From Haplodiscus bocki (taxonomy: Eukaryota): DNA of 64,000 bases. The stretch's first letter is position 1, and each line of letters starts with the position of its first letter. The stretch spans positions 39,866,001-39,930,000 of the forward strand of contig OZ296656.1 in assembly GCA_965655095.1 (NCBI GenBank), written 5' to 3'. Shown one piece after another: positions 1 through 64,000 of this stretch. Made by a program: the position numbers and the translations under genes. A model generated the notes under the pieces. It saw nothing but the letters and a program-made list of their open reading frames with translations. It did no database searches and was not told the DNA's origin.

Positions 1-3000
1 ATGGAGCCCATAGAAATCTTCCCAGCAAAAAAGCGCATGGAGAAAGCCCGGAAAAAATTGCACTAAAAAATATTCGGCGACAGAGGGCACTGAAAACGAC
101 CCTCTGAACAATTATTGGAAACCGGCCATGCGAAAGAGTGCACAAGAGATGCCCCTGCGAAAAACCCACGGGAAAATCCCTGCAGAGGAGAGTGCGGAAG
201 AAGCTTCCTGAAAGCGGTCGTGAAAAAAACCCCTGCAAAAAAGCGCGCTGCAGAAACTTCTGCGAAAGAGCGTGCCGAAAAAGCCACTGCGAAGAAGCGC
301 ACAGGAAAAGCTCCTGGGTATGAGCCGATCGATATCTCCACTGCGAAAGAGTGCCAGGGAAAATAGCCCCACGAAAGATAGCACGGTAAAAGCTGCGCGA
401 AAAGGTCCACGGGAAAAGCACATACCAAAAAGAGCACGAAAAAAGACCCTACCAAACAGTGCAGGTAAAAAGTTCCTGCAAAGAATTGCACAGACGAAAC
501 CCTTGCGAAAGAGCGCACAAAAAAAGCCCCCCGCAAATGCTCCCATTGAAGTCTTTCCTGCAAAAAATTGCACGGAGAAAGACCCGGAAAAAATTGAACC
601 AAAAATCCACCCCGCAGAGAGAACACTGTAAACGACCTCGCGAAAGAGTCCATGGAAACCGTCCATGCGGAAGTTTGCGCGGAAGGTGCACCGGGGAATA
701 ACCCATGGGGAAAGCCCTGCAAAGGAGCGTGCCGAAAAAGCTTTGCGAAAGAAGGCGCGGAGAAGAGGCCTTGCACAAAAGCGCAAGGCAAAAACGCCTG
801 CGATAAGGCGCCAGCAAAATTGATCTGCCGGAAAGCTCACGGAGGAAAGCACTGAATAACACGCACGAAGAAGCTCCTGGGAAAGAGGGCACGCAAAAAA
901 CCACTCCAAAGATGCGCACGGATAAAGCTACGGAGGATGAGCCCATGGATACCTCCGTTGCGAAAGAAAGCCCGGGGAAAAAGCCCCCGCAAAAAACCCC
1001 TTGTAGGTTGTTCATGCGAAAATTTTCACGGAAGCTTGCAAAGGAGGTATCCCTTGGGAAAAAGCCCAAGGGAAAAATCGTGCTAAAGATCGCACACAGA
1101 ATGGTTCTGCGGAAAAGTGCGCGGGAGCAACCCTAAAAAAACACACTGAAAAAACCATTGCAAAAGAGCGCACGGAAATGTGCCCTGCAAAGAAACGCAC
1201 GCAAAAAGTTCAGGGGGATGAGCCCATGGATATCTCCGCTGCGAAAGACTGCACGGTAAAACACGCCCCAAGAAGAGCAGAAAAAAGTCCCCCCCCCCGC
1301 AAAAAAAACCCACGGTAAAACGACTTACGAAAAAGTGCACGAAAAAAACCCTTACAAAATACAGCAGATAAAATGTTCCTCCGAAAGAGCGCAGGAAAAA
1401 AAACCCTTGCAAAAAAGTCTCGGAAAAAACTCAGCGATAAAGCGCACGGAAAGAGGCACTGCTAAATAGCGTTCGGAAATAGCCCCAACGAAGGAGCTTA
1501 TGGATATCTGCCTTGCAGAAAAGTGCAGGATAAAAGCTCCACATGAGAGAGTGTAAAAAGACCCTACCAAACAGTGCAAGTAAAAAAATCCTGCATAGAA
1601 TTGCACAGACAAATCCCTTGCGAAAGAGCGCACAAAAAAAGCCCCCCGCAAATGCTCCCATTGAAGTCTCCCCTGCAAATAATTGCACGGAGAAAGACCT
1701 GGAAAAAATTGAACCAAAAATCCACCCCCCAGAGAGAACACTGTAAACGACCTCGCGAAAGAGTCCATGGAAACCGTCCATGCGGAAGTTTGCACGGAAG
1801 ATGCACCGGGGAATAACCCATGGGGAATGCCCTGCAAAAGAGCGTGCCGAAAAAGCTTTGCGAAAGAAGGCGCGGAAAAGAGGCCCTGCACAAAAGCGCA
1901 AGGCAAAAACGCCTGCGATAGGGCGCCAGCAATATTGATCTGCCGGAAAACGCACGGAGGAAAGCACTAAGTAAAACGCACGAGGAAGCTACTGGGAAAG
2001 AGGGCACGCAAAAAACCACTCCAAAGAAGCGCACGGAAAAAGCTACTGAGGATGAGCCCATGGATACCTCCGTCGCGAAAGAAAGCCCGGGGAAACAGCC
2101 TCGCAAGAGATAACACGGAAAAAGCCCCCGCAAAAGAACCCTTGTAAGTTGTCCATGCGAAACAGTTCACGGAAGGTATCCCCAAGAAAGAGTCCATGGT
2201 AAACGCACTGCGAAAATACGTACCAAACAAGCCCCAGCAAAAGAACCCAGGGAAGTCTCATGCAAAAATATGCACGGAGGAGGCCCCGGAAAAAATGCAC
2301 CAAAAAGTTACCCTCCGGAGAGTGCACTGAAAACGATCCCGCAAAAAATTCGATTGAAACCGTCAATGCGAAAGATTGCAAAGGAGGTATCCCTTGGGAA
2401 AAAGCCCAAGGGAAAAATCGTGCTAAAGATCGCACACAGAATGGTTCTGCGGAAAAGTGCACGGGAGCAACCCTAAAAAAACACACTGAAAAAACCATTG
2501 CAAAAGAGCGCACGGAAATGTGCCCTGCAAAGAAACGCACGCAAAAAGTTCAGGGGGATGAGCCCATGGATATCTCCGCTGCGAAAGACTGCACGGTAAA
2601 ACACGCCCCAAGAAGAGCAGAAAAAAGTCCCCCCCCCCCCGCAAAAAAAACCCACGGTAAAACGACTTACGAAAAAGTGCACGAAAAAAACCCTTACAAA
2701 ATACAGCAGATAAAATGTTCCTCCGAAAGAGCGCAGGAAAAAAAACCCTTGCAAAAAAGTCTCGGAAAAAACTCAGCGATAAAGCGCACGGAAAGAGGCA
2801 CTGCTAATTTTTGTTCACAAATAGCCCCCACGAAGGAGCTTATGGATATCTCCATTGCAGAAAAGTGCAGGATAAAAGCTCCACATGAGAGAGTGTACCG
2901 AAAAAGCCCCCGCGATGTAGCCCATAGAAATCTTCCCAGCAAAAAAGCGCACGGAGAAAGCCCGGAAAATATTGCACTAAAAAATATTCGGCGACAGAGG

Positions 3001-4380
3001 GCACTGAAAACGACCCTCCGAACAATTATTGGAAACCGTCCATGCAAAAGAGAGCACAAGAGATGCCCCTGCGAAAAACCCACGGGAAAATCCCTGCAGA
3101 GGAGAGTGCGGAAGAAGCTTTCTGAAAACGGTCGTGAAAAAAACCCCTGCAAAAAAGCGCGCTGCAAAAACTTCTGCGAAAGAGCGTGCCGAAAAAGCCA
3201 CTGCGAAGAAGCGCACAGGAAAAGCTGCTGGGTATGAGCCGATCGATATCTCCACTGCGAAAGAGTGCCAGGGAAAATAGCCCCACGAAAGATAGCACGG
3301 TAAAAGCTGCGCGAAAAGGTCCACGGGAAAAGCACATACCAAAAAGAGCACGAAAAAAGACCCTACCAAACAGTGCAGGTAAAAAGTTCCTGCAAAGAAT
3401 TGCACAGACGAAACCCTTGCGAAAGAGCGCACAAAAAAACGCCCCCCGCAAATGCTCCCATTGAAGTCTTTCCTGCAAAAAATTGCACGGAGAAAGACCC
3501 GGAAAAAATTGAACTAAAAATCCACCCCCCAGAGAGAACACTGTAAACGACCTCGCGAAAGAGTCCATGGAAACCGTCCATGCGGAAGTTTGCGCGGAAG
3601 AAGCACCGGGGAATAACCCATGGGGAAAGCCCTGCAAAAGGGCGTGCCGAAAAAGCTTTGCGAAAGAAGGCGCGGAAAAAAGGCCTTGCACAAAAGCGCA
3701 AGGCAAAAACGCCTGCGATAAGGCGCCAGCAAAATTGATCTGCCGGAAAGCTCACGGAGGAAAGCACTGAATAACACGCACGAAGAAGCTCCTGGGAAAG
3801 ACGGCACGCAAAAAACCACTCCAAAGATGCGCACGGATAAAGCTACGGAGGATGAGCCCATGGATACCTCCGTTGCGAAAGAAAGCCCGGGGAAAAAGCC
3901 CCCGCAAAAAACCCCTTGTAGGTTGTTCATGCGAAAATTTTCACGGAAGCTTGCAAAGGAGGTATCCCTTGGGAAAAAGCCCAAGGGAAAAATCGTGCTA
4001 AAGATCGCACACAGAATGGTTCTGCGGAAAAGTGCACGGGAGCAACCCTAAAAAAACACACTGAAAAAACCATTGCAAAAGAGCGCACGGAAATGTGCCC
4101 TGCAAAGAAACGCACGCAAAAAGTTCAGGGGGATGAGCCCATGGATATCTCCGCTGCGAAAGACTGCACGGTAAAACACGCCCCAAGAAGAGCAGAAAAA
4201 AGTCCCCCCCCCCCGCAAAAAAAACCCACGGTAAAACGACTTACGAAAAAGTGCACGAAAAAAACCCTTACAAAATACAGCAGATAAAATGTTCCTCCGA
4301 AAGAGCGCAGGAAAAAAAACCCTTGCAAAAAAGTCTCGGAAAAAACTCAGCGATAAAGCGCACGGAAAGAGGCACTGCTA
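1..4380 (+). repeat. Direct repeat at ~2914-2915 bp offset (1-~1465 repeated at ~2915-4380)
   Basis: Matching ORFs at 115/3029, 652/3567, 912/3827 and 1012/3927. Both copies share private 26-bp and 199-bp deletions. Confidence 0.85.
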
Positions 4381-4806
4381 ATTTTTGTTCAGAAATAGAC
4401 CCCACGAAGGAGCTTATGGATATCTCCATTGCAGAAAAGTGCAGGATAAAAGCTCCACATGAGAGAGTGTACCGAAAAAGCCCCCGCGATGTAGCCCATA
4501 GAAATCTTCCCAGCAAAAAAGCGCACGGAGAAAGCCCGGAAAAAATTGCACTAAAAAATATTCGGCGACAGAGGGCACTGAAAACGACCCTCCGAACAAT
4601 TATTGGAAACCGTCCATGCAAAAGAGAGCACAAGAGATGCCCCTGCGAAAAACCCACGGGAAAATCCCTGCAGAGGAGAGTTTGGAAGAAGCTTTCTGGA
4701 AGCGGTCGTGAAAAAAACCCTGTAAAAAAGCGCGCTGCAAAAACTTCTGCGAAAGAGCGTGCCGAAAAAGCCACTGCGAAGAAGCGCACAGGAAAAGCTG
4801 CTGGGT

Positions 4807-7050
4807 ATGAGCCGATCGATATCTCCACTGCGAAAGAGTGCCAGGGAAAACAGCCCCACGAAAGAGAGCACGGTAAAAGCTGCGCGAAAAGTTCCACGGG
4901 AAAAGCACATACAAAAAAGAGCACGAAAAAAGACCTTACCAAACAGTGCAGGTAAAAAGTTCCGGCAGAGAATTGCACAGACGAAACCCTTGCGAAAGAG
5001 CGCACAAAAAAGCCCCCCCCCAAATGCTCCCATTGAAGTCTCCCCTGCAAAAAATTGCACGCAGAAAGACCCGGAATAATTGAACCAAAAATCCACCCCC
5101 CAGAGAGAACACTGTAAACGACCTCGCGAAAGAGTCCATGGAAACCGTCCATGCGGAAGTTTGCACGGAAGATGCACCAGGGAATAACCCATGGGGAAAG
5201 CCCTGCAAAAGAGCGTGCCGAAAAAGCTTTGCGAAAGAAGGCGCGGAAAAGAGGCCTTGCACAAAAGCGCAAGGCAAAAACGCCTGCGATAAGGCGCCAG
5301 CAAAATTGATCTGCCGGAAAGCGCACGGAATAAAGCACTAAGTAAAACGCACGAAGAAGCTCCTGGGAAAGAGGGCACGCAAAAAACCACTCCAAAGAAG
5401 CGCACGGAAAAAGCTACTGAGGATGAGCCCATGGATACCTCCGTCGCGAAAGAAAGCCCGGGGAAACAGCCTCGCAAGAGATAGCACGGAAAAAGCCCCC
5501 GCAAAAAACCCCTTGTAAGTTGTCCATGCGAAACAGTTCACGGAAGGTATCCCCAAGAAAGAGTCCATGGTAAACGCACTGCGAAAAAACTTACCAAACA
5601 AGCCCCAGCAAAAGAACCCAGGGAAGTCTCATGCAAAAATATGCACGGAGGAGGCCCCGGAAAAAATGCACCAAAATAATACCCTCCGGAGAGTGCACTG
5701 AAAAGGATCCCGCAAAAAATTCGATTGAAACCGTCAATGCGAAAGATTGCAAAGGAGGTACCCCTTGGGGAAAAGCCCAAGGGAATAATCGTGCTAAAGA
5801 GCGCACACAGAATGGTTCTGTGGAAAAGTGCACGGGAGCAACCCTAAAAAAACGCACTGAAAGAACCACTGCAAAAGAGCGCACGGAAATGTGCCCTGCA
5901 AAGAAACGCACGCAAAAGGTTCAAGGGGATGAGCCGATCGATATCTCCACTGCGAAAGAGTGCCAGGGAAAACAGCCCTACGAAAGAGAGCACGGTAAAA
6001 GCTGCGCGAAAAGGTCCACGGGAAAAGCACATACAAAAAAGAGCACGAAAAAAGACCTTACCAAACAGTGCAGGTAAAAAGTTCCGGCAGAGAATTGCAC
6101 AGACGAAACCCTTGCGAAAGAGCGCACAAAAAAGCCCCCCCCCAAATGCTCCCATTGAAGTCTCCCCTGCAAAAAATTGCACGCAGAAAGACCCGGAATA
6201 ATTGAACCAAAAATCCACCCCCCAGAGAGAACACTGTAAACGACCTCGCGAAAGAGTCCATGGAAACCGTCCATGCGGAAGTTTGCACGGAAGACGCACC
6301 AGGGAATAACCCATGGGGAAAGCCCTGCAAAAGAGCGTGCCGAAAAAGCTTTGCGAAAGAAGGCGCGGAAAAGAGGCCTTGCACAAAAGCGCAAGGCAAA
6401 AACGCCTGCGATAAGGCGCCAGCAAAATTGATCTGCCGGAAAGCGCACGGAATAAAGCACTAAGTAAAACGCACGAAGAAGCTCCTGGGAAAGAGGGCAC
6501 GCAAAAAACCACTCCAAAGAAGCGCACGGAAAAAGCTACTGAGGATGAGCCCATGGATACCTCCGTCGCGAAAGAAAGCCCGGGGAAACAGCCTCGCAAG
6601 AGATAGCACGGAAAAAGCCCCCGCAAAAAACCCCTTGTAAGTTGTCCATGCGAAACAGTTCACGGAAGGTATCCCCAAGAAAGAGTCCATGGTAAACGCA
6701 CTGCGAAAAAACTTACCAAACAAGCCCCAGCAAAAGAACCCAGGGAAGTCTCATGCAAAAATATGCACGGAGGAGGCCCCGGAAAAAATGCACCAAAATA
6801 ATACCCTCCGGAGAGTGCACTGAAAACGATGCCGCAAAAAATTCGATTGAAATCGTCAATGCGAAAGATTGTAAAGGAGGTACCCCTTGGGGAAAAGCCC
6901 AAGGGAATAATCGTGCTAAAGAGCGCACACAGAATGGTTCTGTGGAAAAGTGCACGGGAGCAACCCTAAAAAAACGCACTGAAAGAACCACTGCAAAAGA
7001 GCGCACGGAAATGTGCCCTGCAAAGAAACGCACGCAAAAGGTTCAAGGGG
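4807..7050 (+). repeat. Tandem duplication, 2 x 1122 bp
   Basis: ATGAGCC at 4807, 5929 and 7051. Near-identical ORFs at 4936/6058, 5138/6260, 5338/6460 and 5631/6753. Confidence 0.92.
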
Positions 7051-7329
7051 ATGAGCCCATGGATATCTCCGCTGCAAAAGACTGCACGGTAAAACACGCC
7101 CCAAGAAGAGCAGAAAAAAATCCCCCCGCAAAAAAAACCCACGGTAAAACCACTTGCGAAAATGTGCACGAAAAAAAACCCCTACGAATGACAGCAGATA
7201 AAATGTTCCTGCGAAAGAGCGCAGGAAAAAAAGCCCCCACAAACAACCCCTTGTAAGTTGTCCATGCGAAACTGTTCACGGAAGATATCCCCAAGGAAGA
7301 GCCCATGTTAAACGCACTGCGAAAAAACG

Positions 7330-10300
7330 TACCAAACAAGCCCCAGCGAAAGAGCCCAGGGAAGTCTCATGCAAAAATATGCACGGAGGAGGCCCCGGGA
7401 AAAATGCGCCAATAAGTTACCCTCCGGATAGTGCACTGAAAACGATCCTGCGAAAAATTCAATTGAAACCGTCCATGCGAAAGATTGCAAAGGAGGTACC
7501 CCTTGGGAAAAAGCGCAAGGGAAAAATCGTGCTAAAGGGCGCACACAGAATGGTTCTGTGGAAAACTGCACGGGAGCAACCCTAAAAAATGCACTGAAAA
7601 AACCACTGCCAAAGAGCGCACGGAAATGTGCCCTGCAAACAAAAGCACGCAAAAAGTTCAAGGAATGAGCCCACGGATATCTCCGCTGCGAAAAACTGCA
7701 CGGTAAAACACACCCCAGGAAGAGCAGAAAAAAATCTCCCCGCAAAAGAACCCACGGTAAAACCACTTGCGAAAAAGTGCACGAAAAAAAACCCCTACGA
7801 AAGACAGCAGATAAAATGTTCCTGCGAAAGAGCGCAGGAAAAAAAACCCTCGCAAAAAAGTCTGGGAAATAACTCAGCAAAAAAGCGCACGGAAAGAGGC
7901 ACTGCTAAATAGCGTTCGGAAATAGCCCCAACGAAGGAGCTTATGGATATCTGCCTTGCAGAAAAGTGCAGGATAAAAGCTCCACATGAGAGAGTGTAAA
8001 AAGACCCTACCAAACAGTGCAAGTAAAAAAATCCTGCATAGAATTGCACAGACGAATCCCTTGCGAAAGAGCGCACAAAAAAAGCCCCCCGCAAATGCTC
8101 CCATTGAAGTCTCCCCTGCAAACAATTGCACGGAGAAAGACCCGGAAAAAATTGAACCAAAAATCCACCCCCCAGAGAGAACACTGTAAACGACCTCGCG
8201 AAAGAGTCCATGGAAACCGTCCATGCGGAAGTTTGCACGGAAGATGCACCGGGGAATAACCCATGGGGAAAGCCCTGCAAAAGAGCGTGCCGAAAAAGCT
8301 TTGCGAAAGAAGGCGCGGAAAAGAGGCCCTGCACAAAAGCGCAAGGCAAAAACGCCTGCGAAAGGGCGCCAGCAATATTGATCTGCCGGAAAACGCACGG
8401 AGGAAAGCACTAAGTAAAACGCACGAGGAAGCTACTGGGAAAGAGGGCACGCAAAAAACCACTCCAAAGAAGCGCACGGAAAAAGCTACTGAGGATGAGC
8501 CCATGGATACCTCCGTCGCGAAAGAAAGCCCGGGGAAACAGCCTCGCAAGAGATAGCACGGAAAAAGCCCCCGCAAAAGAACCCTTGTAAGTTGTCCATG
8601 CGAAACAGTTCACGGAAGGTATCCCCAAGAAAGAGTCCATGGTAAACGCACTGCGAAAAAACGTACCAAACAAGCCCCAGCAAAAGAACCTAGGGAAGTC
8701 TCATGCAAAAATATGCACGGAGGAGGCCCCGGAAAAAATGCACCAAAAAGTTACCCTCCGGAGAGTGCACTGAAAACGATCCCGCAAAAAATTCGATTGA
8801 AACCGTCCATGCGAAAGATTGCAAAGGAGGTACCCCTTGGGAAAAAGCGCAAGGGAAAAATCGTGCTAAAGGGCGCACACAGAATGGTTCTGTGGAAAAC
8901 TGCACGGGAGCAACCCTAAAAAAATGCACTGAAAAAACCACTGCCAAAGAGGGCACGGAAATGTGCCCTGCAAACAAAAGCACGCAAAAAGTTCAACGAT
9001 TGAGCCCACGGATATCTCCGCTGCGAAAAACTGCACGGTAAAAAACACCCCAGGAAGAGCAGAAAAAAATCTCCCCGCAAAAGAACCCACGGTAAAACCA
9101 CTTGCGAAAAAGTGCACGAAAAAAAACCCCTACGAAAGAGAGCAGATGAAATGATCCTGCGAAAGAGCGCAGGAAAAAAAACCCTTGCAAAAAAGTCTGT
9201 GAAATAACTCAGCAATAAAGCGCACGGAAAGAGGCACTGCTAAATAGCGTTCGGAAATAGCCCCAACGAAGGAGCTTATGGATATCTGCCTTGCAGAAAA
9301 GTGCAGGATAAAAGCTCCACATGAGAGAGTGTAAAAAGACCCTACCAAACAGTGCAAGTAAAAAAATCCTGCATAGAATTGCACAGACGAATCCCTTGCG
9401 AAAGAGCGCACAAAAAAAGCCCCCCGCAAATGCTCCCATTGAAGTCTCCCCTGCAAACAATTGCACGGAGAAAGACCCGGAAAAAATTGAACCAAAAATC
9501 CACCCCCCAGAGAGAACACTGTAAACGACCTCGCGAAAGAGTCCATGGAAACCGTCCATGCGGAAGTTTGCACGGAAGATGCACCGGGGAATAACCCATG
9601 GGGAAAGCCCTGCAAAAGAGCGTGCCGAAAAAGCTTTGCGAAAGAAGGCGCGGAAAAGAGGCCCTGCACAAAAGCGCAAGGCAAAAACGCCTGCGAAAGG
9701 GCGCCAGCAATATTGATCTGCCGGAAAACGCACGGAGGAAAGCACTAAGTAAAACGCACGAGGAAGCTACTGGGAAAGAGGGCACGCAAAAAACCACTCC
9801 AAAGAAGCGCACGGAAAAAGCTACTGAGGATGAGCCCATGGATACCTCCGTCGCGAAAGAAAGCCCGGGGAAACAGCCTCGCAAGAGATAGCACGGAAAA
9901 AGCCCCCGCAAAAGAACCCTTGTAAGTTGTCCATGCGAAACAGTTCACGGAAGGTATCCCCAAGAAAGAGTCCATGGTAAACGCACTGCGAAAAAACGTA
10001 CCAAACAAGCCCCAGCAAAAGAACCTAGGGAAGTCTCATGCAAAAATATGCACGGAGGAGGCCCCGGAAAAAATGCACCAAAAAGTTACCCTCCGGAGAG
10101 TGCACTGAAAACGATCCCGCAAAAAATTCGATTGAAACCGTCCATGCGAAAGATTGCAAAGGAGGTACCCCTTGGGAAAAAGCGCAAGGGAAAAATCGTG
10201 CTAAAGGGCGCACACAGAATGGTTCTGTGGAAAACTGCACGGGAGCAACCCTAAAAAAATGCACTGAAAAAACCACTGCCAAAGAGGGCACGGAAATGTG

Positions 10301-10660
10301 CCCTGCAAACAAAAGCACGCAAAAAGTTCAACGATTGAGCCCACGGATATCTCCGCTGCGAAAAACTGCACGGTAAAAAACACCCCAGGAAGAGCAGAAA
10401 AAAATCTCCCCGCAAAAGAACCCACGGTAAAACCACTTGCGAAAAAGTGCACGAAAAAAAACCCCTACGAAAGAGAGCAGATGAAATGATCCTGCGAAAG
10501 AGCGCAGGAAAAAAAACCCTTGCAAAAAAGTCTGTGAAATAACTCAGCAATAAAGCGCACGGAAAGAGGCACTGCTAAATAGCGTTCGGAAATAGCCCCA
10601 ACGAAGGAGCTTATGGATATCTCCCTTGCAGAAAAGTGCAGGATAAAAGCTCCACATGAG
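7330..10660 (+). repeat. 1335-bp HOR, ~2.5 copies
   Basis: ORF offsets 7795/9130, 8210/9545, 8703/10038 and 8963/10298 are all 1335. Boundaries are approximate. Confidence 0.9.
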
Positions 10661-13249
10661 AAAGTGTACCGAAAAAGCCCCCGCGATGGAGCCCATAGAA
10701 ATCTTCCCAGCAAAAAAGCGCACGGAGAAAGCCCGGAAAAAATTGCACTAAAAAATATTCGGCGACAGAGGGCACTGAAAACGACCCTCCGAACAAATAT
10801 TGGAAACCGTCCATGCAAAAGGGAGCACAAGAGATGCCCCTGCGAAAAGCCCACGGGAAAATCCCTGCAGAGGAGAGTGCGGAAGAAGCTTTCTGAAATC
10901 GGTCGTGAAAAATGCCCCTGAAAAAAAGTGCGCTGCAAAAACTTCTGCGAAAGAGCGTGCCGAAAAAGCCACTGCGAAGAAGCGCACAGGAAAAGCTGCT
11001 GGGTATGAGCCGATCGATATCTCCACTGCGAAAGAGTGCCAGGGAAAAGAGCCCCACGAAAGAGAGCACGGTAAAAGCTGCGCGAAAAGTTCCACGGGAA
11101 AAGCACATACAAAAAAGAGCACGAAAAAAGACCCTACCAAACAGTGCAGGTAAAAAGTTCCTGCAGAGAATTGCACAGACGAAACCCTTTCGAAAGAGCG
11201 CACAAAAAAGCCCCCCGCAAATGCTCCCATTGAAGTCTCCCCTGCAAAAAAATGCACGGAGAAAGACCCGTAATAAATTGAACCAAAAATCCACCCTCGA
11301 GAGAGAGCACTGTAAACGACACCGCGAAAGAGTCCATGGAAACCGTCCGTGCGGAAGTTTGCACGGACGATGCACCGGGGAAAAACCCATGGGAAAAGCC
11401 CTGCAAAAGAGCGTGCCAAAAAAGCTTTGCGAAAGAAGGCGCGGAAAAGAGGCCCTGCACAAAAGCGCAAGGCAAAAACGCCTGCGATAGGGCGCCAGCA
11501 AAATTGATCTGCCGGAAAACGCACGGAGGAAAGCACTAAGTAAAACACACGAAGAAGCTCCTGGGAAAGAGGGCACGCAAAAAACCACTCCAAAGAAGCG
11601 CACGGAAAAAGCTCCTGAGGATGAGTGCAGAGATGCCTCCGCTGCGAAAGAAAGCCCGGGGAAACAGCCTCGCAACAGATAACACGGAAAAAGCCCCCGC
11701 AAAAAACCCCTTGTAAGTTGCCCATGCGAAACAGTTCACGGAAGATATCCCCAAGAAAGAGCCAGTGGTAAACGCCCTGCGAAAAAACGTACCAAAAAAG
11801 CCCCAGCGAAAGAGCCCAGGGAAGTCTCACATGCAAAAAGATGCACGGAGGAGGCCCCGGAAAAAATGCACCAAAAAGTTACCCTCCGGATAGTGCACTG
11901 AAAACGATCCTGCGAAAAATTCGATTGAAACGGTCAATGCGAAAGACTGCATAGGAGGTACCCCTTGGGAAAAAGCCCAAGGAAAAATCGTGCTAAAGAG
12001 CGCACACAGAAAGGTTCTGTGGGAAAGTGCACGGGAGCAACCCTAAAAAAACGCACTGAAAAAACCATTGCGAAAAGGGCGCACGGAAATGTGCCCTGCA
12101 AAGAAACGCACGCAAAAAGTTCAGGGGGATGAGCCCATGGATATCTCCACTGCGAAAGACTGCACGGTAAAACACGCCCCAAGAAGAGCAGAAAAAGTCC
12201 CCCCCGCAAAAAAAACCCACGGTAAAAACACTTACGAAAAAGAGCACGAAAAAAACCCCTACGAAAGACAGCAGATAAAATGTTCCTTCGAAAGAGCGCA
12301 GGAAAAAAAACCCTCGCAAAAAAGTCTCGGAGAAAACTCAGCGATAAAGCGCACGGAAAGAGGCACTGCTAATTATCGTTCGGAAATAGCCCCCACGAAG
12401 GAGCTTATGGATATCTCAGTTGCAGAAAAGTGGAGGATAAAAGCTCCACATGAGAGAGTGTACCGAAAAAGCCCCCGCGATGTAGCCCATAGAAATCTTC
12501 CCAGCAAAAAAGCGCACGGAGAAAGCCCGGAAAAAATTGCACTAAAAAATATTCGGCGACAGAGGGCACTGAAAACGACCCTCCGAACAATTATTGGAAA
12601 CCGTCCATGCAAAAGAGAGCACAAGAGATGCCCCTGCGAAAAACCCACGGGAAAATCCCTGCAGAGGAGAGTTTGGAAGAAGCTTTCTGGAAGCGGTCGT
12701 GAAAAAAACCCTGTAAAAAAGCGCGCTGCAAAAACTTCTGCGAAAGAGCGTGCCGAAAAAGCCACTGCGAAGAAGCGCACAGGAAAAGCTGCTGGGTATG
12801 AGCCGATCGATATCTCCACTGCGAAAGAGTGCCAGGGAAACAGCCCCACGAAAGAGAGCACGGTAAAAGCTGCGCGAAAAGTTCCACGGGAAAAGCACAT
12901 ACAAAAAAGAGCACGAAAAAAGACCCTACCAAACAGTGCAGGTAAAAAGTTCCTGCATAGAATTGCACAGACGAAACCCTTGCGAAAGAGCGCACAAAAA
13001 AGCCCCCCCAAATGCTCCCATTGAAGTCTCCCCTGCAAAAAATTGCACGCAGAAAGACCCGGAATAATTGAACCAAAAATCCATCCCCCAGAGAGAACAC
13101 TGTAAACGACCTCGCGAAAGAGTCCATGGAAACCGTCCATGCGGAAGTTTGCACGGAAGATGCACCAGGGAATAACCCATGGGGAAAGCCCTGCAAAAGA
13201 GCGTGCCGAAAAAGCTTTGCGAAAGAAGGCGCGGAAAAGAGGCCCTGCA

Positions 13250-16200
13250 CAAAAGCGCAAGGCAAAAACGCCTGCGATAGGGCGCCAGCAATATTGATCT
13301 GCCGGAAAACGCACGGAGGAAAGCACTAAGTAAAACGCACGAGGAAGCTACTGGGAAAGAGGGCACGCAAAAAACCACTCCAAAGAAGCGCACGGAAAAA
13401 GCTACTGAGGATGAGCCCATGGATACCTCCGTCGCGAAAGAAAGCCCGGGGAAACAGCCTCGCAAGAGATAGCACGGAAAAAGCCCCCGCAAAAAACCCC
13501 TTGTAAGTTGTCCATGCGAAACAGTTCACGGAAGGTATCCCCAAGAAAGAGTCCATGGTAAACGCACTGCGAAAAAACTTACCAAACAAGCCCCAGCAAA
13601 AGAACCCAGGGAAGTCTCATGCAAAAATATGCACGGAGGAGGCCCCGGAAAAAATGCACCAAAAAGTTACCCTCCGGATAGTGCACTGAAAACGATCCTG
13701 CGAAAAATTCAATTGAAACCGTCCATGCGAAAGATTGCAAAGGAGGTACCCCTTGGGAAAAAGCGCAAGGGAAAAATCGTGCTAAAAGGCGCACACAGAA
13801 TGGTTCTGTGGAAAACTGCACGGGAGCAACCCTAAAAAAATGCACTGAAAAAACCACTGCCAAAGAGCGCACGGAAATGTGCCCTGCAAAGAAACGCACG
13901 CAAAAAGTTCAGCGATTGAGCCCACGGATATCTCCGCTGCGAAAAACTGCACGGTAAAACACACCCCAGGAAGAGCAGAAAAAAATCTCCCCGCAAAAGA
14001 ACCCACGGTAAAACCACTTGCGAAAAAGTGCACGAAAAAAAACCCCTACGAAAGACAGCAGATAAAATGTTCCTGCGAAAGAGCGCAGGAAAAAAAACCC
14101 TCGCAAAAAAGCCTGGGAAATAACTCAGCAATAAAGCGCACGGAAAGAGGCACTGCTAAATAGCGTTCGGAAATAGCCCCAACGAAGGAGCTTATGGATA
14201 TCTGCCTTGCAGAAAAGTGCAGGATAAAAGCTCCACATGAGAGAGTGTAAAAAGACCCTACCAAACAGTGCAAGTAAAAAAATCCTGCATAGAATTGCAC
14301 AGACGAATCCCTTGCGAAAGAGCGCACAAAAAAAGCCCCCCGCAAATGCTCCCATTGAAGTCTCCCCTGCAAACAATTGCACGGAGAAAGACCCGGAAAA
14401 AATTGAACCAAAAATCCACCCCCCAGAGAGAACACTGTAAACGACCTCGCGAAAGAGTCCATGGAAACCGTCCATGCGGAAGTTTGCACGGAAGATGCAC
14501 CGGGGAATAACCCATGGGGAAAGCCCTGCAAAAGAGCGTGTCGAAAAAGCTTTGCGAAAGAAGGCGCGGAAAAGAGGCCCTGCACAAAAGCGCAAGGCAA
14601 AAACGCCTGCGAAAGGGCGCCAGCAATATTGATCTGCCGGAAAACGCACGGAGGAAAGCACTAAGTAAAACGCACGAGGAAGCTACTGGGAAAGAGGGCA
14701 CGCGGAAAACCACTCCAAAGAAGCGCACGGAAAAAGCTCCTGAGGATGAGCCCATGGATACCTCCGTTGCGAAAGTAAGCCCGGGGAAACAGCCTCGCAA
14801 GAGATAGCACGGAAAAAGCCCCCGCAAAAAACCCCTTGTAAGTTGTCCATGCGAAACAGTTCACGGAAGGTATCCCCAAGAAAGAGTCCATGGTAAACGC
14901 ACTGCGAAAAAACGTACCAAACAAGCCCCAGCAAAAGAACCCAGGGAAGTCTCATGCAAAAATATGCACGCAGGAGGCCCCGGAAAAAATGCACCAAAAA
15001 GTTACCCTCCGGAGAGTGCACTGAAAACGATCCCGCAAAAAATTCGATTGAAACCGTCCATGCGAAAGATTGCAAAGGAGGTACCCCTTGGGAAAAAGCG
15101 CAAGGAAAAAAATCGTGCTAAAGGGCGCACACAGAATGGTTCTGTGGAAAACTGCACGGGAGCAACCCTAAAAAAATGCACTGAAAAAACAACTGCCAAA
15201 GAGGGCACGGAAATGTGCCCTGCAAACAAAAGCACGCAAAAAGTTCAAGGATTGAGCCCACGGATATCTCCGCTGCGAAAAACTGCACGGTAAAACACAC
15301 CCCAGGAAGAGCAGAAAAAAATCTCCCCGCAAAAGAACCCACGGTAAAACCACTTGCGAAAAAGTGCACGAAAAAAAACCCCTACGAAAGACAGCAGATA
15401 AAATGTTCCTGCGAAAGAGCGCAGGAAAAAAAACCCTCGCAAAAAAGTCTGGGAAATAACTCAGCAATAAAGCGCACGGAAAGAGGCACTGCTAAATAGC
15501 GTTCGGAAATAGCCCCAACGAAGGAGCTTATGGATATCTGCCTTGCAGAAAAGTGCAGGATAAAAGCTCCACATGAGAGAGTGTAAAAAGACCCTACCAA
15601 ACAGTGCAAGTAAAAAAATCCTGCATAGAATTGCACAGACAAATCCCTTGCGAAAGAGCGCACAAAAAAAGCCCCCCGCAAATGCTCCCATTGAAGTCTC
15701 CCCTGCAAATAATTGCACGGAGAAAGACCTGGAAAAAATTGAACCAAAAATCCACCCCCCAGAGAGAACACTGTAAACGACCTCGCGAAAGAGTCCATGG
15801 AAACCGTCCATGCGGAAGTTTGCACGGAAGATGCACCGGGGAATAACCCATGGGGAATGCCCTGCAAAAGAGCGTGCCGAAAAAGCTTTGCGAAAGAAGG
15901 CGCGGAAAAGAGGCCCTGCACAAAAGCGCAATGCAAAAACGCCTGCGAAAGGGCGCCAGCAATATTGATCTGCCGGAAAACGCACGGAGGAAAGCACTAA
16001 GTAAAACGCACGAGGAAGCTACTGGGAAAGAGGGCACGCAAAAAACCACTCCAAAGAAGCGCACGGAAAAAGCTACTGAGGATGAGCCCATGGATACCTC
16101 CGTCGCGAAAGAAAGCCCGGGGAAACAGCCTCGCAAGAGATAGCACGGAAAAAGCCCCCGCAAAAAACCCCTTGTAAGTTGTCCATGCGAAACAGTTCAC

Positions 16201-17500
16201 GGAAGGTATCCCCAAGAAAGAGTCCATGGTAAACGCACTGCGAAAAAACGTACCAAACAAGCCCCAGCAAAAGAACCCAGGGAAGTCTCATGCAAAAATA
16301 TGCACGCAGGAGGCCCCGGAAAAAATGCACCAAAAAGTTACCCTCCGGAGAGTGCACTGAAAACGATCCCGCAAAAAATTCGATTGAAACCGTCCATGCG
16401 AAAGATTGCAAAGGAGGTACCCCTTGGGAAAAAGCGCAAGGAAAAAAATCGTGCTAAAGGGCGCACACAGAATGGTTCTGTGGAAAACTGCACGGGAGCA
16501 ACCCTAAAAAAATGCACTGAAAAAACAACTGCCAAAGAGGGCACGGAAATGTGCCCTGCAAACAAAAGCACGCAAAAAGTTCAAGGATTGAGCCCACGGA
16601 TATCTCCGCTGCGAAAAACTGCACGGTAAAACACACCCCAGGAAGAGCAGAAAAAAATCTCCCCGCAAAAGAACCCACGGTAAAACCACTTGCGAAAAAG
16701 TGCACGAAAAAAAACCCCTACGAAAGACAGCAGATAAAATGTTCCTGCGAAAGAGCGCAGGAAAAAAAACCCTCGCAAAAAAGTCTGGGAAATAACTCAG
16801 CAATAAAGCGCACGGAAAGAGGCACTGCTAAATAGCGTTCGGAAATAGCCCCAACGAAGGAGCTTATGGATATCTGCCTTGCAGAAAAGTGCAGGATAAA
16901 AGCTCCACATGAGAGAGTGTAAAAAGACCCTACCAAACAGTGCAAGTAAAAAAATCCTGCATAGAATTGCACAGACAAATCCCTTGCGAAAGAGCGCACA
17001 AAAAAAGCCCCCCGCAAATGCTCCCATTGAAGTCTCCCCTGCAAATAATTGCACGGAGAAAGACCTGGAAAAAATTGAACCAAAAATCCACCCCCCAGAG
17101 AGAACACTGTAAACGACCTCGCGAAAGAGTCCATGGAAACCGTCCATGCGGAAGTTTGCACGGAAGATGCACCGGGGAATAACCCATGGGGAATGCCCTG
17201 CAAAAGAGCGTGCCGAAAAAGCTTTGCGAAAGAAGGCGCGGAAAAGAGGCCCTGCACAAAAGCGCAATGCAAAAACGCCTGCGATAGGGCGCCAGCAAAA
17301 TTGATCTGCCGGAAAACGCACGGAGGAAAGCACTAAGTAAAACGCACGGGGAAGCTACTGGGAAAGAGGGCACGCGGAAAACCACTCCAAAGAAGCGCAC
17401 GGAAAAAGCTCCTGAGGATGAGCCCATGGATACCTCCGTTGCGAAAGTAAGCCCGGGGAAACAGCCTCGCAAGAGATAGCACGGAAAAAGCCCCCGCAAA
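13250..17500 (+). repeat. 1335/1336-bp HOR, ~3 copies
   Basis: ORF offsets 13629/14964/16300, 14046/15382/16718 and 14461/15797/17133. Boundaries are approximate. Confidence 0.9.
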
Positions 17501-17926
17501 AAACCCCTTGTAAGAAGTTGTCCATGCGAAACAGTTCACGGAAGATATCCCCAAGAAAGAGCCCATGGTAAACGCCCTGCGAAAAAACGTACCAAAAAAG
17601 CCCCAGCGAAGGAGCCCAGGGAAGTCTCAAATGCAACAATATGCACGGAGGAGGCCCCGGAAAAAATGCACCAAAAAGTCACCCTCAGGATTGTGCACTG
17701 AAGACGATCCTGCGAAAATTCTATTGAAACCGTCCATGCCAAAGATTGCAAAGGAGGTACCCCTTGGGAAAAAGCCCAGGGGAAAAATCGTGCTAAAGAG
17801 CGCACACAGAATGGTTCTGTAGAAAAGTGCACGGGAGCAACCCTGAAAAAACGCACTGAAAAAACCAGTGCAAAAGAACGCACGGAAATGTGCCCTGCAA
17901 AGAAACGCACGCAAAAAGTTCAGGGG

Positions 17927-20900
17927 GATGAGCCCATGGATATCTCCGCTGCGAAATACTGCACGGTAAAACACGCCCCAAGAAGAGCAGAAAAAATCCC
18001 CCCGCAAAAGAAACCCACGGTAAAACCACTTGCGAAAAAGTGCACGAAAAAAAACCCCTACGAAAGAGAGCAGATAAAATGTTCCTGCGAAAGAGCGCAG
18101 GAAAAAAACCCTCGCAAAAAAGTCTCGGAAAAAACTCAGCGTTGAAGCGCACGGAAAGAGGCACTGCTAACTAGCGTTCGGAATTAGCCCCCACGAAGGA
18201 GCTTATGGATATCTCCCTTGCAGAAAAGTGCAGGATAAAAGCTCCACATGAGAAAGTGTACCGAAAAAGCCCCCGCGATGGAGCCCATAGAAATCTTCCC
18301 AGCAAAAAAGCGCACGGAGAAAGCCCGGAAAAAATTGCACTAAAAAATATTCGGCGACAGAGGGCACTGAAAACGACCCTTCGAACAATTATTGGAAACC
18401 GTCCATGCTAAAGAGAGCACAAGAGATGCCCTGCGAAAAACCCACGGGAAAATCCCTGCAGAGGAGAGTGCGGAAGAAACTTTCTGAAAGCGGTCGTGAA
18501 AAAAAGCGCGCTGTAAAAAATTCTGCGAAAGAGCGTGCCGAAAAAGCCACTGAGAAGAAGCGCACAGAAAAAGCTCCTGGGAATGAGCCGATCGATATCT
18601 CCACTGTGAAAGACTGCCAGGGAAAACAGTCCCACGAAAAAGAGCACGGTAAAAGCTGAGCGAAAATTTCCACGGGAAAAGCACATACAAAAAAGAGCAC
18701 GAAAAGAGACCCTACCAAACAGTGCAGGTAAAAAGTTCCTGCAAAGAATTGCACAGACGAAACCCTTGCGAAAGAGCGCACAAAAAAGCCCTCGCAAATG
18801 CTCCCATTGAAGTCTCCCGTGCAAAAAATTGCACGGAGATAGACCCGCAAAAAATTGAACCAAAAATCCATCCTCGAGAGAGAGCACTGTAAACGACACC
18901 GCGAAAGAGTCCATGGAAACCGTCCATGCGGAAGTTTGCACGGAAGATGCAACGGGGAAAAACCCATGGGGAAAGCCTTGCAAAAGAAGTTCAAGCGAGA
19001 TATCCCAGTGAAGGAGCCCTCGGGAAAAGCCATGCGAAAGAGCGTACGGGAATAGTCGCGCGATTGAGGGCACACAAAAACTTGTGCAGCAAAACACACG
19101 GAAAAAACCCTTGCAAAAGGACGCACGGAAAAAAACCCCTGCGAAAGAGTGCATGCAAAATACCCAAAAAAGCACTGCAAAGAATCGCACGGAAAAAGCT
19201 CACGGGGATGAGCCCACGGACATTTTCGCTGCGAAAGACTGCACGGTAAAACACTCCCTCGAAAAAGGAAAGAATCCCCCCGCAAAAAAAACCCACGGAA
19301 AAACCACTTGCCAAAAAGTGCACGAAAAATTCCCCTGCAAAAGAGAGCAGATAAATGGTTCCTGCGAAAGAGCGCGCGGAAGAATTCCTCGTAACAGAGC
19401 GCTCGAAAAAAGCTCAGTGCAAAAGCGCACGAAAAAAGGCACTGCGAAAAAGCGTTAGGAAATAGCCCCCACGAGGGAGCTTATGGAACTCTTCCCTGCA
19501 AAAAAGTGCAAAGTAAAAGGGCCCCGTGAGAGAAGCTACCGAAAAGGCCACCGCGATGGAGCGCATTGAACTCCTCCCCGATAGAAAATGCACGCAGAAA
19601 GCCCCGGAAAAAAGTGCACCAGAAAGTCTCCGACGAGAGAGCGCACTGAAAACGACCCTTCGAAAAAGTAGATTGAAACCGTCCATGCGAAAGAATGCAC
19701 GGTGGAAATCCCTGGGAAAAAGCCCAAAGGAAAGATTGTGCTAGAGAGCGCACACAGAATGGTTCTGTGGAAAAGTGCACGGAAACAACCCTAAAAAAAC
19801 GCACTGAAAAACCACTGCGAAAGAGCGCACGGAAATGGCCCCTGCAAAAAAACGCACGCGAAAAGTTCACGGGGATGAACCCATGGATATCTCCGCTGCG
19901 AAAGACTGCACGGTAAAACACGCCCCCAAGAAGACCAGAAAAAAATCCCCCCGCAAAAAAAACCCACGGTAAAGCCATTTGCAAAAAAGTGCATGAAAAA
20001 AACCCCTACGGAAGAGAGCAGATAAATTGTTCCTGCGAAAGAGCGCAAGAAAAGAAACCCTCCCAAAAAAGTCTCGGAAAAAGCCCAGCGATAAAGCGCA
20101 CGGAAAGAGGCACTGCTAATTAGCGTTCGGAATTAGCCCCCACGAAGGAGCTTATGGATATCTCCCTTGCAGAAAAGTGCAGGATAAAAGCTCCACATGA
20201 GAGAGTGTGCCGAAAAAGCCCCCGCGATGGAGCCCATAGAAATCTTCCCAGCAAAAAAGCGCACGGAGAATGCCCCAGAAAAAGTTGCACTAAAAATTTT
20301 CCGGTGACAGAGGGCACTGAAAACGACCCTCTGAAAACTTATTGGAAACCGTCCATGCGAAGGAGAGCACAAGAGATGCCCCTGCGAAAAGCCCACCGGA
20401 AGAACCCTGCGAGGGAGAGTGCGGAAGAAGCTTTCTGAAAGCGGTCGTGAAAAAAACCCCTGCAAAAGAGCACGCTGCAAAAACTTCTGCGAAAGAGCGT
20501 GCCTAAAAAGCCACTGCGAAGAACGCACTGTAAAAGCTCCTGGGTATGAGCCGATCGATATCTCCACTGCGAAAGAGTGCCAGGGAAAACAACCCCACGA
20601 AAGAGAGCACGGTAAAAGCTGCGCGAAGAAGTCCATGGGAAAAGCACATACAAAGAAGAGAACGAAAAAAGACCCTACCAAACAGTGCAGGTAAAAAGTT
20701 CCTGCAGAGAATCGCAAAGACGAAACCCTTGCGAAAGAGCGCACAAAAAAGCCCTCGCAAATGCTCCCATTGAAGTCTCCCGTGGAAAAAATTGCACGGA
20801 GATAGACCCGGAAAAAATTGAACCAAAAATCCACCTTCGAGAGAGAGCACTGTAAACGACACCGCGAAAGAGTCCATGGAAACCGTCCGTGCGGAAGTTT

Positions 20901-21835
20901 GCACGGAAGATGCACCGGGGAAAAACCCATGGGGAAAGCCTTGCAAAAGAAGTTCAAGCGAGATATCCCAGTGAAGGAGCCCACGGGAAAAGCCATGCGA
21001 AAGAGCGTACGGGAATAGTCGCGCGATTGAGGGCACACAAAAACTTGTGCAGCAAAACACACGGAAAAAAGCCGTGCAAAAGGCGCACGGAAAAAAACCC
21101 CTGCGAAAGAGTGCATGCAAAAAACCCAAAAAACCACTGCAAAGAATCGCACGGAAAAAGCTCACGGGGATGAGCCCACGGACATCTCCGCTGCGAAAGA
21201 CTGCACGGTAAAACACTCCCTCGAAAAAGGAAAGAATCCCCCCGCAAAAAAACCCACGGAAAAAGCACTTGCGAAAAAGTGCACGAAAATTTCCCCTGCA
21301 AAAGAGAGCAGATAAATGGTTCCTGCGAAAGAGCGCGCGGAAGATTTCCTCGTAACAATGCGCTCGAAAAAAGCTCAGCGCAATAACGCAGGAAAAAAAG
21401 CACTGCGAAAAAGCGTTGGGAAATAGTCCCCACGAAGGAGCTTATGGAACTCTCCCTTGAAGAAAAATGCAGAGTGAAATTGCCCCCTGAGACAACCTAC
21501 TGAAAAGGCCACAGAGATGGAGCTCATTGAACTGTTTCCTGACAAAAAAGGCACGGAGGAAGCCCAGGAAAAAAGTGCACCAAAAAATCTCCAATGAGGG
21601 AGCGCACTGAAAACGACCCTGCGAAAAAGTAGATTGAAACCGTCCATGCGAAGGAAAGCAAGGTGGAAATCCCTGGGGAAAGGCCCAAAGGAAAGATCGT
21701 GCTAAAGAGCGCACACAGAATGGTTCTGTGGAAAAGTGCACGGAAGCAACCTTAAAAAAACGCACTGAAAAGACCACTCCGAAGGATTGCACGTAAATGG
21801 CCCCTGCAAAAAAACGCACGCGAAGAGTTCACGGG
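17927..21835 (+). repeat. ~1.95-1.96-kb unit (modules PB+Q), 2 diverged copies
   Basis: Hub motif at 17927, 19207, 19874, 21169 and 21836. ORF offset 18855/20818 is 1963. Confidence 0.8.
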
Positions 21836-24800
21836 GATGAGACCATGGATATATCCGCTGCGAAAGAGTACACGGGAAAACAGCGCCAGGAATTAGAGCC
21901 CGGAAATAGACGCCGCGAAAAAACCCGTGTAACTTGTCGATGCCTAAGAAATCACGGAAGATGTCTCCGAGAAAGATTGCACGGTAAAAGCTTTGCGAAA
22001 GAGGATGCCGAGGAAGCTTCGCAAAAGAAGGCGCGGAAAGAAGGCCCTGCACAATGGCACACGGCAAAAAAGCCCGGCGATAGAGCTCACTGAAAAAGCC
22101 ACTGCCAAGAGACACACGGACAATGCACCGCGAAAGCGTCCATGGAAATCATCCATGCTAACGAGTGCACAGAATATGCCGCCGGGAAAGGCCCTGTGAA
22201 AAGACGTACCGAAAAAATGTCACAAAAAAGCCCACGGAAAGATCACTTGGAAAAAAGGTAACAAAAAAGAGCAAGAGCGAGCCCATGCGAAAGGGCTCAC
22301 GAAAAAACCTATGCGGAAAAACGCAGGGAAAATGTCCCGGCAGAAAAGCGCACGGAAGAAGCGCAAGCGAAAGAGCGCACGCAGAAAATCACTGCAAAGC
22401 AGCGTACGGAAAATCAAGCGCTGCTGAGCCCATGGAAATCTATGCTGCAAGGGTGTGCGCGGGATAACAGCCCGGAGAAACAGAGCACGGAGAAAGGCGT
22501 GCGAACTATCCCATGGTAATCTCCCCTGCCAAAGAGAGCACGGAAAAAACCACTGCAAGGAAGCGCAGGGAAAAAGCTCACGGGATGAGCCCATGGATAT
22601 CTCCGCTGCGAAAGACTGCACGGTAAAACACTCCCTCGAAAAAGGAAAGAATCCCTTCCGCAAAAAAAACCCACGGAAAAAGCACTTGCGAAAAAGTGCA
22701 AGAAAAATTCCCCTGCAAAAGGGAGAAGATAAAAGGTTCCTGCAAAAGAGCGCGCGGAAGAATCCCTCGTAACAGAGCGCTCGAAAAAAGCTCAGCGCAA
22801 AAGCGCACGAAAAAAGGCACTGCGAAAAAGCGTTGGGAAATAGTCCCCACGAAGGAGCTTATGCAACTCTCCCTTGCAAAAAAGGGCAACGTAAAAGGGC
22901 CCCGTGAGAGAAGCTACCGAAAAGGCCACCGCGATGGAGCCCATTGAACACTTCCTCGACAAAAAATGCACGCGGGAAGCCCGGAAAAAAAGTGCACCAA
23001 AAGTCTCCGACGAGAGAGCGCACTGAGAACGACCCTGCGAAAAAGTAGGTTGAAACCGTCCATGCGAAAGAATGCACGGTAGAAATCCCTGGGAAAATGC
23101 CCAAAGGAAAGATCGTGCTAAAGGGCGCACACAGAATGGATCTGTGGGAAAGTGCACGGAAGCAACCCTTAAAAAAACGCACTGAAAAAACCACTGCGAA
23201 AGAGCGCACGGAAATGGCCCCTGCAAAAAAACGCACGCGAAAAGTTCGCGGGGATGAGACCATGGATGTATCCGCCGCGAAAGAGTACACGGGAAAACAT
23301 AGCCATGAATTAGAGCACGGAAATAGACGCCGCGAAGAAACCCGTGTAACTCGTCGAAGCCTAAGAAATCACGGAAGGTGTCTCCGGGAAAGATTGCACG
23401 GTAAAAGCCTTGCGAAAGAGGATGCCGAGGAAGTTTCGCAAAAGAGGGCGCGGATAAAAGGCCCTCCACAATGGCACACGGCAAAAAAGCCCAGCGATTG
23501 AGCTCACCGAAAAAGCCACAGCCAAGGGACACACGGACAATGCACCGCGAAAGCGTCCATGGAAATCATCCATGCTAACGAGTGCACAGAATATGCCGCC
23601 GGGTAAGGCCATGTGAAAAGACGTACCAAAAAAACGTCACAAAAAAGCCCACGGAAAAATCACCTGGAAAAAAGGTAACAAAAAAGAGCAAGAGCGAGCC
23701 CATGCGAAAAGGCTCACGGAAAAGCCTATGCGGAAAAACGCAGGGAAAATGTCCCGGCAGAAAATCGCACGGAAGAAGCGCAAGCGAAAGAGCGCACGCA
23801 GAAAATCACTGCAAAGCAGCGTACGGAAAATCAAGCGCTGCTGAGCCCATGGAAATCTATGCTGCAAGGGTGTGCGCGGGATAAAAGCCCGGAGAAACAG
23901 AGCACGGAGAAAGGCGTGCGAACTATCACATGGTAATCTCCCCTGCCAAAGAGAGCACGGAAAAAACCACTGCAAGGAAGCGCAGGGAAAAAGCTCAAGG
24001 GGATGAGCCCATGGATATCTCCGCTGCGAAAGACTGCACGGTAAAACACTCCCTCGGAAAAGGAAAGAATCCCCCCGCAAAAATAACCCACGGAAAAAGC
24101 ACTTGCGAAAAAGTGCAAGAAAAATTCCACTGCAAAAGGGAGAAGATAAAAGGTTCCTGCGAAAGAGCGCGCGGAAGAATCCCTCGTAACAGAGCGCTCG
24201 AAAAAAGCTCAGCGCAAAAGCGCACGAAAAAAGGCACTGCGAAAAAGCGTTGGTTAAATAGTCCCCACGAAGGAGCTTATGGAAATCTCCCTTGCAAAAA
24301 AGGGCAAGGTAAAACGGCCCCGTGAGAAAAGCTACCGAAAAGGCCACCGCGATGGAGCCCATTGAACTCTTCCTTGACAAAAGATGCACGCGGGAAGCCC
24401 GGAAAAAAAGTGCACAAAAAAGTATCCGACGAGAGAGCGCACTGAGAACGACCCTGCGAAAAAATAGATTGAAACCGTCCATGCGAAAGAATGCACGGTA
24501 GAAATCACTAGGAAAAGGCCCAAGGGAAAGATCGTGCTAAAGAGCGCACACAGAATGGATCTGTGGGAAAGTGCACGGAAGCAACCCTAAAAAAACGCAC
24601 TGAAAAAACCACTGCGAAAGAGCGCACGGAAATGGCCCCTGCAAAAAAACGCACGCGAAAAGTTCACGGGGATGAGACCATGGATGTATCCGCCGCGAAA
24701 GAGTACACGGGAAAACATAGCCATGAATTAGAGCACGGAAATAGACGCCGCGAAGAAACCCGTGTAACTCGTCGAAGCCTAAGAAATCACGGAAGGTGTC

Positions 24801-26828
24801 TCCGGGAAAGATTGCACGGTAAAAGCCTTGCGAAAGAGGATGCCGAGGAAGTTTCGCAAAAGAGGGCGCGGATAAAAGGCCCTCCACAATGGCACACGGC
24901 AAAAAAGCCCAGCGATTGAGCTCACCGAAAAAGCCACAGCCAAGGGACACACGGACAATGCACCGCGAAAGCGTCCATGGAAATCATCCATGCTAACGAG
25001 TGCACAGAATATGCCGCCGGGTAAGGCCCTGTGAAAAGACGTACCAAAAAAACGTCACAAAAAAGCCCACGGAAAAATCACCTGGAAAAAAGGTAACAAA
25101 AAAGAGCAAGAGCGAGCCCATGCGAAAAGGCTCACGGAAAAGCCTATGCGGAAAAACGCAGGGAAAATGTCCCGGCAGAAAAGCGCACGGAAGAAGCGCA
25201 AGCGAAAGAGCGCACGCAGAAAATCACTGCAAAGCAGCGTACGGAAAATCAAGCGCTGCTGAGCCCATGGAAATCTATGCTGCAAGGGTGTGCGCGGGAT
25301 AAAAGCCCGGAGAAACAGAGCACGGAGAAAGGCGTGCGAACTATCACATGGTAATCTCCCCTGCCAAAGAGAGCACGGAAAAAATCACTGCAAGGAAGCG
25401 CAGGGAAAAAAATCACGGGGATGAGCCCATGGATATCTCCGCTGCAAAAGACTGCACTGTAAAACACTCCCTCGAAAAAGGAAAGAATCCCCCCGCAAAA
25501 AAACCCACGGAAAAAGCACTTGCGAAAAAGTGAAAGAAAAATTCCCCTGCAAAGGGAGCAGATAAAAGGTTCCTGCGAAAGAGCGCGCGGAAGAATCCCT
25601 CGTAACAGAGCGCTCGAAAAAAGCTCAGCGCAAAAGCGCACGAAAAAAGGCACTGCGAAAAAGCGTTGGGAAATAGTCCCCACGAAGGAGCTTATGGAAC
25701 TCTCCCTTGCAAAAAAGGGCAAGGTAAAAGGGCCCCGTGAGAAAAGCTACCAAAAAGGCCACCGCGATGGAGCCCATTGAACTCTTCCTTCACAAAAAAT
25801 GCACGCGGGAAGCCCGGAAAAAAAGTGCACCAAAAAGTCTCCGACGAGAGAGCGCACTGAGAACGACCCTGCGAAAAATTAGATTGAAACCGTCCATGCG
25901 AAAGATGGCACGGTAGAAATCCCTGGGAAGATGCCCAAAGGAAAGATCGTGCTAAAGAGCGCACACAGAATGGATCTGTGGGAAAGTGCACGGAAGCAAC
26001 CCTAAAAAAACGCACTGAAAAAAACCATTGCGAAAGAGCGCACGGAAATGGCCCCTGCAAAAAAACGCACGCGGAAAGTTCACGGGGATGAGACCATGGA
26101 TGTATCCGCCGCGAAAGCGTACACGGGAAAATATTGCCATGAATTAGAGCACGGAAATAGACGCCGCGAAAAAACCCGTGTAAGTCGTCGAAGACTACGA
26201 AATCACGGAAGATGTCTCCGGGAAAAATTGCACGGTAAAAGCCTTGCGAAAGAGGATGCCGAGGAAGTTTCGCAAAAGAGGGCGCGGATAAAAGGCCCTC
26301 CACAATGGCACACGGCAAAAAAGCCCAGCGATAGAGTTCACCGAAAAAGCCACAGCCAAGGGACACACGGACAATGCACCGCGAAAGCGTCCATGGAAAT
26401 CATCCATGCTAATGAGTGCACAGAATATGCCCCCGGGGAAAACCCTGTGAAGAGACGTACCCAAAAAACTTCACAAAAAAGCCCACGGAAAAGTCATCTG
26501 GAAAAAAGTCACAAAAAAGAGCGAGCCCATGCGAAAGAGCTCACGGAAAAGCCTATGCGGAAAAACACACGGAAAATGTCTCGGCAGAAAAGCGCACGGA
26601 AGAAGCGCAAGCGAAAGAGTGCACGCAGAAAATCATTGCAAAGCAGCGTACGGAAAAACAAGCGCTGGTGAGCCCATGGAAATCTATGCTGCAAGAGTGT
26701 GCGCGGGATAAAAACCCTGAGAAAGAGAGCACGGAGAAAGGCGTGCGAACTATCCCATGGTAATATCCCCTGCCAAAGAGAGCACGGAAAAAACCACTGC
26801 AAAGAAGCGCAGGGAAAAAGCTCACGGG
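21169..26828 (+). repeat. ~1417-bp HOR (modules Q ~668 bp + R ~748 bp), 4 copies
   Basis: MHRIC ORFs at 22165, 23582, 25000 and 26416 (offsets 1417, 1418, 1416). Hub spacings alternate 667-669 and 742-749. Confidence 0.9.
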
Positions 26829-29800
26829 GATGAGCCCATGGATATCTCCGCTGCGAAAGACTGCACGGTAAAACACGCCCCCAAAAAGGACCAGAAAAAA
26901 ATCCCCCCGCAAAAAAACCCACGGTAAAACCACTTGCGAAAAAGTGCCCGAAAAAAACCCCTACGGAAGAGAGCAGATAAAGTAATCCTGCGAAAGAGCG
27001 CAGGAAAAAAAACCCTCGCAAAACAGTCGCGGAAAAAGCTCAGCGATAAAACGCACAGAAAGAGGCACTGCTAATTAGCGTTCGGAAATAGCCCCCACGA
27101 AGGAGCTTATGGATATCTCCCTTGCAGAAAAGTGCAGGATAAAAGCTCCACATGAGAGAGTGTACCGAAAAAGCCCCCGCGATGGAGCCCATAGAAATCT
27201 TCCCAGCAAAAAAGCGCACGGAGAATGCCCCAGAAAAAGTTGCACTAAAAATTTTCCGGTGACAGAGGGCACTGAAAACGACCCTCTGAAAAATTATTGG
27301 AAACCGTCCATGCGAAGGAGAGCACAAGAGATGCCCCTGCGAAAAGCCCGCGGGAAAATCCCTGCGAGGGAGAGTGCGGAAGAACCTTTCTGAAAGCGGT
27401 CGTGAAAAAAAACCCTTCAAAAAAGCACGGTGCAAAAACTTCTGCGAAAGAGCGTGCCGAAGAAGCCACTTCGAAGAAGCGCACAGAAAAAGTTCCTGGC
27501 TATAAACCGATCGATATCGCCACTGCGAAAAAGTGCCAGGGAAAACAGCCCCACGAAAGAGGGCATGCTAAAAGCTGCGCGAAAATGTCCACGGGAAAAG
27601 CACATACAAAAAAAGAGCACGAAAAAATACCCTACCAAACAGTGCAGGTAAAAATTTCCTGCAGAGAATCGCACAGACGAAACCCTTGCCAATGAGCGCA
27701 CAAAAAAGCCCCCGCAAATGCTCCCTTTGAAGTCTTCCCTGCAAAAATTGCAAGGAGATAGACCGGGAAAAAATTGAACGAAAAATCCACCCCCAAGAGA
27801 GAGCACTGTAAACGACCCAGCGAAAGCGTCCATGGAAACCGTCCATGCGGAAGTTTGCACGGAAGATGCACCGGGGAAAAGCCCATGGGGAAAGCCCTGC
27901 AAAAGAAGTTCAAGCGAGATATCCCAGTGAAGGAGCCCACGGGAAAAACCATGCGAAAGAGCGTACGGGAATAGTCGCGCGATTGAGGGCACACAAAAAC
28001 TTGTGCAGCAAAACACACGGAAAAAACCTTTGCAAAAGGACGCACGGAAAGAACCCCTGCGGAAGAGTGCATGCAAAAAACCCAAAAAAGCACTGCAAAG
28101 AATCGCACGGAAGAAGTTCACGGGGATGGGCCCACGGACATCTTCGGTGCGAAAGACTGCACGGTAAAACACGCCCCCAAGAAGAGCAGAAAAAAATCCC
28201 ACCGCAAAAAGCCCACGGTAAAACCACTTGCTAAAAAGTGCACGAAAAAAACCCCTACGGAAGAGAGCAGATAAAATGTTCCTGCGAAAGAGCGCAGGAA
28301 AAAACCCTCGCAAAAAAAGTCTCGGAAAAAAACTCAGCGATAAAGGGCACGGAAAGAGGTACTGCTAATTAGCGTTCGGAAATAGCCCCCACGAAAGAGC
28401 TTATGGATATCTTCCTTGCAAAAAAGTGCAGGATAAAAGCTCCACATGAGAGAGTGTACCGAAAAAGCCCCCGAGATGGAGCCATAGAAATCTTCCCAGC
28501 AAAAATGCGCACGGAGAAAGCCCCGGAAAAAGTTGCACTAAAAAATCTCCGGTGACAGAGGGCACTGAAAACGACCCTCTGAAAAATTATTGGCCGTCCA
28601 TGCGAAGGAGTGCACAAGAGATGCCCCTGCGAAAAGCCCACGGGAAAATCCCTGCGAGGGAGAGTGCGGAAGAAGCTTTCTGAAAGCGGTCGTGAAAAAA
28701 ACCCCTGCAAAAACGCATGCTTCAAAAACTTCTGCGAAAGAGCGTGTAGAAAAAGCCACTGCGAAGAAGCGCACAGAAAAATCTCCTGGGTATGAGCTGA
28801 TCGATATCTCCACTGCGAAAGAGTGCCAGGGAAAACAGCCCCACGAAAGAGGGCATGCTAAAAGCTGAGCGAAAAAGTCCACGGGAAAAGCACATACAAA
28901 AAAAGAGCACGAAAAAATACCCTACCAAACAGTGCAGGTAAAAATTTCCTGCAGAGAATCGCACAGACGAAACCCTTGCCAATGAGCGCACAAAAAAGCC
29001 CCCGCAAATGCTCCCTTTGAAGTCTTCCCTGCAAAAATTGCAAGGAGATAGACCGGGAAAAAATTGAACGAAAAATCCACCCCCAAGAGAGAGCACTGTA
29101 AACGACCCAGCGAAAGCGTCCATGGAAACCGTCCATGCGGAAGTTTGCAAGGAAGATGCACCGGGGAAAAGCCCATGGGGAAAGCCCTGCAAAAGAAGTT
29201 CAAGCGAGATATCCCAGTGAAGGAGCCCACGGGAAAAACCATGCGAAAGAGCGTACGAGAATAGTCGCGCGATTGAGGGCACACAAAAACTTGTGCAGCA
29301 AAACACACGGAAAAAACCTTTGCAAAAGGACGCACGGAAAGAACCCCTGCGAAAGAGTGAATGCAAAAAACCCAAAAAAGCACTGCAAAGAATCGCACGG
29401 AAGAAGCTCACGGGGATGAGCCCACGGACATCTTCGGTGCGAAAGACTGCACGGTAAAACACGCCCCCAAGAAGAGCAGAAAAAAAGCCCCCCGCAGAAA
29501 AAACCCACGGTAAAACCACTTGCGAAAAGGTGCACAAAAAAACCCCTACGGAAGAGAGCAGATAAAATGTTCCTGCGAAAGAGCGCAGGAACAAAAACCC
29601 TCGCATAAAAGTCTCGGAAAAAACTCAGCGATAAAGCGCACGGAAAAAGGCACTGCTAATTAGCGTTCGGAAATAGCCCCCACGAAGGAGCTTATGGATA
29701 CCTCCCTTGCAAAAAAGTGCAGGATAAAAGCTCCACATAAGAGAGTGTACCAAAAAAGCCCCCGCGATGGAGCCATAGAAATCTTCCCAGCAAAAAAGCG

Positions 29801-32800
29801 CACGGAGAGAGCCCCGGAAAAAGTTGCACTAAAAATCTCCGGTGACAGAGGGCACTGAAAACGACCCTCTGAGAAATTATTGGAAACCTTCCATGCGAAA
29901 GAGTGCACAAGAGATGCCCCTGCGAAAAGCCCACGCGAAAATCCCTGCCAGGGAGAGTGCGGAAGAAGCTTTCTGAAAGCGGTCGTGAAAAAAACCCCTG
30001 CAAAAAAGCACGGTGCAAAAACTTCTGCGAAAGAGCGTGCCGAAAAAACCACTGCGAAGAAGCGCACAGAAAAAGTTCCTGGGTATGAACCGATTGATAA
30101 CTCCACTGCGAAAGAGTGCCAGCGAAAACAGCCCCAGGAAAGAGAGCACGGTAAAAGCTGCCAGAAAAAGTCCACGGGAAAAGCACATACAAAAAAGAGC
30201 ACGAAAAAAGACCCTACCAAACAGTGCAGGTAAAAAATTCCTGCAGAGAATCGCACAGACGAAACCCTTGAGAAAGAGTGCACAAAAAGCCCCCGCAAAT
30301 GCTCTCATTGAAGTCTTCCCTGCAAAAAATTGCACGGAGATAGACCCGGAAAAAATTGAACCAAAAAACCACCCCCGAGAGAGAGCACTGTAGGCGACCC
30401 AGCGAAAGAGTCCATGGAAACCGTCCATGCGGAAGTTTGCACGGAAGATGCACCGGGGAAAAGCCCATGGGGAAAGCCCTGCAAAAGAAGTTCAAGCGAG
30501 ATATCCCAGTGAAGGAGCCCACGGGAAAAACCATGCGAAAGAGCGTACGGGAATAGTCGCGCGATTGAGGGCACACAAAAACTTGTGCAGCAAAACACAC
30601 GGAAAAAACCTTTGCAAAAGGACGCACGGAAAGAACCCCTGCGGAAGAGTGCATGCAAAAAACCCAAAAAAGCACTGCAAAGAATCGCACGGAAGAAGTT
30701 CACGGGGATGGGCCCACGGACATCTTCGGTGCGAAAGACTGCACGGTAAAACACGCCCCCAAGAAGAGCAGAAAAAAATCCCACCGCAAAAAGCCCACGG
30801 TAAAACCACTTGCTAAAAAGTGCACGAAAAAAACCCCTACGGAAGAGAGCAGATAAAATGTTCCTGCGAAAGAGCGCAGGAAAAAAACCCTCGCAAAAAA
30901 AGTCTCGGAAAAAAACTCAGCGATAAAGGGCACGGAAAGAGGTACTGCTAATTAGCGTTCGGAAATAGCCCCCACGAAAGAGCTTATGGATATCTTCCTT
31001 GCAAAAAAGTGCAGGATAAAAGCTCCACATGAGAGAGTGTACCGAAAAAGCCCCCGAGATGGAGCCATAGAAATCTTCCCAGCAAAAATGCGCACGGAGA
31101 AAGCCCCGGAAAAAGTTGCACTAAAAAATCTCCGGTGACAGAGGGCACTGAAAACGACCCTCTGAAAAATTATTGGCCGTCCATGCGAAGGAGTGCACAA
31201 GAGATGCCCCTGCGAAAAGCCCACGGGAAAATCCCTGCGAGGGAGAGTGCGGAAGAAGCTTTCTGAAAGCGGTCGTGAAAAAAACCCCTGCAAAAACGCA
31301 TGCTTCAAAAACTTCTGCGAAAGAGCGTGTAGAAAAAGCCACTGCGAAGAAGCGCACAGAAAAATCTCCTGGGTATGAGCTGATCGATATCTCCACTGCG
31401 AAAGAGTGCCAGGGAAAACAGCCCCACGAAAGAGGGCATGCTAAAAGCTGAGCGAAAAAGTCCACGGGAAAAGCACATACAAAAAAAGAGCACGAAAAAA
31501 TACCCTACCAAACAGTGCAGGTAAAAATTTCCTGCAGAGAATCGCACAGACGAAACCCTTGCCAATGAGCGCACAAAAAAGCCCCCGCAAATGCTCCCTT
31601 TGAAGTCTTCCCTGCAAAAATTGCAAGGAGATAGACCGGGAAAAAATTGAACGAAAAATCCACCCCCAAGAGAGAGCACTGTAAACGACCCAGCGAAAGC
31701 GTCCATGGAAACCGTCCATGCGGAAGTTTGCAAGGAAGATGCACCGGGGAAAAGCCCATGGGGAAAGCCCTGCAAAAGAAGTTCAAGCGAGATATCCCAG
31801 TGAAGGAGCCCACGGGAAAAACCATGCGAAAGAGCGTACGAGAATAGTCGCGCGATTGAGGGCACACAAAAACTTGTGCAGCAAAACACACGGAAAAAAC
31901 CTTTGCAAAAGGACGCACGGAAAGAACCCCTGCGAAAGAGTGAATGCAAAAAACCCAAAAAAGCACTGCAAAGAATCGCACGGAAGAAGCTCACGGGGAT
32001 GAGCCCACGGACATCTTCGGTGCGAAAGACTGCACGGTAAAACACGCCCCCAAGAAGAGCAGAAAAAAAGCCCCCCGCAGAAAAAACCCACGGTAAAACC
32101 ACTTGCGAAAAGGTGCACAAAAAAACCCCTACGGAAGAGAGCAGATAAAATGTTCCTGCGAAAGAGCGCAGGAACAAAAACCCTCGCATAAAAGTCTCGG
32201 AAAAAACTCAGCGATAAAGCGCACGGAAAAAGGCACTGCTAATTAGCGTTCGGAAATAGCCCCCACGAAGGAGCTTATGGATACCTCCCTTGCAAAAAAG
32301 TGCAGGATAAAAGCTCCACATAAGAGAGTGTACCAAAAAAGCCCCCGCGATGGAGCCATAGAAATCTTCCTAGCAAAAAAGCGCACGGAGAGAGCCCCGG
32401 AAAAAGTTGCACTAAAAATCTCCGGTGACAGAGGGCACTGAAAACGACCCTCTGAGAAATTATTGGAAACCTTCCATGCGAAAGAGTGCACAAGAGATGC
32501 CCCTGCGAAAAGCCCACGCGAAAATCCCTGCGAGGGAGAGTGCGGAAGAAGCTTTCTGAAAGCGGTCGTGAAAAAAACCCCTGCAAAAAAGCACGGTGCA
32601 AAAACTTCTGCGAAAGAGCGTGCCGAAAAAACCACTGCGAAGAAGCGCACAGAAAAAGTTCCTGGGTATGAACCGATTGATAACTCCACTGCGAAAGAGT
32701 GCCAGCGAAAACAGCCCCAGGAAAGAGAGCACGGTAAAAGCTGCCAGAAAAAGTCCACGGGAAAAGCACATACAAAAAAGAGCACGAAAAAAGACCCTAC

Positions 32801-35800
32801 CAAACAGTGCAGGTAAAAAATTCCTGCAGAGAATCGCACAGACGAAACCCTTGAGAAAGAGTGCACAAAAAGCCCCCGCAAATGCTCTCATTGAAGTCTT
32901 CCCTGCAAAAAATTGCACGGAGATAGACCCGGAAAAAATTGAACCAAAAAACCACCCCCGAGAGAGAGCACTGTAGGCGACCCAGCGAAAGAGTCCATGG
33001 AAACCGTCCATGCGGAAGTTTGCACGGAAGATGCACCGGGGAAAAACCATGGGGAAAGCCCTGCAAAAGAAGTTCAAGCAAGATATGCCAGTGAGGGAGC
33101 CCACGGGAAAAGCCATGCGAAAGAGCGTACGGGAATAGTCGCGCGATTGAGGGCACACAAAAACTTGTGCAGCAAAACACACGGAAAAAACCTTTGCAAA
33201 AGGACGCACGGAAAGAACCCCTGCGAAAGAGTGAATGCAAAAAACCCAAAAAAGCACTGCAAAGAATCGCACGGAAGAAGCTCACGGGGATGAGCCCACG
33301 GACATCTTCGGTGCGAAAGACTGCACGGTAAAACACGCCCCCAAGAAGAGCAGAAAAAAAGCCCCCCGCAGAAAAAGCCCACGGTAAAACCACTTGCGAA
33401 AAGGTGCACAAAAAAACCCCTACGGAAGAGAGCAGATAAAATGTTCCTGCGAAAGAGCGCAGGAACAAAAACCCTCGCATAAAAGTCTCGGAAAAAACTC
33501 AGCGATAAAGCGCACGGAAAAAGGCACTGCTAATTAGCGTTCGGAAATAGCCCCCACGAAGGAGCTTATGGATACCTCCCTTGCAAAAAAGTGCAGGATA
33601 AAAGCTCCACATAAGAGAGTGTACCAAAAAAGCCCCCGCGATGGAGCCATAGAAATCTTCCTAGCAAAAAAGCGCACGGAGAGAGCCCCGGAAAAAGTTG
33701 CACTAAAAATCTCCGGTGACAGAGGGCACTGAAAACGACCCTCTGAGAAATTATTGGAAACCTTCCATGCGAAAGAGTGCACAAGAGATGCCCCTGCGAA
33801 AAGCCCACGCGAAAATCCCTGCGAGGGAGAGTGCGGAAGAAGCTTTCTGAAAGCGGTCGTGAAAAAAACCCCTGCAAAAAAGCACGGTGCAAAAACTTCT
33901 GCGAAAGAGCGTGCCGAAAAAACCACTGCGAAGAAGCGCACAGAAAAAGTTCCTGGGTATGAACCGATTGATAACTCCACTGCGAAAGAGTGCCAGCGAA
34001 AACAGCCCCAGGAAAGAGAGCACGGTAAAAGCTGCCAGAAAAAGTCCACGGGAAAAGCACATACAAAAAAGAGCACGAAAAAAGACCCTACCAAACAGTG
34101 CAGGTAAAAAATTCCTGCAGAGAATCGCACAGACGAAACCCTTGAGAAAGAGTGCACAAAAAGCCCCCGCAAATGCTCTCATTGAAGTCTTCCCTGCAAA
34201 AAATTGCACGGAGATAGACCCGGAAAAAATTGAACCAAAAAACCACCCCCGAGAGAGAGCACTGTAGGCGACCCAGCGAAAGAGTCCATGGAAACCGTCC
34301 ATGCGGAAGTTTGCACGGAAGATGCACCGGGGAAAAACCATGGGGAAAGCCCTGCAAAAGAAGTTCAAGCAAGATATGCCAGTGAGGGAGCCCACGGGAA
34401 AAGCCATGCGAAAGAGCGTACGGGAATAGTCGCGCGATTGAGGGCACACAAAAACTTGTGCAGCAAAACACACGGAAAAAACCTTTGCAAAAGGACGCAC
34501 GGAAAGAACCCCTGCGAAAGAGTGAATGCAAAAAACCCAAAAAAGCACTGCAAAGAATCGCACGGAAGAAGCTCACGGGGATGAGCCCACGGACATCTTC
34601 GGTGCGAAAGACTGCACGGTAAAACACGCCCCCAAGAAGAGCAGAAAAAAAGCCCCCCGCAGAAAAAACCCACGGTAAAACCACTTGCGAAAAGGTGCAC
34701 AAAAAAACCCCTACGGAAGAGAGCAGATAAAATGTTCCTGCGAAAGAGCGCAGGAACAAAAACCCTCGCATAAAAGTCTCGGAAAAAACTCAGCGATAAA
34801 GCGCACGGAAAAAGGCACTGCTAATTAGCGTTCGGAAATAGCCCCCACGAAGGAGCTTATGGATACCTCCCTTGCAAAAAAGTGCAGGATAAAAGCTCCA
34901 CATAAGAGAGTGTACCAAAAAAGCCCCCGCGATGGAGCCATAGAAATCTTCCTAGCAAAAAAGCGCACGGAGAGAGCCCCGGAAAAAGTTGCACTAAAAA
35001 TCTCCGGTGACAGAGGGCACTGAAAACGACCCTCTGAGAAATTATTGGAAACCTTCCATGCGAAAGAGTGCACAAGAGATGCCCCTGCGAAAAGCCCACG
35101 CGAAAATCCCTGCGAGGGAGAGTGCGGAAGAAGCTTTCTGAAAGCGGTCGTGAAAAAAACCCCTGCAAAAAAGCACGGTGCAAAAACTTCTGCGAAAGAG
35201 CGTGCCGAAAAAACCACTGCGAAGAAGCGCACAGAAAAAGTTCCTGGGTATGAACCGATTGATAACTCCACTGCGAAAGAGTGCCAGCGAAAACAGCCCC
35301 AGGAAAGAGAGCACGGTAAAAGCTGCCAGAAAAAGTCCACGGGAAAAGCACATACAAAAAAGAGCACGAAAAAAGACCCTACCAAACAGTGCAGGTAAAA
35401 AATTCCTGCAGAGAATCGCACAGACGAAACCCTTGAGAAAGAGTGCACAAAAAGCCCCCGCAAATGCTCTCATTGAAGTCTTCCCTGCAAAAAATTGCAC
35501 GGAGATAGACCCGGAAAAAATTGAACCAAAAAACCACCCCCGAGAGAGAGCACTGTAGGCGACCCAGCGAAAGAGTCCATGGAAACCGTCCATGCGGAAG
35601 TTTGCACGGAAGATGCACCGGGGAAAAACCATGGGGAAAGCCCTGCAAAAGAAGTTCAAGCAAGATATGCCAGTGAGGGAGCCCACGGGAAAAGCCATGC
35701 GAAAGAGCGTACGGGAATAGTCGCGCGATTGAGGGCACACAAAAACTTGTGCAGCAAAACACACGGAAAAAACCCTTGCAAAAGGACGCACGGGAAAAAG

Positions 35801-35871
35801 CCCCTGCGAAAGAGTGCATGCAAAAAACACAAAAAACCACTGCAAAGAAGCGCACGGAAAAAGCTCACGGG
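26829..35871 (+). repeat. ~1291-bp HOR (module PB), 7 copies, including a 2583-bp dimeric duplication
   Basis: Hubs at 26829, 28125, 29415, 30707, 31998, 33289, 34580 and 35872. ORF offsets are 2583 (28369/30952, 29660/32243) and 1291 (32243/33534/34825). Confidence 0.93.
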
Positions 35872-38800
35872 GATGAGCCCCTGGACATCTCCGATGCGAA
35901 AGACTGCACGGTAAAACACTCCCTCGAAAAAGGAAAGAAAGCCCCCGCAAAAAAACCCACGGAAAAAGCACTTGCAAAAAAGTGCACCAAAAAATCCTCT
36001 GCAGAAGAGAGACCATCAAAAGGTTCCTGCAAAAGAGCGGGCGGAAGAATCCCTCGTAACAAAACGCTCCTATAAAGCTTAGCGCAAAAACGCAGGAAAA
36101 AAAGCACTGCGAAAAAGCGTTGGGAAATAGTCCCCACGAAGGAGCTTATGGAACTCTCCCTTGAAAAAAAGTGCAAAGTGAAAGGGCCCCGTGAGACAAC
36201 CTACTGAAAAGGCCACCGCGATGGAGCCCATTGAACTCTTCCCTGACAACAAATGCACGGAGGAAGCCCCGGAAGAAAAGTGCACCAAAAGGTCTCCGAC
36301 GAGAGAGCGCACTGAGAACGACCCTGCGAAAAAGTAGATTGAAACCGTCCATGCGAAAGAATGCACGGTAGACTTCCCTGGGAAAATGCCCAAAGGAAAG
36401 ATCGTGCTAAAGAGCGCACACAGAATGGTTCTGTGGGAAACTGCACTGAAGCAACCCTAAAAAAACGCACTGAAAAAACCACTCCGAAAGAGCGCACGTA
36501 ATTGGCCTCTGCAAAGAAACGCACGCCAAGAGTTCACGGGGATGAGACCATGGATATATCCGCTGCGAAAGAGTACACCGGAAAACAGCGCCAGGAATTA
36601 TAGCACGGAAATAGGCGCCACTAAAAAACCCGTGTAAATTGTCGATGCCTAGGAAATCACGGAAGATGTCTCCGAGAAAAGTTGCACTGTAAAAGCTTTG
36701 CAAAAGAGGATGCCGAGGAAGCTTCGCAAAAAAAGGCGCGGAAAGAACGCCCTGCACAATGGCACACGGCAAAAAAGCCCGGCGATAGAGCCCACTGAAA
36801 AAGCCACTGCCAAGAGGCACACGGACAATGCACCGCGAAAGCGTCCATGGAAGTCATCCATGGTAACGAGTGCACAGATTATGCCCCCGGGGAAGGCCCT
36901 GTGAAAAAACGTACCGAAAAAACGTCACAAAAAAGCCCACGGAAAAATCACCTGGAAAAAAAGTCACAAAAAAGAGCGAGCCCATGCGAAAGGGCTCACG
37001 GAAAAGCCTATGCGGAAAAACGCAGGGAAAATGTCCCGGCAGAAAAGCGCACGGAAGAAGCGCAAGCGAAAGAGCGCACGCAGAAAATCACTGCAAAGCA
37101 GCGTACGGAAAATCAAGCGCTGCTGAACCCATGGAAATCTATGCTGCAAGAGTGTGCGCGGGATAAAAGCCCTGAGAAGGAGAGCACGGAGAAAGGGGTG
37201 CGAACTATCCAATGGTAATCTCCCCTGCCAAAGAGAGCACGGAAAAAACCACTGCAAGGAAGCGCAGGGAAAAAGCTCACGGGGATGAGCCCATGGATAT
37301 CTCCGCTGCGAAAGACTGCACGGTAAAACACGCCCCCAAGAAGAGCAGAAAAAAATCCCCCCCAAAAAATCCCACGGTAAAACCACTTGCGAAAAAGTGC
37401 ACGAAAAAAACCCCTACGGAAGAGAGCAGATAAAATGTTCCTGCGAAGGAGCACAGGAAAAAAACCCTCGCAAAAAAGTCTCAGACAAAACTCAGCGATA
37501 AAGCGCACGGAAAGAGGCACTGCTAATTATCGTTCGGAAATAGCCCCCACGAAGGAGCTTATGGATATCTCCCTTGCAAAAAAGTGCAGGATAAAAGCTC
37601 CACATGAGAGAGTGTACCGAAAAAGCCCCCGCGGTGGAGGCCATAGAAGTCTTCCCGGCAAAAATGCGCACGGAGAAAGCCCCGGAAAAAGTTGCACTAA
37701 AAATCTCCGGTGACAGAGGGCACTGAAAATGACCCTTTGAAAAATTATTGGAAACCGTCCATGCGAAAGTGTGCACAATAGATGGCCCTGCCAAAAGCCC
37801 ACGGGAAAATCCCTGCGAGGGAGAGTGCGGAAGAAGCTTTCTGAAAGCGGTCGTGAAAAAAACCCCTGGAAAAAAGCACGGTGCAAAAACTTCTGCGAAA
37901 GAGCGTGCCAAAAAAACCACTGCGAAGAAGCGCACAGAAAAATTCCTGGGTATGAACCGATCGATAACTCCACTGCGATAGAGTGCCAGGGAAAACAGCC
38001 CCAGGAAAGAGAGCACAGTAAAAGCTGCAAGAAAAAGTCCACGGGAAAAGCACATACAAAAAAGAGCACGAAAAAAGGCCCTACCAAACAGTGCAGGTAA
38101 AAAGTTCCTGCAGAGAATGGCACAGACGAAACCCTTGCGAAAGAGCGCACAAAAAAGCCCCCGCAAATGCTCCCATTGAAGTCTCCCCTGCAAAAAATTG
38201 CACGGAGATAGACCCGGAAAAAATTGAACCAAAAAACCAACCCCGAGAGAGAGAACTGTAAACGACCCCGCGAAAGAGTCCATGGAAACCGTCCATGCGG
38301 AAGTTTGCACGGAAGATGCACCGGGGAAAAAACCATGGGGAAAGCCCTGCAAAAGAAGTTCAAGCAAGATATGCCAGTGAGGGAGCCCACGGGAAAAGCC
38401 ATGCGAAAGAGCGTACGGGAATAGTCGCGCGATTGAGGGCACACAAAAACGTGTGCAGCAAAACACACGGAAAAAACCCTTGCAAAAGGACGCACGGAAA
38501 AAGCCCCTGCGAAAGAGTGCATGCAAAAAACCAAAAAAACCACTGCAAAGAAGCGCACGGAAAAAGCTCACGGGGATGCGCCCCTGGACATCTCCGCTGC
38601 GAAAGACTGCACGGTAAAATACTCCCTCGAAAAAGGAAAGAATGCCCCCGCAAAAAAACCCACGGAAAAATCACTTGCGAAAAAGTGCACGAAAAATTCC
38701 TCTGCAAAAGAGAGCAGACACAAGGTTCCTGCGAAAGAGCGGGCCGAAGAATCCCTCGTAACGGGGCGCTCCTAAAAAGCTCAGAGCAAAAACGCAGGAA

Positions 38801-40579
38801 AAAAAGCACTGCGAAAAATCGTTGGGAAATAGTCCCAAGAAGGAGCTTATGGAACTTTCCCTTGAAAAAAGGTGCAAGGTAAAAAGGCCCCGTGAGAGAA
38901 GCTACCGAAAAAGCCACCGCGACGGAGCGCATTGAACGCTTCCCCGACAAAAAATGCACGGAGGAAGCCCCGGAATAAAAGTGCACCAAAAAGTCTCCGA
39001 CGAGAGAACGCACTGAAAACGACCCTGTGAAAAAGTAGATTGAAACCGTCTTTGCGAAAGAATGCACGGTAGAAATCCATGGGAAAATGGCCAAAGTAAA
39101 GATCGTGCTAAAGAGCGCACACAGAATGGTTCTGTGGAAAAGTGCACGGAAACAACCCTAAAAAAACGCACTGAAAAAACCACTGCGAAAAAGCGCACTG
39201 AAATAGCCCCTGCAAAAAAACGCACGCGAAAAGTTCACGGGGTTGAACCCATGGATATCTCCGCTGTGAAAGACTGTACGGTAAAACACGCCCCCAAGAA
39301 GAGCAGAAAAAAATCCCCCCGCAAAAAAACCCACGGTAAACCCACTTGCGAAAAAGTGCACGAAAAAAACCCCTACGGAAGAGAGCAGATAAAATGTTCC
39401 TGCGAAGGAGCACAGGAAAAAAACCCTCGCAAAAAAGTCTCAGACAAAAATCAGCGATAAAGAGCACGGAAAGAGGCACTGCTAATTATCGTTCGGAAAT
39501 AGCCCCCACGAAGGAGCTTATGGATATCTCCCTTGCAAAAAAGTGCAGGATAAAATCTCCACATGAGAGAGTGTACCGAAAAAGCCCCAGCGATGGAGCT
39601 ATAGAAATTTTCCCAGCAAAAAAGCGCACGGAGAAAGCCCCGGAAAAAGTTGCACTAAAAAATCTCCGGTGACAGAGGGCACTGAAAACGACCCTCTGAA
39701 CAATTATTGGAAACCGGCCATGCGAAAGAGTGCACAAGAGATGCCCCTGCGAAAAGTCCACGGTAAAATCCCTGCGAGGGAGAGTGCGGAAGAAGCTTTC
39801 TGAAAGCGGTCGTGAAAAAAACCCCTGCAAAAACGCATGCTACAAAAACTTCTGCGAAAGACTGTGCCGAAAAAACCACTGCAAAGAAGCGCACGGAAGA
39901 AGCTCACGGGGATGAGCCCCTGGACATCTCCGCTGCGAAAGACTGCACGGTAAAACACTCCCTCGAAAAAGGAAAGAATGCCCCCGCAAAAAACCCCACG
40001 GAAAAAGCACTTGCGAAAAAGTGCAAGAAAAATTCCCCTGCAAAAGGGAGAAGATAAAAGGTTCCTGCGAAAGAGCGCGCGGAAGAATCCCTCGTAACAG
40101 AGCGCTCGAAAAAAGCTCAGCGCAAAAACGCAGGAAAAAAAGCACTGCGAAAAGGCGTTGGGAAATAGTCCCCACGAAGGAGCTTATGGAACTCTCCCTT
40201 GAAAGAAAGTGCAAAGTGAAAGGGCCCCGTGAGACAACCTACTGAAAAGGCCACCGCGATGGAGCCCATTGAACTCTTCCCTGACAAAAAATGCACGGAG
40301 GAAGCCCCGGAAAAGAAAGTGCACCAAAAGGTCTCCGACGAGAGAGCGCACTGAGAACGACCCTGCGAAAAAGTAGATTGAAACCGTCCATGCGAAAGAA
40401 TGCACGGTAGACTTCCCTGGGAAAATGCCCAAAGGAAAGATCGTGCTAAAGAGCGCACACAGAATGGTTCTGTGGGAAAGTGCACTGAAGCAAACCTAAA
40501 AAAAAGCACTGAAAAAACCACTCCGCAAGAGCGCACGTAAATGGCCTCTGCAAGAAAACGCACGCCAAGAGTTCACGGG
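35872..40579 (+). repeat. Non-periodic mosaic of modules Q, R, PB, Q, half-P, Q
   Basis: Hubs at 35872, 36541, 37284, 38575, 39242, 39911 and 40580, with spacings 669, 743, 1291, 667, 669 and 669. Confidence 0.8.
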
Positions 40580-43350
40580 GAGGAGACCATGGATATATCC
40601 GCTGCGAAAGAGTACACGGGAAAACAGCGCCAGGAATTATAGCACGGAAATAGACGCCGCTAAAAAACCCGTGTAACTTGTCGATGCCTAAGAAATCACG
40701 GAAGATGACTCGGAGAAAAGTTGCACGGTAAAAGCTTTGCAAAAGAGGATGCCGAGGAAGCTTCGCAAAAAAAGGCGCGGAAAGAAGGCCCTGCACAATG
40801 GCACACGGCAAAAAAGCCCGGCGATAGAGCCCACTGAAAAGGCCACTGCCAAGAGACACACGGACAATGCACCGCGAAAGCGTCCATGGAAGTCATCCAT
40901 GCTAACGAGTGCACAGAATATGCCCCCGGGGAAGGTCCTGTGAAAAGACGTACCGAAAAAACGTCACAAAAAAGCCCACGGAAAAAACACTTGGAAAAAA
41001 GTCTTAAAAAAGAGCAAGCCCCTGCGAAAAACCTCACGGAAAAGCATATGCGGATAAATGCACGGAACATGCCCCGGCAGAAAAGCGCACGGAAGAAGCG
41101 CAAGCGAAAGAGTGCACGCAGAAAATCACTGCAATTCAGCGTACGGAAAATCAAGCGCTGGTGAGCCCATGGAAAAGTATGCTGCAAGAGTGTGCGCGGG
41201 ATAAAAGCGCTGAGAAAGAGAGCACGGAGAAATTGCTGCGAACTAACCCATGGAAATCTCCCCTGCCAGAGAGTCCACGGAAAGAACCCCAGAAAAAATG
41301 CACCTAAAAATCCCCCGCAAGAAGCGCACTGAAAACGACCCTGCGAAATAGTGCAGGCAGAAAACCCATGCTGAAAAGCGCACCGAAAAAAGCCCCGCAG
41401 AAAAACCCACAGAAAAAACACTTGTGAAGGAGCCAACAAAAAAAGCCATTACAATTAGGGCAGCTGAAACACTGCCGCGAAAAAATGAACGGAAAACATC
41501 TGTGGAAGAGTAGATGGAGAAACGCACTGCTAACGAACGCACTAAAAAAAACCATATGAAAGAGCGCTCGGAAAAAGCCAAGACAAAGAGCGCACCAATA
41601 AATTGCCCGCAAGAAACGCACTCAAACTCAACCCGCGAAAAGCGCAGGGAAAAAACTCCGCGCGAAAGAATGCCAAGAAAAAGCCGCTGCGAAAAAAAGT
41701 CTTGGATGAAACCCTAGCAAAAAAGCCCATGGAACTTGTGCATGCGATTCTGTGATTCAGTTCACGCAATATATCGAAGGGAAAGAGTCCACAAAGAGAA
41801 GCCCGGCGAAACAGCGTGCGGAAAAAAAACGCACTCGAAAAGTTCACGGGGATGAGGCAATGTACATATCCGCTGCGAAAGAAAACGCGGGAAAACAGCG
41901 CCAGGAATTATAGCACGGAAATAGACGCCGCTAAAAAACCCGTGTAATTTGTCGATGCCTAAGAAATCACGGAAGATGTCTCCCAGAAAGGTTGCACGGT
42001 AAAAGCTTTGCGAAAGAGGATGCCGAGGAAGTTTCGCAAAAAAAGGCGCGGAAAGAAGGCCCTGCACAATGGCACACGGCAAAAAAGCCCGGCGATAGAG
42101 CCCACTGAAAAGGCCACTGCCAAGAGACACACGGACAATGCACCGCGAAAGCGTCCATGGAAGTCATCCATGCTAACGAGTGCACAGAATATGCCCCCGG
42201 GGAAGGTCCTGTGAAAAGACGTACCGAAAAAACGTCACAAAAAAGCCCACGGAAAAAACACTTGGAAGAAAGTCTTAAAAAAGAGCAAGCCCCTGCGAAA
42301 AACCTCACGGAAAAGCATATGCGGATAAATGCACGGAACATGCCCCGGCAGAAAAGCGCACGGAAGAAGCGCAAGCGAAAGAGTGCACGCAGAAAATCAC
42401 TGCAATTCAGCGTACGGAAAATCAAGCGCTGGTGAGCCCATGGAAAAGTATGCTGCAAGAGTGTGCGCGGGATAAAAGCGCTGAGAAAGAGAGCACGGAG
42501 AAATTGCTGCGAACTAACCCATGGAAATCTCCCCTGCCAGAGAGTCCACGGAAAGAACCCCAGAAAAAATGCACCTAAAAATCCCCCGCAAGAAGCGCAC
42601 TGAAAACGACCCTGCGAAATAGTGCAGGCAGAAAACCCATGCTGAAAAGCGCACCGAAAAAAGCCCCGCAGAAAAACCCACAGAAAAAACACTTGTGAAG
42701 GAGCCAACAAAAAAAGCCATTACAATTAGGGCAGCTGAAACACTGCCGCGAAAAAATGAACGGAAAACATCTGTGGAAGAGTAGATGGAGAAACGCACTG
42801 CTAACGAACGCACTAAAAAAAACCATATGAAAGAGCGCTCGGAAAAAGCCAAGACAAAGAGCGCACCAATAAATTGCCCGCAAGAAACGCACTCAAACTC
42901 AACCCGCGAAAAGCGCAGGGAAAAAACTCCGCGCGAAAGAATGCCAAGAAAAAGCCGCTGCGAAAAAAAGTCTTGGATGAAACCCTAGCAAAAAAGCCCA
43001 TGGAACTTGTGCATGCGATTCTGTGATTCAGTTCACGCAATATATCGAAGGGAAAGAGTCCACAAAGAGAAGCCCGGCGAAACAGCGTGCGGAAAAAAAA
43101 CGCACTCGAAAAGTTCACGGGGATGAGGCAATGTACATATCCGCTGCGAAAGAAAACGCGGGAAAACAGCGCCAGGAATTATAGCACGGAAATAGACGCC
43201 GCTAAAAAACCCGTGTAATTTGTCGATGCCTAAGAAATCACGGAAGATGTCTCCCAGAAAGGTTGCACGGTAAAAGCTTTGCGAAAGAGGATGCCGAGGA
43301 AGTTTCGCAAAAAAAGGCGCGGAAAGAAGGCCCTGCACAATGGCACACGA
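40580..43350 (+). repeat. 1271-bp HOR (most of module R plus diverged block D), ~2.2 copies
   Basis: ORF offsets 40696/41967, 41243/42514, 41514/42785 and 41762/43033 are all 1271. Confidence 0.92.
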
Positions 43351-45818
43351 CAAAAAAGCCCAGCGATAGAGCTCACCGAAAAAACCACAGCCAAGAGACA
43401 CACGGACAATGCACCGTGAAAGCGTCCATGGAAAAAACGTCACAAAAAAGCCCACAGAAAAATTACCTGGAAAAAAAGTCACAAAAAAGAGCGAGCCCAT
43501 GTGAAAGGGCTCACGGAAAAGCCTATGCGGAAAAACGCAGGGAAAATGTCCCGGCAGAAAAGCGCACGGAAGAAGCGCAAGCGAAAGAGCGCACGCAGAA
43601 AATCACTGCAAAGCAGCGTACGGAAAATCAAGCGCTGCTGAGCCCATGGAAAGCTATGCTGCAAGAGTGTGCGCGGGATAAAAGCCCTGAGAGAGAGAGC
43701 ACGGAGAAAGGCTTGCGAACTATCCCAAGGTAATCTCCCCTGCCAAAGAGAGCACGGAAAAAACCACTGCAGGGAAGCGCAGGGATAAAGCTCACGGGGA
43801 TGAGCCCATGGATATCTCCGCTGCGAAAGACTGCACGGTAAAACACTCCCTCGAAGAAAGAAAGAATCCCCCCGCAGAAAAAACCCACGGAAAAAGCACT
43901 TGCGAAAAAGTGCACGAAAAATTCCCCTGCAAAGGAGAGCAGATAAGAGGTTCCTGCGAAAGAGCGCGCGGAAGAACCCCTCGTAACAGAGCGCTCGAAA
44001 AAAGCTCAGCGCAAAAGCGCACGAAAAAAGGCACTGCGAAAAAACGTTAGGAAATAGTCCCCACGAAGGAGCTTATGGAACTCTCCCTTGCAAAAAAGGG
44101 CAAGGTAAAAGACCACGTGAGGGAACCTACCAAAAAGGCCACCGCGATGGAGCCCATTGAACTCTTCCCTGACAAAAAATGCACGGGGGAAGCCCGGAAA
44201 AAAAGTGCACTAAAAAGTCTCCGACGAGAGAGCGCACTGAAAACGACCCTGCGAAAAAGTAGATTGAAACCGTCCATGCGAAAGAATGCACGGTAGAAAT
44301 CCCTGGGAAAATGCCCAAAGGAAAGATCGTGCTATAGAGCGCACACAGAATGGTTCTGTGGAAAAGTGCACTGAAGCAACCCTAAAAAAACGCACTGAAA
44401 AAACCACTGCGAAAGAGCGCACGGAAACGGCCCCTGCAAAAAAACGCACGCGAAAAGTTCACGGGGATGAGACCATGGATGTATCTGCCGCGAAAGAGTA
44501 CACGGGAAAACCTCGCCAGGAATTAGAGCACGGAAATAGACGCCGCAAAAAAACCCGTGTAACTCGTCGATGCCTAGAAAATCACGGAAGATGTCTCCGG
44601 GAAAGATTGCACGGTAAAAGCCTTGCGAAAGACCTTGCCGAGGAAGCTTCGCAAAAGGGGGCGCGGAAGAAAGGCCCTGCACAATGGCACACGGCAAAAA
44701 CCCCGACGATAGAGCTCACCAAAAAAGCCACAGCCAAGAGACACACGGACAATGCACCGCGAAAATGTCCATGGAAATCACCCATGCTAACGAGTGCACA
44801 CAATATGCCCCCGGGGAAGGCCCTGTGAAAAGACGTACCGAAAAAACGTCACAAAAAAGCCCACGGAAATAACACCTGGAAAAAAAGTCACGAAAAAGAG
44901 CGAGCCCATGCGAAAGGGCTCACGGAAAAGCCTATGCGGAAAAACGCAGAGAAAACGTCCCGGCAAAAAAGCGCACGGAAGAAGCGCAAACGAAAGAGTG
45001 CACGCAGAAAATCAGTGCAAATCAGCGTACGGAAAATCAAGCGCTGGTGAGCCCATGGAAAATTATGCTGCAAGAGTGTGCGCGGGATAAAAGCCCTGAG
45101 AAAGAGAGCACGGAGAAATTCCTGCGAACTCACCCATGGAAATCTCCCCTGCCAGAGAGTCCACGGAAAAAAACGCAGAAAAAATGCACCTAAAAATCCC
45201 CCGCAAGAAGCGCACTGAAAACGACCCGGCGAAATAGTGCAGGCAGAAAACCCATGCTGAAAATCGCACTGAAAAAACCCCCAAGCCTACAAAAAGCCAT
45301 TACAATTAGGGCAGCTGAAGCACTGCCGCGAAAAAATGAACGGAAAACATCTGCGGAAGTGTAGATGGAAAAACGCACTGCTAACGAACGCACTGAAAAA
45401 AAACATATGAAAGAGCGCTCGGAAAAAGCCCAGACAAAAAGGGCACCAATAAATTGCCCGCGAGAAACGCACTCAAACTCACACCGCGAAAGAGCGCACG
45501 GAAAAAACTCCGCGCGAAAGAATGCAAAGAAAAAGCCGCTGCAAAAAAAATCTTGGATGAAACCCTAGCAAAAAAGCTAATGGAACTTGTGCATGCGATT
45601 CAGCGATTCAGTTCACGCAATATATTGAAGGGAAAGAGTCCACAAAGAAAAGCGCGGCGAAAAAGCGTGCCGAAAAAGCCTCCCGAACGAAGGTACACAA
45701 AAACTTGTGCAAGAGAACACACGGAAAAAACCCTTGCAAAGAAGCGCACGGAAAAAAGCCCGCGAAAGAGCGCTTGCAAAAAGCCACTGCAAAGAAGCGC
45801 AGGGAAAAAGCTCACGGG

Positions 45819-48800
45819 GATGAGCCCATGGACATCTCCGCTGCGAAAGTCTGCACGGTAAAACACTCCCTCGAAAAAGGAAAGAATGCCCCCGCAAAAA
45901 AACCCACGGAAAAAGCACTTGCAAAAAAGTGCACCAAAAACTCCTCTGCAAAATAGAGACCATCAAAAGGTTCCTGCGAAAGAGCGGGCGCAAGAATCCC
46001 TCGCAAAAAAGTCTCGGAACAAACTTAGGGAAAAAGCACACGGAAAAGGGCACTGCTAACTAGCGTTCGGAAATAGCCCCCACGAAGGAGCTTATTGATA
46101 TCTCCCTTGCAGAAAGGTGCAGGCTAAAAACTCCCCATGAGAGAGTCTACCGAAAAAGCCCCCGCAATGGAGCCCATAGAAATCTTCCCAGCAAAAAAGC
46201 GCACCGAGAAAGCCCCGGAAAAAATTGCAATAAAAAATCTCCTGCGACAGAGGGAACTGAAAACGACCCCCCGAAAAATTAATGGAAACCGTCCATGCGA
46301 AAGAGTGCACAAGAGATGCCTCCGCGGAAAACCGACGGGAAGGTCCCTGCGAAGGAGAGTGTGGAAGAAGCTTTCTGAAAGCGGTCGTGAAAAAGAACCC
46401 CTGCTAAAAAGCGCACTGCAAAAACTTCTGCGAAAGAACGTGCCGAAAAAGCCACTGCGAAGAAGCGCACAGAAAAAGCTCCTGGGTATGAATCGATCGA
46501 TATATCCACAGCGAAAGAGTGCCAGGAAAAACAGCCCCTTGAAAGGGAACTCGGTAAAAGCTGCGCGAAAAAGTCCACGGGAAAAGCACATACAAAAAAG
46601 AGCACGAAAAAAGACCCTACCAACCAGTGCAGGTGAAAAGTTCCTGCAGAGAATCACAGAGACGAAACTCTTGCGAAAGAGTGCACAAAAGAGCCCTCGC
46701 AAATGCTCCCATTGAACTCTCCCCTGCAAAAAGGAGGAAGACCCGGAAAAAAATTGAACCAAACGTCCACCCCCGAGAAAGAGCACTGTAAACGACCCCG
46801 CGAAAGAGTCCATGGAATCGGTCCATGCGGAAGTTTGCACGGAAGATGCACTGGGGAAAAAGCCCATGGGGAAAGCCTTGCAAAAGAGCGTGCCGAAAAA
46901 GCTTTGCGAAAGAAGGCGCGGAAAAAAGGCCCTGCACAAAAGAGCAAGGCAAAAACGCCTGCGATAGGGCGCCAGCAAAATTGATCTGCCGGAAATCGCG
47001 CGGAGGAAAGCACTAAGTAAAGCGCACGTAGAAGCTCCTGGGAAAGATGTTACGCAAAAAAACTCTGCAAAAATGAGCAAGGAAAAAACCACTGCGAATG
47101 AGCTCATGGAACTCTCCGTTGCAAAAGAGTGCAAGGTAAAAGGATCCCACGAAAGAGCGTACCAAAAAAACTCCAGCCAAATAACCTGGCCCAGAGAAAC
47201 TGTCCATGCAAAAGGATGCAGGCCCCCAAGAAAAGGATGCGCCAAAAAATTTCCCGCGAGAGAGCGCAGAGGAAATTACCCTGCGAAAAAAACCATGGAA
47301 ACCATCCGTTCCAGAGTTTGCACGGAGGTTGCACCCGGGAAAAAACCCATTGGAAAAGCACTGAGAAAGAGCCTGCCGAAAAACTTTTGGTAAATAAGGC
47401 GCGGGATTAAAGGCCTTGCTCAAAAGCGCACCGCAAAACCCCCTGCAGTAGGGCAGCAGCAAAATGGTTCTGCAAAGAAGCGCACGGTGATTAGCCCTAA
47501 AAAAGCGCGCACGGAAAAAACCCCGCCGGAAGAGCGCACGCAAGAAGCCACTACAAAGAAGCGCACGGAAAAAGCTACTGAGGATGAGCCCATGGATACC
47601 TCCGTCGCGAAGGAAAGCCCGGGGAAACAGCCTCGCAAGAGATAGCACGGAAAAAGCCCCCGCAAAAGAACCCTTGTAAGTTGTCCATGCGAAACAGTTC
47701 ACGGAAGGTATCCCCAAGAAAGAGTCCATGGTAAACGCACTGCGAAAAAACGTACCAAACAAGCCCCAGCGAAAGAACCCAGGGAAGTCTCACATGCAAC
47801 AATATGCACGGAGGAGGCCCCGGAAAAAATGCACCAAAAAGTTACCCTCCCGATCGTGCACTGAAAAGGATCCTGCGAAAAATTCGATTGAAACCGTCCA
47901 TGCGAAAGATTGCAAAGGAGGTACCCCTTGGGAAAAAGCGCAAGGGAAAAATCGTGCTAAAGGGCGCACACAGAATGGTTCTGTGGAAAACTGCACGGGA
48001 GCAACCCTAAAAAATGGACTGAAAATACCACTGCAAAAGAGCGAACGAAAATATGCCCTGCAAAGAAACGCACCCAAAAACTTCAGAGGGATGAGCCCAT
48101 GGATGTCTCCACTGCGAAAGACTGCACGGTAAAACACGCCTCAAGAAAGCAGAAAAAAGTCCCCCCCGCAAAAAAAACCCACGATAAAACCACTTACGAA
48201 AAAGTGCACGAAAAAAACCCCTACGACAGAGAGCAGATGAAATGATCCTGCGAAAGAGCGCAGGAAAGAAAACCCTTGCAAAAAAGTCTCGGAAAAAACT
48301 CAGCGATAAAGCGCACGGAAAGAGGCACTGCTAATTATCGTTCGGAAATAGCCCCCACGAAGGAGCTTATGGATATCTCCCTTGCAGAAAAGTGCAGGAT
48401 AAAAGCTCCACATGAGAGAGTGTAAAAAGACCCTACCAAACAGTGCAGGTAAAAAGTTCCTGCAGAGAATTGCACAGACGAAACCCTTGCGAAAGAGCGC
48501 ACAAAAAAAGCCCCCCGCAGATGCTCCCATTGAAGTCTCCCCTGCAAAAAATTGCACGGAGAAAGACCCGTAAAAAATTGAACCAAAAATCCACCCCCCA
48601 GAGAGAAAACTGTAAACGACCTTGCGAAAGAGTCCATGGTAACCGTCCATGCGAAAGAGTTCACGGAAGATATACCCGAGAGAGAGGCCACTTAAAATTA
48701 CTTCGAAAGTGCATGCAGAAGAAACCCTGCGAAAGAGGGCATGAAAATTGACCACGCAAAGGATTGCACGGAAGATGTCCCTTGGAATGAAACCACAGGA

Positions 48801-51145
48801 AAAGCCGCGGAAAAAACTTTGCGAAAAAGGCCAAGCAAAACAACCCCGCAAAAGCGCTCGCAGAAACAACCACTGCGAAAAAAGCGCCGCGAAACAGTCC
48901 ATGGAAATCGTCCATAAGGAGGAGTTCACGGAAACAGTCTCCAAGAAAGAGCCCGTGGTAAAAGCCATGCCAAAGACCATGCATAGGAAACCCTGCGAAA
49001 AATGTAACGCAAAAAACCTCTGCAAAAAAGAGCAAGGGAAAAACCCCTGCGAAAGAGCTCATGGAACTCTCTGCTGAAAAAGAGTGCAAGATAAAAGGGT
49101 CCCACGAAAGAGCGTACCAAAAAAGCCCCAGCGATGGAGCCCATAAAAACCGTCCATGCGAAAAGATGCACGCAGGACGCCTCAGAAAAAAATTCACCAA
49201 AAAATTTCCCGCGAGAGAGTGCACAGAAAACTATCCTGCAAAGAAACCATGGAAACCTTCCGTTCGAAAGTTTTTACGGAGGTTGCACCCGGAAAAAAAA
49301 CCCTTTGGAAAAACCCTGCGAATGAGCGTGCCGAAAAACTTTTGAGATATAGGGCGCGGGAAAAAAGGCCTTGCTCAAAAGCGCACCTCAAGAACCCCTG
49401 CGGTAGGGCAACCGCAAAATGGTTCTGCGAAGAAGCGCACGGAGAACAGCCCTAAAAAATGCACCCGGAAAGAACCCTGCCGAAAGAGCGCACGAAGAAG
49501 CCATTGCAAAGAAGCGCACGACAATGCTCCTGAGGATGCTCCCATGGATGCCTCCGTTGCGAAAGAGTGCCCGGGAAAGCAGCACGGAAAAAACCCGCAC
49601 AAAAAAACCAATGGGAATCGTCCATGCAAAAAACTTCACGGAAAATGTTTCCAAGAAAGAGCCCATGGTAAAAGTTCTGCCGGAGACCATGCAGACGAAA
49701 CCCTGCGAAGGATGTTACGCAAAGAAGCCCCGGCGAAAAACAGCCCGGATAAAACTTCTGCGGGAGTGCTCATGGAAGTCTCCGCTACAAAAGAAAGCAC
49801 AATATAAGGGCTCCACGACAGAGCGTACTAAAAGGGCCCCAGCAAAAGTGCCCAAGGAGTTCTCCCTCGCAAAAAACTCCACGGAGAAGGCCCGGAAAAA
49901 AGTGCACCAAATAAAATTCCGCGAGAGAGTGCACTAAAAACGACCCCGCGAAAAATTCCATGGAAACTGTCCATGCAAAAGAATGCACGAGAGATGCCCC
50001 AGGGAAAAGGCTCAAGGGAAAATCTCCGTGGAAGATCGTGTCGAAAAAGATTCCTGAAAGAGGGCTGGGGAATGAACCCCCGTACAAAAGCGCACGGCAA
50101 GCACCCCTGCGAAGAGTGCATGGAAAATGTTTCTGCACAAAAGTGCACGAAAATAGCTTTGCAAAAAAGTGCTAGGAAAAAATCTCTGCGAAAAAGCACA
50201 CGCAAAAAGACATTGCAAGGAAGCGAACAGAAAGCGCTCCTGGGAAATCTCCTCTGCGATAAAGTGCCCAGGGAAACAGCCCCGCGAAGGAGAGCACGCA
50301 AAAAGCCCCGCGAAAGTGTCCTTGGAAATCGTCGATTCAAGAGAGTGCACGGAAAATGTCCCTGCAAAGAAGCGCACAAATTAGGGCCCCGCGGTTCAGC
50401 CCATGGAAACATCCGCTGCCAAGGAGTGTGCGAAAGGACAAAACTGCAAAAAACAGCACGGAAGAAGCCCCTACGGAAGAGAGCACGCAAAAAGTCAATG
50501 CAAAGAATCGCATGGAAAAAGCTCCTGGGGATGAGCCCATGGATGCCTCCGTTGCGAAAGAGTGCCCGGGGAAACAGCCTCGCGAGAGATAGAACGGAAA
50601 AAGCCTTCGCAAAAAACCCCTTGTAAGAAGTTGTCCATGCGAAACAGTTCACGGAAGATATCCCCAAGAAAGAGCCCATGGTAAACGCCCTGCGAAAAAA
50701 CGTACCAAAAAAGCCCCAGCGAAAGAGCCCAGGGAAGTCTCACATGCAAAAAGATGCACGGAGGAGGCCCCGGAAAAAATGCACCAAAAAGTTACCCTCC
50801 GGATAGTGCACTGAAAACGATCCCGCGAAAAATTCGATTGAAACGGTCAATGCGAAAGATTGCAAAGGAGGTACCCCTTGGGAAAAAGACCAAGGGAAAA
50901 ATCGTGCTAAAGAGCGCACACAGAATTGTTCTGTGGGAAAGTGCACGGGAGCAACCCTAAAAAAACGCACTGAAAAAACCATTGCAAAAGAGTGCACGGA
51001 AATGTGCCCTGCAAAGAAACGCACGCAAAAAGTTCAGGGGGATGAGCCCATGGATATCTCCACTGCGAAAGACTGCACGGTAAAACACGCCCCAAGAAGA
51101 GCAGAAAAAAGTCCCCCCCCGCAAAAAAACCCACGGTAAAACCAC
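45819..51145 (+). repeat. Transition zone of single, diverged copies alternating between left-type and right-type HOR families
   Basis: Left-type segments at ~46.0-47.04, 47.56-48.63 and 50.5-51.15 kb. Right-type segments at ~47.04-47.56 and 48.63-50.5 kb. Assigned by shared motifs such as accctaccaaacagtgc (left) and ccttgctcaaaagcgcacc (right). Confidence 0.75.
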
Positions 51146-54100
51146 TCACGGAAAATGTCCCTGCGAAGAATCGCACAACTTAGTGCCCCGCGGTTCAACC
51201 CATGGGAACATCCGCTGCCAAGGAGTGTGCGAAAGGACAAAACTGCAAAAAACAGCACGGAAAAAGCCCCTACGGAAAAGAGCACGAAAAAAGGCCCCCA
51301 CAGAAAAACCCTTGGAAGTCGTCCATACGAAACAGTTCACGGTAGATGTCACCAAGAAAGGTCCCACGGGAATTTCCCTGCAAAAAAGTGCACAGAAGAA
51401 GCCACTGCGAAAAAAAGGCACGGAACCAGCCCCGCGAAAAAGTGCTCGCAAATAGCCACTATAAAGAATCGCTACGGAAAAGTCCTGGCAAAAAAACCCA
51501 TGGAAGATGTCCATGCGAAAGAGTTCACGTAAGATATCCCCGAGAGAGAGCCCACTTGAAATCCCTGCGAAAGTGCATGCAGAAGAAGCTCTGCGAAATA
51601 GTTCACAGAATTTGTCTCCAGGAAAGAACCCATTGTAAAAACCCTGCCAAAGACCATGCAGACGAAGCCCTGCGCAAGATGTTACGCAAAATGCCTCTGC
51701 AAAAAACACCAAGGATAAAACCCCTGCGGGAGAGCTCAGGGAAGTCTTTGCTACAAAAGAGTGCAAAATAAAAAGCTCCAGGACAGAGCGTACCAAAAGC
51801 CCCAACGAAAGTGCCCAAGGAAATCTCCCTCGCGGAAAATTCCACGGAGAAGGCCCCGGAAGAAAAGTGCACAAAAAACTCTGCGACAAAGCAAACTGAA
51901 AACCGCCATGCGAAAGAGTCCATGGTAACCGTCCATGCGAAAGTGTTCACGGAAGATATCCCCGAGAGAGAGGCCACTTAAAATTACTTCGAAAGTGCAT
52001 GCAGAAGAAACCCTGCGAAAGAGGGCATGAAAATTGACCACGCAAAGGATTGCACGGAAGATGTCCCTTGGAATGAAACCACAGGAAAAGCCGCGGAAAA
52101 AATTTTGCGAAAAAGGCCAAGCAAAAACAACCCCGCAAAAGCGCTCACGGAAACAGCCACTGCAGAAAAAGCGCCGCGAAAGAGTCCATGGAAATCGTCC
52201 ATAAGGAGGAGTTCACGGAAACAGTCTCCAAGAAAGAGCCCGTGGTAAAAGCCATGCCAAAGCCCATGCAGAGAAAACCCTGCGAAAGATGTAACGCAAA
52301 AAAATCTCTGCAGAAAAAGAGCAAAGGAAAAACCCCTGCGAAAGAGCTCATGGAATTCTCTGCTGCAAAAGAGTGCAAGATAAAAGGGTCCCACGAAAGA
52401 GCGTACCAAAAAAACCCCAGCGAAGGAGCCCATAAAAATCGTCCATGCAAAAAGATGCACGCAGGAGGAACCAGAAAAAAATGCGCTAAAAAATTTCCCG
52501 CGCGCACAGAAAACTACCCTGCGAAAAAACCATGGAAACCATCTGTTCGAAAGTTTGCACGGAGGTTGCACCCGGGAAAAAACCCTTTGAAAAAGCCCTG
52601 TGAAAGAGCGTGCTGAAAAACTTTTGGGATTTTGTGATATAGGGCGCGGGAAAAAAGGCCTTGCTCAAAAGCGCACCTCAAAAACCCCTGCGGTAGGGCA
52701 GCCGCAAAATGGTTCTGCGAAGAAGCGTACGGAGAACAACTCTAAAGAACACGCATGGAAAAAACCCCGCCGAAAGAGCGCACGCAAAAAGTCAATGCAA
52801 AGAATCGCAAGGAAAAAGCTCCTGAGGAAGAGCCCATGGATGCCTCCGTTGCGAAAGAGTGACCGGGGAAACAGTCTGCCGAGAGATAGCACGGAAAAAA
52901 CTCCCGCAAAATAACCTTTGGAATCGTCCATGCGAAACAGTTCTCAGAAGATGTCCCCAAGGAGGAACCCATGGTAAATGCACTGCCAAAGGCCATGCAG
53001 ACGATGCCCTGCAAAAGATTTACGCAAAAAACCAACTTCAAAAAACAACCAAGATAAAACACCTGCGGGATATCTCATGGAAATCTCCGCTACAAAAGGG
53101 TGCAAAATAAAATGGCTCCAGGACAAAGCGTACCAAAAAAGCCCCAGCGAAAATGCCGAAGGAAGTCCCCCTCGCAAAAAAGTCAACGGAGAAGGCCCCG
53201 ATAAAAGTGCACCGAAAAATCTTCCTCGAGAGAACGCACTAAAAACGACCCTGCGAAAAAGTCCATGGAAACCGTCCATGCAACAGAATGCACGGGAGAA
53301 GCCCCCGGAAAAAGGCTCAAGGGAAAATCTCTGTGAAAGAGCCTGCCGAAAAAGATTCCTGGAACAGGGCTTGGAAATAGACCCCTATGCAAAAACGCAC
53401 GGTAAGAATCCCTGCGAAAGAGAGCACGGAAAAAAGTTCTGCACAAAAGTGCACGAAAAATTTTTTGCAAGAAACCACTAGAGGAAAATCTCTGCGAAAA
53501 ATTGCACGCAAAAAGACATTGCAAGGAAGCGAACCGAAGACGCTCCTGGGATTAGCTCATGGACATCTCCGCTGCGAATAAGTGCCCGAGAAAACAGCCC
53601 CGCGAAAGAGAGCACGCAAAAAGCCCCGCGAAAGAGAGCACGCAAAAAGCCCCGCGAAAGTGTCCTTGGAAATCGTCGATTCAAGAGAGTGCACGGAAAA
53701 TGTCCCTGCGAAGAATCGCACAACTTAGTGCCCCGCGGTTCAACCCATGGGAACATCCGCTGCCAAGGAGTGTGCGAAAGGACAAAACTGCAAAAAACAG
53801 CACGGAAAAAGCCCCTACGGAAAAGAGCACGAAAAAAGGCCCCCACAGAAAAACACTTGGAAGTCGTCCATGCGAAACAGTTCACGGTAGATGTCACAAA
53901 GAAAGGTCCCACGGGAATTTCCCTGCAAAAAAGTGCACAGAAGAAGCCACTGCGAAAAAAAGGCACGGAACCAGCCCGCGAAAAAGCGCTCGCAAATAGC
54001 CACTATAAAGAATCGCTACGGAAAAGTCCTGGCAAAAAAACCCATGGAAAATGTCCATGCGAAAGAGTTCACGTAAGATATCCCCGAGAGAGAGCCCACT

Positions 54101-57100
54101 TGAAATCCCTGCGAAAGTGCATGCAGAAGAAGCTCTGCGAAATAGTTCACAGAATTTGTCTCCAGGAAAGAACCCATTGTAAAAACCCTGCCAAAGACCA
54201 TGCAGACGAAGCCCTGCGCAAGATGTTACGCAAAATGCCTCTGCAAAAAACACCAAGGATAAAACCCCTGCGGGAGAGCTCATGGAAGTCTTTGCTACAA
54301 AAGAGTGCAAATTAAAAGAGCTCCAGGACAGAGCGTACCAAAAAAGCCCCAACGAAAGTTCCCAAGGAAGTCTCCCTCGCGGAAAATTCCACGGAGAAGG
54401 CCCCGGGAGAGAAGTGCACAAAAGAAACTGCGACAAAGCAAACTGAAAACCACCATGCGATAGAGTCCATGGTAACCGTCCATGCGAAAGAGTTCACGGA
54501 AGATATCCCCGAGAGAGAGGCCACTTAAAATTACTTCGAAAGTGCATGCAGAAGAAACCCTGCGAAAGAGGGCATGAAAATTGACCACGCAAAGGATTGC
54601 ACGGAAGATGTCCCTTGGAATGAAACCACAGGAAAAGCCGCGGAAAAAACTTTGCGAAAAAGGCCAAGCAAAAACAACCCCGCAAAAGCGCTCACGGAAA
54701 CAGCCACTGCAGAAAAAGCGCCGCGAAAGAGTCCATGGAAATCGTCCATAAGGAGGAGTTCACTGAAACAGTCTCCAAGAAAGAGCCCGTGGTAAAAGCC
54801 ATGCCAAAGACCATGCATAGGAAACCCTGCGAAAAATGTAACGCAAAAAACCTCTGCAAAAAAGAGCAAGGGAAAAATCCCTGCGAAAGAGCTCATGGAA
54901 CTCTCCGCTGCAAAAGAGTGCAAGATAAAAGGGTCCCACGAAAGAGCGTGCCGAAAAACTTTTGGGATATAGGGCGTGGGAAAAAAGGCCTTGCTCAAAA
55001 GCGCACCTCAAAAACCCCTGCGGTAGGGCAGCCGCAAAATGGTTCTGCGAAGAAGCGCACGGGGAACAGCCCTAATAAATGCGAACGGAATAAACCACGC
55101 CAAAAGAGCGAACGCAAGAAGCCACTGCAAAGAATCGCAAGGAAAAAGCTCCTGAGGATGAGCCCATGGATGCCTCCGTTGCGAAAGAGTGACCGGGGAA
55201 ACAGTCTGCCGAGAGATAGCACGGAAAAAACTCCCGCAAAATAACCTTTGGAATCGTCCATGCGAAACAGTTCTCGAAAGATGTCCCCAAGGAGGAGCCC
55301 ATGGTAAAGCACTGTTAAAGACCATGCAGACGATGCCCTGCAAAAGATTTACGCAAAAAACCAACTTCAAAAAACAACCAAGATAAAACACCTGCGGGAT
55401 ATCTCATGGAAATCTCCGCTACAAAAGGGTGCAAAATAAAATGGCTCCAGGACAAAGCGTACCAAAAAAGCCCCAGCGAAAATGCCGAAGGAAGTCCCCC
55501 TCGCAAAAAAGTCAACGGAGAAGGCCCCGATAAAAGTGCACCGAAAAATCTTCCTCGAGAGAACGCACTAAAAACGACCCTGCGAAAAAGTCCATGGAAA
55601 CCGTCCATGCAACAGAATGCACGGGAGAAGCCCCCGGAAAAAGGCTCAAGGGAAAATCTCTGTGAAAGAGCCTGCCGAAAAAGATTCCTGGAACAGGGCT
55701 TGGAAATAGACCCCTATGCAAAAACGCACGGTAAGAATCCCTGCGAAAGAGAGCACGGAAAAAAGTTCTGCACAAAATTGCACGAAAAAAAGCTTTGCAA
55801 AAAAGTGCTAGGAGAAATTCTCTGCGAAAAATTGCACGCAAAAAGACATTGCAAGGAAGCGAACCGAAGACGCTCCTGGGATTAGCTCATGGACATCTCC
55901 GCTGCGAATAAGTGCCCGAGAAAACAGCCCCGCGAAAGAGAGCACGCAAAAAGCCCCGCGAAAGAGAGCACGCAAAAAGCCCCGCGAAAGTGTCCTTGGA
56001 AATCGTCGATTCAAGAGAGTGCACGGAAAATGTCCCTGCGAAGAATCGCACAACTTAGTGCCCCGCGGTTCAACCCATGGGAACATCCGCTGCCAAGGAG
56101 TGTGCGAAAGGACAAAACTGCAAAAAACAGCACGGAAAAAGCCCCTACGGAAAAGAGCACGAAAAAAGGCCCCCACAGAAAAACACTTGGAAGTCGTCCA
56201 TGCGAAACAGTTCACGGTAGATGTCACAAAGAAAGGTCCCACGGGAATTTCCCTGCAAAAAAGTGCACAGAAGAAGCCACTGCGAAAAAAAGGCACGGAA
56301 CCAGCCCGCGAAAAAGCGCTCGCAAATAGCCACTATAAAGAATCGCTACGGAAAAGTCCTGGCAAAAAAACCCATGGAAAATGTCCATGCGAAAGAGTTC
56401 ACGTAAGATATCCCCGAGAGAGAGCCCACTTGAAATCCCTGCGAAAGTGCATGCAGAAGAAGCTCTGCGAAATAGTTCACAGAATTTGTCTCCAGGAAAG
56501 AACCCATTGTAAAAACCCTGCCAAAGACCATGCAGACGAAGCCCTGCGCAAGATGTTACGCAAAATGCCTCTGCAAAAAACACCAAGGATAAAACCCCTG
56601 CGGGAGAGCTCAGGGAAGTCTTTGCTACAAAAGAGTGCAAAATAAAAAGCTCCAGGACAGAGCGTACCAAAAGCCCCAACGAAAGTGCCCAAGGAAATCT
56701 CCCTCGCGGAAAATTCCACGGAGAAGGCCCCGGAAGAAAAGTGCACAAAAAACTCTGCGACAAAGCAAACTGAAAACCGCCATGCGAAAGAGTCCATGGT
56801 AACCGTCCATGCGAAAGTGTTCACGGAAGATATCCCCGAGAGAGAGGCCACTTAAAATTACTTCGAAAGTGCATGCAGAAGAAACCCTGCGAAAGAGGGC
56901 ATGAAAATTGACCACGCAAAGGATTGCACGGAAGATGTCCCTTGGAATGAAACCACAGGAAAAGCCGCGGAAAAAATTTTGCGAAAAAGGCCAAGCAAAA
57001 ACAACCCCGCAAAAGCGCTCACGGAAACAGCCACTGCAGAAAAAGCGCCGCGAAAGAGTCCATGGAAATCGTCCATAAGGAGGAGTTCACGGAAACAGTC

Positions 57101-60100
57101 TCCAAGAAAGAGCCCGTGGTAAAAGCCATGCCAAAGCCCATGCAGAGAAAACCCTGCGAAAGATGTAACGCAAAAAAATCTCTGCAGAAAAAGAGCAAAG
57201 GAAAAACCCCTGCGAAAGAGCTCATGGAATTCTCTGCTGCAAAAGAGTGCAAGATAAAAGGGTCCCACGAAAGAGCGTACCAAAAAAACCCCAGCGAAGG
57301 AGCCCATAAAAATCGTCCATGCAAAAAGATGCACGCAGGAGGAACCAGAAAAAAATGCGCTAAAAAATTTCCCGCGCGCACAGAAAACTACCCTGCGAAA
57401 AAACCATGGAAACCATCTGTTCGAAAGTTTGCACGGAGGTTGCACCCGGGAAAAAACCCTTTGAAAAAGCCCTGTGAAAGAGCGTGCTGAAAAACTTTTG
57501 GGATTTTGTGATATAGGGCGCGGGAAAAAAGGCCTTGCTCAAAAGCGCACCTCAAAAACCCCTGCGGTAGGGCAGCCGCAAAATGGTTCTGCGAAGAAGC
57601 GTACGGAGAACAACTCTAAAGAACACGCATGGAAAAAACCCCGCCGAAAGAGCGCACGCAAAAAGTCAATGCAAAGAATCGCAAGGAAAAAGCTCCTGAG
57701 GAAGAGCCCATGGATGCCTCCGTTGCGAAAGAGTGACCGGGGAAACAGTCTGCCGAGAGATAGCACGGAAAAAACTCCCGCAAAATAACCTTTGGAATCG
57801 TCCATGCGAAACAGTTCTCAGAAGATGTCCCCAAGGAGGAACCCATGGTAAATGCACTGCCAAAGGCCATGCAGACGATGCCCTGCAAAAGATTTACGCA
57901 AAAAACCAACTTCAAAAAACAACCAAGATAAAACACCTGCGGGATATCTCATGGAAATCTCCGCTACAAAAGGGTGCAAAATAAAATGGCTCCAGGACAA
58001 AGCGTACCAAAAAAGCCCCAGCGAAAATGCCGAAGGAAGTCCCCCTCGCAAAAAAGTCAACGGAGAAGGCCCCGATAAAAGTGCACCGAAAAATCTTCCT
58101 CGAGAGAACGCACTAAAAACGACCCTGCGAAAAAGTCCATGGAAACCGTCCATGCAACAGAATGCACGGGAGAAGCCCCGGGAAAAAGGCTCAAGGGAAA
58201 ATCTCTGTGAAAGAGCCTGCCGAAAAAGATTCCTGGAACAGGGCTTGGAAATAGACCCCTATGCAAAAACGCACGGTAAGAATCCCTGCGAAAGAGAGCA
58301 CGGAAAAAAGTTCTGCACAAAAGTGCACGAAAAATTTTTTGCAAGAAACCACTAGAGGAAAATCTCTGCGAAAAATTGCACGCAAAAAGACATTGCAAGG
58401 AAGCGAACCGAAGACGCTCCTGGGATTAGCTCATGGACATCTCCGCTGCGAATAAGTGCCCGAGAAAACAGCCCCGCGAAAGAGAGCACGCAAAAAGCCC
58501 CGCGAAAGAGAGCACGCAAAAAGCCCCGCGAAAGTGTCCTTGGAAATCGTCGATTCAAGAGAGTGCACGGAAAATGTCCCTGCGAAGAATCGCACAACTT
58601 AGTGCCCCGCGGTTCAACCCATGGGAACATCCGCTGCCAAGGAGTGTGCGAAAGGACAAAACTGCAAAAAACAGCACGGAAAAAGCCCCTACGGAAAAGA
58701 GCACGAAAAAAGGCCCCCACAGAAAAACACTTGGAAGTCGTCCATGCGAAACAGTTCACGGTAGATGTCACAAAGAAAGGTCCCACGGGAATTTCCCTGC
58801 AAAAAAGTGCACAGAAGAAGCCACTGCGAAAAAAAGGCACGGAACCAGCCCGCGAAAAAGCGCTCGCAAATAGCCACTATAAAGAATCGCTACGGAAAAG
58901 TCCTGGCAAAAAAACCCATGGAAAATGTCCATGCGAAAGAGTTCACGTAAGATATCCCCGAGAGAGAGCCCACTTGAAATCCCTGCGAAAGTGCATGCAG
59001 AAGAAGCTCTGCGAAATAGTTCACAGAATTTGTCTCCAGGAAAGAACCCATTGTAAAAACCCTGCCAAAGACCATGCAGACGAAGCCCTGCGCAAGATGT
59101 TACGCAAAATGCCTCTGCAAAAAACACCAAGGATAAAACCCCTGCGGGAGAGCTCATGGAAGTCTTTGCTACAAAAGAGTGCAAATTAAAAGAGCTCCAG
59201 GACAGAGCGTACCAAAAAAGCCCCAACGAAAGTTCCCAAGGAAGTCTCCCTCGCGGAAAATTCCACGGAGAAGGCCCCGGGAGAGAAGTGCACAAAAGAA
59301 ACTGCGACAAAGCAAACTGAAAACCACCATGCGATAGAGTCCATGGTAACCGTCCATGCGAAAGAGTTCACGGAAGATATCCCCGAGAGAGAGGCCACTT
59401 AAAATTACTTCGAAAGTGCATGCAGAAGAAACCCTGCGAAAGAGGGCATGAAAATTGACCACGCAAAGGATTGCACGGAAGATGTCCCTTGGAATGAAAC
59501 CACAGGAAAAGCCGCGGAAAAAACTTTGCGAAAAAGGCCAAGCAAAAACAACCCCGCAAAAGCGCTCACGGAAACAGCCACTGCAGAAAAAGCGCCGCGA
59601 AAGAGTCCATGGAAATCGTCCATAAGGAGGAGTTCACTGAAACAGTCTCCAAGAAAGAGCCCGTGGTAAAAGCCATGCCAAAGACCATGCATAGGAAACC
59701 CTGCGAAAAATGTAACGCAAAAAACCTCTGCAAAAAAGAGCAAGGGAAAAATCCCTGCGAAAGAGCTCATGGAACTCTCCGCTGCAAAAGAGTGCAAGAT
59801 AAAAGGGTCCCACGAAAGAGCGTGCCGAAAAACTTTTGGGATATAGGGCGTGGGAAAAAAGGCCTTGCTCAAAAGCGCACCTCAAAAACCCCTGCGGTAG
59901 GGCAGCCGCAAAATGGTTCTGCGAAGAAGCGCACGGGGAACAGCCCTAATAAATGCGAACGGAATAAACCACGCCAAAAGAGCGAACGCAAGAAGCCACT
60001 GCAAAGAATCGCAAGGAAAAAGCTCCTGAGGATGAGCCCATGGATGCCTCCGTTGCGAAAGAGTGACCGGGGAAACAGTCTGCCGAGAGATAGCACGGAA

Positions 60101-63100
60101 AAAACTCCCGCAAAATAACCTTTGGAATCGTCCATGCGAAACAGTTCTCGAAAGATGTCCCCAAGGAGGAGCCCATGGTAAAGCACTGTTAAAGACCATG
60201 CAGACGATGCCCTGCAAAAGATTTACGCAAAAAACCAACTTCAAAAAACAACCAAGATAAAACACCTGCGGGATATCTCATGGAAATCTCCGCTACAAAA
60301 GGGTGCAAAATAAAATGGCTCCAGGACAAAGCGTACCAAAAAAGCCCCAGCGAAAATGCCGAAGGAAGTCCCCCTCGCAAAAAAGTCAACGGAGAAGGCC
60401 CCGATAAAAGTGCACCGAAAAATCTTCCTCGAGAGAACGCACTAAAAACGACCCTGCGAAAAAGTCCATGGAAACCGTCCATGCAACAGAATGCACGGGA
60501 GAAGCCCCCGGAAAAAGGCTCAAGGGAAAATCTCTGTGAAAGAGCCTGCCGAAAAAGATTCCTGGAACAGGGCTTGGAAATAGACCCCTATGCAAAAACG
60601 CACGGTAAGAATCCCTGCGAAAGAGAGCACGGAAAAAAGTTCTGCACAAAATTGCACGAAAAAAAGCTTTGCAAAAAAGTGCTAGGAGAAATTCTCTGCG
60701 AAAAATTGCACGCAAAAAGACATTGCAAGGAAGCGAACCGAAGACGCTCCTGGGATTAGCTCATGGACATCTCCGCTGCGAATAAGTGCCCGAGAAAACA
60801 GCCCCGCGAAAGAGAGCACGCAAAAAGCCCCGCGAAAGAGAGCACGCAAAAAGCCCCGCGAAAGTGTCCTTGGAAATCGTCGATTCAAGAGAGTGCACGG
60901 AAAATGTCCCTGCGAAGAATCGCACAACTTAGTGCCCCGCGGTTCAACCCATGGGAACATCCGCTGCCAAGGAGTGTGCGAAAGGACAAAACTGCAAAAA
61001 ACAGCACGGAAAAAGCCCCTACGGAAAAGAGCACGAAAAAAGGCCCCCACAGAAAAACCCTTGGAAGTCGTCCATACGAAACAGTTCACGGTAGATGTCA
61101 CCAAGAAAGGTCCCACGGGAATTTCCCTGCAAAAAAGTGCACAGAAGAAGCCACTGCGAAAAAAAGGCACGGAACCAGCCCCGCGAAAAAGTGCTCGCAA
61201 ATAGCCACTATAAAGAATCGCTACGGAAAAGTCCTGGCAAAAAAACCCATGGAAAATGTCCATGCGAAAGAGTTCACGTAAGATATCCCCGAGAGAGAGC
61301 CCACTTGAAATCCCTGCGAAAGTGCATGCAGAAGAAGCCCTGCGAAATAGTTCACGGAATTTGTCTCCAGGAAAGAGCCCATTGTAAAAACCCTGCCAAA
61401 GACCATGCAGACGAAGCCCTGCGCAAGATGTTACGCAAAATGCCTCTGCAAAAAACACTAAGGATAAAACCCCTGCGGGAGAGCTCAGGGAAGTCTTTGC
61501 TACAAAAGAGTGCAAATTAAAAAAGCTCCAGGACAGAGCGTACCAAAAAGCCCCAACGAAAGTTCCCAAGGAAGTCTCCCTCGCGGAAAATTCCACGGAG
61601 AAGGCCCCGGGAGAGAAGTGCACAAAAAAAACTGCGACAAAGCAAACTGAAAACCACCATGCGATAAAGGCCATGGTAACCGTCCATGCGAAAGAGTTCA
61701 CGGAAGATATCCCCGAGAGAGAGGCCACTTAAAATTACTTCGAAAGTGCATGCAGAAGAAACCCTGCGAAAGAGGGCATGAAAATTGACCACGCAAAGGA
61801 TTGCACGGAAGATGTCCCTTGGAATGAAACCACAGGAACAGCCGCGGAAAAAACTTTGCGAAAAAGGCCAAGCAAAAACAACCCCGCAAAAGCGCTCACG
61901 GAAACAGCCACTGCAGAAAAAGCGCCGCGAAAGAGTCCATGGAAATCGTCCATAAGGAGGAGTTCACTGAAACAGTCTCCAAGAAAGAGCCCGTGGTAAA
62001 AGCCATGCCAAAGACCATGCATAGGAAACCCTGCGAAAAATGTAACGCAAAAAACCTCTGCAAAAAAGAGCAAGGGAAAAATCCCTGCGAAAGAGCTCAT
62101 GGAACTCTCTGCTGAAAAAGAGTGCAGGATAAAAGGGTCCCACGAAAGAGCGTGCCGAAAAACTTTTGGGATATAGGGCGTGGGAAAAAAGGCCTTGCTC
62201 AAAAGCGCACCTCAAAAACCCCTGCGGTAGGGCAGCCGCAAAATGGTTCTGCGAAGAAGCGCACGGGGAACAGCCCTAATAAATGCGAACGGAATAAACC
62301 ACGCCAAAAGAGCGAACGCAAGAAGCCACTGCAAAGAATCGCAAGGAAAAAGTTCCTGAGGAAGAGCCCATGGATGCCTCCGTTGCGAAAGAGTGACCGG
62401 GGAAACAGTCTGCCGAGAGATAGCACGGAAAAAACTCCCGCAAAATAACCTTTGGAATCGTCCATGCGAAACAGTTCTCAGAAGATGTCCCCAAGGAGGA
62501 ACCCATGGTAAATGCACTGCCAAAGGCCATGCAGACGATGCCCTGCAAAAGATGTTACGCAAAAAATCAACTTCAAAAAACAACCAGGATAAAACACCTG
62601 CGGGATAGGTCATCGAAATCTCCGCTACAAAAGAGTGCAAAATAAAAGGGCTCCAGGACAGAGCGTACCAAAAAAACCCCAGCGAAAGTGCCCAAGGAAG
62701 TCTCCCTCGCGAAAAAGTCCACGGAGAAGGCCCCGAAAAAAATGCACCGAAAAATTTTCCGCGAGAGACCGCACTAAAAACGACCCTGCGAAATTGTCCA
62801 TGGAAACCGTCCATGCAAAAGAATGCACGGGAAAAGCCCCCGGGAAAAGGCTCAAGGGAAAATCTCTGTGAAAGAGCGTGCCGAAAAAGATTCCTGAAAC
62901 AGGGCTCGGAAAAGGACCCCCGTACAAAAACGCACGGTAAGAATCCCTGCGAAAGAGAGCACGGAAAATAGTTCTGCACAAAAAAGCATGAAAAGGAATT
63001 TGCAAAGTAGCGCTAGAAGAAAATCTCTGCGAAAAAGCGCACGCAAAAAGACATTGCAAGGAAGCGAACCGAAAACGCTCCTGGGATTAGCTCATGGACA

Positions 63101-64000
63101 TCTCCGCTGCGAATAAGTGCGCGGAGAAACAGCCCCGCGAAAGAGAGCACGAAAAAAGCCCCCACAGAAAAACCAATGGATATCGTTCATGCGAAAGGGT
63201 TCACGGAATTTGTCTCCAGGAAAGAGCCCATTGTAAAAACCCTGCCAAAGACCACGCAGTCGAAGCCCTGCAAAAGATGTTACGCAAAATGCCTCTGCAG
63301 AAAACACCCAGGAAAAAACCCCTGCGGGAGAGCTCATGGACGTCTTTGCTACAAAAGAGTGCAAAATAAAAAGCTCCAGGACAGAGCGTACCAAAAGCCC
63401 CAACGAAAGTGCCCAAGGAAATCTCCCTCGCGGAAAATTCCACGGAGAAGGCCCCGGAAGAAAAGTGCACAAAAAACTCTGCGACAAAGCAAACTGAAAA
63501 CCGCCATGCGAAAGAGTCCATGGTAACCGTCCATGCGAAAGTGTTCACGGAAGATATCCCCGAGAAAGAGGCTACTTAAAATCCCTTCGAAAGTGAATGC
63601 AGAAGAAACCCTGCGAAAGAAGGCATGAAAATTGACTACGCAAAGGAGTGCACGGAAGATGTCCCTTGGAAAGAAACCACAGGAACAGCCGCGGAAAAAG
63701 CATTGCGAAAAAGGCCAAGCAAAACAACCCCGCAAAAGCGCTCGCAGAAACAACCACTGCGAAAAAAGCGCCGCGAAACAATCCATGGAAATCGTCCATA
63801 AGGAGGAGTTCACGGAAACAGTCTCCAAGAAAGAGCCCGTGGTAAAAGCCATGCCAAAGACCATGCATAGGAAACCCTGCGAAAAATGTAACGCAAAAAA
63901 CCTCTGCAAAAAAGAGCAAGGGAAAAACCCCTGCGAAAGAGCTCATGGAACTCTCTGCTGAAAAAGAGTGCAAGATAAAAGGGTCCCACGAAAGAGCGTA
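51146..64000 (+). repeat. Right HOR domain: alternating 2544- and 2330-bp units giving a 4874-bp super-repeat (2 copies), then a further short unit and a diverged partial unit
   Basis: MVFGRVFT ORFs at 51472, 54016, 56346, 58890 and 61221 (offsets 2544, 2330, 2544, 2331). Offset 4874 at 52600/57474, 53478/58352, 54735/59609 and 55808/60682. Confidence 0.93.
53597..53660 (+). repeat. Exact tandem duplication of one 26-bp monomer (GCCCCGCGAAAGAGAGCACGCAAAAA)
   Basis: Copies start at 53597 and 53623, with a partial third at 53649. Also present near 55927, 58471 and 60801; single-copy in the relative at ~50279. Confidence 0.9.

What the first reader, a model, noticed from the sequence alone, without database searches (positions are those of the whole stretch)
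1..64000. Multi-level satellite: ~13.5 bp > ~27 bp > ~0.6-0.75 kb > 1.1-2.5 kb > 2.6-4.9 kb, with at least eight HOR periods in 64 kb
Seen: a short, strongly diverged monomer is organised into near-identical kb-scale HORs whose period changes every 3-13 kb (1791, 1335, 1122, 1963, 1417, 1291/2583, 1271, 4874). Established: diverged monomers inside homogenised HORs is the architecture of primate alpha-satellite and other centromeric arrays. Inference: HORs of roughly 40-180 monomers built on a 27-bp unit, turning over this quickly, are unusual. I do not recognise the family, so it may be an undescribed (peri)centromeric or subtelomeric satellite.
Basis: partly seen in the sequence, partly recalled or inferred. 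Interest (0 to 1): 0.7.

Follow-up and report, generated by a model that had tools for sequence, protein, structure and literature searches.

The report
27-bp satellite array with kilobase repeats
The window is a real, non-coding stretch of one 248-kb tandem array whose very old 27-base units have been re-copied in blocks of 1.1 to 4.9 kb; this layered build is long known from other animals, and nothing here shows that it acts as a centromere.

Summary
All 64 kb align to one cyclic 27-bp consensus (a 13+14 bp dimer) at 72-74% identity, against 59.5% for a shuffle. There are 2,394 monomers that are only about 60% alike.

The window is the middle of a 247.5-kb array in one orientation at C9:39,755,101-40,002,620 of a 92.8-Mb contig. 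218 kb of it has no interruption. Window 1-19 kb is the right end of a ~95-kb core with about 60 copies of one unit in length variants (1.11, 1.34, 1.55, 1.79, 2.41 kb). So 1791, 1335 and 1122 are one family. The other periods have only 2-8 copies each.

The 27-bp family is not specific to this locus. Near-consensus arrays of 1-2 kb lie at many places on at least eight contigs, several per chromosome. This array's own diagnostic variant occurs only here.

It is not subtelomeric and not coding. No test of a centromeric role was possible. The architecture matches ruminant satellite I (31-bp subrepeat in 0.8-1 kb units). Earlier notes of this scan report many other layered satellites in this genome, on other DNA.

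Verdict: an ordinary higher-order satellite, a new member of a known kind.

The parts
1..64000 (+). Part of one uninterrupted head-to-tail array of diverged 27-bp monomers, with the A-rich strand on +. The whole array is C9:39,755,101-40,002,620, which is window -110,899 to +136,620.
   Evidence: A 38%, T 13%, autocorrelation peaks at 13/14 and 27; 2,394 monomers, 72-74% identity to the consensus, half exactly 27 bp long; no inverted matches; extent of the array and no interruption of 150 bp or more.
1..18990 (+). Right end of the ~95-kb core family. Copies of the 552-bp anchor block start at 440, 1555, 3354, 4927, 6049, 7998, 9333, 11125, 12917, 14249, 15585 and 16921, giving unit lengths of 1115, 1799, 1573, 1122, 1949, 1335, 1792, 1792, 1332, 1336 and 1336.
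   Evidence: 60 anchor copies at 92-100% from C9:39,789,400 to 39,882,921; each 1-kb block has about 50-60 copies at 90% or more. Window 1 to about 1,500 is the end of the third copy of a 4,699-bp unit that is 100% identical.
17638..21887 (+). Pair of units about 1.95 kb long (90.7% alike). This is the transition out of the core.
   Evidence: 17638-19924 against 19585-21887; lags 1961-1963.
21128..27316 (+). Local family of 1,417-bp units, about 4.4 copies at 91-98%.
26788..36627 (+). Local family of 1,291-bp units, about 7.6 copies. It was re-copied as 2,583-bp dimers that are up to 100% alike.
40552..43433 (+). 1,271-bp unit, 2.3 copies at 98.3% overall, with 1-kb blocks at 99.8-100%.
43434..51146 (+). 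Old zone with few copies. Most 1-kb blocks have no partner of 90% or more, yet monomer identity to the consensus is unchanged at about 71-72%.
51147..62162 (+). 4,874-bp unit, 2.3 copies at 99.2%. It is itself built from older sub-units of 2,330 and 2,544 bp that are 96-97% alike, so the duplication is nested.

Best explanation
The window is the middle of a 248-kb non-coding satellite array on a chromosome-scale contig of an animal genome. The mitochondrial tRNA content fits a bilaterian, and earlier scan notes call the animal an acoel.

Shown:
- The array descends from a tandem run of a 27-bp unit (consensus TGCGAAAGAGCGCACGGAAAAAGCCCC), which is itself a 13+14 bp dimer.
- Monomers are no longer homogenised against each other. 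All of them sit at about 72% identity to the consensus and about 60% to one another.
- Blocks of 40 to 180 monomers (1.1-4.9 kb) have been copied in tandem again and again, and in nested fashion.
- This left a ~95-kb core of about 60 units with length variants, plus many small, very young duplications (2-8 copies, up to 100% identical) scattered along the array.

Inferred:
- The copying mechanism is the standard one for satellites: out-of-register recombination, unequal sister-chromatid exchange or replication-based tandem duplication between monomers that lie in phase.
- Rapid turnover by this route would explain why 218 kb carry no transposon insertion in a genome rich in transposons.
- The array most likely has no sequence-specific function and is packaged as heterochromatin.

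The same 27-bp family also exists as many short, clean arrays elsewhere in the genome. How it spreads is unknown.
For: Periodicity and consensus.

Higher-order signature: monomers about 0.60 alike at every lag, long units 90-100% alike.

Extent and purity: one orientation, no inverted matches, 247.5 kb in all, 218.4 kb uninterrupted.

Non-coding: stop codons are equally frequent in all three frames of each strand. There is no Rfam match and no tRNA.

Nested duplications: 2330/2544 inside 4874 and 1291 inside 2583. At the left end, three macro-copies of a 3.4-kb transposon piece plus 10-13 kb of array.

Family spread: the 20-mer with up to 2 mismatches hits 4,914 times against 2 for the control. 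The 44-mer dimer with up to 3 mismatches hits 1,849 times against 0. Arrays of 1-2 kb are seen at seven loci. The C9 array holds only 297 and 0 of these hits.

Own variant: the diagnostic 20-mer occurs 93 times, all in this array and all forward.

Raw data: short unitigs from four runs of two samples hold the words at 99% or more.
Against: The mechanism is inferred from the pattern; no exchange event was observed.

The long-range order rests on one assembly. No read or contig that I could lay spans a unit junction, so the youngest 100%-identical copies could be miscounted.

No chromatin, RNA or cytological data exist, so 'no function' is a default and not a result.

How much of the family lies in other large diverged arrays is unknown. 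The spacing of hits at C2:16.36-16.44 Mb suggests at least one more.
Confidence: 0.8

Rival explanations
1. The array is the centromere, or the centromere core, of this chromosome.
For: It lies at 43% of the 92.8-Mb contig. It is larger than any other array named in the scan notes I read. It has a homogenised core with older flanks, and 218 kb are free of transposon insertions. Ty3/gypsy elements lie at its edge and in the left flank. Its closest described analogue, ruminant satellite I, is centromeric.
Against: There are no chromatin data. The 27-bp family sits at several loci per chromosome. Scan notes report many other layered satellites of unrelated families in this genome, none tied to a centromere. 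Young duplications are scattered along the array and not confined to one core. The strand folds only weakly better than shuffles (z -1.97).
Confidence: 0.1
2. The array is transposon-derived. It grew from the end of the dispersed repeat that abuts its left edge, or from a tandem region carried inside some other mobile element that also seeded the short arrays elsewhere.
For: The array starts within a few bases of the terminus of a dispersed repeat. That repeat has about 70%-identical copies on all large contigs, and these end at the same point. The family's many 1-2 kb arrays look like a dispersed, mobile source. Scan notes describe other satellites of this genome that grew from transposon ends or ride in Helitrons (not checked by me).
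Against: None of about 40 scored copies of that repeat continues into 27-bp repeats. None of seven short arrays has that repeat beside it.
Confidence: 0.12
3. The youngest levels (100%-identical copies of 1.3-4.9 kb) are assembly artefacts in a hard-to-assemble repeat.
For: No independent long record spans a junction. Only unitigs of 100-350 bp could be laid.
Against: The same periods occur at 90-98% identity with many private differences, which an assembler cannot invent. The diagnostic 20-mer occurs on no other contig, so no stray duplicate contig of this array is visible.
Confidence: 0.08
4. The array encodes a 9-residue repeat protein, since 27 bp equals 9 codons.
For: All frames of the consensus are open (my reading of the 27-mer). 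Open frames reach 344-392 codons.
Against: Stops are equally frequent in all three frames of each strand: 476-492 on +, 269-272 on -. Half of the monomers are not 27 bp long. In short arrays elsewhere the hit spacings of 55 and 80 bp break the frame.
Confidence: 0.01

Closest known systems
Ruminant (cervid and bovid) satellite I
   Same: A short initial unit of about 30 bp, now diverged, is organised into repeat units of kilobase scale whose length differs between lineages. PMC7288315 gives 0.8 kb and 1 kb for deer, citing Lee et al. 1997 and Plucienniczak et al. 1982. From my memory, the bovine 1.715 unit is about 1.4 kb.
   Different: There is no sequence relation. Here several unit lengths and several local families coexist within one array. 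The basic unit also persists as clean short arrays elsewhere in the genome. A centromeric location is shown for satellite I and is untested here.
Primate alpha-satellite higher-order repeats
   Same: Monomers are diverged, multi-monomer units are near-identical, and a homogenised core sits between older, more diverged flanks.
   Different: The monomer is 27 bp, not 171 bp, so it is unrelated to nucleosome length. Units hold 40-180 monomers, not 2-34 (that range is from my memory). Most units here have only 2-8 copies. No CENP-B-like box or centromeric-histone data exist.
Human satellites 2 and 3, and bovine 1.706 satellite (from my memory, not checked here)
   Same: Very short ancestral units (5 bp; 11+12=23 bp) have decayed and been re-amplified as units of kilobase scale. 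The 11+12 bp dimer parallels the 13+14 bp dimer here.
   Different: The sequences and taxa differ, and those are pericentromeric blocks of megabase size.
Dispersed minisatellite families
   Same: The unit falls in the 10-60 bp range. There is strong strand asymmetry (62.7% purine on +, my arithmetic from the base counts). Many loci of 1-2 kb lie on many chromosomes.
   Different: The locus studied is 248 kb long and has passed into a regime of long-unit amplification, which ordinary minisatellites do not show.

Membership tests
Higher-order-repeat (HOR) satellite DNA | Head-to-tail tandem monomers in one orientation | tested here: met
   Cyclic alignment covers 97-98% of bases. No inverted matches.
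Higher-order-repeat (HOR) satellite DNA | Monomers within a unit are much more diverged than equivalent monomers between units | tested here: met
   Monomer pairs are 0.60 alike, within the 1335 unit and at all lags. Units are 92-100% alike.
Higher-order-repeat (HOR) satellite DNA | The multi-monomer unit is itself repeated many times in tandem | tested here: inconclusive
   Met for the core: about 60 units, 12 of them in the window. The other periods have only 2-8 copies and are equally well described as local tandem duplications.
Centromeric satellite | Bound by centromeric histone (CENP-A/CENH3), or located at the primary constriction | not testable with these tools
   No ChIP, FISH or Hi-C data. 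No RNA or chromatin runs were listed.
Centromeric satellite | One principal array per chromosome | tested here: inconclusive
   The family has several loci per chromosome. The variant of this array is single-locus. The sizes of arrays on other chromosomes could not be read.
Subtelomeric satellite | Lies near a chromosome end | tested here: not met
   The array is at 39.76-40.00 Mb of a 92.8-Mb contig. This assumes the contig is chromosome-scale.
Transposon-derived satellite | The monomer or unit is homologous to part of a mobile element, or arrays sit inside copies of one | tested here: not met
   The dispersed repeat at the left edge ends where the array starts. Its other copies carry no array, and seven short arrays lack it. 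Other possible vectors were not tested.
Protein-coding tandem repeat | One reading frame kept open, with indels in multiples of three | tested here: not met
   Stops are equal in all frames. Monomer lengths of 24-30 bp are all common.

The most novel reading that the evidence does not exclude
This array is the functional centromere of one chromosome of a xenacoelomorph worm. It would be built from a 27-bp unit that the genome also keeps as many short 'seed' arrays, so centromere-type higher-order arrays here would arise from a dispersed minisatellite family. I know of no described centromere DNA for this group.
Probability: 0.1. Interest if true: 0.6.

Novelty: new member of a known kind. Interest (0 to 1): 0.3.

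Why it matters
The array gives a clean, fully resolved example of a satellite caught in two regimes within one genome. The same 27-bp unit exists as short arrays with near-consensus monomers, and as one 248-kb array where homogenisation at monomer level has stopped and only kilobase blocks are still copied. That is useful material for models of how higher-order periodicity arises, and for annotating repeats in a poorly studied animal group. It does not open a new kind of biology unless a centromeric role is shown.

Tried and rejected
- Coding repeat: rejected.
- Structured RNA or tRNA array: no Rfam or tRNA match.
- TRF at its default period limit reported only one 79-bp row, because the monomers are too diverged. 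I used autocorrelation and my own wrap-around alignment instead.
- A single universal ~1.3-kb unit for the whole window: rejected. Outside 1-19 kb the 1335 unit aligns at only 60-70%, which any shift in 27-bp register gives.
- CpG decay as a sign of methylation: CpG observed/expected is about 1 in both array and flanks, and C>T at CpG (0.22) is barely above non-CpG (0.16).
- Hairpin or dyad potential: weak (z -1.97). The bacterial promoter and terminator scan has no meaning here.
- Array inside an intron: no conserved exons were found in the flanks. Only Ty3/gypsy ORFs, one DnaJ-domain ORF and one ankyrin ORF 23 kb away turned up. The test is weak because short exons are missed.
I did not try to get the letters another way.
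- Reads: only short unitigs were available, so junctions are untested.
- Species name: not determined, because the organism is coded. Four mitochondrial tRNAs in 4.3 kb argue for a bilaterian and against a stony coral.
Full report
**What is in the window**

The + strand is 38% A and 13% T, with 49% G+C, evenly along all 64 kb. Self-identity peaks at lags 13/14 (0.39/0.38) and 27 (0.434), and then at every further multiple of about 13.5. Composition alone predicts 0.283, and the troughs fall to 0.19-0.22.

The most frequent words assemble into a 27-mer, TGCGAAAGAGCGCACGGAAAAAGCCCC. By my own reading of the consensus, its two halves share about 9 of 14 positions. Each half is a G+C-rich stretch of about 8 bases followed by an A run.

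A wrap-around alignment of the whole window to this cyclic consensus returns the same consensus after three rounds. Identity to the consensus is 72-74%, with 1.6-3% of bases unaligned. A shuffle gives 59.5%, far more gaps and a negative score.

The window holds 2,394 monomers, and half of them are exactly 27 bp long. Monomers are on average 60% alike, whether adjacent, at any lag, chosen at random or taken within one 1,335-bp unit. Homogenisation at the monomer level is therefore gone.

**The kilobase level**

- 1122, 1335/1336 and 1792
- about 1950-1963 (two copies, only 90.7%)
- 1417 (4.4 copies)
- 1291 (7.6 copies, re-copied as 2583-bp dimers up to 100% alike)
- 1271 (2.3 copies)
- 4874 (2.3 copies, 99.2%, built from older 2330/2544 sub-units at 96-97%)

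All matches are direct; there is not one inverted match.

The claimed 0.6-0.75 kb level is faint. An offset of 670 bp is the largest class among 70-80% matches, and one 616-bp offset reaches 92%. A diagnostic monomer recurs at 669-671 bp in some units. This agrees with the separate note on this window about a buried unit of about 668 bp.

**Not coding, not a known RNA**

Stop codons are equally frequent in all three frames of each strand. Monomer lengths of 24-30 bp are all common. There are no Rfam families and no tRNAs.

**The whole array**

The window is C9:39,866,001-39,930,000 of a 92.8-Mb contig in a 1.5-Gb assembly. I read 320 kb around it.

The array runs from 39,755,101 to 40,002,620, which is 247.5 kb in one orientation. 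From 39,784,072 to 40,002,465 (218.4 kb) no stretch of 150 bp or more departs from the 27-bp pattern. Identity to the consensus is a flat 0.70-0.73 throughout.

A 552-bp anchor block (window 7998-8549) has 60 copies at 92-100% between 39,789,400 and 39,882,921. Their spacings are about 1336 (about 22 times), 1792 (about 17), 1108-1122 (7), 2410 (4) and 1551-1573 (4). In this ~95-kb core each 1-kb block has 50-60 partners at 90% or more.

So window 1-19 kb is the right end of one large unit family.

To the right of the core lie small families with 2-8 copies, and zones with no partner at 90% or more. Duplications that are 99.8-100% identical occur at several separate places: 4699 bp in three copies just left of the window, then 2583, 1271 and 4874 bp inside it, and 3950 bp further right. 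Copying is therefore recent and scattered, not confined to one core.

**Edges**

The right edge:
- A Ty3/gypsy element has 171-bp LTRs that are 99% alike and a 5-bp target duplication (AAACC).
- It carries ORFs for gag-protease and for reverse transcriptase, RNase H and integrase.
- It sits about 90 bp before the true end of the array.

The left edge:
- The array begins within a few bases of the terminus of a dispersed repeat, whose copies (about 70% alike) lie on all large contigs and end at the same point.
- Those other copies do not continue into 27-bp repeats, and seven short arrays elsewhere lack that repeat beside them. It is therefore a neighbour and not the vector.
- The two 'interruptions' in the left 35 kb are local copies (89-95%) of that flank. 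The left end is three macro-copies of a 3.4-kb transposon piece plus 10-13 kb of array.

The flanks showed no conserved exons on both sides. This test is weak because short exons are missed.

**The family in the genome**

- A 20-mer of the consensus with up to 2 mismatches occurs 4,914 times, against 2 for the control.
- A 44-mer dimer with up to 3 mismatches occurs 1,849 times, against 0 for the control.
- Exact dimers lie at 16 or more loci on C1, C2, C4, C5, C6, C7, C9 (58.7 Mb) and C12, several per chromosome and on both strands.
- Seven of these loci are arrays of 0.9-2 kb with clean 27-bp spacing.
- The C9 array contributes only 297 of the 4,914 hits and none of the 1,849.
- A diagnostic 20-mer of this array occurs 93 times, all inside it and all forward.
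- Hits of one variant spaced 1.6-4 kb apart at C2:16.43-16.44 Mb, with a further hit at 16.36 Mb, suggest a second long-unit array.

**Independent data**

Four public runs from two samples of one study hold the sequence as unitigs of 100-350 bp at 99% identity or more. None spans a unit junction. The words are real, but the long-range copy numbers rest on the assembly alone. No RNA run is on record.

**Organism**

The name is coded. Earlier scan notes disagree: some say acoel, others coral. A 4.3-kb piece of the mitochondrial contig carries COX1 with TGA read as tryptophan. It also has four mitochondrial tRNAs: Val, Phe, Trp and Asp. From my own knowledge, this fits a bilaterian and not a stony coral, whose mitochondrial genome keeps only two tRNAs.

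**Explanation**

An old 27-bp tandem array lost homogenisation at the monomer level. It has since evolved by tandem duplication and deletion of multi-monomer blocks, most likely through unequal exchange between monomers in phase. This produced nested periodicities and length variants. The pattern is shown; the mechanism is inferred. The absence of transposon insertions over 218 kb fits fast turnover.

A centromeric role is possible, given the mid-contig position, the size and the layered build. But it is untested. This genome holds many other layered satellites of unrelated families according to earlier notes, and the 27-bp family is multi-locus. I put this reading at about 0.1.

**Comparison and novelty**

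Cervid and bovid centromeric satellite I arose from a 31-bp subrepeat organised in 0.8-1 kb units (PMC7288315). Higher-order units built on a monomer of about 30 bp are therefore not unusual.

No held paper contains a 14-mer of the consensus, and a search for papers on acoel satellites returned none that describes one. The one acoelomorph genome paper I opened showed nothing on them in the passages listed. Dfam, Repbase and nt were not available.

I class this as a new member of a known kind.

Noticed in passing
L035:2561-6836 (C9:40,002,561-40,006,836): A young Ty3/gypsy element of about 4.3 kb. It has 171-bp LTRs that are 99% alike, a 5-bp target duplication (AAACC) and open gag-protease and RT-RNaseH-integrase frames. 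It inserted about 90 bp before the right end of the array.
   Followed up: partly
L013:1802-5243 (C9:39,751,802-39,755,243); copies at C9:39,767,997-39,771,400 and 39,781,296-39,784,070: A non-coding dispersed repeat with over 1,000 first-look candidates and about 70%-identical copies on all large contigs. Its terminus abuts the first monomer of the array. This 3.4-kb piece plus 10-13 kb of array was duplicated locally into three macro-copies.
   Followed up: partly
C2:16,359,642-16,444,071 (coordinates only): Hits of one variant of the 27-bp dimer are spaced 1.6-4 kb apart (C2:16,426,563-16,444,071), with a further 20-mer hit at 16,359,642. This suggests a second large long-unit array of the same family on another chromosome.
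   Followed up: no
L012:1015-8586 (C9:39,731,015-39,738,586): A second Ty3/gypsy-type pol ORF (RNase H, integrase). It is followed by long ORFs with no family match and by a 339-residue ORF with a C-terminal DnaJ domain.
   Followed up: no
L036:5584-6036 (C9:40,025,584-40,026,036): An ankyrin-repeat ORF 23 kb right of the array. It is the only non-transposon protein domain seen in the right flank.
   Followed up: no
L009 (C6626:13,114-17,412): A piece of the mitochondrial contig with COX1 (6 TGA codons read as Trp) and four mitochondrial tRNAs (Val, Phe, Trp, Asp). This argues for a bilaterian and against the 'coral' label used in some earlier notes of this scan.
   Followed up: partly
window, each monomer (e.g. 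7206-7227, 14070-14091): Many monomers carry a short dyad: a stem CCTGCG / CGCAGG of 4-8 pairs around the loop AAAGAG. Folding of 300 nt is only weakly better than shuffles (z -1.97).
   Followed up: partly
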